From the UHGV virus genome UHGV-0135630: a DNA stretch of 57,694 bases; one strand, written 5' to 3'. The notes under the pieces are model-generated. The model had not been told where the DNA came from. It searched no databases and was given only the letters and a program-made list of their open reading frames with translations. Origin of the DNA: a virus. Position 1 is the first letter of the stretch. The number at the start of each line of letters is the position of its first letter. The position numbers were made by a program, and so were the translations under genes. This document shows, piece after piece, positions 1 to 57,694 of the stretch.

Positions 1-258
1 ATTTTTACAACTGGCGAGTTTCATATCCAAGCTCTTTAATAGGAGCTTTTCGGCCATGATTTAACCACTATATTATGGCCATTTTTTACCCCCCCCCCCT
101 TATCTTCACTGAAAAATTTTGATAGCACGCAATAAGGGTTAGGAGTGATGTTAGATTTTCTTCAGGCCCATAGAATGATTCCATACTTACTATGTATGGA
201 ATCATTACTAAAAATGAGTTACTTTGACTCTTGATCCTATAAGAATCTATGCCTAATA

Positions 259-278
259 TACTGTTTACTTATACAGTG
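259..278. promoter_or_regulatory. candidate LexA box (tACTGTttacttatACAGtg, CTGT-N8-ACAG)
   Basis: Matches the SOS-box spacing, about 27 bp upstream of the recombinase ATG. Confidence 0.35.
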
Positions 279-304
279 TATCGACGTAACTCGGTGATTG
301 TCAT

Positions 305-1408
305 ATGAAAAATAGCTTTGACAGAGCACGCGCAGCGGAGAACACCTCAAAAGAGGCGATTGAGTATCTCGAAAGAGCATCTCAAATGCAGGCCGTTATG
401 ATCTCGCAGGTTAGCAATGACATGAGATTCTCAGACGCATTCATGTTATTCACTCGCTTATCTCTGCTGATAACAAGACGTCGACCAGAGATCGCTGTTC
501 ATTGTATTTTGATACATGTTTTGCCGCACATTGCAGATATAAAAGTAAGTGACATTAATAGGTTCATGGTGAACCAACTGGTCAACCCACTAATACTGGA
601 TGGCAAAATTGTTATGGGCCGCCGCGTTTTCTCTCTGATGAAGCAGTTCCTTAGCTGGTGTGCCTTCCAGGGGATGATCGACGTATCACCATTAAACGAT
701 ATGTCACTGAATAAAGTTGCCGGTGGCGCAAAGCCAACACCTCGCGAACGGAAGCTGACCGACGCAGAGGTATGGGTGTTCTGGAATATCTGGGACTACT
801 TCAATGTGTGCGCAGGTACAAAATGGGCAGCCAGGCTATGTCTTGTATCCGCAAGACGACCTGATGAAGTACTGCGGGCCAGAAAAAGTGAGTTCAACCT
901 TCAGCGTGGAGTTTGGAATCAAGGCAAGAGGAACAAATCTGCCCGTGAGCATTCGCTGCCTTTAAGCACATTAATGCGCACATGTATTGAAGAGTTGTTC
1001 GAATATGGTAAAGACAGCCAGTGGCTTGTGCCTTCGAATAAAAAAATCGGGAAAGACCTTCCTATGTCTAAAGTGGCAATAGCCCAGGCATTACGTCGTA
1101 TTCTGGAACGACCAGAACTGATGGAGCTTGAGCCATTTACACCCCGAGATTTGCGCCGTACTGCGCGTAGTTACTTCCCAGCATTAGGCATAAGCCAGGA
1201 GGTATCACGTAAAATCATGAACCACAGTCTTGAGGGGATAGATCGGGTCTACGACCGGCACGATTATATGGACGAGATGCGAGACGCCTTAGAAAGTTTC
1301 TCGACGTACATCGCATCAATCGTAGAGCAACCCGATTTAGACGAAATTGACCACAAATTTAAGGGAGATCGTCTATCAACAGAGCTTATTCGTGTAAATT
1401 TTTCATAG
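305..1408 (+). CDS. int: tyrosine recombinase / integrase (P4-like family), apparently lacking the N-terminal arm-binding domain
   Basis: 367 aa; C-terminal RDLRRTARSYF and NHSLEGIDRVYDRHDY resemble catalytic R-H-R-Y boxes; core-binding-like region upstream. Confidence 0.7.
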   Translation: MKNSFDRARAAENTSKEAIEYLERASQMQAVMISQVSNDMRFSDAFMLFTRLSLLITRRRPEIAVHCILIHVLPHIADIKVSDINRFMVNQLVNPLILDGKIVMGRRVFSLMKQFLSWCAFQGMIDVSPLNDMSLNKVAGGAKPTPRERKLTDAEVWVFWNIWDYFNVCAGTKWAARLCLVSARRPDEVLRARKSEFNLQRGVWNQGKRNKSAREHSLPLSTLMRTCIEELFEYGKDSQWLVPSNKKIGKDLPMSKVAIAQALRRILERPELMELEPFTPRDLRRTARSYFPALGISQEVSRKIMNHSLEGIDRVYDRHDYMDEMRDALESFSTYIASIVEQPDLDEIDHKFKGDRLSTELIRVNFS

Positions 1409-1789
1409 AGACTTTATGGCCTCAACAACCTTTTGTGATGCGCCTTTCTCTTTACCGAATCGCTCGTTATATGCAGCAAGAACCTGTTTTTCGTCCTCGT
1501 TAAGAGGAGCAGTGCCTTCTTTGTATAAAAATGCTGCGAGTTCGGGTTGGCGTTCTTCCAGCACCATCATCATAAGACGACTTGGCTCAATACCCAGTGC
1601 CAGCGCCAGCGGACGAACCTTATCGATAGGCAAAGGAATTTTGCCGCTTTTAATTAAAGAAAGGTTGTTGGCGTTTTTATACCCAATTGTTTTGGCTATC
1701 TGGGCCTGGCTCATAGGTGAGGATTCAATCAACCCTGCGATAAAAGCAGCGTAGCGACTTTCTATAAATTCAATCTTGTTATCAGACAT
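1403..1789 (-). CDS. HTH XRE-family transcriptional regulator
   Basis: 128 aa; N-terminal helix-turn-helix-like segment (MSQAQIAKTIGYKNANNLSLIKSGK); AAGG RBS before ATG. Confidence 0.6.
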   Translation of the reverse strand: MSDNKIEFIESRYAAFIAGLIESSPMSQAQIAKTIGYKNANNLSLIKSGKIPLPIDKVRPLALALGIEPSRLMMMVLEERQPELAAFLYKEGTAPLNEDEKQVLAAYNERFGKEKGASQKVVEAIKSL

Positions 1790-1820
1790 GGTTACAACCT
1801 TTGCGCGTTCAATTCTCTCT

Positions 1821-1834
1821 GGTAAGTGCTTACC
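1821..1834. promoter_or_regulatory. GGTAAGTGCTTACC palindrome (motif B) in the divergent regulator promoter region
   Basis: Inverted half-sites GGTAAG/CTTACC about 30 bp upstream of the regulator start; same motif recurs in at least 13 other intergenic spacers. Confidence 0.4.
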
Positions 1835-2040
1835 GATATTACATCAAAGGTTAGGGTTGTAAAGCTATTATCATTTTTTTCGATAGGCACTTAAAAGACC
1901 GGTTAAAGGCCATTGCACGGAGAAAAATTAGCCCAAAACAGGTAAGAAAATCAACTTGCATATGATATGAATGTATTCAGTATTGATACAAATTTTAGTA
2001 GTATTCCTTACCATAGTATAAGTTAGAATGGATTGATTGA

Positions 2041-2253
2041 ATGAACACCACTATTTCCAGCCTAATCGCTCTTGAGATCGGACACGTACAGAAATTAGCT
2101 GATGAGTGTGTAGCTGACATCCTCACCGATCTACCGAATGAGCAGATTCAGGTTGGTGTGAATGACACAACTGGATTTATATTCGAACTTAACAACAAAC
2201 GCTTCACGCTTCTCAATACCGGCTCCGGGTCTTTAGCCGTCAGAATCTGTTAA
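2041..2253 (+). CDS. hypothetical protein
   Basis: 70 aa ORF divergent from the regulator. Confidence 0.4.
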   Translation: MNTTISSLIALEIGHVQKLADECVADILTDLPNEQIQVGVNDTTGFIFELNNKRFTLLNTGSGSLAVRIC

Positions 2254-2351
2254 CCCCTCTTCTCCCTGCGCGAATGGCTTAGTTCCCTGTTCGCGCAGTG
2301 CTACATTAAACACACTAGTAAATAATTTGTTTTCATAACAAAGGATTAGCC

Positions 2352-4460
2352 ATGTCTAAAAAACGTTCCATCAAAGAGGTTCAGGACTTCCGTGACAGTG
2401 TAAAACGAGTAGTCGCTCTCCTTTCAGGTAAAAACATCCCTGTTGCAGAACGAGGAGACGACGCTTATGTACGCTATAACGATGATGGAGAGCCAATTCT
2501 CGTAAACATCCCATCAATCCCGGATAACGCAACACCGGCATTGATGAATGCTGTGCGCGGATTTCTCGATCATGAGGTTGCTCACATTTTGTTTACCGAT
2601 ATTCGTGTGTCCAACAAAATGAGAGAAAAAGGACGCGTTCCTTCCTGGTCGCTATGGAATGCCTTAGAAGACGTGTTCATCGAGCGAAAAATGGGTCAGG
2701 TCTTTAACGGAACAAGACGTAATCTGATGGCAACTCAGCGCCTTATAATCGAAAAAGTCTTTAAACCAAAGGCTTCAGAGGCTATTGCTTATTGTGGCAA
2801 AGATCAGCGCGCGCTTTTTCTAAACTTCTTTCTCTGTCCGGTTGTAAGAGCCTGGGATGGCCAAGCACCGTTCGTAGATTTCATGGATGAATATTGGCCT
2901 GTCATTGAGAAACCAATTTCATTATTAAAAGAACATGGTATCGATGTGGCCGTGCGTAACATGTCTTGCACCGAGGATTGTGTAAAGGTGGCTGCGACCA
3001 TAGCTAAGATCCTCAAAGACACTGAAAGTGAAAGCAAAGGTAAGGAGTCAGCTCCGGGAAAAACTTCCGATCCTTCAGACGCTGACCAGACGGATGCCTC
3101 TGGAGAAAACAATGAAGACAACGAAGATCATGAGACACCCTCATCGTTAGATAATCACAAATCTATTAAATCAGAGTCACATAGTAAGCACAAACATGAT
3201 AATAACGAAAGTGATGATTCAGATAATCCTGAATCATCAGAAACAATATTCGATGATACAGAAAATGATAAAGCGGTATCAGATTCTGATGCTTCTGATA
3301 ACGCGGCGTCAGAATCATTAACCGCTGACCACGAAAAAAGAAAAACGACAGAAGACGGCCCTTCAGACATTCCAACTCCGTCAAAAATGAGTCTGGAAGA
3401 GGCTTTAGAGGAGTTGGATAGCATGGAAGATGAAGTCGGAGGCATGACAGAAGATGCGCTATCCGAAACGATTAAAAGCGAGTTAACAGAAAGCTCGAAA
3501 AGCGAATACAGGCCATACAATCGCTCATACGACTTCATCGGCTCGATTGATCAGGCAGAAGCCCATATCAAACGGCTTATTAAAACATTCTCCGATATTG
3601 ATTTAGGTGGATATCCAATCAGCCGTTATCGCATCGTTCCTGAAGGCAACCAACTCTTCGACAAATATATTGAAAAGCACCTTTCGTCAGGTGTTTCGTC
3701 GACGCTGGCAAAAGACCTGGAACGTGCAATAGCAAGCAGAAACAGAGTTCAGTTTATACCTGGCCAGCGTCGGGGGCGCATTCATGGTTCAAGTATCTAC
3801 AGATTAACAATGAATGATGATCGCGTGTTTCGTAAAAAAGAAGAATCTAAAGCCGTTAACGCCTGTGTTCAACAAGTGATTGATTTATCGGGTTCAATGA
3901 GTGGCAAAACGATAAAACTAGCTCTTGCAAGTGCATATACCATCGCCGATGCACTTGATCGAATAAATGTTCCCAACATTATCACCGGCTTCACTACATT
4001 TGGCAGTCATATGGCAGCAGGAGAACTTAAGGCTATCAAATATGAGTTCTCTCGCTTTGAATCTTTAATGCTACCTATCATCAAAAATTGGAATGAAAAA
4101 GCAAATTCTCGCGAAGTTCGCTCACGTATGGGGTGCGTAGGCTACACATTCCCACTTCTTAATAACGTGGATGGTGAAAGCATAGCCAGCCTTGCATCGT
4201 TATTTTCCGGTCGCTTGGAGGACAGGAAGATCATGCTTGTTCTGAGCGATGGCGCGCCGTGGGCTGTTGGGAGAGGTTTTGACGCCCATTTGCGTTCGGT
4301 TACGAAGCAAATTGAAACGCAGACTGACATTGATTTGATGGCAATTGGCATCATGACTGATGCACCGGAGAGATTTTACGCAAATCATGCCCTGGTAACT
4401 AGTGTTGATAGTCTTGGTTCATCTGTAGTTACTGAACTATCTCGTATCATTTTGAAGTAA
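2352..4460 (+). CDS. von Willebrand factor A domain protein (CobT-like) with acidic linker
   Basis: 702 aa; MIDAS-like VIDLSGSMSG; long D/E/S-rich low-complexity middle; HEVAH (HExxH-like) near N-terminus. Confidence 0.65.
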   Translation: MSKKRSIKEVQDFRDSVKRVVALLSGKNIPVAERGDDAYVRYNDDGEPILVNIPSIPDNATPALMNAVRGFLDHEVAHILFTDIRVSNKMREKGRVPSWSLWNALEDVFIERKMGQVFNGTRRNLMATQRLIIEKVFKPKASEAIAYCGKDQRALFLNFFLCPVVRAWDGQAPFVDFMDEYWPVIEKPISLLKEHGIDVAVRNMSCTEDCVKVAATIAKILKDTESESKGKESAPGKTSDPSDADQTDASGENNEDNEDHETPSSLDNHKSIKSESHSKHKHDNNESDDSDNPESSETIFDDTENDKAVSDSDASDNAASESLTADHEKRKTTEDGPSDIPTPSKMSLEEALEELDSMEDEVGGMTEDALSETIKSELTESSKSEYRPYNRSYDFIGSIDQAEAHIKRLIKTFSDIDLGGYPISRYRIVPEGNQLFDKYIEKHLSSGVSSTLAKDLERAIASRNRVQFIPGQRRGRIHGSSIYRLTMNDDRVFRKKEESKAVNACVQQVIDLSGSMSGKTIKLALASAYTIADALDRINVPNIITGFTTFGSHMAAGELKAIKYEFSRFESLMLPIIKNWNEKANSREVRSRMGCVGYTFPLLNNVDGESIASLASLFSGRLEDRKIMLVLSDGAPWAVGRGFDAHLRSVTKQIETQTDIDLMAIGIMTDAPERFYANHALVTSVDSLGSSVVTELSRIILK

Positions 4461-4555
4461 TTAAAACAGCCTTAATGATAAGTAACTACTTACCATAGTT
4501 AATGGTATATTTATATAAGAACTTGAACGCTCATTAGAGAACAAAGGAAAAGCGC

Positions 4556-5791
4556 ATGACTACTACTGCACTGCAAAATGATAAAAATCCTTCTGATTAC
4601 CTTGTTTGCAAGTGGTGCGGCAAATCATTTCACTATTTTAAGTCCCATGTAGCCAATGGTAATTGCGAGGGCATTCCTGAGTCAGTAAAAGATGCCGATC
4701 CTGACACCGTACTGAAAATGTACACAACGCAGTTTCCAGATGAACCAACGCTATCGAAAAAGGCACTTGATGCAATTCAAGCTAAACGTGCCGAGCAAAA
4801 AAGCGAAATGGCGAAATCTTCTGGCTTGACCAGTAGCCCAGGCTACACAGGCACAGTTGAGTACAAGACAGATCTGGTCGCAGCTCACGAACTGCTAAAC
4901 GTAACGGTGGAAGAACTCGGAACAAAACGTGGGACGCCGCTCATGGTTAGCGTCAACGTCAATACGCCGTATCCAGAGTTCGTTCCAGAAGTGAAGAAGG
5001 GCTACGTATATGGCGACTTCGAACTGATCAAAGATATTTTCATGATGCTTGAACTTGGCATACCTGGCTATTTGTGGGGTCATGCAGGAACAGGCAAATC
5101 GTCATTGCCTACACAGCTATGTGCTTTGCTCAATCGTCCGTTGATCCGTGCCCAACATACAGCATCAATGGAAGAGGCACATGTTACGGGGCAAATTCTG
5201 GCGCGTGATGGCTCTACGTATTTCGAGCCTGGCTTGCTTGCGCTCGCAATGAAGCATGGCTGGGTTTACCTCGCGGATGAATACGACTTTGCGTTTCCAC
5301 AAATTCTTGGCGTGTATCAGCCAGTGCTGGAAGGTGAGGCGTTGGTCATCAAAGAGGCAAATCCAGAATGGCGTCGCATTACTCCGCATGAACGGTTTGC
5401 TTTCATTGGCACTGGCAACACAAACGGTTCTGGTGATGAAACCGGCTTGTACCAGGGTACAAACATCCAGAACGCCGCGAACTTTTCACGTTTTGGCATC
5501 GTTTCGAATGTGAAATACATGAGCAAAGAGGCAGAGATCAACATGTTGATAAATGCCGGCATCGTGGATGAATACGCTGAAAAGATGGTTAAGTTTGCCG
5601 GTATCGTTCGCGATGGATATGAAGAACACCTTATCAGCCAGCCAATTGGGCCTCGTGAGCTTTTGTTGTCGGCCAAGATTGGAATGATGCGAGGCGACTT
5701 TGTGACAGGTATTGAGCGTTCTTTCATTAACAAACTCCCTTCAGCTTCTGCGCAAGCGGCTCGTGAAGTTGTTCAAAAAATATTTGGTTAA
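4556..5791 (+). CDS. AAA+ ATPase (CobS/MoxR-like)
   Basis: 411 aa; Walker A GHAGTGKSS, Walker B VYLADEYD; Cys/His cluster at N-terminus; directly downstream of the vWA gene. Confidence 0.7.
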   Translation: MTTTALQNDKNPSDYLVCKWCGKSFHYFKSHVANGNCEGIPESVKDADPDTVLKMYTTQFPDEPTLSKKALDAIQAKRAEQKSEMAKSSGLTSSPGYTGTVEYKTDLVAAHELLNVTVEELGTKRGTPLMVSVNVNTPYPEFVPEVKKGYVYGDFELIKDIFMMLELGIPGYLWGHAGTGKSSLPTQLCALLNRPLIRAQHTASMEEAHVTGQILARDGSTYFEPGLLALAMKHGWVYLADEYDFAFPQILGVYQPVLEGEALVIKEANPEWRRITPHERFAFIGTGNTNGSGDETGLYQGTNIQNAANFSRFGIVSNVKYMSKEAEINMLINAGIVDEYAEKMVKFAGIVRDGYEEHLISQPIGPRELLLSAKIGMMRGDFVTGIERSFINKLPSASAQAAREVVQKIFG

Positions 5792-5793
5792 TC

Positions 5794-5997
5794 GTGCGTA
5801 AAGGATGTTTCGGCTCTCTTATCGCTGCTTCTGAAACTGGCAAGGCTTGTCTGGGGTGTCCAGACAAGCCCGATTGTCACCAATCAGCAAAAGAAGTTGC
5901 GATTTCGATGTATGGGAAGTTCGTAGGCTTCCCCAATGACAAAATCAAAAAAACCAGAAAGGTAAAAACACATGAAGGCACTGATGGTTCGAACTGA
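5794..5997 (+). CDS. hypothetical small Cys-rich protein (GTG start, uncertain)
   Basis: 67 aa ORF without a clear RBS; overlaps the polymerase start. Confidence 0.25.
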   Translation: MRKGCFGSLIAASETGKACLGCPDKPDCHQSAKEVAISMYGKFVGFPNDKIKKTRKVKTHEGTDGSN

Positions 5998-8900
5998 CTT
6001 CTCACTTGGGGAGTCGGCTCTAAAAGCAGAAAACGCGGTGAAGATTGCCAGAGAAGCTGGCTACACCGCTGTAATTTCAGCAGATAGCATGAATATTGCA
6101 AGTGTTATTCCACTACAACGTGCCGCTGGTGACGACATGGCGGTTATTTGTGGTGTGAAACTAAACATTGTTGATGATCCCACATACGAGCACCGGGCTA
6201 AACTTGCTAAAGAATCTATGAGATGTATGGAATCATTAGAGCGGGGACGTAACTACTCGTTTACCGCTCTAATTAAAAATGAGCAAGGATATCGCGACAT
6301 CTGCGAACTAATGACGGCGGCCAACACACGAGAACAGTTCTACTTTGTACCGCGTCTCTCGCTCGAACAGTTGGTTTCTACATATGCCAAAGGCAACATC
6401 ATCCTGCTTACTTCCGACATCGGTAGCGTGTTCCAACGCAACGATTTTGCAAAAATCATAAGCACACTGATTACAGCGGGTGGAAAAGACAACTTCTATA
6501 GTGTGGTTTATCCGCACCCTACCCCATTCTACGACCAGATTAACGTCCGGGCGATGAAAGTCGCCAGCGCATTGAAAATAGAGCCAGTGGCGTTCTATCC
6601 CGCTTATTACGAATCGATCGACGATGCAGACATTAAAGACATCGCGCACATGGTTACGAACAACATCAAAATCGACCAGCCGCATCGTCTGCGTATCCCC
6701 CACCAGCGAGATAACGCCGTCAATGGTCGCCGCCATCTCCTTGAGGCGCTTAAAGCCTTCTCCGTTCGCATGGATGTGCCTGTAACAGCTGCAATGGCCT
6801 CAACAACGCAGGATACCATTATCGATTCCTGCACATGGCGCTGGCATGAATTGCCACCAGCACTGCCAAAGATGGCAGACGACGAGCCTGCAACGCTTAT
6901 GAAACTGGCTGTTGCAGGGCTGCGTAAACGTCTTACCACAAAAGAGTTTGGCTACACACCACCTGCTTCTGAGAACAGGGTTTATGTTGAGCGGCTAAAG
7001 TACGAAATGGACACGCTGACTCGCCTGGGATTTTGTGGTTACTTCCTGATGGTACGCGATCTGATGAATCATAGTCGTGAAACTGGCATTCCCGTTGGGC
7101 CTGGTCGTGGTTCCTCTGCCGGTTCTCTGGTGGCGTGGTGCATAGGCATAACCAACGTCGACCCAATCCGTCACGGTCTTCTGTTTGAGCGTTTCATCAA
7201 CCCTGAGCGTCTCGACTTGCCGGATGCGGACTTGGACTTCAGCCAGGCACGTCGCCATGAGGTGATCGAGTATCTGAATGAACGCTACGGCGAAGATTAC
7301 GTTGCGGGTATTCCGAACTTCACCTACCTGGGCGCAGCCTCTGCACTACGTGATACCGCTCGTATTTATGGTGTGGAGTCCGCAGATATGGCGGTATCAA
7401 AAGAACTGAAGAACGCTGAGGATGATAGCCTTCCATTGGAAGAACTGCGCGAACAACTGGCAAGTCTCGACAAATACGCAACAAAATATCCTGATGCATT
7501 CAATGCAGCCTGCAAGTTACAAAGCCTTATGCGTGGCTTTGGTAGACATGCGGCAGGGATGATCGTAGCAGGTGTTCCTCTGACAGAACGTACACCGGTT
7601 GAGCGCCGTGGTGACGCGCGTTGTATCGCATTTGACAAGCGTTACTGCGAGGCTATGGGCCTAATTAAGCTGGACGTGCTTGGCCTGGCAACTCTCGATT
7701 TGCTCGATAGTGCAAAACGCTACATAAAAGAGAACACAGGTGAAGATATCAATCTTGATGCCATTTCTCTTGAAGATCGCAAGGTGCTGGATGGTTTTGC
7801 TGCTGGGTACACTCAAGGTGTTTTCCAGCTTGAATCAGGCCCAATGCGCAAGCTGCTTAAAGATTTAGGTGGTGGAATTGAGCCAATGAGCTTTAAAACG
7901 GTCGTCGCTACAACTGCGCTCTTCCGGCCGGGGCCAATTCAATCAGGCATGTTGGATGACTATGTTTCTGTCGCCAAAGGCTTTATGACGCCGGAATCAT
8001 TACACCCCGTTCTTGATGAACTTACCGCGGAAACAAATGGCGTGATTCTCTATCAGGAACAGACGATGAACGCGACTCGATTGCTTGCCGGCTTCACAAT
8101 GGCTGAAGCTGACGCTGTGCGTTCCGCAATCGGTAAGAAGAACATGGAAAAAATGAAGAGCATGGGCGAGAAGTTCATCGTTCAGGCTCAAGCTGGCTGG
8201 ATAGACGTTGAGCTGGAAGATGGCACTACACAGCGCATTCACCGTGCGGAACATTTTAAATGCGAAGACGGAACTCTGAAAACTGTCGAAGAGGCACTTG
8301 AGCACGGCGCAAAACTACCTATAAACGCAGTACGCGTTACAGCGTCACATCCAGGGCTATCAGAGATGAAAGCGAAGGAGATCTGGACCGCATTTGAGAA
8401 AAACGGAGCCTATCAGTTCAATAAATCACACTCCGTTGCTTATTCTTTAATCAGTTATCAGTCTATGTGGCTAAAGACGCACTACCCTGCTGAGTTCTTC
8501 GCAGCTGCGCTCACCATTCTGGGCGAGGATAAGCATCAGGGGCTGGTGAAGGATGCGCTGACCTATGGCATTCGCGTATTGCCACCAGACGTTAATGTGT
8601 CATCTAACCGAATTGAGATCCGCACACTCGAAGACGGCAGTCAGGCACTGTATGCGCCATTCTCTGCTGTGAAAGGCTGTTCTGAAAATGGTTGTCAGGC
8701 AATTATGCGTGCGCGTGAGAAAGTTGGTGGCAAATTCGAGTCAGTGGCACAATTCGATGAAGCGGTCGAGAAGCGTGCATGTAACAGTCGTGTACGCGAG
8801 TCGCTTCATAAAGTAGGGGCTTTTGCGTCAATTGAGCCAGGCAGTCTGCCAGCAACTGATCCTGAACGACTGCGCGACCAGGCTGAGCTGATGGGCAATC

Positions 8901-9490
8901 TCATCATTGACGCTGTTAAAGCATCACGTCCGTTCGAAATGAATCCTAAGCGTTCTGCCGAAATCAACGTACTCATGACACGTATGGCGGCTGAAATGGG
9001 CTTGGGTGAGGAGTTGATACGCCCGACTATTGGTATTAAACCCAAAATCATGATCATTCTGGACAATGCGAACGGCAATGACGCTCGTACCGGCTACTTC
9101 ATGGAGAACGGATACGACGACTTTAAGGCAAAACTACTGACAGTTGGAGATCTGCGCATGGGCGATCTTTATGTCACGGGTGTTTGTAAGAAGGTTAAGG
9201 ACAAAGAGAAAGACTATACCAAAGACGAGATAGGCCAGTTCACAGACTTTATGCGGGAAGAAATTAATCTTGTACGACCAACCTACATTTTGACGTGTGG
9301 TAGTCGTTCAACCGCACTATTTAACAATAAGAGTAAACCATCAGATCTGATTGGTCGTAAGGAGTACTTCCCAGAGCTTGATGCAACCGTCTTCTACGGA
9401 TTTAACCCGAATATCCTGTACTTCCGACCGGAAGAAGGAGAGCGACTGGAGGCCATTCTGGCTGATATCGCGGAGACAATAAATAAGTAA
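5972..9490 (+). CDS. dnaE: DNA polymerase III alpha subunit-like replicative polymerase (PHP domain + Pol III alpha core)
   Basis: 1172 aa; GFCGYFLMVRDL...GPGRGSSAGSLVAWCIGITNVDP and FERFINPERLDLPDADLDF are DnaE hallmarks. Confidence 0.85.
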   Translation: MKALMVRTDFSLGESALKAENAVKIAREAGYTAVISADSMNIASVIPLQRAAGDDMAVICGVKLNIVDDPTYEHRAKLAKESMRCMESLERGRNYSFTALIKNEQGYRDICELMTAANTREQFYFVPRLSLEQLVSTYAKGNIILLTSDIGSVFQRNDFAKIISTLITAGGKDNFYSVVYPHPTPFYDQINVRAMKVASALKIEPVAFYPAYYESIDDADIKDIAHMVTNNIKIDQPHRLRIPHQRDNAVNGRRHLLEALKAFSVRMDVPVTAAMASTTQDTIIDSCTWRWHELPPALPKMADDEPATLMKLAVAGLRKRLTTKEFGYTPPASENRVYVERLKYEMDTLTRLGFCGYFLMVRDLMNHSRETGIPVGPGRGSSAGSLVAWCIGITNVDPIRHGLLFERFINPERLDLPDADLDFSQARRHEVIEYLNERYGEDYVAGIPNFTYLGAASALRDTARIYGVESADMAVSKELKNAEDDSLPLEELREQLASLDKYATKYPDAFNAACKLQSLMRGFGRHAAGMIVAGVPLTERTPVERRGDARCIAFDKRYCEAMGLIKLDVLGLATLDLLDSAKRYIKENTGEDINLDAISLEDRKVLDGFAAGYTQGVFQLESGPMRKLLKDLGGGIEPMSFKTVVATTALFRPGPIQSGMLDDYVSVAKGFMTPESLHPVLDELTAETNGVILYQEQTMNATRLLAGFTMAEADAVRSAIGKKNMEKMKSMGEKFIVQAQAGWIDVELEDGTTQRIHRAEHFKCEDGTLKTVEEALEHGAKLPINAVRVTASHPGLSEMKAKEIWTAFEKNGAYQFNKSHSVAYSLISYQSMWLKTHYPAEFFAAALTILGEDKHQGLVKDALTYGIRVLPPDVNVSSNRIEIRTLEDGSQALYAPFSAVKGCSENGCQAIMRAREKVGGKFESVAQFDEAVEKRACNSRVRESLHKVGAFASIEPGSLPATDPERLRDQAELMGNLIIDAVKASRPFEMNPKRSAEINVLMTRMAAEMGLGEELIRPTIGIKPKIMIILDNANGNDARTGYFMENGYDDFKAKLLTVGDLRMGDLYVTGVCKKVKDKEKDYTKDEIGQFTDFMREEINLVRPTYILTCGSRSTALFNNKSKPSDLIGRKEYFPELDATVFYGFNPNILYFRPEEGERLEAILADIAETINK

Positions 9491-9496
9491 TAAAGA

Positions 9497-9520
9497 AAAC
9501 CCGCCTGTTGGCGGGTTTAT
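9497..9520 (+). terminator. rho-independent terminator after the polymerase gene
   Basis: aaaacccgcctgttggcgggttt hairpin followed by T/A-rich tract. Confidence 0.5.
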
Positions 9521-9793
9521 AAAGAATTATGGCGCTTGTTGAGGAAGTCACTCCTCTTACGCACTTTGTTTTGCCATGCCGGCAGTTAGCTTCTGCCTTT
9601 GACTATTCATGCGGCAACCCCGCATTTCGCCACAATGGGCAATTCACTTTTATGGAATAAACTGGCCGTTGTGTCGATTTAATTAGCATGGCCTTACCAT
9701 GCTAATTTATTCAACTTGTACAATCCTACAAATCTATCCACTCAGGCTTACACCGTCTTCGTTATTGTAGAAATGAGGATCATCAGCGTTGAA

Positions 9794-10009
9794 TCAGCTT
9801 AGAGCAACGACATTTGCTGCTGCTGGGCCTTTAGCCCCATTCTCGATAGAGAATTCGACCTGCTGGCCTTCTTCCAAAGTGCGGAAATTATTACTCTGAA
9901 TTGCCGAAAAATGTACAAAAACATCTTTACTGCCATCAGCAGGAGAAATAAAGCCAAAGCCTTTATCAGAGTTAAACCATTTTACTAAACCAGTCATTTT
10001 ATTAGACAT
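9794..10009 (-). CDS. cspA: cold-shock protein, CspA family
   Basis: [37 protein letters not shown] is near-identical in pattern to E. coli CspA; start moved to the internal Met of the 103 aa ORF. Confidence 0.85.
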
Positions 10010-10338
10010 AGATATTACCTTCTTAATTTTGTGAGCCACATAGTGCGGCGAGAATTTGATCTGTATAGATTGGGACTTACTTAGGCACTTAAGGAGGAGA
10101 CTCACGAAGAAGGGAAATCAGAAGATAACACTGAACTGAGACTGCTTTACTAAAACTGCTTACATAAGGTCTGTCTTGCAAACCAACGATGCTATTAACG
10201 CATACCCCTTCTTTTCATGCAACCTTTATTTTTCAAAGATAACTAATTTTTGTCACCATTGGTTTAGTAAACGTTAACGAACCAGACGATGCCAGACACC
10301 ATTACAGAGAACAGATGCCCGCCAATTGGCGGGCATCA

Positions 10339-10902
10339 TTATGCGCATTTCGCAATATCTTTGCGGCGTTTAATCAGTTTCTCCGCAATTTGCTCTATTT
10401 CGTTGAAATCTTTCGAGACGCTGTTTCGAAGCGCCAGATTCCATTTACTCAAAGTTCGGGCATTTTGGACAATTTGATCGCCCTCTTTAAGTCGTCCGTT
10501 ATTCATGAGCCATTCAGCCACATCAGCCCAATCCCAGAGAGGAGACTGGCCTTTTATGCGTTGTACAGGGCAAGGGAAGTCGCCGCTTCCGCGCTTACCG
10601 TCTTTGAGCAACGCCACTGCCTGGCGAGACAGGTCTGTCAGTTCCGCGATATCGCTTAAGCCCACAAGAGCCGAGTCGACGGATTCAACAATTGCACCGA
10701 TACCGGCTGATTCAATATTGTCGACCGCAGATGCGATAGCTGCATCAAGTGATTGTGCTTCGCGGTCAAATTCTACATAGACGGAGTTTCCATATGCGCA
10801 AATTAGCGCATCGTCACAGCCGTTTTGGTACAGCGCGTCTTCCAGTCCTTCCGTCTCATACGATACGCCTGAGAGCGTCAGAGTGAAGTTATAAAGCGCC
10901 AT
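10339..10902 (-). CDS. hypothetical protein (possible C-terminal DNA-binding region)
   Basis: Start at internal Met with AAAGGA RBS; no confident family recognised. Confidence 0.45.
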   Translation of the reverse strand: MALYNFTLTLSGVSYETEGLEDALYQNGCDDALICAYGNSVYVEFDREAQSLDAAIASAVDNIESAGIGAIVESVDSALVGLSDIAELTDLSRQAVALLKDGKRGSGDFPCPVQRIKGQSPLWDWADVAEWLMNNGRLKEGDQIVQNARTLSKWNLALRNSVSKDFNEIEQIAEKLIKRRKDIAKCA

Positions 10903-10962
10903 AGTTTTCCTTTGAAGATAGTTGGACAGTTTCTGCAAAAGGCGGCTAATGCCGCCTTGAAA

Positions 10963-11187
10963 TCATTTACAACGATCAACCATTCGTTTGATCTGTTTGG
11001 CATGGTTTTCGGGATTACCCGGAGTCGACCATACGCTCATTTGGTGAGTTTTGTGTTCACCTTCTGGATTACCGCATCGCAGTCTGCAAAAACAATGTGC
11101 AGCACCACCAGCTGCTACCCAGATCCAGCCTTTACTTAATGCATAGTCAATGGCTGCTTGAATATGCTTATTCGGATGTTGCTTCAT
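10963..11187 (-). CDS. hypothetical small Cys/His-containing protein
   Basis: 74 aa; GGAGG RBS; HCFCRLRC...H cluster; co-oriented with and 24 nt upstream of the previous gene. Confidence 0.45.
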   Translation of the reverse strand: MKQHPNKHIQAAIDYALSKGWIWVAAGGAAHCFCRLRCGNPEGEHKTHQMSVWSTPGNPENHAKQIKRMVDRCK

Positions 11188-11440
11188 TCGCCTCCGATAA
11201 TAGTATTCTATTCACAGTGTTGACATCTGTCAACGGCGACTGAATTTCATCCGTTCATGCCACACCCCATCCATCTCATGTATGTGACCTAAAGATGGTC
11301 AGCACAGCTTACCAAAATAAGACAACTAATTATCTTCGGTGATCTCAATATTTTCCCCTGAACAAAGTTGACATGACGCCATAAACCCGTTCTCTGTTTG
11401 ATATAATTGATACAGATTTTATAAGTAGGAACCTATTAGA

Positions 11441-11872
11441 GTGAACACTGATATTTTTTCTAAAATCATGGCCGATCTGGAGTTCGACCGCGACAACCTT
11501 GAGGAAGTATGGCGTAAACAGCCACGGCTTTTAATGGAGTATGGGTCAAAACTAGCGCAGGCAGATCGAGATGTCGCAGAGGCAAAACTTAACCTTGAAG
11601 CTGTTGAAGCAAAGCTATACGACACAGAGCGTAAGAACTTGAGTATGAACGGCATTAAGTTCAACGAGTCTGTACTGGACGCTAAGGTTAAAACAAACCC
11701 ACAGTATCTGTCTAAACGGCAGAAGTTGGATGAAGCACGGCACATCGCAGACATATACAAACATGCTGTCGCCGCCTTTTCGCATCGCCGAGACATGATC
11801 GTTCAGGCGTCAAAGATGGCCATCGTTGAATTAGAGCGATTAGGCTCTGAACGCTTTATTACTCCCCGTTGA
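11441..11872 (+). CDS. hypothetical protein, possibly UvsY-like recombination mediator
   Basis: 143 aa helical protein next to SSB and RecA-like genes; weak resemblance to T4 UvsY from memory only. Confidence 0.3.
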   Translation: MNTDIFSKIMADLEFDRDNLEEVWRKQPRLLMEYGSKLAQADRDVAEAKLNLEAVEAKLYDTERKNLSMNGIKFNESVLDAKVKTNPQYLSKRQKLDEARHIADIYKHAVAAFSHRRDMIVQASKMAIVELERLGSERFITPR

Positions 11873-11989
11873 TTTTTGATAGATAATAAGTAAGTACTGA
11901 TCTATCATTTAACAGCTCGAAAGAGCCACGAATGAACGAAAGCCCAACGCGCATAGCGCCATCGGCCAAATCACAACAAGGAGAAACAC

Positions 11990-13018
11990 ATGTCTAAGAC
12001 ATTACTTGATTTGCTTAACAAAACTCGTGAAGACATTGCCGCCAAACGTGGCAACAACGTTGATCTGACTCGCTTAAAAGACGGCGTCAACTATATCCGC
12101 ATCTTCCCGAATAAAGACGACCCAAACGGTAAGTTCTTCCAGACTTTCGGTATGCACTACGTTAAGTATCAGAACGAGGAAGGTAAAGAAGCAACCAACG
12201 CTTATATTTGTGAGCAACATACTCACGGTCGCGCTTGTCAGCTATGCGAAATGGTTATGGAAGGTCGCGCTCGTCACAAGGGCAACAAAGCAATGGAAGA
12301 ACGCATCGGTCAAATGCGTGCCACTCCTCGCTACCTGGTCAACGGCATTCTTTCTGCTCGTGAGGATTTCGCAGATGCTGAGAAATGCCAGTTAATCGAG
12401 CTGCCGTCTACTGTATTCGATGATATCTGCAAAGCAATCACCGAAGACATCGCTGATGATATCGGCAATCCACTGAGCAAAGAGGAAGGCTACGCATTCC
12501 TGATTAAACGTACTGGCTCTGGTCGCGATACCAAATATGACGTCTCGCCTAAGCGTAAAGTCTACAAAGGCGATATCGAAGATAAATTCTGGAACACCCA
12601 GCATGATCTGATCGCATACGCAAATCAGGCTGATGAAACTCGTCTTCTGTCGACAGTTCGCACTATGGGTCGTCTGATTGGCATCGCTGCACCAACTGCC
12701 GCAGCATCTGCACCAGCAATTTCCTCAACCGCGAAAACATCGGCTGCGGCACTACCTGGATTTGGCTCTGTCACTGGTCATACGGAGGGTGCGACTGCTG
12801 TAGCAACCGCTCACACCCCAGCTTCTGAACCAACCAGTCTGGTTGATGAAGAAATCCTCCGTGCCGTTGAAACTGAATTTAAACCAGAAGCAAGTTCCGC
12901 TGCCGTTGCCGTATCAGTCAAAGAGTCTGAAGCAGTCGCAGCGACATCTGTAGCAGCCGCATCTGCGACGGAAGATGAAGGTCTGGATGACCTACTGAGA
13001 GAGCTGGACTCTCTGTAA
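11990..13018 (+). CDS. single-stranded DNA-binding protein, T4 gp32-like
   Basis: IRIFPNKDDPNGKFF, Cys/His cluster CEQHTHGRACQLCE, Ala/Ser-rich linker, acidic C-terminus DEGLDDLLRELDSL. Confidence 0.65.
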   Translation: MSKTLLDLLNKTREDIAAKRGNNVDLTRLKDGVNYIRIFPNKDDPNGKFFQTFGMHYVKYQNEEGKEATNAYICEQHTHGRACQLCEMVMEGRARHKGNKAMEERIGQMRATPRYLVNGILSAREDFADAEKCQLIELPSTVFDDICKAITEDIADDIGNPLSKEEGYAFLIKRTGSGRDTKYDVSPKRKVYKGDIEDKFWNTQHDLIAYANQADETRLLSTVRTMGRLIGIAAPTAAASAPAISSTAKTSAAALPGFGSVTGHTEGATAVATAHTPASEPTSLVDEEILRAVETEFKPEASSAAVAVSVKESEAVAATSVAAASATEDEGLDDLLRELDSL

Positions 13019-13034
13019 TCCCATTACGTGACCA

Positions 13035-13060
13035 GTAAGGCGTCTACGGACGCCTTACTT
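13035..13060 (+). terminator. rho-independent terminator (GGCGTC...GACGCC hairpin family)
   Basis: taaggcgtctacggacgcctta + T-run; same stem recurs near 15369 and 16510. Confidence 0.45.
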
Positions 13061-13078
13061 TTTGGAAGGAATGTACCG

Positions 13079-14023
13079 GTGAATTATCTCTTCGTAGATG
13101 GCAATAGCCTGGGTTATTACCACCAACAATCTGACAAATTGCACAACGGCGAAATGGAAGTACAGGCTGCTTTCGGCTTTGTTAAGAACGTCCGTCGTTA
13201 TGCCTCCATCCTCCATGCCCGACCTATGATTCTTTGGGATGGATTTAGTGACAAGCGTCGCGACTTTTACCCGGACTACAAAGCAAATCGCGACGACGAT
13301 CCTGATATGAAAAAGATGAAGGAAGGCTTTGCTATCCAGAAGCCATACATCCTCAAAATGATGACCGCGCTTGGAGTTACCCAACTCATTGCAAAAGATG
13401 CAGAAGCGGATGATCTGGCCGGGCTGCTGGTATCCCGCATGGCACCGCAGCCAACCGTTGAACACATCTATCTGTTAACAGGCGATAGCGACTGGCTTCA
13501 GTTAGTTCGTGAAAACGTAAGCTGGGTAAGCCTGCGTGAAGACGCCAAAAACAAGCAGGTTAATTTTGAGCAATTTGCGGAGCTGACAGGATTCGCCACG
13601 CCTCGCGCATTTTTGGAAGCAAAAGCATTACAAGGCGATAACTCGGACAACATTAGCGGTGTTGGTGGCATTGGTGCTGGCGGTGCGAAAGAGCTGCTGC
13701 ATGAATGGGGAAGTGTCGCAACGATGGTACGCGGCATCAACGACGGCTCAATCGTGGTTAATAAAGGGCGTCATAAGACCGCCTTCAACAAACTAGCGAA
13801 GAATGCCTTCAACGAGAAAACAGGCTGTCGAATGCTCGAAGCGTTCAAGAGAAACATCACGCTAATGAACCTGATTGAGACGAAGTTTCCGCCTACCGAA
13901 ATCGAAACAATCAAAGGCAATCGTGACGTGAAAGCATTCGAGCAACTGTGCTACGAGCTGAATTTCCGTTCGTTCCTTGAAGATCTTGAAGTGTTTGTTC
14001 TTCCATTCGAAAGGTATTGCTAA
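13079..14023 (+). CDS. 5-prime to 3-prime exonuclease / flap endonuclease
   Basis: YLFVDGNSLGYY and NISGVGGIGAGGAKELL are FEN/Pol I 5-3 exonuclease motifs; GTG start after AAGGA chosen downstream of the terminator hairpin. Confidence 0.8.
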   Translation: MNYLFVDGNSLGYYHQQSDKLHNGEMEVQAAFGFVKNVRRYASILHARPMILWDGFSDKRRDFYPDYKANRDDDPDMKKMKEGFAIQKPYILKMMTALGVTQLIAKDAEADDLAGLLVSRMAPQPTVEHIYLLTGDSDWLQLVRENVSWVSLREDAKNKQVNFEQFAELTGFATPRAFLEAKALQGDNSDNISGVGGIGAGGAKELLHEWGSVATMVRGINDGSIVVNKGRHKTAFNKLAKNAFNEKTGCRMLEAFKRNITLMNLIETKFPPTEIETIKGNRDVKAFEQLCYELNFRSFLEDLEVFVLPFERYC

Positions 14024-14289
14024 TGCTTAAATCGATTATCAATGGCGCTACAACCACCCCTGCCCAACTGGCAAAAGAGATTGTCTTTTATCACGGTGAG
14101 TACGCTGTCATCGCACTGCCGTCAATTCTAGGCGCTGCCGGAATGAAAGCGACAGATCGCGAGTTTGGATTAGTCAGCGAGCAGGTCGTAAAAATCCTCG
14201 CTCGTGTATCCAGACTCCTTAACCACGATGCGATTGTATTCGATGAATCCGCCGCTTTAAAACGAATCAACGAAACAAAAGGAGCCTGA
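14023..14289 (+). CDS. hypothetical protein
   Basis: 88 aa from internal ATG overlapping the FEN stop. Confidence 0.4.
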   Translation: MLKSIINGATTTPAQLAKEIVFYHGEYAVIALPSILGAAGMKATDREFGLVSEQVVKILARVSRLLNHDAIVFDESAALKRINETKGA

Positions 14290-14291
14290 TC

Positions 14292-15365
14292 ATGGCAAAA
14301 GGAAAATCCGCACTGGCACTTGCTCTGAAAAAGAAAATCGGTAGCAACGACGAAATTCAGAAAGTAACTCATTGGATTGATACAGGCTTTCCACCGTTAA
14401 ACAAAGCTATTTCTGGTCGTTACGATGGCGGCTTCCCATGTGGTCGTATCGTCGAAGTATTCGGTCCTCCAAGTGCAGGGAAAACGTTCCTTGCAACAGC
14501 AGCGATGATCTCCGCTCAAAAACAAGATGGTCTGGCGGTATTCCTCGATCATGAAAACAGTTTTGACGTTGGCCTGGCTGTAGCCAATGGCCTGAACGCA
14601 GATGAGGATGACGGTCAGTGGGTATACAAGCAGCCTGACACCTTCGAAGACTCTGTAGAGTTGATCGGCACAATACTTAAATTGGTACGTGATGAAGAGC
14701 TTATCCCTGAATCAGCACCTATCTGTATCGTGGCTGACTCACTTGCGTCTATGGTTCCGAACTCCAAAGCCGAGAAGTTCGAAAAGATGGCTGAAGGCAC
14801 TGCCAAAGACAAAGATCAGCTAAACATGAACGACAATACGGCACTGGCTCGTGCGACAAGTGCGAACTTCCCTACTCTGGCTTTGTGGGCACGCAAATAC
14901 AACGCCTGCATCATCTTCTTGAATCAGGTTCGCACAAAAATCGGTGTAATGTTTGGCGACCCTACTACGTCGCCAGGTGGAGATTCACCGAAGTTCTACG
15001 CTTCTGTACGTATCCGTCTTGGTGCATCGGTGATGAAGGATGGTAAAGAGAAGATCGGCCAGGACGTAGGCGCAGAATGCATCAAAAACAAAGTTGCACC
15101 ACCGTATGGCAAATGCACCTGGAAATTCTACTTCGATCCTACTCGTGGCCTCGACGTTATCGAATCGCTCGTCGAGTACATGCTGGAAGAAGGATACCTG
15201 CCAAAGAACGCCAGCGGGCGAGTTGAAATTGGTGACAAGAAATACACCAAATCGCAGATCGTCGAGATGTATCGGGAGAAGCCACTGGCTGAAATCATTG
15301 CGGCTTTGCAGGCAATCGACGACCGAAGAGCAAAAGACAACCCCACCGAGTCAGTAGAAGAGTAA
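14292..15365 (+). CDS. RecA-family recombinase
   Basis: 357 aa; Walker A GPPSAGKT; RecA-like core layout; good RBS. Confidence 0.75.
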   Translation: MAKGKSALALALKKKIGSNDEIQKVTHWIDTGFPPLNKAISGRYDGGFPCGRIVEVFGPPSAGKTFLATAAMISAQKQDGLAVFLDHENSFDVGLAVANGLNADEDDGQWVYKQPDTFEDSVELIGTILKLVRDEELIPESAPICIVADSLASMVPNSKAEKFEKMAEGTAKDKDQLNMNDNTALARATSANFPTLALWARKYNACIIFLNQVRTKIGVMFGDPTTSPGGDSPKFYASVRIRLGASVMKDGKEKIGQDVGAECIKNKVAPPYGKCTWKFYFDPTRGLDVIESLVEYMLEEGYLPKNASGRVEIGDKKYTKSQIVEMYREKPLAEIIAALQAIDDRRAKDNPTESVEE

Positions 15366-15368
15366 ACA

Positions 15369-15396
15369 CAAGGCGTCCACAGGACGCCTTTTTTAT
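15369..15396 (+). terminator. rho-independent terminator
   Basis: aaggcgtccacaggacgcctt + TTTTTTAT. Confidence 0.55.
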
Positions 15397-15398
15397 CT

Positions 15399-15427
15399 CT
15401 TGAAAATATATAAGTACTTACTTATTA
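15399..15427 (+). promoter_or_regulatory. sigma70-like promoter TTGAAA-17-TATTAT containing a motif B palindrome in the spacer
   Basis: Near-consensus -35/-10 with 17 bp spacer, about 30 bp upstream of the 15458 ATG. Confidence 0.45.
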
Positions 15428-15457
15428 TTTTCGCATAACAACCACATAGGAAAACAC

Positions 15458-15658
15458 ATGATCAAAATCTATCTATTGGCAGTAGCCACAGGCCTTTCAG
15501 TGGCTCTCATCTACGGTTTACTGGTTCCGTCGCTGATTTCTACCAAGAGTGATTTAGCCGTCATGTTTGGAGTTATCGTTGGTTTTGGTGCTCCTGTAAT
15601 CGGTCTTATTGCTGGTCGTAAGTTTATCAACTCATTAATCAAAGCAAAGGGGAAATAA
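15458..15658 (+). CDS. small membrane protein (two predicted TM segments)
   Basis: 66 aa hydrophobic; AGGAAAACACATG start context. Confidence 0.5.
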   Translation: MIKIYLLAVATGLSVALIYGLLVPSLISTKSDLAVMFGVIVGFGAPVIGLIAGRKFINSLIKAKGK

Positions 15659-15661
15659 GTA

Positions 15662-16492
15662 ATGAAGAAAGGTTTACTTGCAGTTGCTCTGGCGGCTATT
15701 TGCACAATGGGTCTTACTGGCTGTGATCGCGTGGAGCCTGGATACGTTGGCATCAAAGTAAACAAATTAGGTGAAGACAAAGGGATCGGTGAAGTGGTTG
15801 GCGTTGGTCGCCAATGGACAGGTCTTAACACCGAACTTTACGTATTCCCGACCTTCAAACAAATGAAGACCTACGACGAGCCGTTCACATTCCAGATGAG
15901 TGACGGTACTGCTATTGGTCACAAAATTGGCGTTGCGTATCTGGTTAATCGTGACAAGGTAACGACGGTGTTCCAGACCTATCGCAAAGGCGTAGACGAT
16001 ATCACCGAATCAGATCTGCGTCAGAAAATTGCCGACTCTCTAAACCGTTTGGCCAGCCGTATGACCACTGACTCATTTATCGACGGTGGTAAGGCGCAAT
16101 TGCTGGACAACGCACTGAAAGATATTCAGAAAGAGATGTCTCCGGTTGGTATTGAGGTACTGAGCCTGTCATGGGTTGGAAAGCCTGATTACCCAAAAAC
16201 CGTCATTGAATCTATCAACGCCAAAGTAACGGCTAACCAGCGTACTCTGCAACGTCAGCAGGAAGTTGAACAGCGTAAAGCTGAGGCGAATATGCTACGT
16301 GAACAGGCTAATGGTGAAGCTGATGCTATCCGTGCTCGTGCGCAAGCAGAAGCCGACGCCATTCGTCTGCGCGGTGAAGCTCTGCGTCAAAACCCGAACG
16401 TTATGGAGCTGGAAGCCATCAATAAATGGAATGGCCAGTTACCGCAGTACATGACTCAAGGGGCTAACACTCCTTTCATTACAGTGAAATAA
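15662..16492 (+). CDS. SPFH/band-7 domain lipoprotein
   Basis: Lipobox LTGC after signal peptide; C-terminal coiled-coil QRQQEVEQRKAEANMLREQANGEADAIRARAQAEADAIRLRG typical of SPFH proteins. Confidence 0.6.
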   Translation: MKKGLLAVALAAICTMGLTGCDRVEPGYVGIKVNKLGEDKGIGEVVGVGRQWTGLNTELYVFPTFKQMKTYDEPFTFQMSDGTAIGHKIGVAYLVNRDKVTTVFQTYRKGVDDITESDLRQKIADSLNRLASRMTTDSFIDGGKAQLLDNALKDIQKEMSPVGIEVLSLSWVGKPDYPKTVIESINAKVTANQRTLQRQQEVEQRKAEANMLREQANGEADAIRARAQAEADAIRLRGEALRQNPNVMELEAINKWNGQLPQYMTQGANTPFITVK

Positions 16493-16509
16493 CTCCCCTA
16501 AAAAGTTCA

Positions 16510-16535
16510 GGCGTCCAGTTGGACGCCTTTTTTAT
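16510..16535 (+). terminator. rho-independent terminator
   Basis: ggcgtccagttggacgcc + TTTTTTAT. Confidence 0.55.
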
Positions 16536-16583
16536 CGCAATTATCTTATTAAGAAAACAATTTGTTTAAAAGGATAAGAAAAC

Positions 16584-17009
16584 ATGACAGTTATTAAGAA
16601 ACTCTACGATGCCGCAAACGCGGCTCTGGATGTTATTGATGATGAAGTATCAAAAGGCTTTCCTGAACCTGATTGGGCGCATCAGCTACGAAACGCTATC
16701 GCAGAAATGACCCCATCAGATCCAACCCCCGACGAGACAGACTGGCAGCGATTCATCCGTATGTACGCTCAGGAAATAGGTCCAACGCCAACGGCAGAGC
16801 AGGCAATGCTGCTGAAATACTTCAAAGAGGCGGGAGAGGATTTACCAATTGATGACTCAGCATATTGGTTCCACTGCGCATGGCGTAAGTATGACGTGAT
16901 ATTCACACAAGGCATGGGAAGCAAAGATATGGTTGTGTGGCATCTACTCCATATAGACACAGCCGTTGACAGAGTTATTGAACAGTTTTTCCCTAACCAA
17001 GAAGATTGA
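16584..17009 (+). CDS. hypothetical protein
   Basis: 141 aa; motif A palindrome and RBS upstream. Confidence 0.5.
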   Translation: MTVIKKLYDAANAALDVIDDEVSKGFPEPDWAHQLRNAIAEMTPSDPTPDETDWQRFIRMYAQEIGPTPTAEQAMLLKYFKEAGEDLPIDDSAYWFHCAWRKYDVIFTQGMGSKDMVVWHLLHIDTAVDRVIEQFFPNQED

Positions 17010-17064
17010 TCGCCTATTCATAACTAACAAAATAAGTAAACACTAACCACAAAAGGAAAAACAC

Positions 17065-17340
17065 ATGAGAGTTTTAGTTCGAATCGTTACCAGCACTGTC
17101 TATGACGTGTTTCCGCTTTTTATGGTCAAAGTCGATGGCCTTAACGATGAAGAAACTGACGCGCTGATCCAGCGTACTCTTGTTGAATATACAGGTCATG
17201 ACGCTGATTCAGTGATGGTTGATGATGATGGTGTTTGTTGGCATAACGGCAACTGTTGGTACGTAGAAGAGACTCAACAAATCAGTAATGAAGATGCTGA
17301 ACATCTTGAGCGTATTTTAAGCATCAGCACTTTTGAGTGA
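17065..17340 (+). CDS. hypothetical protein
   Basis: 91 aa; AAAGGAAAAACACATG start context. Confidence 0.45.
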   Translation: MRVLVRIVTSTVYDVFPLFMVKVDGLNDEETDALIQRTLVEYTGHDADSVMVDDDGVCWHNGNCWYVEETQQISNEDAEHLERILSISTFE

Positions 17341-17379
17341 GTTTACAGTAAAGTTTATATAAGTTAGTATTTACCTATC

Positions 17380-17559
17380 ATGAAGATTTTTATTGAATAC
17401 TTGTTACTCATCGTTTCAATAGCTTTTGTCATCGACTGCATTTTCACTGGTGTCATTCGTAAAGTCTTTTCCCCGGTGCACGACGTAGTCATAAACGCTT
17501 TGGCTATCGTGCTCGTATTTAATTCAGCATTTGATGTAATCAAAGAGGTGGCAGCATGA
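17380..17559 (+). CDS. small hydrophobic membrane protein (59 aa, not in ORF track)
   Basis: Translated by hand: MKIFIEYLLLIVSIAFVIDCIFTGV...; stop overlaps the next gene start. Confidence 0.3.
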   Translation: MKIFIEYLLLIVSIAFVIDCIFTGVIRKVFSPVHDVVINALAIVLVFNSAFDVIKEVAA

Positions 17560-17891
17560 AGACCATCCCATTCGCGCTGTTGTTTCTTTCTTCGATCGTT
17601 GTGGCCGACACCACTGTTTATCAGTGTGAAATGTCTGTAGCCGACGTTAAGAATGGCGCTCTTACCGACGTCATAAAAGCACCATATGGAGCGATGGTCG
17701 TAGACAGCGGCGACCAGTTCTATGTTGTGCGTGACGATCGAGTGTTGTCATCCCCATATCTCACAAATCGTAATGGCAAATTAACCGGCGTCGGAGAAGA
17801 CCACTTCGTATACAACAAATACAAGGGCTTCTATGGCGTTCACGCTTCTCAGCAAAGCTACCTTTTCGATGACTGCAAGGAGGTTGGGTAA
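17556..17891 (+). CDS. secreted protein of unknown function
   Basis: 111 aa; N-terminal signal peptide MKTIPFALLFLSSIVVA. Confidence 0.5.
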   Translation: MKTIPFALLFLSSIVVADTTVYQCEMSVADVKNGALTDVIKAPYGAMVVDSGDQFYVVRDDRVLSSPYLTNRNGKLTGVGEDHFVYNKYKGFYGVHASQQSYLFDDCKEVG

Positions 17892-18103
17892 TGGCATTAA
17901 CACTGGCAGGTCTGGAAATCGAGAAAACAAGCGGCTACTGGCGTGCTAAGGGTTTCAAGCAGCCTGGCATTCTTGAGCGTCTGGAACGTGAAGATGGGTA
18001 TATCGTCCACCAGCGGCGTGAATGGCGTATGTACGATCCAGAAACAGGAAAACTGACTACAAAAGCCGGAACACTTTGGGGTCTGTTAAAGAAAATACAC
18101 TAA
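17891..18103 (+). CDS. hypothetical protein
   Basis: 70 aa; start overlaps previous stop. Confidence 0.4.
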   Translation: MALTLAGLEIEKTSGYWRAKGFKQPGILERLEREDGYIVHQRREWRMYDPETGKLTTKAGTLWGLLKKIH

Positions 18104-18150
18104 ATGCAAACTGACTGCGGCACGTTCCGCAGTCATATTTCATAGTCGTC

Positions 18151-18682
18151 ACCGCTGACAGCATACACAATCAACTACCGCTGATAGCATATCGAGAGTC
18201 TATCTCACCGCTCACAGCATACTTTACTCGATTTTTTACCGCTGACAGCATACTTAAGACATTGCATGAATAATGTGTACCGGTATGGGTATAACCAGAA
18301 CAAAATTACCGCTGGCAGCATACGAATGTCTGACATATGCCATTAATTACCGCTGATAGCATATCCAAACAAAAATTCCTCAATAAAACACCGCTGACAG
18401 CATACGTTCTATCAGGGAGTAGCAGGCAATAAATGCCTTTCACTACAAGCAATCAGCGCAATAGCAATAGAATGTTAGTGAGCGCAAACCTATATGGAAT
18501 GCACTCTTCGAGGTTAGTAACCACTGGGGAGGTATGACAGAGCATTGAGTGGTGATAGATGATTTACCGCTCACAGCATACGTTCATCTCACTATACCGC
18601 TGGTAGCATATCTTTAACCGTTCACAGCATACTTTTCAGAAAAATAGCCGCTGATAGCATACATTTCACCGCTGACAGCATA
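18151..18682. repeat. iteron array, about 12 copies of ACCGCTGACAGCATA (incA-like)
   Basis: Direct 15-bp repeats with minor variants (GATAG, CACAG, GGCAG, GGTAG) at irregular spacing, immediately downstream of repA. Confidence 0.8.
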
Positions 18683-19777
18683 TCAAAGCAGTTTGAGACT
18701 ATTGGAAAGGATCTCAATCATCTTGATATTTTCAGGCGTCAAATTCTGCGAAAGTTCGGTTATCTTGTTGATAATGTTCTGTTTGGCATCAATTTCCCCA
18801 GCTTTCTCATCTGGTTTTTTGGGTTCGATGTCTTCAGGTTTTGGCGGTGCGACTTTGAGTTTTGGATTGCGGCTGTGAATCTGGATATAGATCGACCGCC
18901 CACGCTTAATCTCGCTGTATTCGAGATAGCCCAAATCTTGGAGAGCTTTTAAGCCGTTACGTATAGTCTGATTCTGCGAGCTGACATTCCTGCTACTCAA
19001 ATTGAGTCGCGCACGCAATCGAGCAAGCGATACCGGCGCAGGCTTGGTTGGAAGACTTTCGATGAAGGTGTACAGAGCCTGTGCTGTTTCTTTGCGTGGT
19101 AGCTTATTGATAACCTTTAACTGCAAAAGAACCTTATGGTCAAAGCGATATAGTTCGGCCAGCTTCGGTTCTGCATAGAACACCACCGTATCTTTCTGCT
19201 CGTTGTAGTCCACGCTATTGATGAGGTGCACCATCAGAAGCGAGATCTTGTTAGAGCCGTCGACGTTCTTTTCTTCATACGTTCTCTGGAAAGACAGAGT
19301 TGTACGCATGATCTTCAAAAGACTGTTTGTAAGCCGGTCGCGGAGTGTTTTGCGGATCTGTGACGATGGATAGCCACAAAACTTAGCAAATTTCGTGATG
19401 CTTAACTCGACACGACCGTTAGGTTCGCCGTATTCTGCCAGCGAACGCACAACGCCCACCCACGTTTTGAAATCATGATCCATGTCGAGACGAGGACCGG
19501 TTATCTTGATATCGGAATAGCCTTCAGAACGGGCTACTTCGAGCTGGACAAGCTCCTTTGAAGCATCGATCTCATTTGGCTTGTTACGTTTACTGTATTT
19601 TGTTCCCTTAAGCGTGGGGACGAACAACCCCAGTCGCATCAACGCAATTGGTTGGACTGTATTGTTGCTATTAGGGACAAGTTCCCCTGTGTACAATTCA
19701 AGGGAACCTTCTTCAAAGTTGTCGATGTTATCTTCTACTTCTTTGTTATTTTTACCTTTTTTATTTTTTGTGGACAT
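18683..19777 (-). CDS. repA: replication initiator RepA (P1/RepFIB family)
   Basis: NSNNTVQPIALMRLGLFVP...YSDIKITGPRLDMDHDFKTW...AQALYTFIESLP...IQIHSRNPKLK recalls P1 RepA; start set to internal ATG downstream of the upstream iterons. Confidence 0.85.
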   Translation of the reverse strand: MSTKNKKGKNNKEVEDNIDNFEEGSLELYTGELVPNSNNTVQPIALMRLGLFVPTLKGTKYSKRNKPNEIDASKELVQLEVARSEGYSDIKITGPRLDMDHDFKTWVGVVRSLAEYGEPNGRVELSITKFAKFCGYPSSQIRKTLRDRLTNSLLKIMRTTLSFQRTYEEKNVDGSNKISLLMVHLINSVDYNEQKDTVVFYAEPKLAELYRFDHKVLLQLKVINKLPRKETAQALYTFIESLPTKPAPVSLARLRARLNLSSRNVSSQNQTIRNGLKALQDLGYLEYSEIKRGRSIYIQIHSRNPKLKVAPPKPEDIEPKKPDEKAGEIDAKQNIINKITELSQNLTPENIKMIEILSNSLKLL

Positions 19778-19797
19778 GTGGACACCTTTGTCATTCA

Positions 19798-19898
19798 ACC
19801 GCTGACAGCATACTTGATTTGCCGCTGACAGAATACCAAAAACAGTTGGCAGCATACGGTGAACCGCTGACAGACTATCAATTACCGCTGACAGCATA
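19798..19898. repeat. upstream iteron set, 4-5 copies (incC-like, part of origin)
   Basis: ACCGCTGACAGCATA and variants overlapping the repA promoter region. Confidence 0.7.
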
Positions 19899-19929
19899 CA
19901 TGAACATGACTTCAGACCAGTCGTGGCGC

Positions 19930-20015
19930 GGCTTACAGCGATCGGGGATCTTATTTGATCTATATAAGGATCTATCTATGGATCTCTTTATTAGGATCTA
20001 TCCTGTGGATATGTG
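19930..20015. promoter_or_regulatory. origin-like segment: five GATC sites in short repeats plus DnaA-box-like TGTGGATAT
   Basis: gatcggggatcttatttgatctatataaggatctatctatggatctc...cctgtggatatg. Confidence 0.5.
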
Positions 20016-20098
20016 AATAATTAAAACAGGCATTTACTACCTTCGGCGCACCTGGTGGGTTATCGTTGCCTCGGCTAACAATCACAGAAAAATGACAT

Positions 20099-20743
20099 AT
20101 GGATCTAAAACGCACGCGCTGGGTTCGTCGTCTTGAAGACGGCTCCTACACTATCGAATCAAATTCCAACCTGAATAAGCAGAAGTTGCTTTGTGACATC
20201 TGCGGTATAGCGGCGAAGTGCCCGATCTACGAAACCAGAATTAAACTTGATAAGGCTGGTGTGAATTTTCATTTAAACAGTTGCATCAGGTACGTTCCAT
20301 TACTCGCATTTCGTAAACCGATCATCGGATTGGATGCTCCCTACTTCAACACACTCCGTTCAGGTGTGACGTGGCGAGATCGTTTATCACCAGACAAGCT
20401 GATTTGCCTCGTATCCGCAGACACAGGGAAAATCATCCGTTTTGGGAAAGTAGACAAGGTTTACTCAGGCCCAGTAGACGAAATGTTGCGGAAACACAGC
20501 CGGTTTAATCATCTCTGTATGGGTGGTGAGAAAATCGAGAAGGTAGAAGAAGTGATCCGCAAATCCTACGGACACTTTCTGACCAAAGATAGCCTGCTCA
20601 CCGCAATCTACATCAGACATGTAAAACGTGAGTTCGACCTCGAATACCACAGCGAAGAAGAGCTTAACCTTGTTGACCCACGTCCAAAAGCTGGCGTCAT
20701 AAGCATAAACGCAGCGCGTAAAAAGCCCACTGACGCGCTGTAA
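20099..20743 (+). CDS. hypothetical protein
   Basis: 214 aa adjacent to the origin. Confidence 0.5.
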   Translation: MDLKRTRWVRRLEDGSYTIESNSNLNKQKLLCDICGIAAKCPIYETRIKLDKAGVNFHLNSCIRYVPLLAFRKPIIGLDAPYFNTLRSGVTWRDRLSPDKLICLVSADTGKIIRFGKVDKVYSGPVDEMLRKHSRFNHLCMGGEKIEKVEEVIRKSYGHFLTKDSLLTAIYIRHVKREFDLEYHSEEELNLVDPRPKAGVISINAARKKPTDAL

Positions 20744-20766
20744 CCCTCCAGATCGTATATTGGCGT

Positions 20767-20787
20767 AGATAGAATCTACGCCTCCTC
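20767..20787 (+). terminator. hairpin terminator candidate
   Basis: ggcgtagatagaatctacgcc inverted repeat. Confidence 0.35.
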
Positions 20788-20997
20788 AAAATAGCTCTCA
20801 TAGCGTTCTACAGTGATCCTGTCTTATTTTTAGTCATACAGACAAGCAAAGTTGCGCCACAATAAATAGGTATATACTTACTTATAAATTTTGTATATTA
20901 AGGCGCTCGTTTCATTCCTAACATACCGTTATGCATAGTTGTTTACCTCCTCATTGCTCTTAAAATTTGTATCAAAATAACCACAAAGGAAAAACAC

Positions 20998-22083
20998 ATG
21001 ACTTTGCCATACGGCGTCATTTCTGACTGCCACTACCACAAATGGGATGCGTTCTCCACGACGAACGCAGAGGGGCTTAACTCCAGACTTGAAATACAGT
21101 TGGAAGCAACGAAAGAAGCAGCCATCGCCATGAAGAAGGCCGGTTGTAAGTACATGTTGGTTGCCGGTGATACATTTCACGTCCGAGGAACTGTGTCCCC
21201 TTCTGTTTTGCATTACGTAACTGAAACGTACAAGTGGATTATCAACGAGCTTGATCTGACAGTAGTAATGCTGGCCGGTAATCACGATCTTGAAACCAAC
21301 GATTCAGTATATAGCGCCAACGCAGCAGCATCGCTGAGTTCTATCGGCGTGGTAATCGTATGTGGCAAACGCCCACACTCAATAAAAATTGGTGATGTGA
21401 CTGTCCACCTGATTAGCTGGCGTAACAATCATGCGGAGCTTATCAGCGATCTGAAAGCATTACGTAAGAGCGTAGAAGGTGATAATCATGACGTTGTTAT
21501 CCATACATCCATTAACAAAGCCATTCCAACAATGCCTGACGTCGGTATCGATGCGCAGGAGTTAAAGGATATCGGCTTTCGTCTCGTGCTTAGTGGGCAT
21601 TACCACAACCACAAAGAGGTCATTCCTGGAGTTATCAGTGTCGGTGCGCTGACCCATCAAAATTGGGGAGATGTTGGATCTCTGGCTGGTTACATGATCG
21701 TAAACCCGGACGGCAGTTTCAGTCACTACGAAACCAGTGCGCCTAAATTCATTAACCTGGAAGATTATGTTGCCGATGACCAAATTCGCGGCAACTACGT
21801 GCGTTTCCGCGCCGTAATTGAGAACGATGAAGAAGGCATTAAGTACCAGAACATCCTCAAAACAATGGGTGCAAAAGGTGTCGTGTGCAACTTCATCCGT
21901 AAGTCATCAATGATGGAAGGGACAGCAAGCACAACGGAAACCAGCAAAATCGATAGCCTGGGAGAGTCGGTATCTGCTTATTGCAAGATTGTCCACGATA
22001 CTGACGGCGGATTTGATCTGAGCAAGTTGGATATTTTGTGTCAGGAAATCCTCACCGAAGCGGAGAGTTCGGAGGCTGTGTGA
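20998..22083 (+). CDS. sbcD: SbcD/Mre11-like nuclease (calcineurin-like phosphoesterase)
   Basis: LVAGDTFHVRG and MLAGNHD phosphoesterase motifs; followed by SbcC-like gene. Confidence 0.8.
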   Translation: MTLPYGVISDCHYHKWDAFSTTNAEGLNSRLEIQLEATKEAAIAMKKAGCKYMLVAGDTFHVRGTVSPSVLHYVTETYKWIINELDLTVVMLAGNHDLETNDSVYSANAAASLSSIGVVIVCGKRPHSIKIGDVTVHLISWRNNHAELISDLKALRKSVEGDNHDVVIHTSINKAIPTMPDVGIDAQELKDIGFRLVLSGHYHNHKEVIPGVISVGALTHQNWGDVGSLAGYMIVNPDGSFSHYETSAPKFINLEDYVADDQIRGNYVRFRAVIENDEEGIKYQNILKTMGAKGVVCNFIRKSSMMEGTASTTETSKIDSLGESVSAYCKIVHDTDGGFDLSKLDILCQEILTEAESSEAV

Positions 22084-22124
22084 GGCAAAGTCGTTATGGG
22101 AGCTTTCGAGACTTTGCCATCACG

Positions 22125-22316
22125 ATGAAAAGACTTGAACGAGGCCAGACGGTGATGTTTCACAAGCCCTACCCGCCACAAGGAAATCCCGTAGCGTTTT
22201 ATCTTGGAAGGTTAACCAGAAAAGGCGTATTGAGGCGCAGATCCTTCCCGGCGCATACGGAGTTCAGATTGAAAGAAGGTCAAAAGCTAACACACGGTAT
22301 CAAAGGTGTTATATGA
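22125..22316 (+). CDS. hypothetical small protein (uncertain)
   Basis: 63 aa from internal ATG between sbcD-like and sbcC-like genes. Confidence 0.25.
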   Translation: MKRLERGQTVMFHKPYPPQGNPVAFYLGRLTRKGVLRRRSFPAHTEFRLKEGQKLTHGIKGVI

Positions 22317-24229
22317 AGTTTTTAAAGCTCCAGGTTGAGAATTTTATGGCTATCGCCAGCGCGGAGGTCGAGTTAGATCAGCGTGGTTTAGTGCTCATTC
22401 AGGGTGTTAATAGTGATGATAGTTCCGCATCAAGTAATGGCTCTGGAAAGTCAACGCTAATGAATAGCCTGATGTGGTGTCTTTATGGCGAAACAGCTCA
22501 TGGTGTGAAGGGTGACGATGTGTTGTCTACCGACCATGAAAAGAACTGTCGTGTTGCAGTAACCATCGAGGATGAAGGCAAGAGATATGCGATCATTCGT
22601 CACCGTAAACACAAAGAGTTCAAAAATCGGCTTATCGTTCGTGGTGAAGACGGCGATATGACGAAAGGCAAAGATGCGCTGACGCAAGAGTTCGTCGAGC
22701 GTCTGATCGGTGCATCTAAAGAGGTTTTCATGGCTTCCATCTATGCGAGCCAAGAAGCTATGCCAGATTTACCTGGAATGTCCGACAAAAACCTCAAAAC
22801 CATCGTAGAAGAAGCCGCTGGCGTTGACAGACTGACACGCGCCTACGCTATTGCTCGTGAGCGAGCTAATGCAGCTGCCGCACGTATGGATGTGGTTAAA
22901 ACCAAATTGGAGTCGACAATCTCGACCATTGAGGCAACACAGTCAGAAATTGAGTCAGCGAAAGCCTCCTCTGAATCATGGGAGCAAGAGCGTTCTAAAC
23001 GTTATGACGATGCCCTGGCTGGGCTGGCCAGTGCCGAAGTTGAGTTAACGGAAGTTGAACTTGAGATCCGCACTCTTCCCGAACAGATCCGTGATACCGA
23101 GAAGGCAATCGAAAGTGAGCGCAAAAAGTTAGCCTCAAAAGAAGAACATGACGCCAAGTTGCTCAAAGTTCGTGGTGCGATAACTGATATTCGGGCAAGC
23201 ATCAAAGCTACAGAAAATAGTCAGGCTGATGCAATGAACCGCGCGCGTAATTTTAAGACCAAAGCAGAAGAGGTTGGTACTAAAGTGGGATCACCATGCC
23301 CTACTTGTGGCAAAGCCTACTGCGAAGAAGATCTATCAACGGTGAAGGAGAATTTCATTGAACAAGCACGTCAGGAAATTGGTCAGGCGAAGACACTTGC
23401 AGAGGCAATGGCTAAACACAAAACGAATCTTGAGAAAGCGTTAAGCATTGAGTCTGCCCTTGTTAAAACGACACCTGATGTAACGGCTATCATTGCCCGG
23501 ATTGAAGAGCTTACGAAACAACTCTCATCTTTGCGTCATCGTGAGAAGGAGGTTGTTGCTATTGAGTCTCTTGTGACTCGTGCTCGTACTGAGGTCGATC
23601 GTATATCAAAAGAGATTAATCCGTTTATTGCTCTTATCGCCAGACACGAAGATAACCTGGTATCCAGTAAGTCTACCTTCAAGTCCTTAAAAGATGAGTT
23701 GAAGGCTATTCAGGAACAAACGTTGCTATTGGAAAAAGCTCGTCAGGTCTACTCTCCTGCCGGGGTGCGTTCTCATATTTTGACGTCTGTTACGCCTTTC
23801 CTGAATACACGCACTGCCGAGTATCTCAATACGTTGTCTGACGGGAATATTACTGCTGAGTGGTCGACGATGGATGTCACTAAAAAAGGTGAGTATCGCG
23901 ACAAATTCAACATTAGTGTGCAGAAGAAAGGTTCAAGTAAGTCGTTCCAGACCCTCTCTGGTGGTGAGAAGCGGAAGGTTCGCATTGCGTGTTCTTTGGC
24001 ATTGCAGGATCTGGTTAGTAACCGGGCGAGTAAAAACATCGATTTGTTTATCGGCGACGAAATTGACGATGCACTCGATACAGCCGGTCTTGAACGCCTC
24101 ATGGGTATTCTGGAGTCCAAAGCTCGCGAGCGAGGTACTGTGCTGATTATCTCCCATAAAGAGATGAAGTCATGGTTCCGGGAAACTATTACGCTGGAAG
24201 TTAAAGAGGGGCGCAGCTATGTCGTTTAA
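22313..24229 (+). CDS. sbcC: SbcC/Rad50-like ATPase
   Basis: Walker A GSGKST; long coiled-coil; zinc hook CPTCGK; C-terminal signature and D-loop regions. Confidence 0.8.
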   Translation: MKFLKLQVENFMAIASAEVELDQRGLVLIQGVNSDDSSASSNGSGKSTLMNSLMWCLYGETAHGVKGDDVLSTDHEKNCRVAVTIEDEGKRYAIIRHRKHKEFKNRLIVRGEDGDMTKGKDALTQEFVERLIGASKEVFMASIYASQEAMPDLPGMSDKNLKTIVEEAAGVDRLTRAYAIARERANAAAARMDVVKTKLESTISTIEATQSEIESAKASSESWEQERSKRYDDALAGLASAEVELTEVELEIRTLPEQIRDTEKAIESERKKLASKEEHDAKLLKVRGAITDIRASIKATENSQADAMNRARNFKTKAEEVGTKVGSPCPTCGKAYCEEDLSTVKENFIEQARQEIGQAKTLAEAMAKHKTNLEKALSIESALVKTTPDVTAIIARIEELTKQLSSLRHREKEVVAIESLVTRARTEVDRISKEINPFIALIARHEDNLVSSKSTFKSLKDELKAIQEQTLLLEKARQVYSPAGVRSHILTSVTPFLNTRTAEYLNTLSDGNITAEWSTMDVTKKGEYRDKFNISVQKKGSSKSFQTLSGGEKRKVRIACSLALQDLVSNRASKNIDLFIGDEIDDALDTAGLERLMGILESKARERGTVLIISHKEMKSWFRETITLEVKEGRSYVV

Positions 24230-24962
24230 ATTAAGCCGCTCGCAGTTTTTGCAGGTATTTGCAGTGATGCAGTCGATAAAACTGATCAATGGGCATACTT
24301 CCAATGGTGCGGCTCCACGTATTCTGTGGGGCAGCAACAATATTGACGGAGTACAATTCGCCGCGTTGCTTGGTCTAATATCCGAGACGCCATTGATGCA
24401 AAGTTTGAAATCACTACCACCTGGATGTATTGCGCCGATCCTGATTAATCCTTTTGTTGAGGGGGGATATCTTCCCAACGTCGGGCCTGGGTTTATTGCA
24501 TCCCATGAAACTGAAGATCTTAACATTAATAGCGAAGGGTTCTTTGGGGGTATGGGTGCGCATCACTGTATGGCTTTCACGAACCTTATTCGACTTGCCA
24601 ATAAGCGGGTGGATAGTTTGGCATCGCCAGGTGATGCTTTTACTGGTTTCCTTATCCAAAGGAGGGATAAAAAGTACAGTGCGGACAAACTACAGTTTGT
24701 TGGTAAGTATGGAGAAATGGTAGAAATCGAACTTCAGCTCCCGCATGTTTTAGCAAACGATAGTGCAGACAGTCGGAGGCTGTTGGGCATCATGCGTCAT
24801 TTCATAGCAAGTGGCGTTAAACATGCCGTAGATAAACGTGTCACGCAGGAAAATGAGTATTCAGACTTTGCAAACTCTCCCCAACCAACGTTGCAAACGG
24901 CAATAGTAACCAATTCGTTGGAGGCGAGATTATTGGAAAACCCTATATGGGGAACATGGTAA
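24219..24962 (+). CDS. hypothetical protein
   Basis: 247 aa overlapping the sbcC-like stop. Confidence 0.45.
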   Translation: MSFKLSRSQFLQVFAVMQSIKLINGHTSNGAAPRILWGSNNIDGVQFAALLGLISETPLMQSLKSLPPGCIAPILINPFVEGGYLPNVGPGFIASHETEDLNINSEGFFGGMGAHHCMAFTNLIRLANKRVDSLASPGDAFTGFLIQRRDKKYSADKLQFVGKYGEMVEIELQLPHVLANDSADSRRLLGIMRHFIASGVKHAVDKRVTQENEYSDFANSPQPTLQTAIVTNSLEARLLENPIWGTW

Positions 24963-24971
24963 GGAGACTAT

Positions 24972-25541
24972 ATGAGTAAAAAAATCAGCGTAGTTGGTGT
25001 TGATCCCTCAATGAGCAACTTTGGGCTTGCTGTGGGCACTTTAGACCTTGAGACGGACGAACTTGAGATTCACGGCCTTACTCTTGTTGAGACTAAAGCG
25101 GGGAGTAACAAAAAGACCGTTCGTGTGAACAGTGACGATCTGCGCCGAGCCAGTGAAATATGGCGTGTTGCGAAGCCAATCATTGATAAGGCAAATATGG
25201 TTTTTTGTGAGCTACCGGTTGGGAGCCAAAACTCTCGTTCGCAGACGTCTTACGGTATTTGTATCGGTGTACTTGCGTGTGTGGATAAGCCATTGATCCA
25301 GGTTACTCCAAACGAAATCAAGCATTTTGTCGGCAATAAACTTACTACATCGAAAGAAGAGATTATCCAGTGGGCTACGAAAAAACACCCTAAAGCACCG
25401 TGGCTGCGTCGTAAGCAATCTGGACAGGATGTTCTCGTGAACAAAAACGAACATTTGGCTGATGCGGTGGCTGCCATCCATACCGGTATGCAAACAGATC
25501 AGTTCCGCCAGGTGCGCGATGTTCTTAAGTCTCTCATTTGA
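24972..25541 (+). CDS. RuvC-like Holliday junction resolvase (putative)
   Basis: N-terminal VVGVDPSMSNFGLAV and C-terminal EHLADAVAAIHTG resemble RuvC catalytic regions. Confidence 0.55.
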   Translation: MSKKISVVGVDPSMSNFGLAVGTLDLETDELEIHGLTLVETKAGSNKKTVRVNSDDLRRASEIWRVAKPIIDKANMVFCELPVGSQNSRSQTSYGICIGVLACVDKPLIQVTPNEIKHFVGNKLTTSKEEIIQWATKKHPKAPWLRRKQSGQDVLVNKNEHLADAVAAIHTGMQTDQFRQVRDVLKSLI

Positions 25542-25614
25542 TTTCATTGATAGGTAAGTGCTTATCTATTAACATGGGCCACTATATTTAGTGGCCCTCT
25601 TTATTTGGTGATAC

Positions 25615-27930
25615 ATGATAAGCATCGTAAAACGTAACGGCCAAACAGAGCCGTTATCCGAAGAAAAATACAACCGCGTCGTAATGTATGGCGTAGAAGG
25701 CATTCGTGGTGTAAGCGCATCCGCTGTAGCAATGGGAGCTGCGGCCAGCATTTTTGATGGGATGACCACCAGCCAGTTGCATGAGGCTTTGGTTAAATCT
25801 GCCGCTGATTTGATCTCACCAGAAGCACCAAATTACTCACAGGTGGCTGCCCGCCTGAACATTTTTAAAATCCGCAAAGATGCCTTCGGTCGTTACGACT
25901 ATCCGAACTTCTACCAACACATTGTCAAGAACGTTAACAAGGGCGTTTATGACAAGGATTTGCTGACACATTATTCGTTTGAAGAGATCGAAGAACTCGG
26001 CAATTACATTAAGCCGAAACGTGACGATCTTTTTGGCTATGCAGCTACGGTGCAGTTGCAAAGCAAATACCTCGTTCAAAACCGTGTTACTGGTGAGATT
26101 CATGAGGGGCCGCAACATATCTATATGCTGGTAGGCATGTGTCTGTTCCAGAATTGGGAAGACGACTGCGCTGGCAAAACACGTATGGAGATGGTCAAAG
26201 GTTTCTATGACGTTACAAGTACGTTCAAACTGTCTCTGCCCACACCAATCATGGCCGGCGTCCGTACTCCAACCCGTCAGTTCTCCAGTTGTGTGCTGAT
26301 TGAGTCTGGCGATAGTCTGAAAGGGATTAGTGCAGCTTCAGCCGCAATTATCGACTACGTTTCACGTCGTGCTGGAATTGGTATTGGTTTTGGCCGTATC
26401 CGTGCGCTGGGCAGCGAGATCCGCAATGGTGAAGCCACCCATACTGGAGTTATTCCATTCCTGAAGCATTTCCAGACGGCTGTTAAATCTTGTTCGCAAG
26501 GTGGTGTTCGTGGTGGCGCAGCAACAGCGTTTTACCCGATCTGGCATCTTGAAGTTGAAAGTCTGCTGGTGGTGAAAAATAACCGTGGTATTGATGAAAA
26601 CCGCGTTCGCCATCTTGATTACGGCGTCATGAGTAACCGTCTAATGTACCGTCGACTCGTCAGAAGCGAGAACATCACTCTGTTCAGCCCGCATGATGTG
26701 CCTGATATGTACGAAGCCTTCTTCACAGACCAGGAGCTGTTTGAAAAGCTGTACCATAAATACGAAGCCGATGATTCAATTCGCAAGAAGTCAGTACCTG
26801 CCATTGAGCTGTTCTCATCTCTGATGCAGGAACGAGCGTCCACGGGCCGAATTTATATTGCGAACGTCGATCATATTAACGAGCATGGCGCTTTCATTCC
26901 TGCTCTTGCACCTGTTCGCCAGTCAAACCTGTGCATGGAGATCACTCTACCCACTCGTCCACTGGCATTTACCGACGACCCGAACGGTGAGATCGCGCTA
27001 TGCACTTTATCCGCTTTTAACCTCGGAGCCATCCGTTCACTGGAGTCTCTTAAAGAGGTGGCGTTCTATGCCGTTGCTGCACTGGATTCGTTACTGGATT
27101 ATCAAGACTATCCGATGGAGGCAGCCGAAGTGCCTGCCAAAGCTCGTCGTAGCTTGGGAATTGGTGTAACCAACTTTGCTTATTACCTGGCAAAGAATGG
27201 CGTTCGTTATTCTGATACCGCTGGCAATAAACTGGTGCATGAAACGTTCGAAGCTATCCAGTATTACCTTCTTGATGCCAGCTGCCGACTTGCTGAAGCA
27301 AAAGGTGAGTGTGACTGGTTTGAGCAGACCAAGTACGCAATTGGTCAGTTGCCGATCGACCATTACCGTTCTTCATTAGACGAAAGCGGCGAAACCAACT
27401 TTGAGTTAAAGATGCCGTGGGAAGAACTGCGTGAACGTATTGCAAAATACGGCCTTCGCAACTCCACACTGACGGCACAAATGCCATGCGAGACTTCCAG
27501 CCAGATCACTAATTCCACCAACGGCATCGAACCGCCTCGTGGCCCGGTGTCGGTGAAATCTTCTAAGGACGGCATCGTTAAGATGGTCGTGCCTGAGTTT
27601 GAAAAACTGAAGGAACAGTATGAATACCTGTGGGATATGCCGGACAACCGCGGCTATCTGACAAAGGTGGCGATCATCCAGAAGTTCTTTGACCAGGCTA
27701 TTTCAGCCAATACCAACTATGACCCTTCTCGCTTTGAAGGCGATAAAGTCCCAATGATGACGCTACTGTCAGATTTGCTTCTCGCCTACAAGATGGGAGT
27801 TAAAACGCTTTACTACCACAACACCAGAGATGGGGCAGGAAAGCGTGATGACGACGAACCGCAGAATCCACTGACGCAAGCTGTAGCCGTCGAGCCAGAA
27901 GATGAGTGCGACGGAGCCTGCAAAATCTGA
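25615..27930 (+). CDS. nrdA: ribonucleoside-diphosphate reductase alpha subunit (class Ia)
   Basis: 771 aa collinear with E. coli NrdA (PTPIMAGVRTPTRQFSSCVLIE, SNLCMEI, C-terminal GACKI). Confidence 0.9.
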   Translation: MISIVKRNGQTEPLSEEKYNRVVMYGVEGIRGVSASAVAMGAAASIFDGMTTSQLHEALVKSAADLISPEAPNYSQVAARLNIFKIRKDAFGRYDYPNFYQHIVKNVNKGVYDKDLLTHYSFEEIEELGNYIKPKRDDLFGYAATVQLQSKYLVQNRVTGEIHEGPQHIYMLVGMCLFQNWEDDCAGKTRMEMVKGFYDVTSTFKLSLPTPIMAGVRTPTRQFSSCVLIESGDSLKGISAASAAIIDYVSRRAGIGIGFGRIRALGSEIRNGEATHTGVIPFLKHFQTAVKSCSQGGVRGGAATAFYPIWHLEVESLLVVKNNRGIDENRVRHLDYGVMSNRLMYRRLVRSENITLFSPHDVPDMYEAFFTDQELFEKLYHKYEADDSIRKKSVPAIELFSSLMQERASTGRIYIANVDHINEHGAFIPALAPVRQSNLCMEITLPTRPLAFTDDPNGEIALCTLSAFNLGAIRSLESLKEVAFYAVAALDSLLDYQDYPMEAAEVPAKARRSLGIGVTNFAYYLAKNGVRYSDTAGNKLVHETFEAIQYYLLDASCRLAEAKGECDWFEQTKYAIGQLPIDHYRSSLDESGETNFELKMPWEELRERIAKYGLRNSTLTAQMPCETSSQITNSTNGIEPPRGPVSVKSSKDGIVKMVVPEFEKLKEQYEYLWDMPDNRGYLTKVAIIQKFFDQAISANTNYDPSRFEGDKVPMMTLLSDLLLAYKMGVKTLYYHNTRDGAGKRDDDEPQNPLTQAVAVEPEDECDGACKI

Positions 27931-28036
27931 CATATGGTGGGGGATATCCCCACCTTCTCTTTGATTTGTAAGCCTTGTTTAAACACATAAGATAACAACT
28001 TGTTTAAACGCACCAAAAAAGAAAAAGGAAAAACAC

Positions 28037-29179
28037 ATGTCATATTCAACGTTCCGTTTGGGTGCTAATGATGCAACCAAAGAGCCTATGTTCCTCGGAC
28101 AATCTGTCAACGTGGCACGTTACGATCAGCAAAAATACCGTGATTTTGAAAAGTTGATTGAACGTCAATTGTCTTTCTTCTGGCGGCCGGAAGAAGTTGA
28201 TATTTCGAGCGATCGTATCGACTTCAACACGAAGCTGCGGGACCACGAACGTCACATTTTTCTGAGCAATCTCCGTTATCAAACGTTACTCGATTCAGTT
28301 CAGGGACGTAGTCCAAATGCAACGCTGCTGCCGCTTATCTCTATTCCTGAACTGGAAACGTGGGTTGAAACGTGGTCTTTCTCTGAGACTATCCATAGCC
28401 GCAGCTACACCCACATTATTCGTGGCATGGTGGACGATCCGAGCATTGTTTTTGACGGTATTGTTACGGATGAAGAAATCATCAACCGAGCGATCAGTAT
28501 CTCTGCTGAATATAACAGGCTTTATGGGATGACCTGCGAGCGCCAGTCGTTAGGTGAGAAGGAGTTTGAACGTCTGTACGTAAATGAATATGGCTGGGAG
28601 CCATACCCTTTGCACCGTCAGCTTTTCCGCACGTTGGTGTCCATTAATGCGCTTGAGGCGATCCGTTTCTATGTAAGTTTTGCATGTACGTTTGCCTTTG
28701 GCGAACGGAAGTTGCTTGAGGGTAACACCAAAATTATGCGCTTTATTGCCCGTGATGAAGCTCTGCATTGCGAAGGAACTGAACGCATGATCCGCTTCAT
28801 GCGTACCGGTCGCGAAGGTTTATTGTGGAAAGAGATTGCTGCTGATGAAGAAAACGTCATTTACGACACCATGAAATCAGTCGCCGAACAAGAAATGAAC
28901 TGGGCAGACTATCTCTTCAAAGACGGTTCGATGATTGGTTTAAACGCGGATATTCTCAAAACCTATGTAAAATACCGCACCAATCTGGCTATGAATCGTC
29001 TTGGCCTGAAGGCTTTATTTCCAGAGGTTACCACCGATCCGCTGGTCTGGATGAACAAGTGGTTGTTAACCGACACACTGCAAATTGCACCACAAGAGGC
29101 AGAGCAAAGCACATATCTGGTAGGTCAGATCGATTCTACCGTGGATAAGGCTTCTCTAAGCCAGTTTGCTGACCTGTAA
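28037..29179 (+). CDS. nrdB: ribonucleoside-diphosphate reductase beta subunit
   Basis: 380 aa; di-iron ligand pattern ([15 protein letters not shown]) and NrdB-like C-terminus. Confidence 0.9.
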
Positions 29180-29256
29180 ACCGATACAAAGCATTATGTG
29201 GCCTGGCAACGCTGGGCCACAATGGATCTCAAGAATTAAGAAGGAACAAAACTAGC

Positions 29257-30126
29257 ATGAACTTTACCAAACTGACTGACCACCTGAAACTTGCCACCGA
29301 TCGACTCATTGGATTTAAGCCAGAACCATATGAGTTGCATGAAGGTCATGGTGTAGCTACTGAAAGTATTTACAAGATGGTCGATCAGTTTCATGAACTC
29401 TTCCAGCATCCGAGACGCGTTATGCCGACACCAGAGCTGCTTCGTCTCCGTGCAAGCCTGATTCATGAAGAAGCTGTAGTGGAAGGTATTCCTGCCGCAA
29501 TGAATGGGGATATTGAGCAACTGCTGGATGCAATGGCCGACTTTTTATACGTTGGTGTTGGTACGATGGTCGCCATCAAAGGTGGTATTTCTACCGGCAT
29601 GACCTATTACACGCAGGAACAGAGCATTGATCGCTTTATGCAGACAATTTTTGTGCCCGGTAACACTGTTTTCGATGATATGGCAATGCCATTTCAGGAA
29701 GCTCGTGAGGCGTCATGTATGCTCGAAGAGCTGGCAGATAAACTTGAGAACAAGACTGTTAAGGATTCTGAGCTGATTCAGGAACTGCGCCGTGTCATGA
29801 ACAAAATCTATGTGGCGTGCATGATGACCTATCGACTGGCTGATTTCCTCGGTATCAATGTAGTCGAGCTGGTTGGCGAAATTCATCGGTCTAACATGAC
29901 AAAATTATGGCCTGCTGATGTTGAGGAACGTCGCCAGGCTGTGGCCAACTGCAAATACGACTCTTCAGATCTGGGATTCCGCCATGCTGATGGTACCGAT
30001 AAGATGATCGGTTTTCGAATTTCCGATGGAAAGATTCTGAAGTCTCCAACCTATAGTGATGTCGATTTATCCTCCTTTGTTGAGCAAGCTAAAGCCTCAG
30101 CAATGTACGGAATGATCAAAAAATAA
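29257..30126 (+). CDS. MazG-like nucleoside triphosphate pyrophosphohydrolase (tandem all-alpha domains, putative)
   Basis: 289 aa with two EExxE/D-containing helical repeats; between nrdB and thyA. Confidence 0.5.
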   Translation: MNFTKLTDHLKLATDRLIGFKPEPYELHEGHGVATESIYKMVDQFHELFQHPRRVMPTPELLRLRASLIHEEAVVEGIPAAMNGDIEQLLDAMADFLYVGVGTMVAIKGGISTGMTYYTQEQSIDRFMQTIFVPGNTVFDDMAMPFQEAREASCMLEELADKLENKTVKDSELIQELRRVMNKIYVACMMTYRLADFLGINVVELVGEIHRSNMTKLWPADVEERRQAVANCKYDSSDLGFRHADGTDKMIGFRISDGKILKSPTYSDVDLSSFVEQAKASAMYGMIKK

Positions 30127-30297
30127 TTGTAGGTAGTTATCTATCTGTGTATATTGCGTTGGCGCGTTGAATTTCTGAAGCAACTATTCGTTTTTGGTGG
30201 CCTATGGCCACCATTTTTTTATCTATCTGGTCTTGTTCTCTCAATAAATGTAAACTCACGCAATGAATAAGTGGTTACTTATCTTTGTGAGGTTTTT

Positions 30298-31401
30298 GTG
30301 TCACTCCTTTTGAATCGTGAGCATACGAACGGTCAGGTAACAAACGCATCGTATGCAAAAGTTATTGAGACGGTGCTTAAAAGCGGCGTGCAGGCTGATG
30401 ATCGCACAGGCACTGGTACTTTAAGCACCTGCTACGTTCCCTCTTACTACATGCTTACTGGTGGGACTGTGCCGCTTATTTCTGGAAAGGCGGTAAATCT
30501 TAAGCCACTGCTTGTCGAACTTGAGTGGTATCTGAAAGGCACGGGCAACATCCAATTTCTCAAGGATAACGGCGTTAAGATTTGGGATGCATGGGCCGAT
30601 GAGAATGGCGATTTGGGGCCGGTTTACGGTAAGCAGTGGCGTCGATGGGAAGATACCCGCATCGTGAGCCATAGTGAATATCTGAGCAAGATCGCTACTT
30701 TCCGTGAACGCGGGTACAAAGTCGAGGGATACCTGGGTATCAGTGAAGATCGCGTAGTGCTGTCCCGTGAAATCGATCAGCTACAGCGTATTGTCGATAC
30801 ACTGCGCACGAACCCTACCGATCGTCGCATCATGCTTAACGCATGGAACGTAGGCGAGCTTGAGGATATGAAACTGCCACCTTGCCACTTTGTCTTCTCT
30901 TTGTGGAGTCGTGAGCTGGATTTTGAAACCCGTTTAACGATGGCAACTGACATTGGTCTTCAACACAGTCGCCTCGGTTACGAGTCTATCTACACCAAGA
31001 TGCTATACGATCTGGAGATGGACGGCAGTGTTACTGAAGCTGAACTGGATGAACTTGGAATCCCCAAACGCATCCTCAACTCCTGCCTCGTACAGCGTAG
31101 CGTAGACACTTTTGTTGGTATGCCATTCAATATTGCTGGCTATGGCATTCTCACTCATTTTCTCGCGAAGATTACGGGTCACATGGCCGGTGCATTTGTG
31201 CATTTTGGCTTTGACGTGCATTTGTACAACAACCACATGGAAGGTGTGTGTGAGCTAATGAAACGACAGGCTCCAGAGCATTCAGATCCGGTCGTTATTT
31301 TCCCTCATGAATGGTCAGAGTTGGATGATTTCAAATGGGACGAGGTTTTAATTCTTGGCTATGACCCTCTATCGTGGATCAAGGTTCCAGTGGCGGTGTG
31401 A
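30298..31401 (+). CDS. thyA: thymidylate synthase (ThyA family) with insertions
   Basis: DRTGTGTL, WADENGDLGPVYGKQWR, RRIMLNAWNVGELEDMKLPPCH, GMPFNIAGY; start set to GTG after GAGG RBS (ORF track gives 30271). Confidence 0.8.
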   Translation: MSLLLNREHTNGQVTNASYAKVIETVLKSGVQADDRTGTGTLSTCYVPSYYMLTGGTVPLISGKAVNLKPLLVELEWYLKGTGNIQFLKDNGVKIWDAWADENGDLGPVYGKQWRRWEDTRIVSHSEYLSKIATFRERGYKVEGYLGISEDRVVLSREIDQLQRIVDTLRTNPTDRRIMLNAWNVGELEDMKLPPCHFVFSLWSRELDFETRLTMATDIGLQHSRLGYESIYTKMLYDLEMDGSVTEAELDELGIPKRILNSCLVQRSVDTFVGMPFNIAGYGILTHFLAKITGHMAGAFVHFGFDVHLYNNHMEGVCELMKRQAPEHSDPVVIFPHEWSELDDFKWDEVLILGYDPLSWIKVPVAV

Positions 31402-31402
31402 T

Positions 31403-31816
31403 ATGGCAAGAGGTATGTATGTCTTATGCGAAATTGAAGGTGTGCTGGCAAATGCCAGCCATCGTAAATCAGTATCTGACGCGGATGCAGGCCAGCTCAT
31501 TGCCGGTGATGAACTCATTTTCCCCACCAGCCGTATGTTGCGTGGTTTTGCTCGCTCAGGGGCTGAAGTGGTGCTTATCAGTAGCCGCTCTGAAACTCTT
31601 GAAGCGCCAACTAAACGATGGCTGAAAGATTTTGGCGTTGATTATGACTGGCTTCATCTCGTACCGAATGGCACCAGTTATGAGAAGCATATTAAGCGCA
31701 CATTAGCGGAGCATAAAGGCGATCTGCTTATCGCTGCGCTGGTGCACGATCCTCGACTCCGTGCCGCTTTAGCCGACTCTCACCATCGACCGGTCATCTA
31801 TGAGGTGAGCAAATGA
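31403..31816 (+). CDS. hypothetical protein, possibly HAD-like hydrolase
   Basis: 137 aa from internal ATG overlapping thyA stop; VLCEIEGVL weakly resembles HAD motif I. Confidence 0.35.
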   Translation: MARGMYVLCEIEGVLANASHRKSVSDADAGQLIAGDELIFPTSRMLRGFARSGAEVVLISSRSETLEAPTKRWLKDFGVDYDWLHLVPNGTSYEKHIKRTLAEHKGDLLIAALVHDPRLRAALADSHHRPVIYEVSK

Positions 31817-32289
31817 AGATGATCGCTGCTGTTGGCCGTAACTATGAGATCGGCATAGCGAATGAACTCCCCTGGCGTTGTTCTACCGATCTGAAGCTAT
31901 TTAAGAGACTCACCAAAAACGCCACTGTCGTTATGGGGCGTAAAACGATGGAAAGTCTCAAACGCCCTCTTCCAGAGCGTCATAACCTCGTTTTGACGCG
32001 CTCTCATGGCTTTGTACCAAATGGATTCTACCCTGCTGGTGTGGATGATGTGTTGCGATTACCAGAGCCTGTGTGGGTGATTGGCGGGGAACAAATTTAC
32101 TCGCTATTCATGCCGCATGTTGAAGAGATTTGGCTCTCCCACATCGGCGTTGATGTGCCAAACGCCGATGCATTCTTCCCGGCAAGCATGATGCGTAATT
32201 TAGGCTTTGTGCCTGTTGAAACAGCTTATACCCAACGAGCCAGCGAGGAAGAGCCTGGCTTTTCGCAGATCGTATACAGAAGGTCGTAA
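31813..32289 (+). CDS. folA: dihydrofolate reductase
   Basis: 158 aa; MIAAVGRNYEIGIANELPW and VVMGRKTMESL are DHFR hallmarks; coupled to thyA. Confidence 0.85.
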   Translation: MKMIAAVGRNYEIGIANELPWRCSTDLKLFKRLTKNATVVMGRKTMESLKRPLPERHNLVLTRSHGFVPNGFYPAGVDDVLRLPEPVWVIGGEQIYSLFMPHVEEIWLSHIGVDVPNADAFFPASMMRNLGFVPVETAYTQRASEEEPGFSQIVYRRS

Positions 32290-32933
32290 TGGATTACCGG
32301 ATTGGGATCACTGGTGCTCAGGGCAGTGGGAAAACAACCCTGGCTAAATATATCGACAAACATTACGGAATCCCTTACGTGGATGCTGGTGTCGGAAGTT
32401 TGATGAGCCGCCTCGGTGTTCGAGTAGGTGATTCTATGCCTCTATATGAGCGGCTTCAGATTCAAATGGAAATAGCAAAGCATATAGAGCTACTTACGCG
32501 TGGTGTTGAAGGCTTTGTTATCGATCGCACACCTGCTGATGTTATGGCCTACACGTTGGATTTGGTCGGCCATACAAATGAAGATCGGTGTATTGAGTTA
32601 GCCCTCGATATCGAAAAGTTTTGCCACAAAACTGCTATTTCAAACTTTAACGCCATTGCTGGCTTACGCCCGGGAGTCGCTCTCTCAGAGCGAGATTACT
32701 TGCGATCACAACGAGCATCATTAGACCGTCTGTATGTCGCTCGTATTGATGCGTTGATGTGCGGGGAACTGACAAAAATTCACCTGCATCCGCAAAGGGG
32801 AGATCTGCAAACCTTCGTCGTTTCCAACCGATATCGCACGGTTGAAGCAAGAGCCAGATCAGTGATGAGAATGCTAGATAACGCTGTAGAAAAGATAGAA
32901 AACCGGTTCTGTGGCCGAGTGACCGTTCATTAG
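32289..32933 (+). CDS. P-loop nucleotide kinase (dNMP kinase-like, putative)
   Basis: Walker A GAQGSGKTT; size and layout like phage deoxynucleotide monophosphate kinases. Confidence 0.5.
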   Translation: MDYRIGITGAQGSGKTTLAKYIDKHYGIPYVDAGVGSLMSRLGVRVGDSMPLYERLQIQMEIAKHIELLTRGVEGFVIDRTPADVMAYTLDLVGHTNEDRCIELALDIEKFCHKTAISNFNAIAGLRPGVALSERDYLRSQRASLDRLYVARIDALMCGELTKIHLHPQRGDLQTFVVSNRYRTVEARARSVMRMLDNAVEKIENRFCGRVTVH

Positions 32934-32994
32934 AAATTGTTCGCCTCTTCGACATTGCGACAATAAAACTCTCAAAATGGGTTAAGGATAAAAA

Positions 32995-33414
32995 ATGTTT
33001 AGTGAAATGTTGCTTGAAGATGAACTGGATCGGAAAACAACAGAGGCTTTGATTCGTGTAGCGGACGAACATTCCCGGTCGCTTATGAGCGATCGAGAGG
33101 CTCGTCTGGCTATTCGTGCCATATTCGAAACTGCGCAGGGGCTTGTTGGTACACAAGTGGGTGAAGCCATTAACATCGCCATGTCTCAGTTCAGTGAAGG
33201 CAGTAAAAAGCCTCTGTTTCCTATGCATTTGATGCTGGCTGGTGGCTCGGTGCTTTATATCTCTGTTTGTCTGGATAGCAACCAAATCAATATTCTCAAC
33301 ACTGTGTCAGGTAAGTGGAAAGATCCGATTGTCTGTGAAACCAGTGAAGAAACTTTGAAAAAAGCGGCTCAATTTGTACGTAGCGCACTACTTAAGGGCG
33401 CTAAGAAGTTGTAA
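32995..33414 (+). CDS. hypothetical protein
   Basis: 139 aa ORF with RBS. Confidence 0.45.
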   Translation: MFSEMLLEDELDRKTTEALIRVADEHSRSLMSDREARLAIRAIFETAQGLVGTQVGEAINIAMSQFSEGSKKPLFPMHLMLAGGSVLYISVCLDSNQINILNTVSGKWKDPIVCETSEETLKKAAQFVRSALLKGAKKL

Positions 33415-33423
33415 GGAGTTCTG

Positions 33424-33981
33424 ATGACAACGATTGTTGCAGGCATCGATATCGAGTCTACGGGACTGGATTTCCTTGCTGGTCATAAAATTATTGAAAT
33501 CGCAATTACCCGCTATGAACTGGAGACACAGAGACATATTGATAGTCTGGAGATGCGTTTTAACCCTCGCAGAAACATAGATCCGAAAGCTCAAGCCGTT
33601 CATGGCATTTCATTGGAACAGCTCGCAGCTGAACCTTTGTTGTCAAATCATGCCAGCGAAATTGGCGCTTATATGGGGGCATGTAGTGTGTGGGTTGCTC
33701 ATAACGGCGAAGCATTTGATATACCATTTATTCGACACGAGTTTTCAGGGTATGGAGTAAGACTGCCAGAAGTTCCTGTTATAGATACTATGTTATCGGG
33801 ATTGTGGGCCACAGAAGACGGTAAACGTCCCCGCCTTGAAGAGTTGGCCTTCTCTCTTGGCTTTATATACGATCATGCCAAAGCACATAGTGCCTTATAT
33901 GACACAAACTTAATGATGCAATGCTTCTTTAAGGCACGTAATAAGTACGGATTTTTTAAATTACCCTCTGAAATTGTGTAA
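33424..33981 (+). CDS. DnaQ-like 3-prime to 5-prime exonuclease
   Basis: Exo I GIDIESTG, Exo II HNGEAFDIPF, Exo III HSALYDT. Confidence 0.75.
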   Translation: MTTIVAGIDIESTGLDFLAGHKIIEIAITRYELETQRHIDSLEMRFNPRRNIDPKAQAVHGISLEQLAAEPLLSNHASEIGAYMGACSVWVAHNGEAFDIPFIRHEFSGYGVRLPEVPVIDTMLSGLWATEDGKRPRLEELAFSLGFIYDHAKAHSALYDTNLMMQCFFKARNKYGFFKLPSEIV

Positions 33982-34139
33982 AACAAAAGCCTACTTTAAA
34001 AAGTTTAAAGTAGGCTTTCTTTTAAAGAACAGTCGCCTTTCAATCATTTCCTGCCTGTATTTAATACTTTTCCGCCTGATAGGTTTAGTCAAAATGTAGC
34101 CATCGAAACGCAAATGTAACCAAACAGAAGGAGACTTAC

Positions 34140-34949
34140 ATGAGTTCGGTTGAAAATGTAATGACAAATGATGATCTGGACGAGCTGACAGCCATGTTGC
34201 AATCACTTGATGAACCAGTAAAAAAAGCTGCACAGGTTGAAAATACTGATGATATTGACGATCTGCTGCTCGGCCTAGATGCTGGCGTAGCCATGAGTTC
34301 TGATGATGTTGCCGAAGAACTGTTCAATGAAGAAAAAGCAGGTGATTTCAGCTCTGCTTTAAATGAGTTGGAGTTAGCGCATGAGCCTATAAACGTAATT
34401 AACGCTGAAAGTGTTGAAGCTGCCGAAAACGAGCCAGAACAATTGGGATTTATTGAGGTTGAAGAGTGTGTTGAGGTTAATGATGAATTAAAAGTTCAAC
34501 AGTCAAATGATAGCAATACAAATAAAAAAGCTCGTACTGCAAGAGGTCCTCGTTTTACTTTAAGTGATAAAGATGATTCGTTTTTCAATAAAGCGGGCTT
34601 AGAAAAAGATATTTTCTTAGACGCTTACGATAACGCGCCTGTCAAAGCAAAGGATAAGATATTAAACCTTCTTAATTGGTTTAGCGGAGGTCCAGATATT
34701 AGTGTTTACACGGTAATTTCCATGAGACACCTTCTCACAGAAAAGAAGGCTACAAGTAATAGTATTAAGATTGCTTTAATGAGCAATCCAGAAAAACCGT
34801 ATCCGCTTAACACTGCGTCAACTCAGGCTGGGCAAATGATGGCTGTATTTCCAGCGACAGGAATTGCCGTTAGAGGCGGTGGAAATCTAACATTGAACGA
34901 AGAATCACCGATCGTTAAGAAGTTTGTCGCGGAGTACACTATTGGATGA
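34140..34949 (+). CDS. hypothetical protein with strongly acidic N-terminal half
   Basis: 269 aa; first about 110 residues D/E-rich. Confidence 0.5.
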   Translation: MSSVENVMTNDDLDELTAMLQSLDEPVKKAAQVENTDDIDDLLLGLDAGVAMSSDDVAEELFNEEKAGDFSSALNELELAHEPINVINAESVEAAENEPEQLGFIEVEECVEVNDELKVQQSNDSNTNKKARTARGPRFTLSDKDDSFFNKAGLEKDIFLDAYDNAPVKAKDKILNLLNWFSGGPDISVYTVISMRHLLTEKKATSNSIKIALMSNPEKPYPLNTASTQAGQMMAVFPATGIAVRGGGNLTLNEESPIVKKFVAEYTIG

Positions 34950-35132
34950 CGTTCCCCTACTGAAAATAAAGCCCATAGAGAGCTTTATAGTGCTGGGTAA
35001 GCCAATCACATACCCAGCACCACAAAAACGCGCCAGAGAGCTTCTCGTTTGCATTTCTGGCGCGTTTTATTTGATTGCCAGACATAAAACCAAATGCAAA
35101 AATAGGTATTTACTTACCTATCGAGAAAGAAG

Positions 35133-35726
35133 ATGATTGCAGCCGAAAAAATCAAACAGCGAAAGCGCGACAACTCTCTTCGTGACCTCTGGAGAACACC
35201 TGACTGGCTGTTTTCTGCCATTCAACGTTATCTTGGAGTGACATTTGATGTTGACGTTGCCTGCAACAAGGACAATGCAAAGCTGCCTAATTTCATAGGC
35301 GTTGAGCGTGATGCTTTGAAATCTGAATGGGGACAGCCAGGTACAATTGCCTTCCTCAATCCACCCTACTCCAAAATCTCCCCCTGGATTGATGCGGCTA
35401 TACGTGAGCAGGCTCGCGGAGTTACAACAGTGATGCTAATTCCTCAATCCCTAGATACAAAGTGGTATGAGCGTGCAACAGAGTGTGCGAATGAGACGAT
35501 TATTCTGTCTGGTGGCCGCGTAGCGTTTGTCGAGCCTGACGTCAATCTGGGTCAGGTAGAAGTAAACATCAACCCAGGTGGCAGTATGCTCGTTGTTTTT
35601 CGAGGATTCTGTCAGGACGCTGGGCACTCTATAAGCAAGATCCCTTTGGACGTCATGAAAAGTCTGGGAGGGTATGATCCTGCGAATGTGATCAGGAAAA
35701 AAAGACCATCAAAGAAGGCTGCTTAG
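35133..35726 (+). CDS. phage-type DNA N6-adenine methyltransferase (Dam family)
   Basis: WRTPDWLF and FLNPPYS motifs characteristic of phage Dam methyltransferases. Confidence 0.75.
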   Translation: MIAAEKIKQRKRDNSLRDLWRTPDWLFSAIQRYLGVTFDVDVACNKDNAKLPNFIGVERDALKSEWGQPGTIAFLNPPYSKISPWIDAAIREQARGVTTVMLIPQSLDTKWYERATECANETIILSGGRVAFVEPDVNLGQVEVNINPGGSMLVVFRGFCQDAGHSISKIPLDVMKSLGGYDPANVIRKKRPSKKAA

Positions 35727-35911
35727 TTTGTTCTGGCGTCTGTAATTAGCCTGCTTCTGTATATATAAATAACTACATATTAATTATTAATATACGGAAG
35801 CAGGCTGTTTTGTATCAGAGACTCCAGACCTGAACATCACTACAGAATCCACTAGAACCCCTTCCCAGACGCTTTAAAATCGATTTTATGAATCACTTTA
35901 AGGAAACTAAC

Positions 35912-36142
35912 ATGTCATACCCGACTAATGTCGTTGCGCTCGTAGAGAGCGATTTTCTGGCCCAGGCCCGTGAAATGATGAAAGATCGCGAGCAGGCTTT
36001 CAACTTGTACGAATGGGCAATTAAGTGCTTGCATCTTGGGGAGCATCGCGAACTTGTTGAACAGCTTTTAGGTGAGTTGATTAACGAGGTGTTTGCCTTG
36101 AATGTTCAACTACATGGTCGAGAAAATAATCAATCGAAATGA
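35912..36142 (+). CDS. hypothetical protein
   Basis: 76 aa from ATG after AAGGAAA RBS. Confidence 0.4.
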   Translation: MSYPTNVVALVESDFLAQAREMMKDREQAFNLYEWAIKCLHLGEHRELVEQLLGELINEVFALNVQLHGRENNQSK

Positions 36143-36179
36143 TAGATAAGTACAAACTATTCATAAAGTGAATTGTAAG

Positions 36180-36660
36180 TGCTAAGATCTGATAGTTTCC
36201 AGTCGTAGACTGGAGACTCGACCTGATGGGTGGGGGTAAGCGTCACTGGCGTCAGGTTTAAAAAAGCTCACTACCAGCGTAGAACCGGTGCCGTTTAGGT
36301 GTCGGGGAAGGGGGAACCAAAGTGAGCGGAGACAAGGGTCACTTTATGATTGTCGAGTCTGGGGTGTTTCGAGAGGTTGAATCCAGTACTCCCCTTCATA
36401 AAGTGTGGGAAGATCTCGGTTCTGGGGTGCTGTCATCCATAACTTCCCAAGTCTAAGCTGGCAGTAGACTTAGGCCATAACTTTTCAGGTTATGAAACGA
36501 CCAGGTTGGTGAGGGATTTTTATACTCACCTCCCTGGGAGAGTATTACCTGAAAAGACAACCTCTCACTTCGTTCGAGGTGAACTTCACTCACTTCGTTC
36601 GTTCAGTTCAGGTTTATAAAAACCTGTTCTGGGAAGTAATTTGTTTATTTTAATAATTAT
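36180..36660. ncRNA. candidate structured noncoding region (unknown RNA or origin-like element)
   Basis: About 480 bp without ORFs; local hairpin CCAGTCgtaGACTGG; long-range complementarity GGAGACTCGAC with GTCGAGTCT; repeated TCTGGGGTG, TTCATAAAGTG and TCACTTCGTTCG. Confidence 0.25.
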
Positions 36661-36726
36661 TAACACGCACGCGTGTGCGCACGCGCGAGGAAAAAAATCG
36701 GCGCGGCGCTTGATTCAGGAGTTTAT

Positions 36727-37320
36727 ATGACGACGAAGACACCAGCCCGATCGCAAGAAAAAACTCGCAAAAAAGCCAAAAACAAAAATTCTCCCCGCAC
36801 CAATTCCACAACGCCTGTCGTAGAGTTCAATCCCCAGCTTAAAACCGTGAAAATCTTCAGTGATGGCTCTTGCCTTAAAAATCCGGGTGGCCCGGGCGGT
36901 TACGGTATAGTTCTCCAGTATCGTGGTGAGGAACGCGAGTTCTCAGATGGTTTTCATAGCACCACCAATAACCGCATGGAGATGATGGGGGCACTTATCG
37001 GGCTGGAGCGTTTGAAATATCCATGCAACGTTATTTTGCACTCTGATAGCCAGTATCTGAAAAACGGCATGACACAGTGGATGAAATGGTGGAAACGCAA
37101 TGGATGGGTGACTTCTGACAAAAAACCGGTAAAGAATGTTGATCTGTGGAAGCGTCTGGATGAGGCTGCAAGTCGACATAATGTTCGCTGGAAGTGGGTT
37201 AAAGGTCACGCCGGGCATCGTGAAAATGAAATATGTGATCGACTCGCGAAGATCGCAGCTTTTTCCGCAGCAGATATGCCTCACAAGAAAGATATTGGTT
37301 TTGTTTACAACAAGCAGTAA
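36727..37320 (+). CDS. rnhA: ribonuclease HI
   Basis: [49 protein letters not shown]; start at MTTK after AGGAG, giving a basic N-terminal extension. Confidence 0.85.
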
Positions 37321-37465
37321 GTAAGTGTTTACCTATCATTTTAAATCATGTATCTTATCAGCGTCAGGATGACAATGTGTCGGTAAGACACAGTTCCAGG
37401 ATGGAACGAGAAAGGCGGCTGGCAATCGCCAGCCGCAACTCTTTCTGACACTGGATGGAGTCCAC

Positions 37466-37960
37466 ATGGCACGTCAAACCTATTTCACTTCTGCAACTAA
37501 ACGTCCTCGTTCACTACGTCAAATTTTGGCCGAATTATTTAGCGGTCGTGTTCTGTCACGTCTTGATGAACTAGAGACTGCCGTTCGGTTGCTGAATGAA
37601 CGTTTAGATAAGCAAGCGTCAGTTGTTGCGAACGTGGGGGCGATTGTTACCTCTGGTTCTTCACGCGAAGCGAAAAGTACACGGCCTTTAGTGAAGGAGA
37701 AAAACAACAAGGACAGTTCGAATGGAAAATTTTCAAAGAAAGAGGCTGAAACCAATGGCCTACGTTCTCATTATAGTTTCACTGGCGACGATAGCCGTTC
37801 CAGCCGGCCAGAGCCTTTTGATGCCGGGTTCATCCATCACCACACCTCCGTCGACGACAATTACCACCACTCCAGTAGAGCGTCCTGTCACTCTGGATGG
37901 GATGACGGTGGATGCGATACCTCAAGTTCATCCAGTTACTCAGGATCATGCTGTGACTAA
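37466..37960 (+). CDS. hypothetical protein (C-terminal part low-complexity; frame uncertain)
   Basis: 164 aa ORF; overlaps alternative-frame ORF 37722..37973 encoding a TM segment. Confidence 0.3.
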   Translation: MARQTYFTSATKRPRSLRQILAELFSGRVLSRLDELETAVRLLNERLDKQASVVANVGAIVTSGSSREAKSTRPLVKEKNNKDSSNGKFSKKEAETNGLRSHYSFTGDDSRSSRPEPFDAGFIHHHTSVDDNYHHSSRASCHSGWDDGGCDTSSSSSYSGSCCD

Positions 37961-37969
37961 GGCGGTTGT

Positions 37970-38167
37970 ATGAACTGGTTTTCAAATCACTTTGGAAAAA
38001 CTTGGCTGGCGATTCTGGCTTTCATAGCTCTCATGGCCGCCGGTTGGGTATCGAACATTGTAAAACTCGTTTGCTCTGGTGATCTCCAGTTTCAGGCTGG
38101 TATGACCTTGGCTCGTGTTGTTGGGATTTTTGTTTTTCCAGTCGGTTCGGTACTTGGTTATTTCTGA
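37970..38167 (+). CDS. small membrane protein
   Basis: 65 aa with two hydrophobic segments. Confidence 0.4.
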   Translation: MNWFSNHFGKTWLAILAFIALMAAGWVSNIVKLVCSGDLQFQAGMTLARVVGIFVFPVGSVLGYF

Positions 38168-38220
38168 CGGTTGTTAGTGCATATGCATTGACCGTCTTTT
38201 CGTAAGCAATTCATGTAACT

Positions 38221-38239
38221 AGAAAACAACTTGTTTTAA
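38221..38239. promoter_or_regulatory. motif A palindrome AGAAAACAACTTGTTTTAA (representative copy)
   Basis: AAAACAA-N-TTGTTT inverted repeat 20-40 bp upstream of ATG, followed by AGGAAAGCACATG; more than 10 similar copies in the window. Confidence 0.5.
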
Positions 38240-38260
38240 CAAATAACAAAAGGAAAGCAC

Positions 38261-38686
38261 ATGTTAGGTTTATTCAAAAAGAAAACTCGTAAAGCTGTTA
38301 TCGAGGTCAAAAAAATGGAGAACCGAGATGCGGTTGAAGCCACCGTGTGGGGCGCGTACATGATCTCCTATGCCGATGGCACATGCGACGCAAAGGAAAT
38401 TTCCATTCTTGAGAAAACAATTGCAGCTCTGCCTGCGTTTTCTCCGTTTGCTGGTGAGATTGCCCAAATGAGCGCCAATATCCGTGCTCAATACGAAGCC
38501 TCACCGCGCCGCGCTAATGCCCAGGCTTTACGTGAGCTGGCTGATGTGGCCGGGACTAATGATGCAGTAGATGTACTGTGTCTGTGCCTTGATATTGCCG
38601 ACCAAGACGGTATTGGCGAACAAGAAGAGCTGGCCCTGAAAAAGATCGCACAGGCGCTTCAGTTGTCACTGGATGCTTATCTCTAA
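38261..38686 (+). CDS. TerB-like domain protein (putative)
   Basis: YADGTCDAKEISILEKT and LDIADQDGIGEQEELALKKIAQAL resemble TerB repeats; assignment from memory. Confidence 0.5.
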   Translation: MLGLFKKKTRKAVIEVKKMENRDAVEATVWGAYMISYADGTCDAKEISILEKTIAALPAFSPFAGEIAQMSANIRAQYEASPRRANAQALRELADVAGTNDAVDVLCLCLDIADQDGIGEQEELALKKIAQALQLSLDAYL

Positions 38687-38983
38687 TGCTTGAGAGATTC
38701 CGGCTTGTGACCGTCATTGCTCTTCTGGTGATGGCGGTGTTGGTGGATTTTACGGGAAAGATGATGTCTGTCATTTCTGATGGCGTCCTCATTGGTCTGG
38801 CGATCTACTTCGCTTATCCGCTAGTCCGTAAAGCAACGTGTTAATGACAAGGGCCAAATGGCCCTTGTGTTTCGTTGACCGAAATAGAGAGTTTGCACCT
38901 TTACGTTTAGCTTGCTCCCCTTTTATGCCACATCACAATAAAGCCAATAAGAAAACAACTTGTTTAAGCATTAGGAAAAACAC

Positions 38984-39553
38984 ATGTGCAAGAAATGCAA
39001 AGCGATAGCTGATGAACAAAACGCCTTATTCGAAGAAATGGATGCTAATGAACTGGTCAAAATGTTAGCCATTCTTCGAGGAATAGAAGACGTTTCCATA
39101 TTTGAGAGAGTGGTTACAGCACTTAATTTTGAGTCCACCTTTGAAGAGCCAACTCAGGTTGTAGCTTTAGCACATCATTTCGGTGTTCATTATCTTGCTG
39201 AAAAAGAGCGCGCTGATAAGTTGCAGGCGACTTTGGATATGGTGAGCGAGACTCAACGAACTGATGACACTAACAAGAGTGAGGCGATTATTGCCAGCAA
39301 AGATCGTGAAATTGCTGGGCTTAAATCCTCTCTAACGATGTTGATGTCTGCGTTCAATCTTATGTCTTCTCAGGCGGGTTATAAAATGCCATCACTAAAC
39401 AGCGATGATCCGATGGCCGTTCGTCAGCTTTTGGGAGCAATGGCCGACCAACTCGACGACACAAAGAGTCGGCTTGAAGACATGATGCGTGAGTTAAGCC
39501 ATCGACATAACCTCGCAACACAGCCACACAAAGCCTTTCAAAGCTCTAATTGA
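38984..39553 (+). CDS. hypothetical protein
   Basis: 189 aa; motif A and consensus start context upstream. Confidence 0.5.
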   Translation: MCKKCKAIADEQNALFEEMDANELVKMLAILRGIEDVSIFERVVTALNFESTFEEPTQVVALAHHFGVHYLAEKERADKLQATLDMVSETQRTDDTNKSEAIIASKDREIAGLKSSLTMLMSAFNLMSSQAGYKMPSLNSDDPMAVRQLLGAMADQLDDTKSRLEDMMRELSHRHNLATQPHKAFQSSN

Positions 39554-39608
39554 TCTGATATGGCCGCATGATCGGCCATATTGTGTTGATAAAAAACAAG
39601 GATGAAAA

Positions 39609-39890
39609 ATGGCATACGGTACAGGGATTTACAACAATAAAGGAATTAACGTTACTGGCTTCCTTACTCCTATTTTTTTTCTTGATCGATTTACTGCGTC
39701 ATCAGGCTCTAAGACGTACTCCAATCCGCCACCGGGTAAATCGCTACATGCCGTGTGGTCATTGATGCCTCTTAACAACGACAACTACATTAATTTACCT
39801 GTTCCAACAGTTACTATTAATGGAAATACGGTTAGTTGGTCAAATTTATATAGGGGGCTTGGTTCTTACATATACACATACTGGGGATAA
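39609..39890 (+). CDS. hypothetical protein (AT-rich gene)
   Basis: 93 aa; locally low GC. Confidence 0.4.
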   Translation: MAYGTGIYNNKGINVTGFLTPIFFLDRFTASSGSKTYSNPPPGKSLHAVWSLMPLNNDNYINLPVPTVTINGNTVSWSNLYRGLGSYIYTYWG

Positions 39891-39892
39891 TT

Positions 39893-40507
39893 ATGTTCGG
39901 GATGTCAATTACTCAATCAGATGGAAGTTTGTGGATGAGTCCAGAATTTACTCCGCAAAATCTGATTAATAAAGGGACAATGTCTACATCTAAAGGTTCT
40001 GTTTTTCAAACATCAATCCCATCAAACAAATCATGCTTTTTCTTCATAAAAAGCAGTAATAAGGCGAACATGATGTTTATTCATGAGCATAGTAACGGAT
40101 ACAATGCTCTCAGATTGCATCAGGTAAATGGTAGCCCCGGAACAATAACAGTTTATGCTTTTTCTGATATGGTGTTACCACATTCTGGCTATGGCATTGC
40201 CATGTATAACAGCGCAGGCGCAATGGTGTATCACGGTGAGATGATGCCCCTTGATGCGAAACTTATCACTATTTCTGACCCTCAATTTACAATAGATATG
40301 GGGTATCCATGTGCGGTAATGCCTGCTATGGTTGGGGTATATAACTATAGACGAACCGATTACGACAGACCTGTCTATGTAACAATGACAGGTGCAACTG
40401 GAAACCAAGTATATAACGGTCAATGGTATTCCGGTAATGTCACATGGGATATTAAGAAGATTTATACAAACAAAATTCTGGTGATAAATACCTCCAAGTA
40501 TGATTAG
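39893..40507 (+). CDS. hypothetical protein (AT-rich gene)
   Basis: 204 aa; starts 2 nt after previous stop. Confidence 0.45.
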   Translation: MFGMSITQSDGSLWMSPEFTPQNLINKGTMSTSKGSVFQTSIPSNKSCFFFIKSSNKANMMFIHEHSNGYNALRLHQVNGSPGTITVYAFSDMVLPHSGYGIAMYNSAGAMVYHGEMMPLDAKLITISDPQFTIDMGYPCAVMPAMVGVYNYRRTDYDRPVYVTMTGATGNQVYNGQWYSGNVTWDIKKIYTNKILVINTSKYD

Positions 40508-40610
40508 CCAATGCCTTTATTTGAAGGATTGCCTGTTTATTTCTATTTAGTACCTTTTCATTTTTGAAATAATTGCACCATTAAACAAATCACTTCTTAA
40601 TGGTGCAATT

Positions 40611-42296
40611 ATGAATACAGCCCTTTCCATCATCGACGATGCCAACTCAAACACTGCTATCGACTATCGGCAGGAAATGAACGTCATCCACGAAATTGTG
40701 GCCGAGTGCGAGAAAGAGATCGCCTTCATGTATCAGGTACACGACTTCGTTTATGGCGACGAACGCCACAACATGATTAATCGCCTGCTGAGACTAAACC
40801 ATCGACCAGATGAAGATCGCTCGCGTTTAAATCGAGGTTGGTTGGATAAAGTCGATCTGGAATGGGTGAAACAGAATATTTGGGCCGAGTACTGGAGGAA
40901 GGTCACGGACATGACTAACGTTTTGCTGATCATGCCAGCTTCCCGTCGAGATGAGTGGCGCGAGCAGTTTATAGAGGGCAAACAGGAAGTCATCAAAACT
41001 GACAGAACCGGCTACCAGATGAAGGTTAAAGAGTTCGTTGGTGTACCGGAGTTCAAAGCAGAAACGGTCATACCCACGATGCTTAATTTGCTGAATGACA
41101 GGCACAAATATCTCTCTGAGCGCGTGTATGGCTTGTTTAAGGCGCTGAGTCCTGCGCACAAGACAAATAAGACAAACGGTTTCAGCGAGCGGCTGATAAT
41201 CGCTGACTGCATTTCTGATTTCTGGCGGGACAGCGTTAGCGTGAACTATCGCAAAGAGGACTACATCGACGATCTGCGTGTCTTGCTTCATTTCTTCGCG
41301 CACAAAGAATTTATTACCATCAATCGCACTGCTGAGGTGCTATCAGCTGCGTATCGGGCAAACGACTGCCAGACCGGTGACTGGATGAACGTCGATGGAA
41401 ATCTGATGCGCGTGAAGATGTTCAAGAACGGCAACGTTCACTTTGAAATACATCCTGACGTGGCCTGGAAGTTGAATGAGGTGATGGCTTACAGTATGCC
41501 TGCTGCAATCCCCGCGCCATGTCGCACCGCGCCAAAAACACGGGCACCAAAGCAGTTCGGGTTAATCCAGAAGACGATCTCCGTGCCGGTTCGCACTGCG
41601 CTTCGTGACGGGCGATTGAGCAAAGACAAAGGCGTATGGTACTTCTCTGATTCAGCTCTCCAGAAGTCGCAGGTGGAAGAGCTTGAGCGCACACTGAGCT
41701 TCATTGGCGGCGTGCAGGAGAAAAAACACTGGCAGTTCCCGTATGAGATCGGCCATACGCTAAATACGATTGTGGCTACCGGATTAATACCGGATACAAA
41801 ATCACACCAGTTCTACCCTACCCCACGCTTGATTGCTGAGTACGTTGCCAGAGCCACTGAATTGAAGTCTGGTGAGAAGCTGCTGGAGCCTCAAGCCGGA
41901 CGTGGGGATCTTCTGGCCTATATCAACGCCGATCTGGAAGATGTTACCTGCATAGAAATCGCACCTCTCTTCGCTGATATCCTGCGCGGAAAAGGGTATA
42001 CGAACACGATTTGCTGCGACTTCATAAAGTGGTCTGAGGACAACGTAGGTTATCAGTTCGACAAAATCGTTATGAACCCGCCGTACTCGCTTGGTCGTCA
42101 TAGAGAGCACACGCTGGCTGCGCTGGGGCATCTGAAAGTCGGCGGGCGTCTTGTAGCAGTATTGCCGGGCACTGCGCCAATACTGGACTGGATGACGATG
42201 GATAATTACGTTTATGCCAGAGGGAAGTCGTTTACCAACGAGTTTGAAGACACAGGGATCACAGTCAGCGTATACGTTTTCAAACGCGTTAAATGA
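40611..42296 (+). CDS. DNA methyltransferase with large N-terminal domain of unknown function
   Basis: 561 aa; C-terminal third has EPQAGRGDL and IVMNPPY; N-terminal about 360 aa unassigned. Confidence 0.65.
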   Translation: MNTALSIIDDANSNTAIDYRQEMNVIHEIVAECEKEIAFMYQVHDFVYGDERHNMINRLLRLNHRPDEDRSRLNRGWLDKVDLEWVKQNIWAEYWRKVTDMTNVLLIMPASRRDEWREQFIEGKQEVIKTDRTGYQMKVKEFVGVPEFKAETVIPTMLNLLNDRHKYLSERVYGLFKALSPAHKTNKTNGFSERLIIADCISDFWRDSVSVNYRKEDYIDDLRVLLHFFAHKEFITINRTAEVLSAAYRANDCQTGDWMNVDGNLMRVKMFKNGNVHFEIHPDVAWKLNEVMAYSMPAAIPAPCRTAPKTRAPKQFGLIQKTISVPVRTALRDGRLSKDKGVWYFSDSALQKSQVEELERTLSFIGGVQEKKHWQFPYEIGHTLNTIVATGLIPDTKSHQFYPTPRLIAEYVARATELKSGEKLLEPQAGRGDLLAYINADLEDVTCIEIAPLFADILRGKGYTNTICCDFIKWSEDNVGYQFDKIVMNPPYSLGRHREHTLAALGHLKVGGRLVAVLPGTAPILDWMTMDNYVYARGKSFTNEFEDTGITVSVYVFKRVK

Positions 42297-42409
42297 TAGG
42301 TAAATGCTTACTTAATTTATGTAAGAATGTAGTAATTAAACGATAAGAGAAAAACACATGAACAACCTCCATTCATGCCTGATCAACCTATTCTGATGGT
42401 CACATCCAG

Positions 42410-42619
42410 ATGGTCATTAACAGTCATGAGAAAGGCTGGGCTGCGATCGTCCCATGCAAAATTACATACAAGTTGGCGAAAGAAGTTAAAGAGCTTCGAA
42501 ACGCCAGTAGCGAATCGGAGTCTACCAAAGCCGCAATAAACACTCTTATTCGCATGGGGTTCACATGGAACGGTGGAGCTTACTGGCAAGCACCTCAACC
42601 CATTTTATCCGGCAATTAG
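42410..42619 (+). CDS. hypothetical protein (uncertain)
   Basis: 69 aa ORF; a 12-codon mini-ORF with consensus start context lies just upstream. Confidence 0.3.
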   Translation: MVINSHEKGWAAIVPCKITYKLAKEVKELRNASSESESTKAAINTLIRMGFTWNGGAYWQAPQPILSGN

Positions 42620-42799
42620 GCGCCACAAATCCTTCTGCATGAATAAATAAAGGCCATAACTTATGGCCTTAAATAAATTGTTTTCTACCTTTTCTTGTTT
42701 GTGAAAATAACCACAACTAGAAAACAACGGAGTTAAGAATGTCTCGTATTTCCGAAGCACATATGTTCGCCGCTGGCATCCGTATCAAAGGAGAATGAT

Positions 42800-43471
42800 A
42801 TGACCACTATAACCAGAGAAAGCGCGGAGATTAAATCATTCATCAATGGCTTCCTGAGCGACCCGGCGCATGATAACCAATCTTCAGACAGCCTGCTTGC
42901 CAATGTGTTTCGTATCGCACAGGCATCGCTGGAAGCAAAACCAATAGGAGCATTCCACATTGCAGAACAGCAAGTTGACGGCACAAGTGACTACCTCAAG
43001 GATGGAGAATGGCCTATTGATAATGGGACAATTGAAGTATACGCCGTCCCACCAGTGCCAGTAGTACCGGAAGAAAAACCAATGCCTAACCCTCTTAGCA
43101 TGTACGCGGTTGATGCTGTTGCTGCTATTGCAGAGGTGAGAGGCTGGAATGCCTGCCGCGCCGCCATGCTTCAGAGTCAAGATAGTGGCATTAAGGATGG
43201 TTGGATAAGCTGTAGTGAGCAGATGCCTGTAATTGGCGAGCTAAATTGGAGAACTAGTTTTCCTTTGCTGATTACGTGTGAGATGGGCGTTATACCAGCT
43301 TATTACGGCTTTGTGAGCGTTAATGGGGATAAGCATTATGGTTTTATGGAAAGTTTTAAATACGGAGACGATCGCGGCGGCCATCCTCAAACTAATGAAT
43401 ATGGTCTGATTAGCAATGTAACCCACTGGATGCCACTACCAGAACCGCCACAGGAGTCGAAGAGTGAATAA
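42800..43471 (+). CDS. phage protein of unknown function, DUF551-like C-terminus
   Basis: 223 aa; C-terminal THWMPLPEPP pattern; preceded by a 19-codon upstream mini-ORF. Confidence 0.5.
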   Translation: MTTITRESAEIKSFINGFLSDPAHDNQSSDSLLANVFRIAQASLEAKPIGAFHIAEQQVDGTSDYLKDGEWPIDNGTIEVYAVPPVPVVPEEKPMPNPLSMYAVDAVAAIAEVRGWNACRAAMLQSQDSGIKDGWISCSEQMPVIGELNWRTSFPLLITCEMGVIPAYYGFVSVNGDKHYGFMESFKYGDDRGGHPQTNEYGLISNVTHWMPLPEPPQESKSE

Positions 43472-43685
43472 AGCAGAGTTATTTCAGAAAATATCGGCTC
43501 TCGCGACTGAATGCCACGCTATAGCATCTGAGCTTGATGTTGGCGATGAACGAACCGAGATGTTCGAAATATACAGTGTGCTGCGCAATCTCTGTCGGCG
43601 TGGCTACGCCACTCAAGTAGGGCGAATGACTAACCCACTACTCTCAACCTGTGATGAGGATGAGTCGGATGAGGATGACGAATGA
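43464..43685 (+). CDS. hypothetical protein
   Basis: 73 aa overlapping neighbours. Confidence 0.4.
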   Translation: MNKAELFQKISALATECHAIASELDVGDERTEMFEIYSVLRNLCRRGYATQVGRMTNPLLSTCDEDESDEDDE

Positions 43686-44065
43686 CGCATAAATCAGCAG
43701 CCGGAGAGCTTCAGAAGGAAGTCGAAAATACTACCGTTCTATTGGACGATATTTTAAACATTCTCGCGCTTCTTGAGGCTGGCGATTGGTCAGAACATTG
43801 CACTAAAACGGAGTTAGGCGGTCGGCTTGAAAGAGAGATTACACGACTGATTAGCGATGCCCAAAATGATTTGTCACCTGAGCATCTCCCCTGCGATGTA
43901 GTTCTTGTGCCAGGGATGAGGATACACGAAGGCGTCAGAACGAAAACATTATTAACCGCATTACAGAGAAGAGCCGAACTAAGCTCGCGGATAAAGTTGA
44001 TGCCATCCAAAATATTTGATGTCGTCAAATTTACGCCATCGCAACATACTGAGAGAGATAAATGA
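43682..44065 (+). CDS. hypothetical protein
   Basis: 127 aa. Confidence 0.45.
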   Translation: MTHKSAAGELQKEVENTTVLLDDILNILALLEAGDWSEHCTKTELGGRLEREITRLISDAQNDLSPEHLPCDVVLVPGMRIHEGVRTKTLLTALQRRAELSSRIKLMPSKIFDVVKFTPSQHTERDK

Positions 44066-44694
44066 GCACGGTAGCGAAAGATCTCACAGAAGATATTCTC
44101 AATGAAATTATTGCTGGTGCAAATACCTCGCTTGAGCAACTTCTTGCGTTAGCACTGAGAGCCGAACGTCGAGACAGAAATCGTTTTTATGAGCGATTAC
44201 CAGGGAAACGGCCAGATAGATCAGATGAAGAAGGTTGCGATATAGACTACATGGAGCCTTCAGAGATTTATCAACTTGGTAAAGATGACGGCTGGAACGC
44301 TTATCACGATGCTGTGATGAAGTTGGATGAAAAAGTTAAACCTCTTTCTCGACCAGTAGATCACGGTTTCCGCGATAACTGCGAATGCTCTAGTTGCCAG
44401 ACTACGGCCCGTATTTGTTCCGAATTAACAGATAAGCCCAGCCTAATCTACGAAGTTAATGTAGGTGGTAATACATGGGTCGAATGCACAAGAGCTGCAT
44501 ACGTAAGAGCAAAAGATAAGGGTGAATTAACCAGAGTTGTTACCCATCACCCAAATAATGAGCTTAAAGCTCACCAGATTCGAGAACTGGTGAACGAGTT
44601 GCGGGATATTGCGGTTACGTACCACGGAACGCAGCAATTGAGGGAGAAGATTGCCAGAGCAGTGAACAACTCAATTAGATCAGAAAGTATGTAG
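44062..44694 (+). CDS. hypothetical protein
   Basis: 210 aa; followed by hairpin ggccccatttgggatggggcc. Confidence 0.5.
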   Translation: MSTVAKDLTEDILNEIIAGANTSLEQLLALALRAERRDRNRFYERLPGKRPDRSDEEGCDIDYMEPSEIYQLGKDDGWNAYHDAVMKLDEKVKPLSRPVDHGFRDNCECSSCQTTARICSELTDKPSLIYEVNVGGNTWVECTRAAYVRAKDKGELTRVVTHHPNNELKAHQIRELVNELRDIAVTYHGTQQLREKIARAVNNSIRSESM

Positions 44695-44744
44695 CCAATA
44701 CGATAAAATGGCCCCATTTGGGATGGGGCCGGTAACAACTAGCG

Positions 44745-44828
44745 TTATGGGCGCTGGTTGACGTACTCAATGATCGCTTCAATAATTGCGAACATCGGCG
44801 GCACGATTTTGAACAGTAAGTTAACCAT
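44745..44828 (-). CDS. candidate small hydrophobic peptide (27 aa), possibly toxin-like
   Basis: Hand translation MVNLLFKIVPPMFAIIEAIIEYVNQRP; GAGG RBS 7 nt upstream; next to SOS-regulated umuD-like locus. Coordinates approximate. Confidence 0.2.
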   Translation of the reverse strand: MVNLLFKIVPPMFAIIEAIIEYVNQRP

Positions 44829-45132
44829 AACAGGCCTCACTTAGTTTTATCGCGCCTAGCTGCAAATACCTTTGAGCTTGCCTTTGCAGTTGCAATATCT
44901 GTAGTCGCCAGATACTTACGGCACGATTTCGAGTTAAGGTAAGGTTTGAGAGTCACCAAAAACCTGGACTTAAATCTTCTTTGAGAACAACGATGTTTAG
45001 TAAATGGTCATTATTACCTGGTATGACCACTCAACGCTTCTTGATGAATCCAGTACATTCGGTTAATCTTAATTCAGTCGCCAGATACTTATGGCTCAGG
45101 AACAGAGACGCAAACTCTGTTTCCTTTTAAAA

Positions 45133-45158
45133 AGCCCAGCCTAGTCAACTGGGCTTTT
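45133..45158 (+). terminator. rho-independent terminator candidate
   Basis: aaagcccagcctagtcaactgggcttttt. Confidence 0.4.
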
Positions 45159-45456
45159 TAACGTCTGTTTTTTAACCCAACACACCCTCAATACTGCAAC
45201 ATCAGTGTCTTGCAACCTAAGATAGTGTCTGTAGGTTCTTCATGCAAGTGCATAACTCAGTGGATAACTCATGAAGGAAAAAGTAGCTTCCGCGCAATTT
45301 AGACCAGACAAGGTCTTCGCAAAAGTCAACGGAAAGAGAAAAATTTGTTAAAAATAACGTTTGTTGTAATTGTATATATTTATGCCTTTCAATAGTTAGC
45401 ATCTTATTAACATCTTTTTTAAGAGACAGAGTTCAAAAATATATAGCTTTAACATA

Positions 45457-45476
45457 TACTGTATGTATATACAGCA
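45457..45476. promoter_or_regulatory. LexA box TACTGTATGTATATACAGCA
   Basis: Near-consensus SOS box (CTGT-N8-ACAG with TA-rich spacer) about 17 bp upstream of the umuD-like ATG. Confidence 0.7.
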
Positions 45477-45492
45477 TTAAGAGGCGAGTATT

Positions 45493-45882
45493 ATGGGCTT
45501 CCCTTCTCCTGCGGCGGATTATGCTGAGAGCCGTATTTCTCTTGATCAGCACATAATTAGACATCCTTCAGCTACCTACTTCATGAGAGCAACTGATAGC
45601 CATCAGCGTGAGGGAATATTGCAGGGTGCATTGCTGGTGGTCGATTCCTCACTTACCCCGGTTGATGGTTCTCTGCTTGTGTGCGCTATGGAGGGGGAAT
45701 ATCGCGTAAAAAGATACCGGAAGTATCCACGTCAGCATCTGGAGGATTTAAGAACCGGTAAGAAGGAAACATTGCCAAAGGATGATGATGGATGCACGGG
45801 CAGCAATGCCGTGTTTGGAGTGATCACTCACATTATCAACGACGCAAGAAGTGGCGAATTTGATGATTGTCCTGTGATGTAG
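45493..45882 (+). CDS. umuD: UmuD-like S24 peptidase (orphan, no umuC partner)
   Basis: 129 aa; GFPSPAADY N-terminus, Ser in ATDSHQ, Lys in EYRVKR, C-terminal FGVITHIIN; LexA box upstream. Confidence 0.7.
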   Translation: MGFPSPAADYAESRISLDQHIIRHPSATYFMRATDSHQREGILQGALLVVDSSLTPVDGSLLVCAMEGEYRVKRYRKYPRQHLEDLRTGKKETLPKDDDGCTGSNAVFGVITHIINDARSGEFDDCPVM

Positions 45883-45892
45883 GAGAGCTGAT

Positions 45893-45917
45893 TAGGCGGT
45901 GCAATGCACCGCCTTTT
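45893..45917. terminator. bidirectional terminator hairpin between umuD-like and apbC
   Basis: aggcggtgcaatgcaccgcctttttat. Confidence 0.5.
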
Positions 45918-45919
45918 TA

Positions 45920-47020
45920 TCACACTGCGCGGAATGCGATTTCGCCAGGTATTACTTCGCCTTGCCAATACATTTGTGCGGCAACGCGATCTGCGAGGTC
46001 ACGGTAAATAGCAGTAAATTCGCTGTCTGGGCGACTAATAACGGTTGGTGTTCCGTTATCCAGATCTTCACGAAGTGAGATATGAAGAGGCATTTGGCCT
46101 AACAACTGCGTGTTGTATTTCTCTGCCAGCTTCTCTGCACCACCGGTGCCAAAAATTGGCTCGTGATGACCGCAGTTACTGCAAATATGCACACTCATGT
46201 TTTCGACGATACCCAGTACCGGCACTTCGACTTTTTCGAACATCACAATGCCTTTCTTCGCATCGATCAGCGCGATATCTTGCGGCGTAGTTACCACCAC
46301 AGCACCCGTTACAGGAATGTTCTGCGCCAGCGTCAACTGAATATCACCAGTGCCAGGCGGCATATCGAGAACGAGATAGTCCAGATCAGGCCACAATGTT
46401 TCCTGCAACATCTGCATCAGCGCCTTGCTAGCCATCGGTCCGCGCCACACCATTGCATTGTCGTCGGTGACCAGATAACCAATAGAGTTGGTTGCCAGGC
46501 CATGAGACATGATAGGTGCCATGTGAGTACCGTCCGGTGAGGTTGGACGTTGGTTTTCCGCGCCCAGCATGGTTGGAATTGATGGCCCGTAGATATCGGC
46601 ATCCAAAATACCAACTTTCGCACCTTCAGCAGCCAACGCCAGTGCCAGGTTTACCGCCGTTGAGGATTTACCCACGCCGCCCTTGCCTGAGCTTACGGCG
46701 ATAATATTCTTAACGCCATTAATGCCTGGTTGGTTTTTGACGCGCTTAAGCGTGGCAATGTTGTACGACAGCTTCCAGTCAATAGCCTTTGCGCCAGTGA
46801 TACGGAGCAGATCACCACTACATTGCTCTTTCAGGTCTTCAAAAGGCTTATTCCACACAAAAGGCATGATCAGTTCGACATGCAGTGTGTCATCCATCAA
46901 CGCAACATGGTGTAACGCTTTAAGCGTTGTCAGGTTGTGTTTCAGGGTTGGGTGCTGAAAATTAGCCAGCGTACCGGCTACCATTGCTCTCAGGGCATCC
47001 GGCGATTTGGACTCGCTCAT
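45920..47020 (-). CDS. apbC: iron-sulfur cluster carrier ATPase ApbC/Mrp
   Basis: 366 aa; Walker A SGKGGVGKSS; CxxC motif; collinear with E. coli Mrp as recalled. Confidence 0.9.
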   Translation of the reverse strand: MSESKSPDALRAMVAGTLANFQHPTLKHNLTTLKALHHVALMDDTLHVELIMPFVWNKPFEDLKEQCSGDLLRITGAKAIDWKLSYNIATLKRVKNQPGINGVKNIIAVSSGKGGVGKSSTAVNLALALAAEGAKVGILDADIYGPSIPTMLGAENQRPTSPDGTHMAPIMSHGLATNSIGYLVTDDNAMVWRGPMASKALMQMLQETLWPDLDYLVLDMPPGTGDIQLTLAQNIPVTGAVVVTTPQDIALIDAKKGIVMFEKVEVPVLGIVENMSVHICSNCGHHEPIFGTGGAEKLAEKYNTQLLGQMPLHISLREDLDNGTPTVISRPDSEFTAIYRDLADRVAAQMYWQGEVIPGEIAFRAV

Positions 47021-47177
47021 CCCGTCTCCTTTATTTTAATTTGCGCAATTGTCGCCTTGTAGTGTACTCCAGCTACGACATTTAATCATTTATGAGAAAT
47101 GCTGTTATCACATGGCAGACATAAGACCATTTTGTTACTATCAAGCCCCTTTTCACTACAAAGAAGTAATGCCTACT

Positions 47178-49211
47178 ATGACCCAAGTCGCGAAGAAAAT
47201 TCTGGTGACGTGCGCACTGCCGTACGCTAACGGCTCAATCCACCTCGGCCATATGCTGGAGCACATCCAGGCTGATGTCTGGGTTCGTTACCAGCGAATG
47301 CGCGGCCACGAGGTTAATTTCATCTGTGCCGACGATGCCCACGGTACGCCGATCATGCTGAAAGCCCAGCAGCTTGGTATTACCCCGGAGCAGATGATTG
47401 GCGAAATGAGTCAGGAGCATCAGACTGATTTCGCAGGCTTTAATATCAGCTACGACAACTATCACTCGACGCACAGCGAAGAGAACCGTCAGTTGTCTGA
47501 GCTTATCTATACTCGCCTGAAAGAGAACGGTTTTATTAAAAACCGCACCATCTCTCAGTTGTACGACCCGGAAAAAGGTATGTTCCTGCCGGATCGTTTT
47601 GTGAAAGGCACCTGCCCGAAATGTAAAGCGCCAGATCAATACGGCGATAACTGTGAAGTCTGCGGCGCGACCTACAGCCCGACTGAACTGATTGAACCGA
47701 AATCGGTGGTTTCTGGCGCTACGCCGGTAATGCGTGATTCTGAACACTTCTTCTTTGATCTGCCCTCTTTCAGCGAAATGTTGCAGGCATGGACCCGCAG
47801 CGGTGCGTTGCAGGAGCAGGTGGCAAACAAAATGCAGGAGTGGTTTGAATCCGGCTTGCAACAGTGGGATATCTCCCGCGATGCGCCTTACTTCGGTTTT
47901 GAAATTCCGAACGCGCCGGGTAAATATTTCTACGTCTGGCTGGACGCGCCGATTGGCTACATGGGTTCCTTCAAGAATCTGTGCGACAAGCGCGGCGACA
48001 CTACCAGCTTCGATGAATACTGGAAGAAAGACTCTACCGCTGAGCTGTACCACTTCATCGGTAAAGATATCGTTTACTTCCACAGCCTGTTCTGGCCAGC
48101 AATGCTGGAAGGCAGCAACTTCCGCAAGCCGACTAACCTGTTTGTTCATGGCTATGTGACAGTGAACGGCGCGAAGATGTCCAAGTCTCGTGGCACCTTC
48201 ATTAAGGCCAGCACCTGGCTGAATCATTTTGACGCTGACAGCCTGCGTTACTACTACACTGCGAAACTCTCTTCGCGTATTGATGATATCGACCTGAATC
48301 TGGAAGATTTCGTTCAGCGCGTAAATGCCGATATCGTCAACAAAGTAGTGAACCTGGCCTCCCGTAACGCTGGCTTTATCAACAAGCGTTTTGACGGCGT
48401 GTTGGCAAGCGAACTGGCTGCCCCTGAACTGTACAAAACCTTTACTGATGCCGCTGAAGTTATTGGCGAAGCGTGGGAAAGCCGCGAATTTGGTAAAGCG
48501 ATCCGTGAAATCATGGCGCTGGCTGATCTGGCTAACCGCTATGTCGATGAACAGGCTCCGTGGGTGGTGGCGAAGCAGGAAGGACGCGATGCCGATCTGC
48601 AGGCGATTTGCTCTATGGGCATTAACCTGTTCCGCGTGCTGATGACTTACCTGAAACCGGTACTGCCGAAACTGACAGAACGTGCGGAAGCATTCCTGAA
48701 TACGGAACTGACCTGGGATGGCATCCAGCAACCGCTGTTGGGCCACAAAGTGAATCCGTTCAAGGCACTGTATAACCGTATCGATATGAAACAGGTGGAA
48801 GCACTGGTGGAAGCATCCAAAGAAGAAGTGAAAGCAACTGCCGCGCCAGTTACTGGCCCGCTGGCTGATGATCCGATTCAGGAAACCATCACCTTTGACG
48901 ACTTCGCCAAAGTTGACCTGCGCGTGGCGCTGATTGAAAACGCAGAGTTTGTTGAGGGTTCTGACAAGCTGCTGCGCCTGACGCTGGATCTCGGTGGCGA
49001 AAAACGCAATGTCTTCTCCGGCATTCGTTCTGCTTACCCAGCCCCACAGGCACTGATTGGTCGTCACACCATTATGGTGGCTAACCTGGCTCCGCGTAAA
49101 ATGCGCTTCGGTATCTCCGAAGGCATGGTGATGGCTGCTGGCCCTGGCGGGAAAGATATCTTCCTGTTAAGCCCGGATGCTGGTGCTAAACCTGGCCACC
49201 AGGTTAAGTAA
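47178..49211 (+). CDS. metG: methionyl-tRNA synthetase
   Basis: Begins [26 protein letters not shown] (HIGH-type motif), KMSKS present, C-terminal tRNA-binding domain; start moved to the internal Met of the 720 aa ORF. Confidence 0.95.
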
Positions 49212-49233
49212 TTAAACAACCTCTGTTCGCAAT

Positions 49234-49257
49234 GCCCGGCAACACGCTGGGCATTTT
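49234..49257 (+). terminator. rho-independent terminator after metG
   Basis: gcccggcaacacgctgggc + ATTTT. Confidence 0.55.
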
Positions 49258-49370
49258 CATATAGACACAATCCCTCCTGATTTACACATGCCCTAAAACA
49301 ATTTGTTTTCTGTGTTTTGTTATTTGAGATAATAAAGCACATAAGAAAACAAGTTGTTTAGGAGATGAAG

Positions 49371-49613
49371 ATGTTTGGAACAGCAAAAGAAATCATCGAG
49401 AAATTGAAAAACTATCCAGAAGACGAACCCTTACTCATGGTTATGTGGCACAAAGAAGATATTGCTGAAGTAAGGACAGATCTCACTGATGAACAATGCG
49501 TACAGGTGATGCAAAAAATCAGACAATGCCATAACGCTGATGTCGGCGTTAATTGGGAGGTTATATCCACTACGGCGAATGAGTTGTTTCCAAACGGGGA
49601 GAGGGGATGTTAA
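49371..49613 (+). CDS. hypothetical protein
   Basis: 80 aa; motif A upstream. Confidence 0.4.
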   Translation: MFGTAKEIIEKLKNYPEDEPLLMVMWHKEDIAEVRTDLTDEQCVQVMQKIRQCHNADVGVNWEVISTTANELFPNGERGC

Positions 49614-49906
49614 ATATTACTCAATCCTACCAGGTGGCATTGATCAGTTCATCTCATACATCAGAGGAAGATGCTCGCCGATTCATGATCGCAAGCAATG
49701 AGCTGGATTGGATTTCACAAATTGAGTACGGTTGCATAGTTCACGCCGGGTTACAGGATGATGACTGGAAAGATAACTTGCGTCGATATGGTATATCCGA
49801 GGGCGCGATTGCGAACATTCAGAAGGTACTTGATGCAGGCTTTGACTCTGTACATTTTGATTGTGGCGCACCGGTCGTTGAAGGGCTTGAGTGCTGGCAA
49901 TGGTAA
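49607..49906 (+). CDS. hypothetical protein
   Basis: 99 aa overlapping previous stop. Confidence 0.4.
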   Translation: MLNITQSYQVALISSSHTSEEDARRFMIASNELDWISQIEYGCIVHAGLQDDDWKDNLRRYGISEGAIANIQKVLDAGFDSVHFDCGAPVVEGLECWQW

Positions 49907-49942
49907 TCCGGTAATCGCTTCATACTAGATAACGGAGAATTT

Positions 49943-50128
49943 ATGCTTAAAGAAGACTCATATCTACTAAAGGCGCTTGAAATGCGTGGCGTTGAACCTA
50001 CAGTGAAAAACGCTCACGATTTCTACCTTCAGTTTTCGCCAGAGCTGAAACAGCTCATAAATAAATATGGAGTGAATGACTCCAGCGTCAAAGCCATGAT
50101 AGATGATGAATTAGACCATCTCATCTAA
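49943..50128 (+). CDS. hypothetical protein
   Basis: 61 aa. Confidence 0.35.
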   Translation: MLKEDSYLLKALEMRGVEPTVKNAHDFYLQFSPELKQLINKYGVNDSSVKAMIDDELDHLI

Positions 50129-50239
50129 CCAAACCGTTGATAATGGCGGTCATAATTTGATTTTTTTCTATAAGAATCCGTTGATCGCCACTACTCCCCT
50201 TCCATACCTGCAATCACATCCTTAAATATCAATAGGTTA

Positions 50240-51000
50240 TAGTTGTTTATACAAACAAGAAAACAACTGAATAACAGATCAACGAAACGTCAACGCTTTC
50301 ACCCGATTTGGTCTAAAAAATTGACGTTTTCACACATCACTGCTTATACCCGTAATTCTACGCAGCAGACAGCGCCACAGCGTCCAATTTTCACCACAGA
50401 CGACCCAACACACTACCAACAAAAACACACGCTCAAAATCGTTCCCGTTGCGTTACATAACCATATAAACAACTTATTTTCAGGCATAACAAAACAACTA
50501 AATAACACATATTCCATTACCAAAAACAACCAACCTCTTTATGGCAGGCTACCGAAAAGACCCACCTCTTCTTCCCAGGCTACCGGACAACCAACCTAAC
50601 TTTCACAGGCAATCCGAAAACATTCATACGCGCGATACCCACGACACGCCATTACCCAAACAGCGAAGAAACACCAGAATCACTGAAACCCCAACGAAGC
50701 CTGTAACCGCAAGGTTTCTCTCAATCCCAAAAGACACGAAACATAACAATCACGGGAAACGCCATTACCCAATACACGAATAACTACAAAAGCCTTTCAC
50801 ACACTCCAGACAAACAACTCAAACACAATAACGAAAGGAATCGCCCACCTGCCATTACTCCATACACGGAGAAGAACAATCACCAAAACGACGAGAACAC
50901 CCCATAGAAGAACCACCGCAAAACGAACGAAACCACATACACCGACAGAGAGAACAACACACCCAATTCACCAACAGAAATAGTCGCCGCATAGAACGTT
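50240..51000. repeat. A+C-rich, G-poor noncoding region with dispersed GCCATTACCCAA-like and CAGGCTACCG-like repeats
   Basis: Strong strand compositional skew over about 760 bp; ORFs here look spurious. Confidence 0.5.
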
Positions 51001-51189
51001 CTGGTAGGAGTGAGCATTAACGCCTATAGAGAGGTTGAAACAGACAAAACACGAAGAAAACACAACATGTATAGCGAACAAGACAGGTATGTATAAGTGG
51101 GGAGGGAAGGAGGGGTGCCGCCTCCTTTTTCGTATTTATTCAACTCCTGATTTTATCCCCCGTAACACCCCTACGGTCAGCCTTCGGTC

Positions 51190-51335
51190 CATACAGGGAA
51201 AAGGCTGCATCCCGCTACAGAAACGGCTGGGTTGCCTTCGGGGAACGGCTGGAGGTTTTCAGGGAAACGGTCGAGTTGCCTGTGTGGATTTCGGGAAAAG
51301 GCTCGATGCCGGTTCAGGAACGGCGGCGTACCGGT
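51190..51335. repeat. array of about 6 GGGAAACGGCTG-like repeats at roughly 20-30 bp spacing
   Basis: cagggaaaaggctg, agaaacggctgg, ggaacggctgg, gggaaacggtcg, gggaaaaggctcg, ggaacggcggcg. Confidence 0.5.
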
Positions 51336-51687
51336 ATAGCGAGAGGGAGAGTTGCGGCTACCCACCTGTAATGTGCGGGAAGAAGAGAGGCGCTCACGTG
51401 CAGGCGAACTTACTTACCGCTGGATTCCCTCTGAATGCCCAACTACAGCGTAATTGTGCCAGACAGTCAGCGGGTCACAATCGATTTCAGTAGGTTTTCG
51501 GGGAGAGGATTATTCTGCCCACCAGCCATCTTCGGCCACTAAATCAGAATAATGTAAAAAGTGTACTCGATACTGAACCTGAAAACTCACTGCCAAAACA
51601 ACATTCACCGGAATAAAATCCTTTTTAGCCTGTGCGTTATTGCGATAATAACACCAACGAGAAAACAAGTTGTTTAAGGATTGCTTT

Positions 51688-52017
51688 ATGTTTGCAAATA
51701 TCGACATCAACCAAATCAAGAAATTAACTCAAAAAGAGTTTGATCAGTTTTATGAGTTAGAAGGTTGGTCTTCCACTCTGATCAATTCGCGGTGGGTGCT
51801 TGAGCTGATGACTCGTGATGACGCACCTGCTTTGATGATTTGCGACATGGGTGAAGATGCTGACTTTATGGATATGAGCGAATTTTGTGTGGACACATAC
51901 AACCGCAGCCAGAAGTACTACTTCACATGCGATAGCGAAAATGACGTGATTTCTAAGGTCTATCTTCACCTCGTCCAGCATTGGGACGTTCAGGAGTTTC
52001 TTGAAGTATTCGAGTAA
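51688..52017 (+). CDS. hypothetical protein
   Basis: 109 aa from ATG after AAGGA; motif A upstream. Confidence 0.45.
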   Translation: MFANIDINQIKKLTQKEFDQFYELEGWSSTLINSRWVLELMTRDDAPALMICDMGEDADFMDMSEFCVDTYNRSQKYYFTCDSENDVISKVYLHLVQHWDVQEFLEVFE

Positions 52018-52170
52018 CCCCAACCAAAGCCAGCATTGCTGGCTTAATTTCTCTATAGCCGCAGGGAAGAACCTGCATATCGCTCATGCACCTGATCAAT
52101 ATGCTTTGTAGCCGTTTTCTTACTGGTATTATTTACGCCATTGAGAAAACAAGTTGTTTACGGAGTTGTG

Positions 52171-52482
52171 ATGAAAAAATCATTGGTTCTTGGTCTGGAC
52201 AAAGACCAGAAGAGAAAAGAGAAGCCTGCGCTGGTTGCTCAATTAACTTTGCTGGACATCGTTGCCAATGGAACCTCTATTCGTCTGTTCCGTGAAACAG
52301 CGGTGTCTTTCGATAAAAACACCTTTACTCGTTATGTAATGAATGTTCGTCGCCAGCGTGGAAAAGGCTGGGTGGCATTTCAAAGAATGTGGCCGGAACA
52401 TCAGCTCGAACTGGCTTTGATGGAAGTTAACCGCGTGGCCCAGCAAGAGATTCAGAGAGCATCAGTGATGGCAATAGCCTGA
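52171..52482 (+). CDS. hypothetical protein
   Basis: 103 aa from internal ATG; motif A upstream. Confidence 0.45.
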   Translation: MKKSLVLGLDKDQKRKEKPALVAQLTLLDIVANGTSIRLFRETAVSFDKNTFTRYVMNVRRQRGKGWVAFQRMWPEHQLELALMEVNRVAQQEIQRASVMAIA

Positions 52483-52608
52483 TAATGTGCAAGTGGTAAT
52501 TAGTCGACCGTACGACAGCCCCGCCATCCTTACGGGGCTTTTTTGTATTGTAAGTACATACTTACGATCATAGAATATAAAAATAACCAAAACACTACGG
52601 AGAGTGAA

Positions 52609-53004
52609 ATGACCGTTAAACGCGAAAAACTGACAGTTGATGTTTACTATGCCTCTGAAACCGCCGAAGGTAAGAATGTGGCAAAAATTACCGTTGTTAC
52701 GTACAACACCGAAACTGGTGCCGAAGTCCAGGCCAGTACGATCGTGCGTAAAGGTGATGCCTCCGGCGGCGAGTACGCGACTCAATACCAGTCCATTCTC
52801 GATGCAACTGACCCGCTGCTGCTGAAAATCGAGAACTACTTCCGCCAGGTTGATGAAGAGGTGTTTGAAACCATGATGAATATGGTTAACACCGTATTCG
52901 CCTCCAGCCTGAACACCAGCACCACCTGGATTGGCCAGTACGGTCTGCGCATTACCTCTGGCATTCCTGCCGATACCTTAATCCCTGAAAGCGTATTCGC
53001 TTAA
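52609..53004 (+). CDS. hypothetical protein
   Basis: 131 aa from internal ATG with GGAG RBS. Confidence 0.45.
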   Translation: MTVKREKLTVDVYYASETAEGKNVAKITVVTYNTETGAEVQASTIVRKGDASGGEYATQYQSILDATDPLLLKIENYFRQVDEEVFETMMNMVNTVFASSLNTSTTWIGQYGLRITSGIPADTLIPESVFA

Positions 53005-53121
53005 TCCTCTTTAAATGGCGCGCAAACCGCGCCATTTAATTATGCCCGATAACAATTTGTTTTCTGCCTTATCTGATTTGTGAAAATGATTTCACTGAAG
53101 CAACTTAATAAGGAAACCATC

Positions 53122-53496
53122 ATGGGACTTGATATCTATATCGAGACACAGCCTAAAAACGATCTGAATAACGAGGCATCCAGAAAGCAGGTTGCTTACT
53201 TCCGTAAGTTCAATGCGCTCGTTGGGTGGATGGAGCGCAACGTAGGTGAAGTCGAAAATTGTGAGCTTTTAGAATTAACGATGAATGACATTTGTCTTCT
53301 GAAAGCTCATTTGATGCACATAAACGAAAGCAATTGCGAAGAGTACTTGCCTACTCGGGAAGGTTTTTTCTTCGGCAGTCAGGAGTACGACGAAGGTTAC
53401 TGGCATGACGTGGATAAGCTGAAAAAACTTGTGGAAGACCTGATCAGGAACCACGACTTTCACAATAACAGACTGACCTTCTGCGCCTGGTGGTAA
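53122..53496 (+). CDS. hypothetical protein
   Basis: 124 aa from internal ATG with AAGGAAA RBS. Confidence 0.45.
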   Translation: MGLDIYIETQPKNDLNNEASRKQVAYFRKFNALVGWMERNVGEVENCELLELTMNDICLLKAHLMHINESNCEEYLPTREGFFFGSQEYDEGYWHDVDKLKKLVEDLIRNHDFHNNRLTFCAWW

Positions 53497-53498
53497 AT

Positions 53499-53642
53499 AT
53501 GGGCGATTTCAAGAAACGCCTGAAGGAAAGAGCCGAGATGGTCAGAAAGCAAAACGCCTCTTCTGTCATCAGATACGCAAGGCAGTTTAGTCGCAACAAC
53601 AAATCAGTTGAGGAAAAGATCCTTAGCGTAATCGGTCGATAA
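53499..53642 (+). CDS. hypothetical small basic protein (47 aa, not in ORF track)
   Basis: Hand translation MGDFKKRLKERAEMVRKQNASSVIRYARQF...; followed by hairpin aaggccatcagcattggtggcctt. Confidence 0.25.
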   Translation: MGDFKKRLKERAEMVRKQNASSVIRYARQFSRNNKSVEEKILSVIGR

Positions 53643-53846
53643 TTATTAAGGCCATCAGCATTGGTGGCCTTAAATGACCATCCTGTTTCCCGCAGGCTAA
53701 AAACACCAACCTCTTACCTCCAGGCAACCGACAAACCCACCTGTTCCCGTCCGGCTACCGCAACTTTCCACTTTGACGCCTTATTCGTACAACGATAATT
53801 AACACCAACAAGAAAACAATTTGTTATTTACGATAAGGAATTAATC

Positions 53847-54329
53847 ATGAATTTTATCGCTACTGTAAACGCACCCGCACATGGCAATATCGCTGTAACG
53901 TTCTCTGACATTGAAAAACGAGTACTTGGTGCATGGCGCGACAATGAGACGGTAGAACTGTCAGCACAAGAAAAATGCATTATTGCACGCGACATCATTG
54001 GCAATCGTCGTTACTCGCGGGTATTTGAGAAAGCGTATGTGGTAAATTCTGGATTCGGAACGTTCGTCTTCCCGGTACGCTCCGGGCGATTCTGCCAGTC
54101 CAAGCTGATTGAGTTCGCTACGCAGATTTCTGTCTGGATTAAAACTCAATCGTCGTTCAAATTTTCCGACGATGAAGCAGTATCGCAGGGGATGCGGATC
54201 GCCAACAATGCGATTAAATGCAAAAACATTACGTATACCGCTGGCGTTGATACATGGAAACTGTTTTGCGCTAACTTTATGCTGAATGTATACGCCAGCA
54301 ACCGCATCCACATCCTTGATGGCGTATAA
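53847..54329 (+). CDS. hypothetical protein
   Basis: 160 aa; motif A upstream. Confidence 0.45.
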   Translation: MNFIATVNAPAHGNIAVTFSDIEKRVLGAWRDNETVELSAQEKCIIARDIIGNRRYSRVFEKAYVVNSGFGTFVFPVRSGRFCQSKLIEFATQISVWIKTQSSFKFSDDEAVSQGMRIANNAIKCKNITYTAGVDTWKLFCANFMLNVYASNRIHILDGV

Positions 54330-54369
54330 CTGAGAAGAGGGCCAGAAACGGCCCTTTCTCTATAGCCAC

Positions 54370-54490
54370 CAGCTGCCGCAGGGAAATTTTCAGAAACGGC
54401 GAGGAACGCATTCATGAGCCGACGGGAAACGGCCAGATTTTTTTCGGGAAACGGCTGCATTCGCCTTTATGTAGAAAAAAACATCGGGAA
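54370..54490. repeat. second GGGAAACGG-like repeat array
   Basis: cagggaaatttt, agaaacggcg, gggaaacggcc, gggaaacggctg, gggaagctg; same family as 51190..51335. Confidence 0.45.
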
Positions 54491-54914
54491 GCTGTTGGAA
54501 TCCAACCAGCGGTTGTCGGACAGGTGAGCTGGGAAAATTATGATGACTTTCGTCGCCTGAGACATCCAGATTTCTTTCGTAGCGTAATCACATACGTGAT
54601 TAAGTGGTGTGATTATGTGAAAAATCACGCGCACATAATACGCGAGCGGATACAGAACAAAACAAAATGCCGATCCGCGCCGACAAATAAACGCGGATCA
54701 CATAGCAAGACTAAAAGCCAATGATTAACTATGCGCTATAGCGCAATATAACGCGTTTTAAGCGCGTTAATGCGTTAAGTAATGGGTATGTACTGGCAAG
54801 GATATAAAAGCGCGTCTATGGCGTTATTTTGGCGCTTATTGTTATGTTGTTGGAGTGAGTTAAAGACAATAAAAAACGTGCCAATGATGGCGCGTTATGG
54901 TGGGAGTATTGGAA

Positions 54915-54941
54915 ACGAAAAAAGCGCCCATAGTGGGCGCT
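54915..54941 (-). terminator. rho-independent terminator (AGCGCCCATAGTGGGCGCT hairpin)
   Basis: Perfect 8-bp stem, 3-nt loop, T-run on minus strand; identical hairpin at 55419..55437. Confidence 0.5.
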
Positions 54942-54946
54942 CGATT

Positions 54947-55177
54947 TTATTTGTGTAAACTGATTTTAAATCCCATTTCTACAAACGCTTTTAGCATTAA
55001 AAATATATCAGCGTCGTTCACGTCTGCTTTTTTTCGCTCCTGGCCGCTCAATAAGTCAATTTTGCGCGTCGTTTCATCTATAAGCTCGACTGCGCGCCCA
55101 GCGTAACCAGCGATCCCAGCGATGCGATTAACATAATATTCATTATGGACGTTAACGCCAGCGATAAGAACAAACAT
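54947..55177 (-). CDS. hypothetical protein
   Basis: 76 aa. Confidence 0.4.
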   Translation of the reverse strand: MFVLIAGVNVHNEYYVNRIAGIAGYAGRAVELIDETTRKIDLLSGQERKKADVNDADIFLMLKAFVEMGFKISLHK

Positions 55178-55197
55178 GATTAAGCTCCTTAAAAAAA

Positions 55198-55401
55198 TTA
55201 AACAGAATTTTGAAGTTTTCCGATTAATGCGCTTAAACGTAAGTATTCACGTTTGCGCTTGCAATCTCGCTTGCTGTTAAGCAAATCAGAAAACGTAAAA
55301 TTTAATTGGTCGCGTTGCGCGATCAAATCATCGATTAATTCCAGTTTATAAGCGCGATACTTTGCGCGATATTCCGCGCGGATCTTGTCATAGCTGACCA
55401 T
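55198..55401 (-). CDS. hypothetical protein
   Basis: 67 aa from internal ATG after AAGGAG RBS. Confidence 0.4.
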   Translation of the reverse strand: MVSYDKIRAEYRAKYRAYKLELIDDLIAQRDQLNFTFSDLLNSKRDCKRKREYLRLSALIGKLQNSV

Positions 55402-55449
55402 CTTTAAAGCTCCTTTAAAGCGCCCATAGTGGGCGCTTGATTCCATTAA

Positions 55450-56109
55450 TTACGCTTTAAAAGCATCAGCTAAATAATTGTAGAAATCATTCTTGATAAA
55501 GCGATATTGCTGTGTACCAGCTTTGGCGCTTCCCATTCCTTTGACTTTCTCAACAAGTCCGAGACGTTCGCAAAGATTGATTAGCTGGTTAGCTTGAGTA
55601 TAGCCAGCGTCCAATTTAATTTCGCACGCTTTTTTAGCTTCATTCATTAAATCGAAAACAGCGCCATTGGTGAACGTGTCGATCTCGTCGTTAATCATAT
55701 CGATTAAAGCGAATACACGAGATCCTGACATATCAGCGACGGAATAAACACATTTACCAGCTTTAATGGATTTAACCAGATAAACCAGTTTTTCCAGTGA
55801 ATAACTATTAGTCATTGCATCACGGAAAAATACTTCTGGCGCTTGTTTGCTTGCTTTAATCGCATAGTAGAAAACAGAGCATAATTTTTCGTCTTCTACT
55901 GCGTTTACGACGTTGTTGATGAAGTAAGCAAGTTTAGTGGTCGCAGCTTGCATATTTGCTTTGTCTGCTTTGGTGTGCGTACCATTTTTATAATGTTCGT
56001 TATATGTTTGAGTTGCCAGATCTGCTTTTTCGCGCAGCTCGTCGGATACAATAGATGCAGCTTCAATGATGGACTTTTTAGAAATGATAATGTTAGCCAT
56101 GATGGACAT
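55450..56109 (-). CDS. hypothetical protein
   Basis: 219 aa. Confidence 0.5.
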   Translation of the reverse strand: MSIMANIIISKKSIIEAASIVSDELREKADLATQTYNEHYKNGTHTKADKANMQAATTKLAYFINNVVNAVEDEKLCSVFYYAIKASKQAPEVFFRDAMTNSYSLEKLVYLVKSIKAGKCVYSVADMSGSRVFALIDMINDEIDTFTNGAVFDLMNEAKKACEIKLDAGYTQANQLINLCERLGLVEKVKGMGSAKAGTQQYRFIKNDFYNYLADAFKA

Positions 56110-56360
56110 CCTTACGAAAAATTAAAATGAATTTATTTTTTACTGTCGTTAGCTAGCTCGCTTTCGACGAGTTCAATTATCGATACGTGAAAAAAGATTG
56201 CAAGTATTTTTTTTAAATTTTTTGCAGGGGTGAAAGTCCTAGAAATAAAAGCGAGATCGTCGAAGGTGTTCCCTAAATAAATAATCAATTCGGGCCTTTA
56301 ACCTTATATATTTATACAGAGTGGCGTTGAAAGAGTTTTAAATGAATGGCATGTAAAATA

Positions 56361-56384
56361 ATAACCGGGCTTAGCCGGTTATTA
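56361..56384 (-). terminator. hairpin terminator candidate
   Basis: ataaccgggcttagccggttat. Confidence 0.4.
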
Positions 56385-56395
56385 CCCTTATAGAT

Positions 56396-56920
56396 TTAAA
56401 ATGGAAGGATTCGTTCGACCCAATCGAAGAAAACAAGTATTTTTCTGCCGTCTTCTAACTTAAGAGTGACCTGGCAAGCATCAACGCCTCTTGACACCCC
56501 TTCAATTTCACGACCGTCTGCCATGTAGACCCTTATAGATTGGTCGTTTTGATAAGCCTTGCGACATATCGCAAAAAAGTCACGGCGTGATGGCTGATTG
56601 TCAACATAGTCTGGATGTATTGTTAGCCTACCTTTGAACTCGCGAGCAATGCCATCGATTACACCTGATTCAATTGTGCTAATGCGCTCAAGTGGGAGTC
56701 TTATACGATTTTCTTTATCATATGGAAGCGGGCATAAATCTAGCTTATTGCGGGAAGGCATTGTCCCCTGAACGTACATGCAAAACACCTGACCGTCTTC
56801 AAGCGTGACTCTTACAGGAATGTTGTTCTTCCGCCAGAACATAAGTATGTTTTCAGCATGTTCGTAGTCTCGCGGCCAGACTTCAGCCGGTATGCCGTAG
56901 GTGATGTCCAATGTTCTCAT
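56396..56920 (-). CDS. hypothetical protein
   Basis: 174 aa; start overlaps upstream gene stop by 4 nt. Confidence 0.5.
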   Translation of the reverse strand: MRTLDITYGIPAEVWPRDYEHAENILMFWRKNNIPVRVTLEDGQVFCMYVQGTMPSRNKLDLCPLPYDKENRIRLPLERISTIESGVIDGIAREFKGRLTIHPDYVDNQPSRRDFFAICRKAYQNDQSIRVYMADGREIEGVSRGVDACQVTLKLEDGRKILVFFDWVERILPF

Positions 56921-57516
56921 TCTGATACTCTTAGAAGTGTTTTCAGCAACCCAAATTTAAATTCTTTGTTACCAACGACAAAGAAGGGAACCTCAACATA
57001 GATTTTTTTATCGACGGATTTAGAGTTAGCTGTTTTCTGTATGTCACGAACGATACGTTTTGAGATATTTTCATCGATAAACAATACCTTTCCACTTGTA
57101 TTCCCTTCAGCCTTGGCGTAAGTAACGATAGGCTCTTCATTGCCAACCCTAATGTTTACTTGGCAACCTGTTGTAGCCATTTCATCACAGTAAAGTGTGC
57201 CGTCTTGAACTTCTAAAACAATTCCAGATGGCTTCATGGCTTCGTCAGAGCTTACATTAACGTTTTCTGGTACAGCGGTCCCGTTAATTTGCAACCGTAA
57301 TCTTTCTTTTCCTCCATTAAGTATTGTTTCTTCTGCGTTGTCTGAGAATCTGAACCAAACTGGCTGATTCAGACCTCGTGATTTGTATTCTACTACGTCT
57401 TCGGAGGTAAACATGCTGTACGTTTTTTGCATGTCAGAGACGAAATCTGATAATGCGTTGGCGGAAAACGTCGGGAGGCATATACAAGCAAGGAGTAACG
57501 AAAGTTTCATTTTCAT
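56917..57516 (-). CDS. secreted/periplasmic protein of unknown function
   Basis: N-terminal signal peptide MKMKLSLLLACICLPTFSANA; start set to internal Met. Confidence 0.5.
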   Translation of the reverse strand: MKMKLSLLLACICLPTFSANALSDFVSDMQKTYSMFTSEDVVEYKSRGLNQPVWFRFSDNAEETILNGGKERLRLQINGTAVPENVNVSSDEAMKPSGIVLEVQDGTLYCDEMATTGCQVNIRVGNEEPIVTYAKAEGNTSGKVLFIDENISKRIVRDIQKTANSKSVDKKIYVEVPFFVVGNKEFKFGLLKTLLRVSE

Positions 57517-57531
57517 ATCATGATAATCCAA

Positions 57532-57694
57532 TTATTTAACATCACACTTTCTAAGTTTTTCTATTTGTTCTAATTTTTCATGATCATCATTTAGATTTCC
57601 TTCGACTATCTCCGTTTCAAGTTTGCTGATTAGCATGTTAAGTGCGTTGTAGTTATTGCATTTTACTTTGTAGGCGTAGTATGACCTTGTCCCT
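57532..57694 (-). CDS. hypothetical protein, partial (5-prime end beyond window)
   Basis: Open minus-strand frame from the window edge to a TAA near 57532; C-terminus ...LRKCDVK. Confidence 0.3.
   Translation of the reverse strand, partial: GTRSYYAYKVKCNNYNALNMLISKLETEIVEGNLNDDHEKLEQIEKLRKCDVK

Follow-up and report, generated by a model that had tools for sequence, protein, structure and literature searches.

In mycobacteriophage L5 and the other cluster A phages, an operator and about 24-30 stoperators read by the immunity repressor gp71 are spread over the genome, mostly in short intergenic gaps, with one site at the early promoter/immunity region. The L5 sites are 13-bp, asymmetric and orientation-dependent, and their reader is a monomer with two DNA-binding domains; the sites other than the operator are believed to halt elongating polymerase, which would silence the prophage (PMC9283540). 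In the plasmid prophage P1, one repressor, C1, acts on about 22 operators over about 94 kb at many unlinked operons and autoregulates its own gene, and its operator is an asymmetric 17-mer, ATTGCTCTAATAAATTT, found in 22 copies (PMC8546580). The late genes of P1 are reached indirectly, via Lpa. C1 is a 283-aa protein unrelated to the XRE family. The CI-Cro systems of lambdoid phages, 434 and P22 use palindromes of 14-20 bp, a dimeric repressor of the XRE/HTH_3 fold whose recognition helix determines specificity, and an autoregulatory site, with about six sites in one or two immunity regions. In the IncP plasmid RK2, KorA and KorB bind short palindromic operators at many promoters (7 and 12 sites) for coordinated repression of the backbone, KorB being a ParB-family CTPase acting at a distance.

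The DNA analyzed here, a stretch of 57,694 nucleotides (hereafter the window), shares about 97% identity with Cyrano, a phage-plasmid of E. coli. The SSU5-like plasmid-prophages form a family that includes Yersinia pestis pMT1. An earlier note on the window had described a dispersed palindrome with the core GGTAAGT-N-ACTTACC. This literal core has no match, even with two mismatches. The real motif (hereafter motif B) is a 20-bp palindrome whose half-sites, ATAGGTAAGT and ACTTACCTAT, abut directly without a central spacer. Its 20-mer consensus, ATAGGTAAGTACTTACCTAT, showed six matches with up to three mismatches in the window and none in 100 shuffles. A weight matrix was trained on relatives only (SSU5, Klebsiella and pMT1) and the window was then scanned. 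At 15 bits or more, 10 sites were found against 0.01 expected from 200 Markov simulations; at 8 bits or more, 16 sites were found against 0.34 expected. The check for enrichment proposed in the note thus rules out a frequency set by AT-rich background. The palindrome is present where the note had placed it, far above chance, although its description was wrong, one copy (at 52547) is doubtful and another (at 1821) matches in its core only.

The strong sites of the window (24-28 bits) have 20-mer starts at 11886, 15406, 17359, 20866, 25550, 35102, 37317 and 42296. The site at 11886-11905 (ATAAGTAAGTACTGATCTAT, 26.2 bits) lies upstream of a gene for a gp32-like SSB and is orthologous in SSU5, Klebsiella and pMT1. 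At 15406-15425, ATATATAAGTACTTACTTAT occupies the 17-bp spacer of the TTGAAA/TATTAT promoter that the note had proposed, which was found at 15400-15428; it lies directly past a terminator (15370-15390), and the same architecture is seen in SSU5, pMT1 and Cyrano. The site at 17359-17378 (ATAAGTTAGTATTTACCTAT) scores 25.0 bits. Upstream of an SbcD-like gene, the site at 20866-20885 (ATAGGTATATACTTACTTAT, 27.0 bits) is followed 7-10 nt downstream by an extended -10-like element, TGnCATAAT, conserved in SSU5, Klebsiella and pMT1. The site ahead of nrdA (25550-25569, ATAGGTAAGTGCTTATCTAT, 28.2 bits) sits between the stop codon of a RuvC-like gene and a terminator hairpin at 25576-25597, and is orthologous in four genomes. 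That at 35102-35121 (ATAGGTATTTACTTACCTAT, 26.6 bits) ends 11 nt before the start codon of a Dam methylase, a position kept in Klebsiella. The sites at 37317-37336 (GTAAGTAAGTGTTTACCTAT, 25.6 bits) and 42296-42315 (ATAGGTAAATGCTTACTTAA, 24.4 bits) overlap the stop codons of RNase H and of a 561-aa gene, respectively, and TGtAAGAAT comes after the latter. A weaker copy upstream of thyX (30263-30282, ATGAATAAGTGGTTACTTAT, 15.0 bits) has strong orthologues in SSU5 and Klebsiella. The weak copy upstream of an AAA-ATPase (cobS-like) gene (4478-4497, ATAAGTAACTACTTACCATA, 12.1 bits) has orthologues in an Enterobacter plasmid and in the lineage with a variant XRE helix described below. The doubtful copy at 52546-52565 (8.5 bits), which follows a terminator, reads GTAAGT-4-ACTTAC with a different spacing, and the relatives that were scanned showed no motif B copy at the equivalent place.

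Beyond what the note had covered, motif B extends over the whole genome of about 105 kb and reaches the structural and lysis genes outside the window. About 21 sites per genome were found in Cyrano, SSU5, Klebsiella and pMT1. In Cyrano, the annotated near-identical genome, 20 of the 21 sites are intergenic at an intergenic fraction of 13% (P=3.7e-17). Many copies lie 4-14 nt past a stop codon, which agrees with the note, or 1-12 nt before a start codon. The sites occur in the early and the late (virion, lysis) regions alike; motif B precedes both DNA-metabolism and virion genes, and among the genes directly downstream of a copy are those for portal, the capsid region, tail, tail fibre and holin. 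For 18 of 19 Cyrano sites, two or more of SSU5, Klebsiella and pMT1 have an orthologue. Across the orthologous sites in these three relatives, identity is 89% within motif B and 56-64% in the flanks.

Two simple explanations are disfavoured. In one, motif B would have arisen by chance in AT-rich intergenic DNA or would be a functionless selfish repeat. The intergenic DNA of the window is indeed AT-rich, and scores close to background were obtained for the weakest copies on the list (52546, 3147 and 10065). The enrichment and the conservation across genera (positional orthology, and motif identity well above that of the flanks), however, refute such an origin, and neither flanking repeats nor target duplications were seen; we give it practically no credence. 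In the other, motif B would work at the RNA level, as a hairpin in polycistronic transcripts that serves as terminator, RNase III site or translational operator. Perfect copies do fold into hairpins of 7-11 bp with -7 to -8 kcal/mol, and their frequent position next to stop or start codons would suit such a function. However, compensatory variation was absent at all 10 mirrored pairs, where bases pair just as often as independent columns predict. At positions 4/17 the Fisher test gave p=0.78, and 18 of the 61 unique sites have an A-C mismatch there. No stable fold was obtained for the 25-26-bit copies at 17359 (-0.2 kcal/mol) and 11886 (z of 0 or more), a U-tract is absent and no Rfam match falls on a motif B site. 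An RNA hairpin is accordingly very improbable. Since the half-sites vary independently, they point to a DNA site for a dimeric protein rather than a hairpin. The information profile is symmetric, and with its two-fold symmetry and with halves kept as sequence, not as pairing partners, motif B is, as far as sequence can tell, a site for a dimeric DNA-binding protein.

On balance, motif B is probably the operator of a dimeric HTH repressor, most probably a 128-aa XRE-family protein encoded at 1403-1789 on the minus strand. This protein is identical to CYRAN_45 and has a weak Pfam match to HTH_19 and a PHROG match to 'transcriptional regulator'. A study of LF82 names CYRAN_45 as putative repressor and finds its expression in lysogens to be about 10-fold over background (PMC9928086). 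Of the 14 genes for which it reports expression in lysogens, none stands first after a strong motif B site. The AlphaFold model of the XRE protein shows an HTH with a predicted recognition helix at residues 41-47; a weak similarity in fold links it to dimeric XRE proteins such as C.AhdI, 434 Cro, HigA and Stl, and a Salmonella phage repressor is also among the neighbours.

The recognition helix, YKNANNLSLIKSGK, is constant wherever motif B is constant, at 48-66% overall protein identity. In one lineage the helix is rewritten (YQNQV for NANNL; YKYQNQVSF/YRYQNHVSL), and this lineage has a shifted half-site, GTATGTATGT: T at position 4 was found in 8 of 20 half-sites there, against 7 of 150 (p=3e-5). 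The DNA of this lineage has a second palindrome, motif A, in its usual form. An Acinetobacter relative has the helix KRPNVLSM and another palindrome, with the half-sites TCAGTCAGT and ACTGACTGA. The covariation of helix and motif is essentially one evolutionary event in one lineage, of which about 30 kb was read. Since this lineage, at about 75% nucleotide identity, is as diverged as lineages that kept motif B, another regulator could have changed in parallel. The XRE family is also unusually invariant for an immunity repressor, which counts against this reading. A host factor is an unlikely binder, because two E. coli-borne lineages use different motifs.

As the note had claimed, a copy of motif B lies at the promoter of the XRE gene. 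The predicted sigma70-type promoter, TTTACA-16-TAATAT (1863-1836, minus strand), has both hexamers conserved in three genera, and the copy TCTGGTAAGTGCTTACCGAT (1818-1837) is directly downstream of its -10. Its 14-bp core at 1821-1834, GGTAAGTGCTTACC, is perfect and conserved across genera, yet the copy scores below 8 bits because of mismatched outer triplets, and no other copy matches the full palindrome so poorly. Klebsiella and pMT1 retain the block TGGTAAGTnCTTACyGATATTACA...TTGTAAA between diverged flanks, and the core copy is also conserved in two more lineages besides E. coli, Klebsiella and Y. pestis, including the one with the variant helix. The reading of motif B as the operator of the XRE regulator is thus supported in part, by its operator-like sequence, its core copy at the XRE promoter and the covariation, whereas the XRE protein as the binder, repression by its binding and the roadblock function are what we infer from these patterns.

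Overlap with a core promoter is clear at 15406, at Cyrano 3527, at the XRE promoter and at the extended -10 elements after 20866 and 42296. Promoter-like elements stand in at least three different registers relative to motif B, as would be expected for repressor operators and not for an activator of fixed geometry. Most sites have no recognizable -35-like hexamer, and no recognizable promoter was found at many of the late-region sites. Only about one third of the sites have a promoter-like -10 at a fixed register, a TAT(C/T)AT across the palindrome's right end, and -10-like hexamers at the fixed register number 26 on the gene side and 16 on the other (p=0.10), the tests of asymmetry being weak. 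Promoter occlusion is therefore apparent from sequence for a minority of sites only, and many copies may be roadblocks rather than promoter operators.

The same observations could be read in another way. A phage-encoded lytic regulator, either an activator of middle and late promoters or a Cro-like protein, may target motif B, replacing the missing -35 at about 20 promoters and shutting the XRE promoter by binding just past its -10. Besides the scarcity of -35-like hexamers and the TAT(C/T)AT at the right end, this would account for start codons that lie 30-32 nt after the motif start in several orthologues, as for leaderless transcripts, for the depletion of sigma70-like promoters in the 20-57 kb part of the window, for one motif before DNA-metabolism and virion genes, and for the perfect sites that SSU5 keeps without an XRE gene. 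However, Pfam and PHROG scans of small conserved proteins returned only 'unknown', ParB-like and FljA-like proteins and no candidate activator. The flanks mostly continue the palindrome symmetrically with A/T and do not resemble a directional -10; an activator that contacts RNA polymerase would not tolerate three or more registers; a terminator-like hairpin follows several sites within 0-11 nt; and the correlated change in the XRE recognition helix is left unexplained. We regard a lytic regulator as rather unlikely. Dispersed palindromes are typical of ParB-family proteins, such as at the KorB OB sites of RK2 and with Noc. Motif B might be a KorB-, Noc- or parS-like site for one of two ParB-N-domain proteins (Cyrano CYRAN_119/120), serving global silencing or DNA organization and not immunity. 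Cyrano, SSU5, Klebsiella and pMT1 all keep both genes, and the first ParB-like gene is preceded, at a distance of 37 nt, by a moderate copy (15.6 bits). This copy is, however, weak, motif B is excluded from coding DNA unlike parS and Noc sites, and neither the helix covariation nor the copy retained at the XRE promoter is explained. Binding by the ParB-like proteins is thus quite improbable.

If motif B is the operator of the XRE protein, one small repressor would most likely keep the whole prophage silent through it. In the plasmid-prophage state the repressor would occupy about 21 palindromic sites, at almost every lytic operon junction, its targets being DNA-metabolism genes in the window and, outside it, the genes for the virion and for lysis. 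Where the site is inside a core promoter, as in the -35/-10 spacer at 15406, or covers the -35 zone of extended -10 promoters, as at 20866 and 42296, initiation would be blocked. At junctions with the site between a stop codon and a terminator hairpin and no clear promoter, the bound repressor may act as a stoperator-like roadblock to read-through. The imperfect copy just downstream of the -10 of its own promoter could provide negative autoregulation.

This layout resembles that of the mycobacteriophage stoperators more than that of P1 C1. As in L5, there are tens of sites across early and late operons, mostly in short intergenic gaps, one of them at the early promoter/immunity region. Unlike the L5 sites, motif B is a 20-bp palindrome that implies a dimer of a small single-HTH protein; the XRE protein showed no sequence similarity to the Stoperator domain or gp71. 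The element is a plasmid prophage of a Gram-negative host, and the roadblock role would hold here by analogy. The parallel with P1 C1 drawn in the earlier note is a loose one. It stands for the many dispersed sites for one (here candidate) repressor over a plasmid prophage; it fails for the asymmetric C1 site and for late control, since motif B lies directly before capsid, tail and lysis genes, and no Lpa-like protein was detected among the proteins covered by a non-exhaustive Pfam/PHROG scan. The lambdoid systems are similar in their palindromes, dimeric repressor fold and autoregulatory site, and 434 Cro is among the fold neighbours, but their sites are few and confined to the immunity regions, an S24 cleavage domain was not found in the XRE protein, and a tripartite OR-like cluster is not evident in the E. 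coli element. RK2 differs in its proteins and in its numbers of sites, and the ParB-like genes are tied to motif B by the one weak upstream copy only.

SSU5 lacks the XRE and integrase genes and yet keeps 21 motif B sites, perfect ones among them, as well preserved as elsewhere despite the missing proposed binder. In this respect SSU5 parallels the lytic mycobacteriophage D29, which retains stoperator sites. D29 is described as a lytic deletion derivative of a temperate parent and lacks the repressor (PMC5712189). A binder still encoded by SSU5 would account for the preservation there just as well. Farther afield, a distant Klebsiella plasmid has motif-like copies near the XRE start, and in the Acinetobacter relative three degenerate copies are clustered in the XRE intergenic region.

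Over window positions 174-20000, the element shares 96-97% identity with SSU5-like phage-plasmids of E. coli, namely Escherichia phage Cyrano (OV696614) and PhiR41_1; its identity to Salmonella phage SSU5 and to phage-plasmids of Klebsiella is about 79%. No phage-plasmid supergroup in enterobacteria is larger than that of the SSU5-like elements (PMC7969092). The family includes Y. pestis pMT1, and related elements bear resistance genes. The gene content of the window was read off the Cyrano annotation. It comprises an integrase, a "putative repressor" (the XRE-family gene, hereafter XRE), cobT/cobS-like genes, DNA polymerase III alpha, HicAB, UvsY/gp32/exonuclease/RecA-like genes, RepA, SbcCD, RuvC, NrdAB, MazG, ThyX, DHFR, Dam, RNase H, a block of small unknown genes, and UmuD-like, MinD/ParA-like and FljA-like genes. 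The genes for virion and lysis functions are located beyond the window. The FljA-like protein (174 aa, 56396-56920, minus strand) matches Pfam Flag1_repress, the family of the phase-1 flagellin repressor FljA, over its full length (E=5e-81); it is kept in SSU5 (80% identical) and labelled "transcriptional regulator" in Klebsiella and pMT1. Since 9769-10187 (minus strand) matches the cspA thermoregulator RNA at full length (RF01766, 186 bits), the phage-plasmid appears to carry a cold-shock protein gene with a 5'-UTR thermosensor. Sigma70-like promoter matches at positions 20001-57694 numbered 15 and 14, about half of the roughly 30 expected (sd about 5.5, shuffled sequence), and positions 1-20000 showed no depletion (27 against 30 expected).

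The earlier note had described a dispersed palindrome, here motif B, with the core GGTAAGT-N-ACTTACC. This literal core has no match in the window. Read at the positions which the note had named, the consensus is a 20-bp perfect palindrome, ATAGGTAAGT followed directly by ACTTACCTAT, and the window holds 6 matches to it with at most three mismatches, versus none in 100 shuffles. Because circularity was to be avoided, an independent weight matrix was trained only on the sites of SSU5, a Klebsiella plasmid and Y. pestis pMT. The enrichment that the note had proposed to check was evident with this matrix: 10 window sites reached at least 15 bits, versus 0.01 in 200 first-order Markov simulations. 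Eight of the proposed copies are strong, with 24-28 bits (11886, 15406, 17359, 20866, 25550, 35102, 37317 and 42296). Those at 30263 and 4478 are weaker, the copy at 1818 in the XRE promoter has a perfect 14-bp core with mismatched ends, and the one at 52546 is doubtful, its spacing being different. Over the whole genomes, the first matrix counted 25 Cyrano and 24 SSU5 sites of 12 bits or more, and the independent matrix found 21 in Cyrano at 15 bits or more.

The placement of the sites agreed with the earlier description. Twenty of the 21 Cyrano sites are intergenic, compared with an intergenic share of 13% of the genome (P=3.7e-17), and many lie 4-14 nt past a stop codon, as had been noted. 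Motif B is not limited to the early region; it also occurs in front of or within the portal, scaffold/capsid, tail, tail-fibre and holin genes. No strong site was found in the small-gene block of about 20 kb. The consensus is common to four other genomes, including an Enterobacter plasmid; SSU5 has 24 sites, Klebsiella pKP4823_2 has 22 and Y. pestis pMT has 18. Of the 19 strong Cyrano sites, 18 have a positional orthologue in two or more other lineages. In motif-anchored comparisons, pairwise identity was 0.89 inside the 20 bp versus 0.56-0.64 over 50 flanking positions. The feature is real and conserved, and the set of sites very probably represents the operators of a repressor.

A palindrome may also be conserved as an RNA hairpin. 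Among 61 unique sites, Watson-Crick/G-U pairing at the ten mirrored pairs equalled the prediction from independent columns, and positions 4/17 were GC in 16, GT in 11, AC in 18 and AT in 10 cases (Fisher p=0.78). Two of the copies with the best scores, 17359 (-0.2 kcal/mol) and 11886 (-2.2 kcal/mol), do not fold (z at least 0), and no Rfam match was found at the motif B sites. The hairpin reading was ruled out on these grounds, and the halves of motif B are therefore conserved as sequence. Judged from the sequences, such a pattern is typical of a symmetric dimer that would read two half-sites.

The relation of motif B to promoters and terminators is not uniform. As the note had pointed out for one copy, the site at 15406 lies in the 17-bp spacer of TTGAAA/TAT(C/T/G)AT, just past a terminator. 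A second site embedded in such a spacer is found inside the Cyrano portal gene, and both are kept in four genomes. A conserved extended -10-like element (TGnCATAAT or TGtAAGAAT) starts 7-10 nt past the motif at three junctions, those of SbcD, CYRAN_91 and CYRAN_34. At the XRE promoter, where a copy had also been noted, the core is located immediately downstream of the -10. At the capsid, tail, tail-fibre and nrdA junctions, motif B is followed within 0-11 nt by a hairpin, the stem of which shows compensatory substitutions between genomes. Directly beside the palindrome, the flanks mostly continue its symmetry in A/T bases. The gene side exceeded the mirror side for -35-like hexamers (16 vs 6) and, modestly, for -10-like hexamers overall (43 vs 27). 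The proposal that every copy is a promoter with its -10 at positions 18-23 was rejected, as only about 35% of the copies qualify and the mirror control gave 16 against 26 at this fixed register (p=0.10); such a promoter is predicted for a subset of the copies only. As far as hexamer matches can tell, a subset of the sites overlaps promoters in several registers, and the other sites are without an evident promoter. Since the overlap occurs in several registers, a repressor would fit better than an activator of fixed geometry.

The note had suggested XRE (128 aa, 1403-1789, minus strand) as the regulator that binds motif B. XRE shows a weak HTH_19 match, falls in a PHROG family annotated as "transcriptional regulator", and is identical to CYRAN_45, a putative repressor whose expression in LF82 lysogens is about 10-fold above the prophage background (PMC9928086). 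Homologues of XRE are carried by about 860 plasmids. A PDB sequence search with XRE found no relative, and the fold search with its model returned generic small dimeric XRE folds (434 Cro, C.AhdI, HigA and Stl), which were weak (E at least 0.01). Upstream of XRE, one block, TGGTAAGTnCTTACyGATATTACA...TTGTAAA, is conserved in E. coli, Klebsiella and Y. pestis, and it contains the motif B core and both promoter hexamers. In a distant Klebsiella plasmid, the XRE of which is 48% identical, motif-like copies adjoin the XRE start, and the XRE intergenic region of an Acinetobacter relative contains three degenerate ones.

The segment YKNANNLSLIKSGK spans the predicted recognition helix of XRE (residues 41-47, AlphaFold model, pLDDT about 84). 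It is nearly invariant across the lineages that share motif B, whereas the rest of XRE falls to 48-66% identity. A variant lineage (P0032 and relatives; loci L014, L018 and L019) has YKYQNQVSF or YRYQNHVSL at this helix, and its motif B sites, including the positional orthologues of 4478, 11886 and 15406, carry GTATGTATGT in one or both halves. T at half-site position 4 was found in 8/20 variant versus 7/150 standard half-sites (p=3e-5), and G at position 1 in 10/20 versus 26/150 (p=0.002). The variant lineage, whose complete contig (GCA_050572525.1 ABZCOC010000014.1) measures 103 kb, is as diverged (about 75% nucleotide identity) as lineages that kept the standard motif; the Enterobacter plasmid, with the standard helix, is only 72-77% identical to the variant backbone. 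In the Acinetobacter plasmid, the helix is KRPNVLSM and the palindrome also differs (TCAGTCAGT joined to ACTGACTGA). The copy at the XRE promoter and the covariation of helix and motif speak for the suggested assignment; the covariation is a single event seen over only about 30 kb of the variant lineage. XRE is the best candidate binder, and we consider the assignment plausible, with the balance slightly in its favour. Motif A, a second dispersed palindrome, is unchanged in the variant-lineage DNA in which the XRE helix and motif B are altered, and motif A was rejected as the XRE target on this ground.

There is another possible interpretation, in which motif B is the target of a lytic activator or a Cro-like protein. 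This would account for the absent -35 elements, for the sites preserved in SSU5 and for the start codons 30-32 nt past some copies, but the scanned proteins include no candidate, and the variable promoter registers and the adjoining hairpins speak against it. The ORF at 2041..2253, divergent from XRE, was rejected as a Cro-like binder: its product is acidic with no HTH, and SSU5, the distant Klebsiella plasmid and Acinetobacter lack it. Two ParB-N proteins are further conceivable binders, with one weak motif B copy upstream and no more. A host transcription factor was rejected, since the half-sites differ between two lineages carried by E. coli. The S24 protein (45493-45882, plus strand), considered as a split repressor, was also rejected: it resembles UmuD and has a consensus LexA box of its own (CTGTATGTATATACAG, 45459-45474) directly upstream. 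For the FljA-like protein (56396..56920), the ParB-like proteins and the small conserved CYRAN_37 and CYRAN_123, Pfam and PHROG gave no evidence of a link to motif B.

With XRE as the preferred binder, the system can be compared with known repressors. The likeness to P1 C1 that the note had drawn holds in that both systems belong to plasmid prophages and have numerous dispersed operators (22 in P1), but P1 C1 has an asymmetric 17-mer site, is an unrelated repressor and reaches late genes via Lpa (PMC8546580). The repressors of mycobacteriophage cluster A likewise have genome-wide intergenic sites at early and late operons; in contrast to motif B, their site is asymmetric and is bound by a monomer with a dedicated second DNA-binding domain (PMC9283540). 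From these comparisons and the XRE fold, motif B appears to be a palindromic operator of the CI/Cro style that is spread over the whole genome as in P1 or L5. No description of motif B was found in the searchable literature.

Compared with pMT1-type genomes, the whole integrase-XRE-ORF2041 module is deleted from SSU5, yet SSU5 has kept its motif B sites. Its positions 41800-42302 and 42674-43000 (L004) match pMT1 28292-28794 and 36652-36978 (L010/L011, reverse-complement coordinates) with 95-97% identity, and the interval between the matched blocks (within 42300-42675) is about 370 bp including tRNA-Asn. SSU5, which presumably grows lytically, parallels in this loss of XRE and retention of sites the lytic mycobacteriophage D29, which retains its stoperator sites. 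D29 is described as a deletion derivative of a temperate parent (PMC5712189).

A joint model may be put forward tentatively for SSU5-type plasmid-prophages, including Y. pestis pMT1, S. Typhi pHCM2-like and resistance-carrying Klebsiella and E. coli elements. One 128-aa repressor would act on about 21 palindromes at nearly every operon junction, by promoter occlusion and, as we infer, by a roadblock to read-through, even within the virion gene array. A few recognition-helix residues would switch specificity and create immunity groups. Although XRE lacks an S24 cleavage domain, Cyrano can be induced with ciprofloxacin (PMC9928086); induction would proceed without repressor cleavage, a conserved LexA-boxed integrase promoter transcribing convergently into the repressor gene. 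The whole combination, namely a Gram-negative dimeric-XRE analogue of stoperators with helix-switchable immunity groups and LexA-driven convergent induction, is rather unlikely to hold in all its parts. Nothing on lysogeny control of SSU5-like phage-plasmids was found in the searchable literature. The operator, the map of about 21 sites and the named candidate repressor make the lysis-lysogeny switch of this family directly testable, and immunity groups would be predictable from recognition helix and half-site. The model would explain the silence of a multicopy prophage of about 100 kb, and would be a second, independent case of genome-wide "silencer" sites, outside mycobacteriophages.

The LexA-box match CTGTTTACTTATACAG lies at 261-276, 29 nt upstream of the integrase start (305-1408, plus strand); Klebsiella, pMT1, Enterobacter, the variant lineage and the distant Klebsiella plasmid have a LexA box at the corresponding position. 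The integrase and XRE genes converge, with an overlap of 6 nt at the 3' end of the XRE gene, and transcription induced by the SOS response could for this reason disturb expression of the repressor.

The window contains 7 exact copies of the 13-mer motif A, AAACAAnTTGTTT (16555, 38224, 38953, 49296, 49347, 51663 and 52147), versus 0.03 expected. It is frequent in the small-gene block free of motif B, and is conserved in Cyrano, SSU5 and Klebsiella. Each copy is located 10-25 nt upstream of a start codon and adjoins the Shine-Dalgarno sequence. Since a GATAAT/TATTAT-like hexamer lies about 13 nt further upstream, motif A would sit at the 5' end of the transcript. An AT-rich element, GCCTGCTTCTGTATATATAAATAACTACATATTAATTATTAATATA, at about 35749-35800 contains a weak motif B match (35761/35765). 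An inverted copy occurs elsewhere in Cyrano (about 31179), and the element is also present in SSU5 (33469) and Klebsiella (76120); this could be a distinct repeat that serves another function.

Follow-up and report, generated by a model that had tools for sequence, protein, structure and literature searches.

What does a phage-plasmid of Escherichia coli do with two adjacent genes that resemble cobaltochelatase subunits and stand at the head of its replication genes? The locus lies in a window of 57,694 nucleotides (the whole stretch of DNA analyzed here, UHGV virus genome UHGV-0135630) belonging to an SSU5-like E. coli phage-plasmid, a temperate siphovirus type of ~108 kb, and 99.9% identical to pAVS0223-B. 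Such pairs are already known: the literature describes them under the name of viral cobST cluster and also as MoxR–vWA pairs whose vWA protein carries a metallopeptidase at its N-terminus. The usual annotation of pairs of the phrog_1576/phrog_249 type is "porphyrin/cobalamin biosynthesis", which implies a role in making cobalamin, an idea put forward for tailed viruses of archaea and bacteria. A sequence-only reading of this DNA had described the pair as recurrent in phages and functionally unexplained, and so it proved: a CobS-like gene occurs in 494 GenBank phage records, and the literature offers hypotheses only, with no experiments on viral pairs found there. These hypotheses include hijack of host CobN by viral cobST (Liu et al. 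2021, PMC8651126) and virion assembly for the MoxR–vWA pair of group 2.2 jumbo phages (Iyer et al. 2021, PMC7824862). We favor another answer, to which we assign a probability of about 0.5, namely that the pair is a CobS/CobT-type motor–adaptor serving as an early, replication-linked protein remodeler and not as a cobalt chelatase.

Both open reading frames stand as originally delimited, at 2352..4460 (+) for the CobT-like adaptor protein of 702 aa and 4556..5791 (+) for the CobS-like AAA+ ATPase of 411 aa, on the same strand with 95 nt between them. In the larger product, Pfam placed CobT at aa 9–292 (E 2.6e-27) and CobT_C, the CobT vWA domain, at aa 492–701 (E 2.2e-83), and phrog_1576 matched over the full length (E 3e-300). 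Its best solved-structure match was cobaltochelatase CobT 9uka_G (E 2e-17), to which phmmer aligned residues 439–697 with chain residues 346–616. These searches, together with NCBIfam and the conserved motifs, uphold the earlier identification of a vWA, CobT-like protein with a MIDAS, an HExxH motif and an acidic linker. The parts of CobT occur in order. An N-terminal domain (aa 1–221, 2352..3014, +), consisting of a helix, a three-stranded sheet and a helical bundle in a putative M48-like zincin fold, leads into a disordered linker of ~160 aa rich in Ser, Asp and Glu (aa 222–385, 3015..3506, +), in which D/E make up 25–35% and hydrophobic residues <10% of each 40-aa window. Within the SSU5 group the linker is 27–48% identical, as against 75–85% in the folded domains; among 143 relatives its median length is 157 aa (range 21–306) and its mean D/E content 38%. 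The segment equivalent to the CobT 'shaft' in the phmmer alignment to 9uka_G (aa ~463–503, 3738..3860, +) is 75–81% conserved within the SSU5 group and precedes the vWA domain (3861..4457, +). The MIDAS sequence DLSGS (aa 511–515, nt 3882–3896), with N605/D607 and D633 as further positions by alignment, corresponds to D422/S424/S426/N518/D546 of CobT.

The N-terminal domain carries an HEVAH zincin motif (aa 74–78, 2571..2585, +) and, 28 residues past H78, the sequence E106-D107-x3-E111 (2667..2684, +), whose gluzincin-type spacing marks it as a candidate third zinc ligand with helper residues. Of 146 full-length representatives with 30–59% identity to the query, 143 have HExxH, and an alignment of 33 sequences shows no variation at D73, H74, E75, H78, E106, D107 and E111, so that the M48-like gluzincin signature of HExxH plus a downstream Glu extends family-wide. 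In sampled bona fide CobT of Brucellaceae, the residues aligned to HEVAH are S-M-A-L-R. This retention of HExxH and the downstream Glu in diverse relatives, and its loss in Brucellaceae CobT, is added by the present analysis. The site thus appears to be under selection, E106, D107 and E111 may act as zinc ligands, and zinc binding and peptidase activity are predicted from the motif. The sole peptidase-type match was to phrog_459 'peptidase' (E 3e-8, aa 72–128); Pfam peptidase families gave no match to the protein at E ≤ 0.01. Pseudomonas phage Nican01 has lost the motif (SEISK) and kept the synteny; therefore, proteolysis cannot be indispensable everywhere.

For the 411-aa protein, searches of Pfam (AAA_5, aa 173–293, E 1.9e-15), PHROGs (phrog_249, E 2e-106), NCBIfam and the PDB, along with conserved motifs, confirmed a CobS/MoxR-like AAA+ ATPase with an N-terminal Cys/His cluster, as had been claimed. 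CobS 9ujv_A is the best solved-structure match (E 2e-25, aa 142–411), CbbQ 5c3c (E 4e-6) and NorQ 9qh4 (E 3e-3) are weaker relatives, and 29 of 42 homologues match CbbQ_C. In the AAA+ core and small subdomain (4979..5788, +), motifs were read from the sequence and residues mapped via the CobS alignment. Walker A (GHAGTGKS, aa 175–182, nt 5078–5101), Walker B (VYLADE, aa 237–242, nt 5264–5281), sensor-1 N288, Arg finger R312 and sensor-2 R367, the complete set of a CobS core, map onto G71–S78 (K77 region), D141/E142, N186, R210 and R271 of CobS; K181, D241/E242, N288, R312 and R367 are invariant in the 42 homologues. An AAA_5-type ATPase adjacent to a vWA protein with an intact MIDAS makes this a MoxR-class pair.

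Ahead of the core, residues 16–70 (4601..4765, +) contain the Cys/His cluster (C18, C21, H26, H31 and C37) and a Y56..FPDEPTLS segment, a putative Ros/MucR-like zinc-finger domain. All of 28 N-termini keep C18, C21, H26 and H31, Y56 and S67 are likewise invariant in alignments of homologues, and AlphaFold2 modeled aa 21–80 with pLDDT >90. A profile of the N-terminal region searched against the PDB gave Ros 2jsp_A as top match (E 0.0013); Pfam ROS_MUCR (PF05443) matched 10 of 42 homologues (best E 7.7e-5) and not the window protein itself, and Foldseek found no significant structural match. The resemblance to a Ros/MucR-type zinc finger, a further addition of this analysis, is statistically weak and the domain is best called a candidate. 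What is shared with Ros87 (PDB 2jsp) is the C-x2-C-x9-H spacing followed by a 'Y...(F/W).(P)D(A/Y)P' segment. In the full C-x2-C-x9-H-x4-H pattern C18, C21 and H31 fit, and the fourth position falls at N36/C37 in the window protein and is His in most relatives. Unlike Ros/MucR, the phage cluster has an extra invariant His (H26), places Cys37 at the fourth ligand position in the SSU5 group, and is fused to an ATPase, whereas Ros/MucR is a stand-alone regulator. The finger is degenerate in a Rhizobium-phage branch.

True cobaltochelatase identity (EC 6.6.1.2) was considered and rejected, because both proteins fall far below the NCBIfam equivalog cut-offs, CobN is unannotated and the aerobic B12 pathway is missing from E. 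coli. The ATPase scored 85.2 bits against TIGR01650 (PD_CobS; cut-off 558.55) and its partner 70.4 bits against TIGR01651 (CobT; cut-off 759.05), and CobN is not among the 128 PGAP-annotated features of the 99.9%-identical plasmid. Making B12 in E. coli has taken ~30 foreign genes, cobN, cobS and cobT among them (PMC6249242). Furthermore, Pfam found CobS_N (PF12556), the N-terminal domain of Brucellaceae CobS, neither in the window protein nor among the families matched by its 42 homologues; it is present in the genuine CobS of locus L089. Almost certainly, then, the pair does not make B12 in an E. coli phage-plasmid.

Gene context points toward replication. A divergent, repressor-like HTH gene (1403..1789, −; Pfam HTH_19 E 8e-4; "helix-turn-helix transcriptional regulator" in PGAP) adjoins the integrase and, by this context, marks the lysogeny-switch side of the operon, an arrangement also found at three other loci (L084, L094 and L095). 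The rightward gene string opens with a 70-aa ORF (2041..2253, +; phrog_2627, E 9e-41), whose position is occupied in relatives by small ORFs of 58–101 aa, and then enters the pair. Between the ATPase and DnaE lies a 67-aa Cys-rich ORF (5794..5997, +; phrog_6337, E 3e-46) that has no PGAP annotation and is intact in 78 SSU5-like loci; distant relatives have its N-terminal GCFGS...CxxC...C motif in a 158–200-aa protein that immediately precedes DnaE, and the ORF is possibly a further component or a DnaE accessory. The DnaE-type DNA polymerase III alpha (5972..9490, +; Pfam PHP, DNA_pol3_alpha, finger and HHH_6) has a C-terminal UDG-like domain (TIGR00758 UDG_fam4, E 5e-7, aa 1053–1168). Farther downstream are gp32 SSB (11990–13018), a 5'-3' exonuclease (FEN; ORF 13028–14023) named from the PGAP annotation of the near-identical plasmid, and RecA (14292–15365). 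A terminator scan saw no terminator-like site on the + strand from 2041 to 8800, and a promoter scan returned sites no more frequently than chance.

The earlier placement of the pair at the head of the replication module held, and extends to distant relatives. All eight relatives sampled, 35–52% identical, keep the order CobT–CobS–(sigma-like)–Cys-rich protein–DnaE–gp32–FEN–RecA, and this conserved order, from CobT to RecA, is likewise new here. The pair stands beside clamp and clamp-loader genes in the T4-like cyanophage S-RIM2 and upstream of helicase and Pol I genes in Vibrio phage JSF27. As evidence for a replication role such positions are only circumstantial, because T4-like genomes interleave functions.

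We propose that the 411-aa protein would form a hexameric AAA+ motor acting through the 702-aa vWA/MIDAS adaptor, the two being the first large product of an early rightward operon that runs into DnaE. The adaptor's 'shaft' segment would thread into the ring pore and its N-domain would dock on the ATPase small subdomain. Complex formation is suggested by the contact residues R69, D73 and N124 and by the shaft-length segment: in Brucella, CobT shaft Q373–R413 inserts into the CobS ring pore (cryo-EM, bioRxiv 10.64898/2026.07.21.739949), and CobT_N R76, D80 and N130, which contact the CobS small subdomain, are R69, D73 and N124 in the phage protein, where D73 and N124 are invariant. Most likely, ATP would be used to remodel a protein client between the MIDAS face and the N-domain, perhaps with cleavage of the client through the intact zincin site, to the benefit of phage DNA replication or takeover. 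Placement of the motor on DNA would probably fall to the Ros/MucR-like zinc finger. Homology, intact catalytic and metal motifs, interface residues, gene order and the lack of an annotated CobN on the 99.9%-identical plasmid are the observed basis of this scheme; binding to DNA, joint transcription early on and the identity of a client are what we infer.

A role in conflict, whether early counter-defense against a host immune or nucleoid protein or a superinfection-exclusion or defense module of the plasmid-prophage, would make use of the same predicted features, with inferred early expression and the putative protease site suiting destruction of a host factor. Prokaryotic conflict systems often include MoxR–vWA modules (PMC7159879), and an odd local similarity to the anti-CRISPR AcrIIA26 (E 0.0016) points the same way. 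The sequence-only reading had added that such pairs occur in defense contexts, an aside that found no support at this locus: a search of PADLOC-DB 2.0 matched the linker, a low-complexity stretch, only marginally to DrmE (E 8e-4, 16 bits) and the ATPase to nothing, Pfam revealed no typical defense effector domain, and the pair is a constant part of a conserved replication operon instead of lying in a variable island. The pair is moreover a core gene of lytic cyanophages (PMC8651126), and we regard a conflict function as unlikely.

Rather improbable, too, is a virion-assembly chaperone with a processing protease. A MoxR–vWA pair has been shown to be needed for tail development in Acidianus two-tailed virus, the same domain architecture was interpreted in this way for group 2.2 jumbo phages (PMC7824862), and an intact HExxH would fit processing of structural proteins. 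Nonetheless, the structural genes of the near-identical plasmid form a separate block, tens of kilobases from the replication cluster, while the pair adjoins the lysogeny switch and the start of the replication genes, as it does in the eight relatives, and a DNA-binding-type zinc finger would be unexpected in a capsid or tail chaperone.

The constant presence of a PHP-domain DnaE beside the pair within the clade also allows for a chaperone that inserts a metal cofactor into a phage enzyme, either the DnaE PHP domain or ribonucleotide reductase. This explanation is modeled on NorQ/NorD, CoxD/CoxE and CobST, and the motor–adaptor–effector theme on which it draws is reviewed in the CobSTN paper. 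We consider it quite improbable, as cyanophages and ICP2-like phages have no DnaE and combine the pair with polymerases of family B or family A, the sequence points to no particular metal client, and the conserved zincin site is left unexplained. Certain hosts of related phages, Synechococcus and Rhizobium among them, do possess CobN. Salmonella and Klebsiella rely on CbiK, and corrin is not synthesized by V. cholerae. Least probable is an auxiliary metabolic pair that captures host CobN, or the CobN-like ChlH, and raises cobalamin synthesis: this proposal is published (PMC8651126) and cobaltochelatase subunits are the closest characterized relatives, but it conflicts with the equivalog scores, the missing CobN annotation, an E. 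coli host without the aerobic pathway or its substrate (PMC6249242), carriage of the pair by SSU5-like and ICP2-like phages despite CbiK-using or corrin-less hosts, a class Ia ribonucleotide reductase on the near-identical plasmid that is not B12-dependent, a zincin site lost in sampled Brucellaceae CobT, and a putative zinc finger where CobS_N would be.

The early, replication-linked remodeler that we favor has several counterparts. Among them are viral two-gene cobST clusters (PMC8651126) and cyanophage cobS with its 'peptidase', in which the same two families are adjacent in tailed viruses, with an N-terminal HExxH on the vWA protein next to the ATPase; the CobT-like gene is often misnamed peptidase because of this HExxH. 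Unlike the window ATPase, cyanophage and ICP2-like CobS lack the zinc-finger N-terminus, their pairs accompany polymerase families other than DnaE, and the CobN hijack published for viral cobST cannot hold in E. coli. Likened by its described architecture, the pair of group 2.2 jumbo phages (PMC7824862) is identical in outline, a metallopeptidase–vWA protein with a MoxR-class ATPase; in contrast to that proposed assembly system, the window pair resides in the early replication operon of a temperate siphovirus phage-plasmid of ~108 kb. NorQ/NorD, CbbQ/CbbO, RavA/ViaA, CoxD/CoxE and ATV p618/p892 share the plan of a hexameric ATPase, one client and a vWA-MIDAS adaptor, yet these adaptors have no zincin N-domain, their clients are known metabolic enzymes, and none of these systems is known to be replication-linked. 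Brucella melitensis CobSTN (PDB 9ujv and 9uka series) is alike in the Walker A/B, sensor-1, Arg-finger and sensor-2 residues of the motor and in the M48-like N-domain, acidic disordered linker, ~40-residue shaft-length segment before the vWA domain, and MIDAS of the adaptor. The phage ATPase differs from CobS in a ~100-aa putative zinc-finger extension replacing CobS_N, in lacking the last 13 residues, which in CobS form a hydrophobic contact, and in not conserving pore and interface residues such as R147 and the C-terminal helix A322–V326. Its partner keeps the HExxH and Glu where sampled Brucellaceae CobT has SMALR, and the phage pair, with neither an annotated CobN partner nor a host pathway, is encoded in a phage replication operon.

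The 8 kb surrounding the CobT-like and CobS-like gene pair share 99.9% identity with pAVS0223-B (NZ_CP124417.1), a circular, 108.5-kb E. coli plasmid. Identity is 97% with Escherichia phage Cyrano and approximately 80% with Salmonella phage SSU5, values that place the window in an SSU5-like phage-plasmid. The region is present in roughly 200 of 5,426 complete E. coli genomes. Both open reading frames predicted by the sequence-only reading were recovered, one encoding a 702-aa CobT-like protein (2352-4460, + strand) and the other a 411-aa CobS-like AAA+ ATPase (4556-5791, + strand). PGAP names their counterparts on the near-identical plasmid "cobaltochelatase CobT-related protein" and "AAA family ATPase", and phage records label both as "porphyrin biosynthesis protein". 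The Cyrano record (OV696614.1, 42785-50773) lists "dimethylbenzimidazole phosphoribosyltransferase" and "cobalamin synthetase", names that confuse two unrelated sets of proteins, the CobT/CobS enzymes of Salmonella nomenclature and the CobT/CobS chelatase subunits of Pseudomonas type. Elsewhere the phage-plasmid carries two host-like genes, putatively encoding an ApbC-type iron-sulfur cluster carrier (45920-47020, - strand) and a methionyl-tRNA synthetase (47049-49211, + strand), identified by correspondence with PGAP annotation of the near-identical plasmid.

The 702-aa protein gives an end-to-end match to phrog_1576 (E 3e-300), and its earlier designation as a vWA, CobT-like protein is borne out by Pfam matches to CobT (aa 9-292, E 2.6e-27) and CobT_C (aa 492-701, E 2.2e-83). 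The motifs read from the sequence are likewise in place: HEVAH at aa 74-78, a MIDAS motif (DLSGS) at aa 511-515 and, between them, a low-complexity acidic linker spanning approximately aa 222-385. Linker identity within the SSU5 group is 27-48%, versus 75-85% for the folded parts, and the linker is acidic across relatives (mean D/E content 38%, median length 157 aa). A representative library of 1.84 billion proteins yielded 5,036 relatives; among the best 150 of these, 143 of 146 full-length proteins display HE[VIC][AGS]H near residue 70. A family alignment of 33 sequences (30-67% identity) shows no variation at D73, H74, E75, H78, E106, D107 or E111, and the HExxH with a Glu 28 residues downstream has gluzincin-type spacing. 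Modeled with AlphaFold2, aa 1-225 (pLDDT 92.4) form a helix, a three-strand sheet and a helical bundle, the same order reported for CobT_N.

Pseudomonas phage Nican01 (Nickievirus) encodes a homologue (5844-7925 of its locus) in which the zincin motif is lost (GFLDSEISKVLY; ES replacing ED), with SEISK at the zincin site and the MIDAS and gene order retained. This protein offers a naturally occurring "dead-peptidase" form for comparative work and indicates that the role of the zincin site is dispensable in some lineages. A profile of the phage N-domain also matched approximately 50 residues of the anti-CRISPR AcrIIA26 (PDB 9zq6_B; E 0.0016). AcrIIA26 residues E49-D50, essential for blocking the PAM site of Cas9, align with invariant E106-D107 (aa 106-111, window 2667-2684), which sit in an N-x-x-E-D-x-F-I-E motif of the phage N-domain. 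The likeness is probably due to chance.

Assignment of the second protein to CobS/MoxR-like AAA+ ATPases was substantiated by matches to AAA_5 and phrog_249 (E 2e-106), with Walker A at aa 175-182 and Walker B at aa 237-242. K181, D241/E242, N288, R312 and R367 are invariant in 42 homologues with 43-91% identity. The N-terminal Cys/His cluster noted previously (C18, C21, H26, H31, C37) lies within an extension of approximately 100 residues outside the CobS-alignable region, which follows the pattern C-x2-C-x4-H-x4-H-x4-(H/C), then Y...FPDAPxLS, with C18, C21, H26, H31, Y56 and S67 invariant. The extension is missing from the CobS proteins of cyanophages and ICP2-like phages. Pfam ROS_MUCR matches 10 of the 42 homologues (best E 7.7e-5), the window protein not being among them, and a profile of the N-terminal region searched against PDB gave the Ros zinc finger (2jsp) as top match (E 0.0013), with the same C-x2-C-x9-H spacing. 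AlphaFold2 is confident over aa 21-80 of the ATPase, and Foldseek returned no match. On this moderate evidence we tentatively read the N-terminus as a Ros/MucR-like zinc finger, a fold that would likely serve as a DNA-binding module. A convergent DNA-binding extension, in the form of an HTH in the N-terminus of cyanophage S-RIM2 CobS, was not supported, as Pfam found none.

Gene order in the window is integrase, a divergent HTH gene, a 70-aa ORF, the CobT-like gene, the CobS-like gene, a 67-aa Cys-rich ORF and DnaE, then an inserted minus-strand cassette with a cold-shock gene, gp32 SSB, 5'-3' exonuclease and RecA. The pair stands at the start of the replication genes, as had been proposed, and lies beside the lysogeny switch; the same order is found in all eight relatives sampled (ATPases 35-52% identical). 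Because an initial scan of viral contigs gave only close SSU5-like loci, distant context was obtained by looking up the encoding contigs: three metagenome contigs of marine or other origin (two of approximately 100 kb, one of 26 kb), a 28-kb metagenome contig with flanking bacterial-type genes, integrase-flanked loci on large Ectothiorhodospira and Photobacterium contigs that are apparently prophages, and the phages Nican01 (Pseudomonas) and RHph_N2_6 (Rhizobium). In most distant relatives, the CobS-like and Cys-rich genes are separated by a sigma-70 region-2-like gene (10182-10856 in L084, 10185-10832 in the marine locus L087, 9230-9865 in L091, 10254-10877 in the Ectothiorhodospira locus L094 and 4560-5252 in L096), which is absent from the SSU5-like group and the Photobacterium relative. 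The Cys-rich ORF itself (5794-5997, + strand; phrog_6337) is a real gene. Unannotated by PGAP on the near-identical plasmid, it starts 3 nt past the ATPase stop, overlaps the dnaE start by 26 nt and is intact in 78 SSU5-like loci. Its N-terminal motif, GCFGS-x11/12-C-x2-C-x5-C, is shared with a 158-200-aa protein whose gene immediately precedes dnaE in all of the distant relatives.

No terminator-like site was found on the + strand from 2041 to approximately 8800, but the promoter and terminator scan returned no more sites than shuffled sequence and its promoter part was uninformative, so co-transcription with dnaE is deduced from spacing and strand only. A GC-rich hairpin (9497-9518) lies directly 3' of dnaE. 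The moron-like minus-strand cassette (9794-11187) that splits DnaE from gp32 encodes a cold-shock-domain protein, an HTH regulator called by PGAP (without a Pfam match here) and a 74-aa ORF, and is absent in distant relatives. DnaE (5972-9490, + strand) ends in a family-4 uracil-DNA-glycosylase-like domain (aa 1053-1168; TIGR00758, E 5e-7), and the same polymerase of relatives has a Pfam UDG match. RecA looks like a case of intein presence/absence polymorphism masked by annotation. The window protein (14292-15365, + strand; 357 aa, Pfam RecA E 2e-42) lacks an intein, the Ectothiorhodospira protein (17375-19188 of its locus) has one and the 779-aa pAVS0223-B allele (24294-26633 of the plasmid locus) has "LAGLIDADG family homing endonuclease" as its sole annotation. 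In the SSU5-like plasmid (locus positions 8628-9281, 5' of where the window begins), the interval between the DNA ligase and CobT-like genes holds four tRNA genes (Asn, Tyr, Thr, Ser), a glutaredoxin gene and the integrase/HTH pair; in the marine L087 and Nican01 loci it is occupied by only one or two small ORFs.

Outside this clade, T4-like cyanophage S-RIM2 carries the pair between gp46/47 and the sliding clamp/clamp loader, and Vibrio phage JSF27 has a helicase and Pol I downstream of it. These positions tie the pair to DNA replication generally rather than to one polymerase family. An ImmA-like anti-repressor protease, suggested by the adjacent HTH gene, was dropped, since the pair persists in lytic cyanophages and ICP2-like phages with no such gene beside it.

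The closest solved relatives of the two proteins are the Brucella CobS (E 2e-25) and CobT (E 2e-17) subunits. By cryo-EM, Brucella CobS forms a hexameric ring, and CobT comprises an M48C peptidase-like N-domain, a disordered linker of approximately 90 residues and a vWA domain; a "shaft" N-terminal to the vWA domain (Q373-R413) enters the CobS ring pore, and CobN sits between the two CobT domains, close to the MIDAS (bioRxiv 10.64898/2026.07.21.739949). The window pair has CobST motor-adaptor homology, intact ATPase, MIDAS and zincin motifs and conserved docking residues. It is very probably a motor-adaptor complex that does not act as a chelatase here. In the mechanism we propose, the ATPase ring would grip the shaft of the adaptor, which would hold its client protein where CobN sits in the chelatase, with the MIDAS face on one side and the N-domain on the other. 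ATP hydrolysis would remodel the client, the zincin site may cut it and the zinc finger would take the machine to DNA; the client would likely either take part in DNA replication or host takeover or stand in its way. We give this mechanism as a whole a probability of about 0.5. Taken singly, a replication-linked client, an active zincin and a DNA-binding finger are tentative predictions, each with at best even odds.

A counter-defense or exclusion device is unlikely. The sequence-only reading had remarked on defense contexts for such pairs, but a PADLOC scan was negative, its only match being a 16-bit DrmE hit within the acidic linker, and a defense system was rejected. A virion-assembly chaperone and protease, the role put forward for jumbo-phage proteins of like architecture (PMC7824862), is also unlikely. 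It is improbable that the pair serves as a chaperone inserting metal into DnaE-PHP or ribonucleotide reductase. We rate equally low the idea of a DNA-tethered ATPase-protease that clears proteins off phage DNA. Here a zinc-finger-bearing AAA+ ring would sit on DNA, the vWA-MIDAS adaptor would capture a DNA-bound protein (for instance a nucleoid silencer, part of the host replisome or a protein that has stalled or become cross-linked) and the zincin N-domain would cleave it as the motor pulls. If true, this would make the pair the bacterial-virus counterpart of eukaryotic Cdc48/p97 with Wss1 or SPRTN, and would explain its presence among replication genes across three unrelated polymerase families.

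Least probable is a service to cobalamin synthesis. NCBIfam equivalog scores fall well short (70 bits versus a cut-off of 759, and 85 versus 558), no CobN is annotated on the complete near-identical plasmid and the ribonucleotide reductase of that plasmid is class Ia (NrdAB), not B12-dependent class II. E. coli lacks a de novo corrin pathway, and B12 production in it needed approximately 30 heterologous genes including cobN, cobS and cobT (PMC6249242). Viral CobST has been proposed to hijack host CobN (PMC8651126). With neither an annotated CobN nor a host pathway, this idea is inapplicable to the present E. coli element. By textbook biochemistry, it is also inapplicable to the Salmonella, Klebsiella and Vibrio cholerae hosts of related phages. 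Thus, in an E. coli host without CobN or an aerobic corrin pathway, a B12 role is very unlikely.

Viral cobS and cobT are among the commonest "auxiliary metabolic genes" (AMGs) of phage genomics, are core in marine cyanomyoviruses and are usually interpreted as vitamin B12 genes. The recurrence in phages pointed out earlier is confirmed by a CobS-like gene in 494 GenBank phage records, and our literature searches turned up no experiments on the pair in viruses. Locating this widespread, long-unexplained AMG pair in E. coli is of practical value: an SSU5-like copy in a host where a B12 role is very unlikely opens its actual function to ordinary genetics. Should the pair prove to be a replication-linked remodeling or proteolytic machine, much metagenomic "B12 AMG" annotation would need revision and a new phage replisome accessory would be defined. 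The gene pair, the phage families, a viral cobST cluster (PMC8651126) and the metallopeptidase-vWA plus MoxR architecture (PMC7824862) are already known. Three details may be new, namely the Ros/MucR-like finger that the ATPase carries, the strict CobT-CobS-Cys-rich protein-DnaE block, and conservation in viral proteins of a zincin site lost in genuine CobT (one sequence).

For this last comparison, a genuine Brucellaceae CobT N-domain was rebuilt from a frameshifted locus adjoining a genuine CobS. Its residues aligned to HExxH are S-M-A-L-R, indicating that the metal site is gone; loss in true CobT is based on this single genuine sequence because a homologue search seeded with the Brucella CobT C-terminal fragment gave mostly truncated proteins without the N-domain. 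Profile comparison of the Brucellaceae N-domain and the phage family yielded an alignment (E 1.3e-4, probability 54%), and only this comparison revealed the relationship, as Brucella CobT_N was not among the matches at E <= 10 when the phage N-domain profile was searched against PDB sequences. The window proteins and Brucella CobS/CobT share the CobST plan. Walker A/B, sensor-1 N186, Arg finger R210 and sensor-2 R271 of CobS align to K181, D241/E242, N288, R312 and R367 of the window ATPase, and a segment of shaft length precedes the vWA domain in the window protein as in Brucella CobT. The CobS-contacting residues of CobT, R76, D80 and N130, correspond in alignment to window R69, D73 and N124, the last two of which are invariant in the phage family.

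Follow-up and report, generated by a model that had tools for sequence, protein, structure and literature searches.

The plasmid prophage P1 uses one repressor, C1, at many scattered operators located at separate promoters of its lytic and accessory operons, and the C1 operator is an asymmetric 17-mer (ATTGCTCTAATAAATTT). On the plasmid RK2, KorA and KorB act at short palindromic operators, OA and OB, which are repeated at many plasmid promoters and in some cases lie near -39; OB is a 13-bp 6-1-6 palindrome and the regulation is tied to partition proteins, KorB itself being of the ParB family. ParG of TP228 and omega of pSM19035 are small proteins whose genes follow that of a short ParA; a site precedes parA, and their sites form contiguous repeat arrays, built from heptads in the case of omega, which controls several operons. 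The sop centromeres of the phage-plasmid N15 are inverted repeats scattered over four sites, some of them in promoters, which are bound by SopB (type Ia) and link partition to phage genes. Salmonella FljA has one known target, the fliC leader, where it reportedly blocks translation and destabilises the mRNA.

The stretch of DNA analysed here (57,694 nucleotides, hereafter the window) represents roughly one half of a phage-plasmid of the SSU5/pHCM2 type; a 20-kb comparison with Escherichia phage Cyrano gave ~96% identity. A palindrome (motif A) with the 13-base core AAACAA-N-TTGTTT recurs here at fixed positions in about a dozen promoters. Like RK2 OB it is a 6-1-6 dyad, but its sequence differs from the RK2 operators and most of its sites are centred at +14; in the lysogen, neither of the two ParB_N proteins of Cyrano is expressed above the floor. 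The scattered arrangement is that of the C1 operators. However, the element is SSU5-like and not P1-like, no C1-like gene is present in the Cyrano or SSU5 annotations, and a P1 C1 operator regulon was rejected because motif A is a dyad of different sequence. The 7-8 bp inverted units of motif A resemble the omega heptads, but they occur as single palindromes at ~20 dispersed promoters, and a ribbon-helix-helix fold of the ParG-like protein of this element is putative. Strict promoter geometry and the number of sites also set motif A apart from the sop centromeres.

Motif A in the window

Scored as the 17-mer AGAAAACAANTTGTTTA at two mismatches or fewer, motif A has 13 matches in the window against 0.08 expected, and none of 100 shuffled sequences reached 13. 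All 13 are intergenic, intergenic DNA making up 17.6% of the window (binomial P ~1.6e-10). The palindrome of the original prediction is therefore real and enriched upstream of genes, and its failure to recognise a described operator agrees with our finding no published description. Each of A, C, G and T occurs at the central base, as is expected for inverted-repeat symmetry, while the promoter-facing arm is lengthened to AGAAAACAA. Conservation is higher in the left arm and the AGA flank than in the right arm, an asymmetry for which a purely symmetric dimer gives no reason.

Nine of the sites (class A) have their dyad centre at about +14 from the inferred transcription start and 12-38 nt from the start codon; three (class B) are centred at about -38 and lie 63-123 nt upstream of the start codon. 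A location 20-40 bp upstream of start codons, as predicted, thus holds for the class-A sites only, and neither for class B nor for one site that has no gene behind it. The predicted positions were all recovered within a few bases, except that the site given at 49285 is at 49295.

The first site (2319-2335, minus strand, two mismatches) is upstream of a cobT-like gene (2352-4460) with a -10 box TACATT at 2302-2307, and its SSU5 counterpart is an exact 17-mer. An exact class-A copy at 16552-16568 (plus strand) precedes a gene for 141 aa (16584-17009); a terminator hairpin, ggcgtccagttggacgcc, with a T-run lies directly upstream, and the -10 box is ambiguous (AATTAT, 16539-16544). The nrdA-nrdB spacer holds a site downstream of a terminator (27990-28006, plus strand, one mismatch), with an additional TTGTTTA half-site 22 bp upstream and the start context AGGAAAAACACATG following at 28026-28039; this site is conserved at the corresponding SSU5 position (L005 20225). 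Two further class-A sites on the plus strand are found at 38221-38237, upstream of a TciA-like gene (38261-38686), and at 38950-38966, an exact copy with CACAAT at 38934-38939 as -10 box, followed by AGGAAAAACACATG and the gene 38984-39553.

At 42670-42686 (minus strand) a class-B site with its dyad centre at about -38 adjoins a terminator hairpin and is separated by 19 nt from an extended -10 box, TGtGAAAAT (-10 at 42703-42708). In this promoter the half-site AGAAAACAA at 42719-42727 (plus strand) stands where a class-A site would be (+5 to +13), ahead of the ATG at 42746. A complete pair is present further on, where the class-B site 49295-49311 (minus strand) lies upstream of TGaGATAAT (-10 at 49328-49333) and shares this promoter with the exact class-A site 49344-49360 (plus strand); the centre of the latter is 51 bp from that of the former (49302), and an RBS and the gene 49365-49613 follow. 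A second half-site AGAAAACAA (50258-50266, plus strand), preceded by TTGTTTATACAAACA, stands at the head of a non-coding stretch of ~800 nt that is poor in G and T. Within this stretch is the site with no gene start behind it (50466-50482, minus strand, two mismatches), which is conserved in all lineages (SSU5 90746; L031, L034, L050). Half-sites had been predicted near 42747 and 50268; they are those at 42719-42727 and 50258-50266, and the near-full sites 42670-42686 and 50466-50482 had been missed.

The remaining sites are the exact class-A copies 51660-51676 (plus strand; extended -10 TGcGATAAT at 51644-51649, ATG at 51688) and 52144-52160 (plus strand; extended -10 TGgTATTAT at 52127-52132, gene start at 52171), the class-B site 53049-53065 (minus strand), which comes after a terminator hairpin and is followed after 19 nt by TGtGAAAAT (-10 at 53082-53087), and the class-A site 53811-53827 (plus strand), with GATAAT at 53794-53799 and the gene 53847-54329.

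The start context was also predicted correctly: AGGAAAAACACATG is present in four exact copies and in eight at two mismatches or fewer, against 0.68 expected, and seven of the eight are at real gene starts. Its supposed coupling to motif A is weak. Three of ten genes with this context are behind motif A (28037, 38261 and 38984) and six are behind a second palindrome, motif B (4556, 11990, 15458, 17065, 20998 and 37466); the fixed distance of motif A is to the -10 box and not to the ATG.

Promoter geometry, conservation and expression

The spacing of motif A is fixed to a sigma-70 -10 box, often TGn-extended, rather than to the start codon. Among 132 non-redundant motif A contexts sampled across the SSU5-like family, 43 have a -10-like hexamer that ends exactly 20 nt upstream of the dyad centre and 12 have one that ends 21 nt upstream, 55 in all, whereas any one position has 2.5 such hexamers on average. 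In a mirror-image class (30 cases) the -10 box comes 19 nt past the palindrome, and some promoters carry sites of both classes 51-52 bp apart. The -10 boxes in the window read GATAAT, TATTAT or GAAAAT, often with TGn. The repeated module runs from a terminator or weak -35 through gCCTTTTc, 8 nt, the -10 box, 10-11 nt, the putative operator and the RBS to the ATG, and the whole ~60 bp are conserved. A simple sigma-70 scan did not call the motif A promoters because their -35 boxes are weak.

Folding of the leaders containing motif A gave no hairpin (MFE -0.6 to -4.9 kcal/mol); these leaders are A/U-rich and, with z-scores of -0.4 to +1.6, none is more stable than shuffled controls. An intrinsic terminator or RNA hairpin is ruled out by this lack of a stable stem-loop. 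Two known promoter types were rejected as well. The late, Lpa-dependent promoter of P1 combines a -10 box with a palindrome centred near -22, away from the +14 and -38 centres of motif A, and the T4 MotA middle promoter has its box TGCTTtA centred on -30 and separated from the -10 box by 11-13 bp, whereas the class-B arm TTGTTTTCT ends 16 nt before the -10 box; neither MotA nor AsiA is annotated.

Corresponding promoters of SSU5, of a distant Klebsiella lineage and of more than 100 IMG/VR loci also carry motif A, with diverging flanks, and it is found within unrelated flanks as well. Information content is 1.2-2.0 bits in the palindrome columns, a single column being below 1.7, and does not exceed 1.2 bits in promoter columns outside the 17-mer. 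Motif A is confined to Enterobacteriaceae lineages; a relative from Moellerella (Morganellaceae) has no dispersed motif A and possesses a distinct conserved promoter element of its own, CCTAGCTCCCATA-N-TATAAT. These data support the view that motif A is a single family of cis-elements, located at promoters throughout the element and kept across the SSU5-like family.

In RNA-seq of the Cyrano LF82 lysogen the prophage background has a median of 9.8 (PMC9928086, S1 table), and first genes behind motif A include CYRAN_1 (7.1), 47 (7.8), 58 (5.7), 85 (7.0), 87 (7.1), 101 (7.5), 108 (5.7) and 110 (6.7) (PMC9928086). Altogether, 12 of 15 first genes are at or below ~1.3 times the background, values that lie near the noise floor. 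Those above it are parA, the helicase gene and CYRAN_111, and the parA operon, including the gene for the ParG-like protein, is 5-10 times over background. Silence of the motif A genes would fit an activator-dependent promoter as well.

Possible readings of motif A and candidate binders

The original prediction offered either an operator or a dedicated promoter class. Centres at +14 and -38, pairs at 51-52 bp and silence in the lysogen favour the operator of a repressor, and we see an about even chance that motif A is a double-stranded DNA operator through which a putative element-encoded repressor holds its target genes off in the plasmid state. We infer the transcription starts, action as DNA, repression and the identity of the binder from these patterns. 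An element-encoded dimer, or dimer of dimers, would bind motif A; at about +14 it would block open-complex formation or promoter escape, and at about -38 it would occlude the -35 region. Paired sites 51-52 bp apart would be on the same helix face, and the units bound there would probably cooperate. Some 20 transcription units of the whole element could in this way be kept off in the plasmid-prophage state; within the window these would include small accessory genes, cobT, nrdB and tciA, and in the rest of the element terS, parA and the helicase operon. Expression of parA despite a perfect-core site is at odds with such a role.

The predicted single regulon thus stands as one family of cis-elements, to which a regulator can be assigned as a candidate only. 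The arm centres of motif A are 7-8 bp apart. Judged by the operators of MetJ, omega and Arc, this spacing is more easily accommodated by a beta-ribbon (ribbon-helix-helix) protein than by a helix-turn-helix dimer, and we therefore put forward as first candidate the ParG-like protein, whose gene directly follows parA and lies beyond the window. In both Cyrano and SSU5 a perfect-core site precedes the start codon of parA by 35-40 nt (outside the window), the Klebsiella lineage has several half-sites upstream of the par operon, and the protein matched 797 PLSDB plasmids. The Moellerella relative retains the ParG-like protein with an identical KSRT(V/M)S strand, yet lacks dispersed motif A.

A second candidate trans factor, encoded in the window at 56396-56920 (minus strand), is an FljA-family protein (PF03614, E 5e-81, full-length match) that models as two tandem Sm/Hfq-like domains. 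It could bind motif A as RNA, since transcription from class-A promoters would make the motif the first ~20 nt of the leader, immediately ahead of the Shine-Dalgarno sequence, and binding to AGAAAACAA-N-UUGUUUA there would block translation and destabilise the mRNA; we regard this as unlikely. All lineages with motif A that were checked carry the gene, the lowest values being 34% identity and a profile match of 48 bits, whereas the Moellerella lineage, without motif A, has only a very remote homologue. Expression of the gene in the lysogen parallels that of a CI repressor. The gene is also carried by Klebsiella plasmids and Klebsiella is without flagellin, so repression of host flagellin is not its sole job there. 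The unstructured, A/U-rich leaders and the better conserved left arm and AGA flank fit an RNA site, as does the CAAGTTGT core, shared with a Salmonella/Citrobacter flagellin leader (fliC or fljB, not distinguished), where it directly precedes the RBS. However, that match covers 8 of 12 positions and, by our own estimate, would arise by chance in a 60-nt leader with a probability of ~0.17, the E. coli fliC leader has no match, and the promoter of the FljA-like gene itself has no motif A. A single-stranded RNA site gives no reason for exact self-complementarity when no hairpin forms. Class-B sites, in opposite orientation, lie upstream of the -10 box and hence are not transcribed by that promoter, and others have no 5' leader at all, being after terminators or between convergent genes (SSU5 87631); unlike the fliC target, these and the orphan sites are unable to serve as leaders. 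That the real job of the FljA-family protein is control of ~20 phage transcripts through this leader element, in place of the one target known for FljA, seems rather unlikely to us.

Motif A might alternatively be a positive element, part of a dedicated promoter class that depends on an activator or sigma-like factor encoded by the element; an activator bound at -38 could, for instance, stand in for the weak -35 box, and its absence from the lysogen would leave the genes silent. Promoters that a sigma-70 scan does not call, conservation of the module as a whole and the separate Moellerella element are all in its favour, but most sites are downstream of the start, where activators are not known to act, TGn-extended -10 boxes need neither a -35 box nor an activator, the annotations of Cyrano and SSU5 contain neither an RNA polymerase gene nor a sigma gene, and a dyad on both sides of the core promoter is the classic layout of a repressor; we consider it decidedly unlikely. 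It is quite improbable that motif A is the site of a host factor or part of a passively copied promoter cassette without its own binder. The module has clearly spread by duplication, because the flanks are alike, and its restriction to Enterobacteriaceae would agree with this, but the palindrome is far more conserved than the flanks and persists where they are unrelated, and we know of no E. coli regulator with such a site. Very improbable, finally, is a dispersed centromere, in which the palindromes, like the scattered centromeres of N15, would mainly be partition sites, here for a type-Ib ParA and its small partner, any effect on transcription being secondary. The site upstream of parA, the sites off promoters and the spread over the whole element point in that direction; nevertheless, partition does not require strict geometry to the -10 box, the fold of the partner protein is putative, and type-Ib centromeres are clustered repeats, unlike ~20 sites found mostly one per promoter.

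Implications for SSU5-like phage-plasmids

E. coli, Salmonella (including S. Typhi with pHCM2), Klebsiella and Enterobacter commonly harbour phage-plasmids of the SSU5/pHCM2 type, on which papers report antibiotic resistance genes; we found no publication on the decision of these elements between lysis and the plasmid state. A repressor operator would explain why strong TGn-extended promoters are silent in the lysogen. With ~20 promoters, motif A defines a regulon and is a usable bait for its regulator. The case would be more unusual if the binder were a partition protein or an Sm-like relative of FljA, and, were control of the phage transcripts by the FljA-family protein true, Salmonella FljA would be a domesticated relative of a post-transcriptional master regulator of phage-plasmids.

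Motif A and its setting in the window

The palindrome proposed in the original prediction is real. AGAAAACAANTTGTTTA, motif A, has 13 matches with at most two mismatches in the window against 0.08 expected, and its core is a 6-1-6 dyad (AAACAA-N-TTGTTT) whose centre tolerates all four bases. All 13 sites are intergenic, in a window of which only 17.6% is intergenic (P about 1.6e-10). The predicted coordinates were correct to within a few bases, but two near-full sites (42670-42686 and 50466-50482) had been overlooked, and what had been taken as half-sites are copies of AGAAAACAA at 42719 and 50258. The predicted start context AGGAAAAACACATG is also enriched (8 matches vs 0.68 expected, all but one of them at gene starts). 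However, its proposed coupling to motif A is not supported: among ten genes sharing the (A)AAGGAAAAACACATG context, it follows motif A in three and a different dispersed palindrome, motif B, in six. The start context is a feature separate from motif A.

Across the 20 kb that were compared (36000-56000), the window shares 95-97% identity with the Escherichia phages CMS-2020a, Cyrano and PhiR41_1. Cyrano (OV696614) lives as the plasmid prophage in E. coli LF82; Salmonella phage SSU5 and Klebsiella phage-plasmids are more distant relatives. Alignment with the Cyrano annotation shows that the window matches Cyrano ~41,000-101,300. It contains an integrase, an HTH repressor, cobT/cobS-like genes, DNA polymerase III alpha, T4-like genes of recombination and nucleotide metabolism, repA and its iterons, a FljA-family gene (56396-56920) and many small genes without assigned function. 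Outside the window are the late structural operon, parA, the helicase-primase operon and the ParB-like genes. The repA gene (18683-19897, minus strand) is bordered on both sides by iterons, with 16 or more copies of ACCGCTGACAGCATA (18151-18682 and 19798-19898); plasmid replication presumably originates here and copy number is presumably controlled from here. At 9769-10187 (minus strand), a full-length match to the cspA thermoregulator (Rfam RF01766, 185.7 bits) points to a cold-shock protein gene plus leader in a stretch where Cyrano is unannotated.

Motif A is most densely clustered at 49365-54329, where the small genes all lack an assigned function and match PHROGs only, one of them with a DUF5983 C-terminal domain. 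The genes that sit between the conserved promoter modules are not the same in the window, Cyrano and SSU5, and therefore the modules may double as points of cassette exchange. Within this cluster, ~800 nt (50240-51131) are CA-rich on the plus strand, with very little G and T, and hold no convincing ORF. The stretch runs from the half-site promoter (50258) through the site at 50473 to a strong terminator (51104-51131), and could represent a long, unstructured non-coding RNA. In Cyrano, the ORFs annotated at this place have 5 and 14 normalised counts in the lysogen, at or near the prophage background (median 9.8; PMC9928086). Past the terminator, about six imperfect 21-22-bp repeats (GGRAAMGGCT...) at 51170-51330 may form a second origin or a protein-binding array. 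Related GTTTCCCGAAAC repeats occupy the corresponding location in a Moellerella relative, where they form an iteron-like array and were rejected as promoter sites.

Promoter architecture and the repressor-operator reading

We aligned 132 non-redundant motif-A contexts, drawn from IMG/VR loci as well as from the window, Cyrano, SSU5 and a Klebsiella lineage. The position of motif A is tied to the sigma-70 -10 box and not to the start codon. At class-A sites, the spacing from the end of a -10-like hexamer to the dyad centre downstream is exactly 20 nt in 43 cases and 21 nt in 12, where chance would give 2.5 cases per position; the centre-to-ATG distance ranges from 12 to 38 nt. A conserved A located 13 nt upstream of the class-A centre is likely the transcription start, which would place the dyad centre at ~+14. 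In class B, a 19-nt spacer separates the palindrome from the -10 box downstream, giving a centre at ~-38; here the orientation is reversed, so that the AGA-extended arm faces the promoter in both classes. The class-B boxes and several class-A boxes of the window are TGn-extended (TGtGAAAAT, TGaGATAAT, TGcGATAAT, TGgTATTAT). One promoter (-10 at 49328-49333) carries sites of both classes 51 bp apart, and another (-10 at 42703-42708) combines an upstream full site with a half-site at +5 to +13. A terminator hairpin immediately precedes many of the modules. Information content is 1.2-2.0 bits across the palindrome (all columns but one at least 1.7) and 1.2-1.45 bits in the AGA flank; the remaining promoter columns do not exceed 1.2 bits. 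The palindrome is thus better conserved than its surroundings, indicating selection on the palindrome itself beyond the copying of a cassette.

Taken jointly, four features give motif A the usual layout of a repressor operator. It is a dyad; its sites flank the core promoter on both sides, mirrored and about five helical turns apart; some lie past terminators or between convergent genes, where there is no leader; and the promoters, being TGn-extended, should be strong unaided. A role as RNA hairpin or terminator was rejected because the leaders are unfolded: none of eight was stabler than its shuffles (z -0.4 to +1.6).

In RNA-seq of the LF82 lysogen (PMC9928086, S1 table), first genes behind motif A have 5.7-12.9 normalised counts, near the noise floor, against a prophage background median of 9.8. 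Exceptions above background are the parA operon (about 50-90), the helicase gene (21) and CYRAN_111 (26), and plasmid-maintenance and toxin-antitoxin genes reach 50-7000 (PMC9928086). The lysogen expression agrees with a repressor operator. Silence of the motif-A genes alone would also fit promoters that depend on an activator, but the dyad centre at +14 speaks against this, as activators are not known to work from such a position.

Candidate binding proteins

Our first DNA-binding candidate is the ParG-like protein whose gene (Cyrano 29975-30334) directly follows the short parA, beyond the limits of the window. A disordered basic tail is followed by KSRTMSLEDEYF...TRSDVIRAAI, which we read from sequence as a putative ParG/omega-type ribbon-helix-helix, although no tool bore out the fold. 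The 7-8 bp spacing between the arm centres of motif A fits proteins of this type. About 740 plasmids carry the protein with at least 90% conservation, and its gene is expressed in the lysogen and carries a perfect-core motif-A site in its own promoter. Against this candidate, a Moellerella plasmid retains the ParG-like protein yet lacks dispersed motif A. The FljA-family protein of the window (PF03614, E 5e-81) might instead bind motif-A leaders as RNA; FljA reportedly acts on the fliC leader. The gene of the FljA-family protein is found in every motif-bearing lineage, including those of Klebsiella, a genus without flagellin, and motif A shares the core CAAGTTGT with the flagellin-gene leader of Salmonella and Citrobacter. 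However, that likeness extends to just 8 of 12 positions, and neither class-B nor orphan sites can serve as leaders; the E. coli fliC leader has no motif A. Motif A stays constant down to about 34% identity of the FljA-like protein (from 100%) and to 48% identity of the ParG-like protein. In Moellerella, the sole lineage free of the motif, the ParG-like protein is retained and the FljA homologue is very remote, and co-variation is compatible with both candidates. A 188-kb Klebsiella plasmid carries a truncated homologue, beside IS elements, that is uninformative.

The HTH repressor encoded beside the integrase (1403-1789, minus strand) is expressed in the lysogen but is unlikely to bind motif A, which its divergent control region lacks. 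That region holds a perfect GGTAAGTGCTTACC, the best copy of motif B, which makes motif B the likelier target of this repressor. That SSU5 lacks the repressor does not settle the matter, as the lysogeny module of SSU5 may have been lost. Motif B, TA(A/G)GTA-NN-TACTTA, often followed by yCTAT, has 19 matches with at most two mismatches in the window against 1.5 expected. Its sites (1821-1834, 4479-4492, 11887-11900, 15411-15424, 17033-17046, 17360-17377, 20867-20884, 25551-25566, 30268-30281, 35103-35118, 37318-37335, 42297-42314 and 52551-52564) occur upstream of T4-like DNA-metabolism genes and may form the regulon of the HTH repressor. ParB_N proteins, considered as lysogenic repressor by analogy with KorB, are unlikely, being at the expression floor in the lysogen. 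Further candidate binders are the Cra-like protein (17891-18103) and the homologue of CYRAN_37. Pfam found no domains in the small lysogen-expressed proteins CYRAN_117, 116, 113, 112, 102, 97, 34, 109, 81 and 43.

Distribution and relation to known systems

A whole-genome scan of Cyrano added two sites upstream of terS, one upstream of parA and one upstream of the helicase operon, with none inside the 28-kb late operon, which terS heads. At Cyrano 54-97 (outside the window), the two sites, 25 bp apart, are followed by a terminator-like hairpin (AGAGCGCatggaCGCGCTCT and GTGTGTTTT) and then terS; the late operon may be under both repression and antitermination. SSU5 has ~20 sites at corresponding places with diverged flanks, and the distant Klebsiella lineage CP027615 has 17 in 50 kb. 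Motif A is present in all 50 IMG/VR loci retrieved via the FljA-like gene and all 78 retrieved via the neighbouring helicase, where the contig covers the small-gene cluster. Among the matches listed in an IMG/VR scan for the 17-mer, SSU5-like contigs are mixed with chance single matches. The syntenic SSU5-like phage-plasmid of Moellerella (NZ_CP093251) has no motif A. It relies on other repeated promoter elements and has 10 copies of CCTAGCTCCCATA(g/a)TATTTATATAAT together with TAAGTA-N6-TACTTA, so the promoter and operator vocabulary is lineage-dependent.

As to its kind, we take motif A to mark a dispersed operator regulon of a plasmid prophage, similar to the C1 operators of P1, the KorA/KorB operators of RK2, the pSM19035 omega system and the centromeres of N15. 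In tests of sequence and geometry it failed as a P1 C1 operator, a P1 late promoter, a T4 middle promoter and a terminator. In the literature searched we found no paper printing the 13-mers and no link of SSU5 to an operator; a prior description may exist in a 2026 bioRxiv preprint that deals with a promoter mechanism of a phage-plasmid. The phage-plasmid family bearing motif A is widespread and clinically relevant, and the motif offers a ready handle for finding the control circuit of this family.

Follow-up and report, generated by a model that had tools for sequence, protein, structure and literature searches.

The gap at 36143-36726 of the viral genome UHGV-0135630, analysed here as one stretch of 57,694 nucleotides that is referred to as the window, probably holds an independent gene on the + strand, which would encode a stable, highly folded non-coding RNA (ncRNA) of ~450 nt and be a core component of the SSU5/pHCM2-type phage-plasmids. 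The RNA adopts a three-domain fold, in which compensatory changes preserve the helices that vary, and the constraint on it is several-fold above that on the neighbouring protein genes. The region is regarded as non-coding, as already supposed in a preliminary description of this DNA, because its small ORFs, none of which exceeds 46 aa, carry frameshifts in related elements, including the 44-codon ORF CYRAN_81, which is annotated in the phage-plasmid Cyrano (97% identical here) at window positions 36322-36456. One published re-annotation lists part of the RNA as a 44-aa 'hypothetical protein' moron. The features of the locus are as follows.

35912-36142, + strand: gene of a small helical 76-aa protein (phrog_5343), left neighbour of the RNA gene.
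36141-36162, no strand assigned: degenerate copy of a 22-bp palindrome (consensus GATAGGTAAGT/ACTTACCTATC), which abuts or overlaps the -35 region of the RNA promoter.
36160-36188, + strand: putative promoter of the sigma-70 type with extended -10 (TTCATA, 17 nt, TGc-TAAGAT).
36195-36217, + strand: 5' terminal hairpin, helix 1, containing CCAGTCgtaGACTGG.
36220-36327, + strand: 5' domain, helices 2-6, with a hairpin (36220-36258) whose apex is G-rich, an A-rich linker and a three-way junction (36266-36327).
36329-36566, + strand: central multi-branch domain, which forms the almost invariant core, helices 7-16, with four hairpins.
36567-36637, + strand: 3' domain, helices 17-19, with two CTCACTTCGTTCG repeats and a hairpin (36603-36632), closed by ACUUC/GAAGU.
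36638-36662, + strand: U/A-rich tail and spacer, the probable 3' end region, where conservation ends.
36663-36709, + strand: alternating tract, A7 and GC-rich segment, prone to Z-DNA and hairpin formation, adjoining the RNase H ribosome-binding site.
36727-37320, + strand: RNase HI gene with a basic N-terminal extension (Pfam RNase_H, 1.6e-44), right neighbour.

The window was assigned to the SSU5/pHCM2-type phage-plasmids because the element matches PLSDB plasmids and 12 phage records, among them those of Salmonella phage SSU5 and Escherichia phage Cyrano. The 661 bases around the gap are 100% identical to several E. coli plasmids of ~110 kb, and the 57.7 kb cover only half of the phage-plasmid. 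A T4-like DNA-metabolism module with every gene on the + strand surrounds the gap in the order CobT/CobS-like, DnaE, gp32, SbcCD, NrdAB, MazG-like, ThyA, DHFR, DnaQ-like and Dam, followed by the gene of the 76-aa protein, the gap and RNase HI. The 76-aa protein, a helical bundle in the predicted AF2 model, is encoded at ~160 loci, each of which has downstream either the RNA of the window (family 1) or a second RNA described below (family 2). It has no Pfam family, no PDB sequence match and no fold match below E = 2, and a Rop-like role was rejected on these grounds.

The element was found in 689 PLSDB plasmids from 11 or more genera (Klebsiella, Escherichia, Enterobacter, Salmonella, Citrobacter, Cronobacter and others) and in 232 of 5426 complete E. 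coli genomes, in none of which it is annotated; among these 5426 genomes there is no chromosomal copy except for a CRISPR spacer. A protein-anchored scan with one genome per species returned only two Kluyvera contigs, and viral and metagenome scans for distant relatives returned only SSU5-like elements. The metagenome scan also contained 29 unrelated contigs with the 12-mer TCACTTCGTTCG repeated 25 nt apart, in several of which the repeats form identical loops on different stems. This was considered a coincidence because the 12-mer is a quasi-simple repeat (TCACT-TCGTT) and the contigs are mostly tandem or low-complexity arrays in unrelated contexts. No paper describing the RNA was found in the literature, including a search with 20-nt strings of its sequence. 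Phage-plasmids of the SSU5/pHCM2 type are common in clinical Enterobacteriaceae, where they can carry resistance genes, occur in ~4% of complete E. coli genomes and account for hundreds of Klebsiella, Enterobacter and Salmonella plasmids. The best-conserved stretch of the region is an RNA and not a protein gene, and no annotation pipeline reports it. Enteric bacteria rarely have a conserved RNA of this size (450 nt, ~19 helices), the hosts are experimentally tractable, and the invariance of the RNA makes it a useful marker for this type of phage-plasmid.

The degree of conservation was determined from an identity profile over 4.5 kb. When the window is compared with the SSU5, Cronobacter, Klebsiella and L152 lineages, the flanking genes show 68-85% identity, as opposed to 93-98% in the core at 36300-36600. 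Conservation starts at ~36217 and stops at ~36640, ahead of the spacer and the rnhA ribosome-binding site. It reflects constraint and not recent transfer, because each lineage retains its own substitutions. Some of the aligned sequences were gathered with an exact 26-mer, which inflates the invariance of 36337-36362; protein-anchored and BLAST-derived loci give the same conservation picture.

Folding of the + strand resulted in z = -4.4, whereas the minus strand reached z = -3.9 at a much weaker energy. The RNAalifold model from 71 distinct sequences contains 143 pairs in 19 helices (98.8% paired). In these 71 sequences, 14 pairs show double-sided changes, with a total of 172 cells, compared to 2-4 pairs with 5-24 cells when the partners were slid. 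G-U makes up 9.9% of the pairs, many substitutions follow a GC-GU-AU path, and a minus-strand reading of the same pairs would drop to 89% paired; the G-U pairs and G-U intermediates therefore indicate an RNA of the + strand. The preliminary description had proposed covariation across homologous elements as a check, and compensatory changes were found in both families.

A perfect hairpin, CCAGTC-gta-GACTGG, had been noticed in the gap; it lies at 36199-36213 and is kept in every lineage by compensatory changes. In the surrounding helix 1 (36195-36217), both partners differ between lineages in four of the seven pairs (CG/UA/AU/UG and so on); the sequence of the 5' hairpin is different in each lineage and the pairing is constant. 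A stem-loop at the extreme 5' end is typical of stable RNAs. Helix 2 (36220-36258) contains three double compensatory changes (AU>GC, CG>UA and AU>GC), and in the three-way junction at 36266-36327, which includes GGGGAAGGGGG, the pair 36268/36325 is seen as UA, CG and UG. The hairpins of the central domain are located at 36340-36406, 36407-36450, 36452-36476 and 36482-36557, and covariation is present in its helices 9, 14 and 16. The terminal hairpin of the 3' domain covaries as well (UA>GC), and the CTCACTTCGTTCG repeats of this domain can pair alternatively with CGAGGUGA, all positions being invariant. Most helices, especially in the central domain, never vary, so that covariation neither supports nor contradicts them.

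Long-range complementary segments had also been described, and AGACTCGAC (36214-36222) is indeed perfectly complementary to GTCGAGTCT (36352-36360). The pairing itself is unsupported and was left out of the model, because it overlaps the competing local helix at 36220-36258, which covaries, because it shows changes on one side only, and because ~0.5 perfect 9-nt complements are expected by chance in 590 nt (own arithmetic). The repeats reported earlier are present, namely TCGAGTCTGGGGTG/TCGGTTCTGGGGTG at 36353 and 36416, TTCATAAAGTG at 36160 and 36395, and CTCACTTCGTTCG at 36564 and 36589. The TTCATAAAGTG copy at 36160, which is the -35 region and occurs in the E. coli lineage only, does not exceed chance.

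A second RNA occupies the same slot in ~30 Klebsiella phage-plasmids, in which the homologue of the small protein is 49% identical, RNase H is 51% identical and the gap measures ~580 nt. Family 1 and family 2 share no similarity that nhmmer could match, their shared k-mers are at chance level, and the covariance model of the family-1 5' domain found nothing at the family-2 site (best E 0.35, on the wrong strand). The layout corresponds to that of family 1, with a palindrome (TAAGTAA-TTAT-TTACTTA) at the corresponding place, a promoter (TTTACT-N17-TATCAT), a hairpin at +1 and a fold of ~480 nt with z = -6.4. The family-2 model contains 152 pairs and is 96.3% paired, and 14 pairs are changed on both sides, compared to 0-3 when slid. 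As homology between the families is not detectable, a shared function would follow from synteny. Both families include plasmids without RNase H in which an unrelated or convergent gene comes next and the RNA is intact. The RNase HI gene is missing in L007, L009, L085 and L086, which retain the RNA upstream of convergent or unrelated genes (convergent in L007, L085 and L086), and is therefore dispensable for the element. Where the element of L085 and L086 matches that of L080, it diverges by 8-17%, and the fold is still kept.

Directly past the stop codon of the small gene lie a -35-like hexamer, a 17-nt spacing and an extended -10, the hexamers of which vary by lineage, while their positions do not. 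In all family-1 lineages, the position of this promoter and the motif TGnTAnnAT are kept despite differing surroundings; a stricter consensus promoter scan did not list the promoter at 36160-36188. Transcription would start at ~36195, 7 nt past the -10 and at the base of the 5' hairpin. The 22-bp palindrome next to this promoter occurs at 12 or more intergenic sites in the window, which mostly overlap the upstream stop codon, and its right arm often has a -35-like hexamer. The SSU5 lineage has the palindrome at corresponding sites and a perfect copy, GGTAAGTACTTACC, before the RNA, and in the E. coli lineage the right arm of the copy at the RNA promoter is damaged. In the Cyrano lysogen, the genes behind the palindrome sites are silent. 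Judging by these recurrent intergenic sites and the silence of the genes behind them, the palindrome looks like a dispersed operator, comparable to the C1 sites of P1 and the stoperators of mycobacteriophages, which are dispersed operators. Damage to the copy at the RNA promoter may be the reason for the RNA signal in lysogenic cultures of the E. coli lineage, and in SSU5-like lineages with a perfect palindrome, expression of the RNA may be confined to lytic growth.

Evidence for a transcript comes from published RNA-seq data of Cyrano with ten samples, covering LB, medium after 1 h and 6 h, and macrophages after 1 h and 6 h (PMC9928086). CYRAN_81, which lies inside the element, is among the prophage genes expressed 12-fold over the local background in LB (PMC9928086, Table 1). 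Across the ten samples, its log2 FPKM is 6.8-10.35, compared to 3.1-5.8 for CYRAN_80 (the small protein) and 2.6-5.0 for CYRAN_82 (RNase H) (PMC9928086, S1). The element is therefore 7-40-fold above both flanking genes in 10/10 samples, where the figures refer to annotated ORFs and the ends and strand of the RNA are those predicted. Level and pattern of CYRAN_81 resemble those of the repressor gene (PMC9928086). These data stem from the E. coli lineage only, in which the palindrome at the promoter is degenerate, and a stable RNA from a few induced cells could alternatively account for the abundance. The structured ncRNA, one of the options of the preliminary description, is backed by covariation in two families, a conserved promoter with a 5' hairpin, extreme conservation and this transcript signal. 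A published RNA-seq signal and a core identity of 93-98% mean that both a transcript and conservation across related elements are present, so the ncRNA finding stands.

The 3' end of the RNA most likely lies near 36650, between 36640 and 36712. No canonical intrinsic terminator was called at 36200-36880, and an sRNA bounded by an intrinsic terminator was rejected, as no GC-rich hairpin with a U run was called at the 3' end. The 3' side has only an AU-rich hairpin (36609-36626), with a U-rich tract 7 nt past the extended stem. The U/A-rich tail varies in length and sequence, with a U-rich run after GGGAAGUAA in most lineages. The RNase H gene is silent in the Cyrano lysogen, its mRNA being at least 10-fold below the element signal. 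Further downstream, the purine-pyrimidine alternation at 36663-36687 is perfect over 25 nt and the longest in the window (the next one has 15), and in other lineages it covers 14-29 nt, though individual bases differ. The GC-rich palindrome that had been seen before the RNase H ribosome-binding site was located at 36670-36687. The segment at 36663-36709 also contains an A7 run at 36691-36697 and the GC-rich TCGGCGCGGCGC; as RNA, the GC segment would give a GC hairpin followed by UU(G)AUU.

In the proposed course of events, a transcript from the extended -10 promoter would start at ~36195 and fold into the three domains. Transcription would end in the U-rich tract just past the last closing helix (~36640-36655), and little of it would reach RNase H. 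The RNA would then act in its folded form, through its tertiary structure and a conserved partner, either protein or RNA, rather than as a simple antisense RNA or an RNase H leader, since stems and loops are near-invariant, no target in the window rises above chance and the RNA is kept without RNase H. Dense tertiary or partner contacts are suggested by the near-invariance of stems and loops while the proteins drifted. Most likely, the RNA acts in connection with the early or replication programme of the phage-plasmid, because its promoter abuts an operator-like palindrome common to other early promoters and the gene lies in a T4-like DNA-metabolism module. There is a small chance that the RNA is either the pre-primer of a lytic origin, cut by the phage RNase HI for T4-like replication, or a new large RNP or ribozyme RNA acting on a conserved host machine; if the pre-primer reading were true, a ColE1-style origin would be embedded in a phage-plasmid.

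The comparison with known RNA families did not yield an identity. In Rfam 15, the sole gathering-level match in the window is cspA at 9769-10187, and in 35700-37000 the best matches are chance microRNA models far below the threshold, with the same result for family 2. The Rfam scan suggested in the preliminary description consequently matched no family to the RNA at gathering or permissive thresholds, and a tRNA/tmRNA scan of the window found none. An antisense immunity RNA was rejected, as three complementary 12-mers were counted in the 57.7 kb, which represent half of the phage-plasmid, compared to ~3.6 expected (own arithmetic). A CsrA/CsrB-like sponge was rejected with GGA counts of 8 in family 1 and 10 in family 2, equal to the shuffled expectation, and a type III toxin-antitoxin RNA because the 13-nt repeats number only two and a tandem array of ~36-nt repeats is absent.

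Among the described RNAs, the 'ornate' ncRNAs GOLLD and ROOL of phages and prophages are likewise several hundred nt long, rich in helices, borne by temperate phages, strongly conserved and of unknown function. Unlike these, the present RNA has no Rfam match, belongs to phage-plasmids of Enterobacteriaceae and is located next to RNase H in a DNA-metabolism module and not beside tRNA genes. Among the immunity RNAs of phage-plasmids and satellites, it resembles the c4 RNA of P1/P7, the CI RNA of P4 and the processed RNA of N15 in being a phage-plasmid ncRNA that is detectable in lysogenic cultures and whose promoter is tied to the phage regulatory circuit. However, those RNAs are antisense RNAs of 70-80 nt with nearby targets, whereas the RNA described here has ~450 nt and no target above chance in 57 kb.

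Among the other explanations, the one that survives best is a primer similar to ColE1 RNA II or to the T4 origins, which would fold, then remain persistently hybridised to the DNA near 36663-36697, be cut by phage or host RNase HI and prime replication; we consider it improbable. From the promoter to the A-run, the distance of ~500 nt is near the length of ColE1 RNA II, which has 555 nt, and the likeness extends to a structured RNA with its own promoter, G-rich segments, a link to RNase H and a distal A-run flanked by GC-rich sequence. The non-template strand carries G-runs, and the GC skew is +0.2 to +0.3 over 36150-36400, although the skew of the flanking coding DNA is equally high and neither a DnaA box nor a GC-skew inflection was found at the gap. 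The RNase HI gene follows directly downstream, and variants without rnhA break directly after the A-run. However, the RNA persists without the RNase H gene, and family 2 has neither the GC tract nor the A-run. An RNA I-type partner is also absent: ColE1-type RNA I was rejected because there is no conserved minus-strand promoter in the 5' 150 nt and neither the Rfam RNAI model nor another one matches, and evidence of origin activity or of sequence or model similarity to RNA II is likewise lacking. The T4-like module contains gp32, SbcCD and DnaE in the window, a UvsW helicase is annotated in Cyrano, and T4 uses R-loop origins; the RNA promoter carries an early-type operator motif, and the Z-DNA-prone tract and the AT-rich spacer could ease unwinding. 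This setting recalls oriF and oriG of T4, with an early or middle promoter in the replication module and an AT-rich stretch downstream. The T4 origin RNAs, however, are not large conserved folded RNAs, an R-loop origin needs no near-invariance over 420 nt, and there is no evidence of initiation at the element. Moreover, the U-rich tract past the fold would terminate a pre-primer. Unlike ColE1, the host element already has iteron-type replicons, and the RNA is found together with several different plasmid replicon types. The plasmids listed in the spread across the 689 matches have ~106-198 kb, and no mini-replicon based on the element was seen. The secondary origin with an RNase H-processed primer, as put forward in the preliminary description, thus found no positive evidence, with DnaA boxes, a skew turn and small plasmids consisting of the element only all missing.

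Next in probability, and doubtful as well, is a cis-acting leader or attenuator of the RNase H operon, in which the abundant short RNA would be a prematurely terminated leader and the CTCACTTCGTTCG pairings and the GC hairpin would decide on read-through. The element does lie immediately 5' of rnhA in the same orientation, and a strong leader signal with a weak gene signal is the usual picture of the 'off' state. Mutually exclusive pairings are possible in 36564-36637, and the GC hairpin abuts the ribosome-binding site, but the proposed switch positions are invariant and hence do not support a switch. Conservation also stops ahead of the spacer and the rnhA ribosome-binding site, the loss of rnhA in L007, L085 and L086, where convergent genes come next, has left the RNA intact, and with 450 nt and ~19 helices it is far above the size of known attenuators. 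An element that acts at the DNA level and is transcribed as a by-product is very unlikely, whether it serves as a cluster of protein-binding sites, through hairpins for single-strand initiation or, for example, in recombination or packaging. Such an element could account for loops that are as near-invariant as the stems, for the operator-like palindrome, for direct repeats 25 bp apart and for the Z-DNA-prone tract. However, the G-U intermediates and ~10% G-U pairs fit an RNA of the + strand and not duplex DNA or the minus strand, and the dedicated conserved promoter with the 5' terminal hairpin and the abundance of the transcript speak against a by-product.

An intron remnant, also among the earlier suggestions, is extremely unlikely, whether it derives from a self-splicing intron or, more widely, from some other mobile RNA element that entered the space between the two genes: the size, dense structure and genomic neighbourhood resemble those of phage group I introns, which are often held by phage nucleotide-metabolism modules, ThyA and NrdAB are nearby and two unrelated RNAs share one slot in sister lineages, but there is no Intron_gpI or Intron_gpII match at E <= 10 or any other intron family match, the RNA is intergenic with its own promoter between complete, separately initiated ORFs, it is inherited vertically with lineage-specific compensatory changes, strong purifying selection is unlike a decaying remnant, and the 5426 E. 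coli genomes contain no other copy apart from the CRISPR spacer.

This old spacer of 32 nt, CTCTCGGTTCTGGGGTACTGTTACCCATAACT, takes the last position in the iap-side type I-E array of 30 E. coli chromosomes and matches 36413-36444 of the window, with the canonical AAG PAM at 36410-36412. Inside the spacer, three positions differ (36429 G>A, 36434 C>T and 36436 T>C); in the helix 36425-36429/36434-36438, G-C thereby becomes A-U and G-U becomes G-C. Since these differences preserve the helix, the donor of the spacer was a divergent copy of the element in which the helix was kept.

The slot between the small-protein gene and the RNase H gene, which holds the family-1 RNA in the window, is occupied in about 30 Klebsiella SSU5-like plasmids by a structured RNA of about 480 nt without sequence relation to family 1, referred to here as family 2. 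It has a promoter of its own, a 5' hairpin and covariation, and was found at the following related loci (L-numbers).

L080, 3348-3930: family-2 RNA
L082-L087: family-2 RNA
L163-L169: family-2 RNA

The RNase H gene itself is absent from L007, L065, L075, L076 and L090 (family 1), from L085 and L086 (family 2) and from L009. In several of these family-1 variants, the breakpoint lies directly after the A-run plus TCGCC, which places a boundary between modules, or a point of recombination, at this motif. In the window, the A-run follows a 25-nt perfectly alternating purine-pyrimidine tract, which is Z-DNA-prone (36663-36697 for both). Among close relatives, the tract measures 14-29 nt with the alternation kept, and the A-run ranges from A5 to A9. 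This variation in length suggests a slippage-prone spacing before the RNase H ribosome-binding site.

A 32-nt CRISPR spacer present in 30 E. coli chromosomes matches the family-1 RNA gene with 4 mismatches, and the match is adjoined by a canonical AAG PAM (window 36410-36444 for match and PAM together). The spacer is the oldest in the iap-side type I-E array, and its internal mismatches are compensatory within an RNA helix.

L171, 1500-1531 (NZ_CP027579.1, 4685144-4685174): example of the spacer

The 12-mer TCACTTCGTTCG, whose copies lie 25 nt apart in the window (36565/36590), recurs with equal spacing in unrelated soil and marine contigs (L173, L176, L177, L180, L181, L188, L191, L201, L232, L238 and others). 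In several of those contigs it makes up 11-nt loops that are identical although their stems differ, or arrays in tandem with a 25-nt unit. It was judged a quasi-simple repeat.

A family of 22-bp palindromes, GATAGGTAAGT/ACTTACCTATC, is located at many gene ends of the phage-plasmid.

Window: palindrome at 1822, 4482, 11890, 15410, 17363, 20870, 25554, 35106, 36146, 37321, 42300 and 52550
L002 (related locus): palindrome at 4989, 6047, 7242 and 11516

Many copies overlap the stop codon and include a -35-like hexamer; the strict pattern was found 3 times as opposed to 0.03 expected, and the loose pattern 37 times as opposed to 17. The palindrome resembles an operator or "stoperator" dispersed over the phage-plasmid. 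The interval that separates the small gene from the Dam methylase gene contains a long inverted repeat rich in AT, GCCTGCTTC...GAAGCAGGC, with TGTTTTGT after it (35727-35833); this is probably a long-stem terminator.

Two further features of the phage-plasmid were recognised, the first being a cold-shock-protein gene carried with its regulatory 5' UTR.

Window 9769-10187, minus strand: full-length Rfam cspA thermoregulator match (185.7 bits)
Window 47049-49211, plus strand: complete methionyl-tRNA synthetase gene, including the C-terminal tRNA-binding domain

In the RNA-seq table of the near-identical E. coli phage-plasmid Cyrano, by far the strongest signal, 723-fold above background, belongs to CYRAN_43, which neighbours the integrase and is listed as a "hypothetical protein" (PMC9928086). 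This locus (OV696614, 40268-40822), which corresponds to a position just left of window position 1, might be a further RNA with a wrong annotation, or else a moron expressed at a high level.

Follow-up and report, generated by a model that had tools for sequence, protein, structure and literature searches.

The 4036-nt block at positions 38261 to 42296 is a mosaic of four unrelated modules rather than one cargo or defence system, and the complete explanation that we favour, in which this mosaic includes a split receptor-binding protein (RBP) and an orphan DNA methylase, is a probable one. The block lies in a window of 57,694 nt (the whole stretch of DNA that was analysed) which is, judging by its sequence, an SSU5/pHCM2-like phage-plasmid of Escherichia coli. 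Over its 4036 nt the block matches plasmid pF404-2 of E. coli with 100% identity, plasmids host 255 of the 259 places that match it, and phage Cyrano (pLF82) is 97.6% identical to the element studied here. Every gene of the block already appears, mostly annotated as hypothetical, in public records of plasmids and phages that number in the hundreds. The open reading frames and motifs named in the original prediction do exist where it placed them, and the features of the block are listed in Table 1.

Table 1. Features of the block, with coordinates in the window, strand and basis of each call
Feature	Coordinates	Strand	Basis
tciA, 141-aa TerB-domain protein, P1 TciA homologue	38261..38686	+	Pfam TerB, phrog_632, P1 identity
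tciB, 52-aa small membrane protein (DUF3927)	38686..38844	+	Start overlaps tciA stop
Terminator-like hairpin ending the tciAB unit	38847..38868	+	Consensus scan alone: 9-bp stem, 6 GC pairs, T-rich tail
189-aa backbone protein, SSU5_094/CYRAN_87 homologue	38984..39553	+	phrog_5508 1.2e-111
93-aa protein, proposed tail-proximal (adaptor) half of split RBP	39609..39890	+	phrog_557 5.2e-29
204-aa all-beta protein, proposed distal receptor-contacting half of split RBP	39893..40507	+	
Hairpin, 16-bp stem, ending within the methylase start codon	40569..40612	+	RNA fold
561-aa orphan methyltransferase	40611..42296	+	N-terminal helical region, DUF4942, alpha/beta domain and gamma-type N6-adenine MTase core

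The six genes sit in the unidirectional, lytic-cycle region of the SSU5/pHCM2-like element. Their expression in the carrier (lysogenic or plasmid) state was taken from published data on the closely related Cyrano, in whose lysogen RNA-seq in LB gives CYRAN_85 to CYRAN_90 values of 5-11 on a scale with a floor of 5, the repressor standing at 96 (PMC9928086, S1 Table). The expression in carrier cells that would mark a defence system is not seen, each of the six values lying at the floor or close to it. Being essentially silent, the genes are read as serving the lytic cycle and not as a permanently active defence, and the same data speak against constant protection or exclusion in cells that carry the plasmid. 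The orphan status of the protective methylase in the original prediction is supported; standing protection of plasmid-carrying cells is disfavoured. In the arrangement that we propose, four independent modules would lie inside a region that is repressed in the lysogen. No Rfam family matches within 35-52 kb, no tRNA genes occur anywhere in the window, and a sigma-70 scan found fewer promoter-like sites than in shuffled sequences, with no promoter assigned.

The tciA product contains a TerB domain (29.3 bits against a Pfam threshold of 24.4), matches phrog_632 'tellurite resistance' (2.8e-62), and is 85% identical to P1 TciA across residues 1-123, which bears out the TerB-like protein initially reported; no transmembrane segment is predicted in it. 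The product of tciB, a gene that had not been part of the earlier account, contains hydrophobic segments and matches PF13064 DUF3927 (1.9e-12) and phrog_1470 TciB-like (7.8e-21), and its counterpart in Cyrano is annotated as P1 TciB-like. As in the tciA-tciB(-tciC) unit of phage P1, the gene for the small TciB-type membrane protein directly follows that for TciA, with overlapping stop and start codons. Unlike P1, a tciC equivalent was not identified in this element, and it should be noted that the P1 tci naming rests on TerB similarity only. Another terminator-like hairpin was found by the consensus scan upstream of the unit, at 38173-38192. We suggest that tciA and tciB form a P1-type pair of a TerB protein and a small membrane protein, which would be flanked on both sides by terminator-like hairpins.

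In both SSU5 and Cyrano a homologue of the 189-aa gene occupies the same place ahead of the methylase; the 189-aa product has no significant match in Pfam, NCBIfam, or PADLOC. This gene is part of the phage-plasmid backbone. The original prediction had treated the block as a coherent cargo unit, a claim that is not supported, given the conservation of the methylase and the 189-aa gene as backbone genes in SSU5-like phage-plasmids from at least 10 enterobacterial genera, the TerB gene being half of a P1 tciAB module, and the RBP-like character of the AT-rich pair. The claim that this AT-rich pair was acquired fared better, as the pair behaves as a horizontally moving insert that is low in GC, is missing from the corresponding position in SSU5, and shares 76% nucleotide identity with the locus that encodes the RBP in virulent Nonagvirus phages.

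That the whole block, or the methylase with neighbours such as the TerB gene, is a cargo island providing defence, exclusion, or protective methylation in plasmid-carrying cells is very improbable. The presence of an orphan methylase with a large N-terminal domain is compatible with such a system, as are the occurrence of TerB domains in some stress and defence contexts, a TerB gene located about 7 kb from one distant methylase homologue, and the low-GC insert, which points to gene flux. Against these observations stand the silence of the six genes in the Cyrano lysogen and the fact that the modules occur independently of one another. For instance, SSU5 carries Ant where tciAB stands here and lacks the pair at this position, tciAB is found on its own in Klebsiella phages of 39-45 kb as well as in P1, and the pair is found on its own in lytic phages. 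Distant homologues of the methylase also have no conserved neighbour. Membership in a known defence system was rejected, since PADLOC matches only the MTase core (mad2, MTase_II) and is negative for the other five proteins.

The 93-aa and 204-aa proteins are proposed to be an RBP-like two-gene (host-range) module that has been displaced from the tail genes. The only strong fold match for the pair is a solved RBP, a likeness that is structural only (13% identity); a sequence-profile search against the PDB gave no match, and a BFVD Foldseek search with the model of the 204-aa protein returned only uncharacterised phage proteins. The 93-aa protein is colinear with the N-terminus of fused homologues of about 315 aa, which support the pair being a longer protein split in two, and a weak match of the 204-aa protein to DUF6453 (E 0.012, below threshold) served only as a hint of this split. 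SSU5_023, in the SSU5 tail locus, is 30% identical to the 93-aa protein, which has no detectable similarity to the 204-aa protein or to the 101-aa product of the first gene of the JakobBernoulli locus. There is one copy only of the pair in the element.

Small siphoviruses dock split RBPs non-covalently onto the C-terminal end of the J-like tail-tip protein. The pair was compared with the dedicated RBP loci of such phages (Maffei et al. 2021; Oekolampad/Rtp44 type), the comparators being the BASEL 'bona fide RBP loci', Rtp44 and the RBP of Oekolampad (PDB 9RPT), and the FhuA-type two-gene locus of JakobBernoulli and T1-like phages. The RBP fold is shared with these loci, as is a J-like protein with a common C-terminal docking module: Cyrano J shares 38% identity with JenP1 J over its last ~190 aa (6e-34) and 32% with JakobBernoulli J over its last ~290 aa (2e-34), and all three J proteins terminate in LRV.IGRL. 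Sequence similarity to RBPs of the LptD type is not detectable. Unlike the small-siphovirus loci, the module here is not adjacent to gpJ, which in this type of element precedes first a P1 S-like fibre gene and next a holin gene; instead, it lies ~60 kb from gpJ and the tail genes, amid replication and nucleotide-metabolism genes, an atypical place for an RBP locus. Adjacency downstream of gpJ does hold for the homologues of the pair in JenP1, JakobBernoulli, phiE31-2, and the SSU5 tail locus. No lipobox ORF flanks the pair here, so that a cognate superinfection-exclusion lipoprotein of the Cor, Rtp45, or Llp type is not adjacent.

A moron that acts inside the cell or at the envelope (as a superinfection-exclusion factor, a tail-fibre chaperone, or a decoy) would also account for the location of the pair away from the tail genes, for its position on the strand opposite to gpJ in JenP1 and phiE31-2, and for database labels such as 'outer membrane protein', 'membrane associated protein', and 'C39 peptidase domain' on homologues (JenP1, SSU5, RefSeq). 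We nevertheless consider this explanation rather unlikely, as the pair's one strong fold match is to an RBP, as an exclusion factor ought to be expressed in the lysogen whereas the pair is silent there, and as SSU5 and phiE31-2 have a separate lipoprotein/Cor gene for exclusion beside their homologues. The 'outer membrane' and 'membrane associated' labels were ruled out, there being no transmembrane segment, signal peptide, or lipobox in either protein, and the 'cysteine peptidase family C39 domain' given in some RefSeq records of the identical 204-aa protein has no support from Pfam or NCBIfam, neither of which matches the pair above threshold. The split RBP that we favour would have been gained horizontally and would be incorporated in the virion by docking non-covalently on the C-terminal end of the J-like protein, with the 93-aa piece as the tail-proximal adaptor and the 204-aa beta-sandwich touching an outer-membrane protein receptor.

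The 561-aa protein begins with a helical region and DUF4942 (aa 140-294); after these come a small domain of alpha/beta type (aa ~325-390) and an MTase core (aa ~397-561) in which motif I (EPQAGRGDL) precedes motif IV (NPPY), the order of the gamma class. The DUF4942 match (PF13708) scores 72.6 bits against a gathering threshold of 25 and covers profile positions 35-186 of 190. Homologues of about 555-570 aa are found in contigs of about 100-118 kb from E. coli, Salmonella, Klebsiella, Citrobacter, Cronobacter, Enterobacter, Buttiauxella, Xenorhabdus, Providencia, and Moellerella, and a shorter one (438 aa) in Morganella. The earlier description of the protein as adenine-methyltransferase-like and orphan was confirmed, as Pfam, NCBIfam, and PADLOC reveal no nuclease or effector in the block and its flanks, and no nuclease adjoins four distant homologues. 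Immediately upstream, the hairpin at the methylase start (-20.6 kcal/mol, z -5.4) was equalled in stability by none of 200 shuffled sequences; compared with SSU5, its 3' arm is conserved and its 5' arm partly so. It may possibly be a translational or operator control element of the methylase.

Like the gamma-class N6-adenine DNA MTases M.TaqI, M.BseCI, and CamA, the protein has a core with motif I and NPPY. Unlike them, it has no partner endonuclease and ends ~70 aa past NPPY, so that the extra mass is N-terminal, with a region of ~395 aa (DUF4942 and flanks) replacing the C-terminal target-recognition domain. The plasmid leading-region methylases M.EcoGIX and M.BceJIII, which are single-strand-specific, beta-class enzymes with DPPY, have been proposed to shield incoming DNA from restriction (PMC7736820), and they too are orphan adenine methylases on mobile elements that are silent in normal growth. 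They lack DUF4942, and the phage-plasmid studied here is without a conjugation leading region. An M.EcoGIX-like single-strand methylase was ruled out by the NPPY with motif I upstream.

A host-takeover role in which RNA (rRNA or tRNA adenine) or some other non-DNA substrate is methylated is highly unlikely. The structural matches with the highest sequence identity are DNA MTases (M.TaqI 25%, CamA 26%), M.TaqI is the sole match in a sequence search of the PDB, and the protein matches PADLOC profiles (Type II MTase and mad2) and 'DNA methyltransferase' families of PHROG at values from 1e-10 to 1e-299; moreover, distant homologues are found in the early regions of prophages, with other orphan DNA MTases and replication genes as neighbours. 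A second catalytic domain in the DUF4942 region, making the protein a bifunctional nucleic-acid-modifying enzyme, is also unlikely, even with many polar residues invariant across 33%-identical homologues (H183, T185, N186, D221, R223, D262, H277, H281, N289, and R305) and with DUF4942 existing without an MTase in phrog_38825 (299 aa) and in L0010-type island proteins (PMC6980539). All homologues found for the N-terminal region carry the MTase fusion, and a profile search with this domain returned full-length fusions and no new architectures. We regard the protein as a putative stand-alone SAM-dependent N6-adenine DNA methyltransferase whose M.TaqI-like core would have lost the usual C-terminal target-recognition domain, the always-fused DUF4942 region most likely providing DNA binding and sequence recognition. 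A Dam-like methylase gene lies at 35133-35726 of the same element. The two enzymes would be produced together in lytic growth, and the 561-aa methylase would mark progeny genomes before packaging, allowing them to escape restriction in the next host.

These findings are largely ordinary, mild novelty being confined to the displaced RBP module and to DUF4942, an uncharacterised domain. A broader reading, which we put forward tentatively and with low probability, joins two departures. In the E. coli SSU5-like elements, the RBP module would have been uncoupled from the structural operon, its terminal-receptor module being replaced by an allele taken from virulent Nonagvirus-like phages and inserted among early genes by the methylase; alternatively, the RBP-like pair would have been exapted to a non-virion, intracellular role. 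Separately, DUF4942 could be an N-terminal domain of a new type, serving target recognition or a second catalytic activity, and phage adenine methylases built in this way would then form an architectural class of their own. We found no functional study in the literature on DUF4942, PF13708, or Methyltransf_27, and the DUF4942-methylase family has hundreds of experimentally uncharacterised members; a methylome would give a whole Pfam DUF a specificity.

Clinical E. coli, Salmonella, and Klebsiella commonly harbour SSU5/pHCM2-like phage-plasmids, which can bear resistance genes (PMC9600943), and forecasting their spread requires knowledge of the genes for host range and restriction protection. 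If the displaced pair is the real terminal RBP, host-range prediction from the tail operon only would overlook it, and its nucleotide identity to virulent Nonagvirus phages would be a record of RBPs passing between lytic phages and plasmid-like prophages. Should the module indeed be uncoupled, a freely exchangeable, self-regulated cassette would set the host range of elements that spread resistance.

The 4,036-nt block (38261-42296) matches the 106-kb E. coli plasmid pF404-2 at 100% identity and phage Cyrano (= pLF82) at 97.6%, and is present in 250 E. coli records, with plasmids of ~106-125 kb making up 255 of the 259 matching places; Salmonella phage SSU5 and Klebsiella phage-plasmids conserve it in part. 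All of its contents already stand in hundreds of public records, and every module is of a known kind. The annotation places nrdAB, thyA, dfrA51, a 3'-5' exonuclease gene, phage Dam and rnhA before the block, and DUF551/Ea22-like genes, an S24 peptidase gene and plasmid-borne apbC and metG 3' of it, surroundings that fit an SSU5/pHCM2-like phage-plasmid. All genes from ~20 kb to ~45.9 kb lie on the + strand. The five ORFs originally predicted in the block were confirmed, with a 52-aa ORF (tciB) overlooked. Outside the block, the stretch at 50200-51000 could be an origin/iteron-like region or an unstructured non-coding RNA.

Features of the block, its surroundings and related phages (window positions unless a phage is named)
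Position	Feature	Observation
25615-32289, 45920-49211	apbC, metG, nrdAB, thyA, dfrA51	Full-length housekeeping-type genes in the unidirectional region; dfrA51, dihydrofolate reductase annotated as trimethoprim-resistant
35133-35726	Phage Dam gene	Second orphan adenine methylase, 5 kb upstream, same orientation; PF05869 (2.5e-38)
35888-36142	84-aa ORF	
~36150-36670	Intergenic region between 84-aa ORF and rnhA	Position of CYRAN_81 in Cyrano
37415-37436	Hairpin between rnhA and 164-aa gene	Strong, perfectly symmetric, GC-rich; 9-bp stem, 8 GC pairs; terminator score on both strands
38261-38686	tciA (TerB protein)	
38686-38844	tciB (52 aa)	
38984-39553	189-aa gene	
39609-39890	93-aa ORF of low-GC pair	
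39893-40507	204-aa ORF of low-GC pair	
40569-40612	Hairpin running into methylase ATG	Perfect 16-bp stem, -20.6 kcal/mol, z -5.4; 3' arm has a GGTG Shine-Dalgarno-like element and is conserved in SSU5, 5' arm only partly
40611-42296	561-aa methylase gene	
50200-51000	~800 nt without ORF	GC skew -0.37, AT skew +0.32; + strand A/C-rich with few G and T (extreme strand asymmetry); no annotation in pF404-2; DUF1380-family genes just upstream
50524-50615	Three ~30-nt degenerate direct-repeat units	
50648, 50761, 50851	Three GCCATTACCCAAwACA-type units	
SSU5 12357-13464	Tail locus	Diverged pair and Cor
Cyrano 22511-26739	Tail locus compared with that of SSU5	
Lyz12581Vzw 2114-4298	Short-tailed Stx phage	Pair directly 3' of 422-aa tail protein gene

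The methylase carries the expected EPQAGRGDL and NPPY motifs, and Pfam, NCBIfam and PADLOC recognised no nuclease in the block, as originally predicted. Its core is matched in PADLOC by the Type II MTase and mad2 profiles and in PHROG by DNA-methyltransferase families, M.TaqI is its sole match in a PDB sequence search, and its motif order, X (FYPTP), I, IV, is that of gamma-class enzymes; an M.EcoGIX-type plasmid methylase was ruled out, that group being a different, beta-class family. The chain stops ~70 residues after NPPY and so lacks a C-terminal recognition domain. Across 32 homologues, with identities as low as 33%, the SAM-binding and catalytic residues do not vary. The enzyme, typically ~555-570 aa long, occurs in ten enterobacterial genera, on contigs of ~100-118 kb (a Morganella homologue is shorter, at 438 aa), and by sequence comparison it is a backbone gene (SSU5_095) rather than cargo. 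Its N-terminus had been called uncharacterised, which is only partly true: residues 140-294 match Pfam DUF4942 (72.6 bits), although no relative of known function was detected for the N-terminal 395 aa and no paper characterising DUF4942 was found. A search with the N-terminal region alone recovered only homologues that carry the methylase too, and this obligate fusion of an N-terminal DUF4942 region to a gamma-type core, as predicted from sequence, is a mildly new feature. The distant homologues (33-38% identity) are found in the early regions of prophages, after repressor/Cro-like genes or among replication genes, often adjoined by N6_N4 or Dam-type orphan methylases and in one case with umuDC-like neighbours. 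None of four such loci has a nuclease beside the gene. The original description of the enzyme as an orphan methylase holds. Together with phage Dam, the element is therefore predicted to have two unrelated N6-adenine methylases. The hairpin preceding the methylase may act in translational control or as an operator.

The 189-aa protein, whose sole match is phrog_5508, a family without assigned function, is likewise encoded by a backbone gene, since it lies directly 5' of the methylase in both SSU5 and Cyrano. As no equivalent was found near the distant methylase homologues (four loci), a role as the methylase's partner is improbable. The TerB protein aligns over its full length with phrog_632 and is 85% identical to P1 TciA, and the overlapping 52-aa ORF is hydrophobic and DUF3927/TciB-like. 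P1, SJ46 and many temperate phages of Klebsiella and E. coli, 39-45 kb in size, have this tciAB pair too; terminator-like hairpins lie on both sides, and SSU5 has an anti-repressor gene in its place.

The original prediction of a cargo-like block or uncharacterised system was not upheld, given the methylase's backbone status and the silence of the block's counterparts in the Cyrano lysogen. None of the six (CYRAN_85-90) reaches 5-fold over background, and their values of 5-11 compare with a scale floor of 5, 96 for the repressor and 7,084 for CYRAN_43; CYRAN_79, the Dam-like methylase, sits at the floor as well (PMC9928086, S1 table). At least in LB, therefore, the whole block is silent in the plasmid state, which speaks for lytic-cycle roles, namely progeny-DNA methylation and virion building, and against a permanently active protective or exclusion system. 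Upstream, the 135-nt ORF CYRAN_81 is 12-fold above background amid silent neighbours (PMC9928086, Table 1 and S1), so that the corresponding intergenic region may harbour a small moron or non-coding RNA.

The evidence departs furthest from the first reading at the low-GC pair. At 38.9% GC (window, 45.7%) it falls in the lowest 1.7% of equal-size windows; low GC is thus borne out, although "strongly AT-rich" was overstated. Recent acquisition holds: the pair was not found at this position in SSU5, where a 141-nt gap with a terminator separates the 189-aa gene from the methylase, and a two-gene unit 76% identical in nucleotides occurs in the virulent Nonagvirus phages JenP1, JenP2 and BRET. Stx-converting phages carry a ~65% identical unit. 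An exhaustive profile search with the 204-aa protein gave only 118 representative relatives, mostly ~205-230 aa long; in a subset of ~310-325 aa the homologous region starts from ~residue 100, and the 93-aa ORF is colinear with their N-termini, so that the pair behaves as a split ~300-aa protein. Database labels (C39 etc.) are unsupported, with no C39 or other family match in Pfam or NCBIfam.

We read the pair as the element's putative terminal receptor-binding protein (RBP), horizontally acquired and parked outside the tail operon, on the basis of its fold, its relatives' loci, the gpJ C-terminus and the lack of membrane signals. AF2 gives a confident, all-beta model of the 204-aa protein (pLDDT 93.6), resembling the solved RBP of Oekolampad (PDB 9RPT) in structure only. 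By tblastn, homologues in Drexlerviridae lie exactly at the dedicated RBP locus; BASEL phage JakobBernoulli (receptor FhuA) has ORFs of 101 and 223 aa after its J-like gene, and phiE31-2 has a lipoprotein gene, a 91-aa ORF and a 204-aa ORF in that order, adjoining a J-like gene. Likewise, the unit adjoins "central tail fiber J" in JenP1 and directly follows tail-fibre genes in Stx phages. Cyrano and JenP1 gpJ share 38% identity over the C-terminal ~190 residues (6e-34), a part of Cyrano gpJ that also resembles JakobBernoulli J, and both pair proteins lack signal peptides, TM segments and lipoboxes. Dedicated RBP loci set terminal-receptor specificity, encode proteins that dock non-covalently on the J-like tip, move horizontally and frequently include a companion exclusion protein (Maffei et al.), whereas the pair here has no adjoining exclusion gene.

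SSU5 has a diverged copy (27-30% identity) between a tail-fibre adhesin and the Cor exclusion gene. No pair-like genes were found in the Cyrano tail locus (gpJ, P1 S-like fibre, holin), and tblastn detected one copy of the pair per E. coli element. A P1 S-like fibre gene replaces the SSU5-type pair/Cor region in the E. coli elements, which carry the pair elsewhere; host-recognition genes have therefore been rearranged differently in the two sub-lineages. The other mildly new point is that E. coli SSU5-like phage-plasmids appear to have their sole RBP-like module ~60 kb away from the tail genes and to share it with virulent Nonagvirus phages. In Stx phages, the 422-aa protein encoded just 5' of the pair ends in ...VRIGRL, as do siphovirus J proteins, making the pair a candidate for the terminal RBP of short-tailed Stx phages, so far structurally undefined there.
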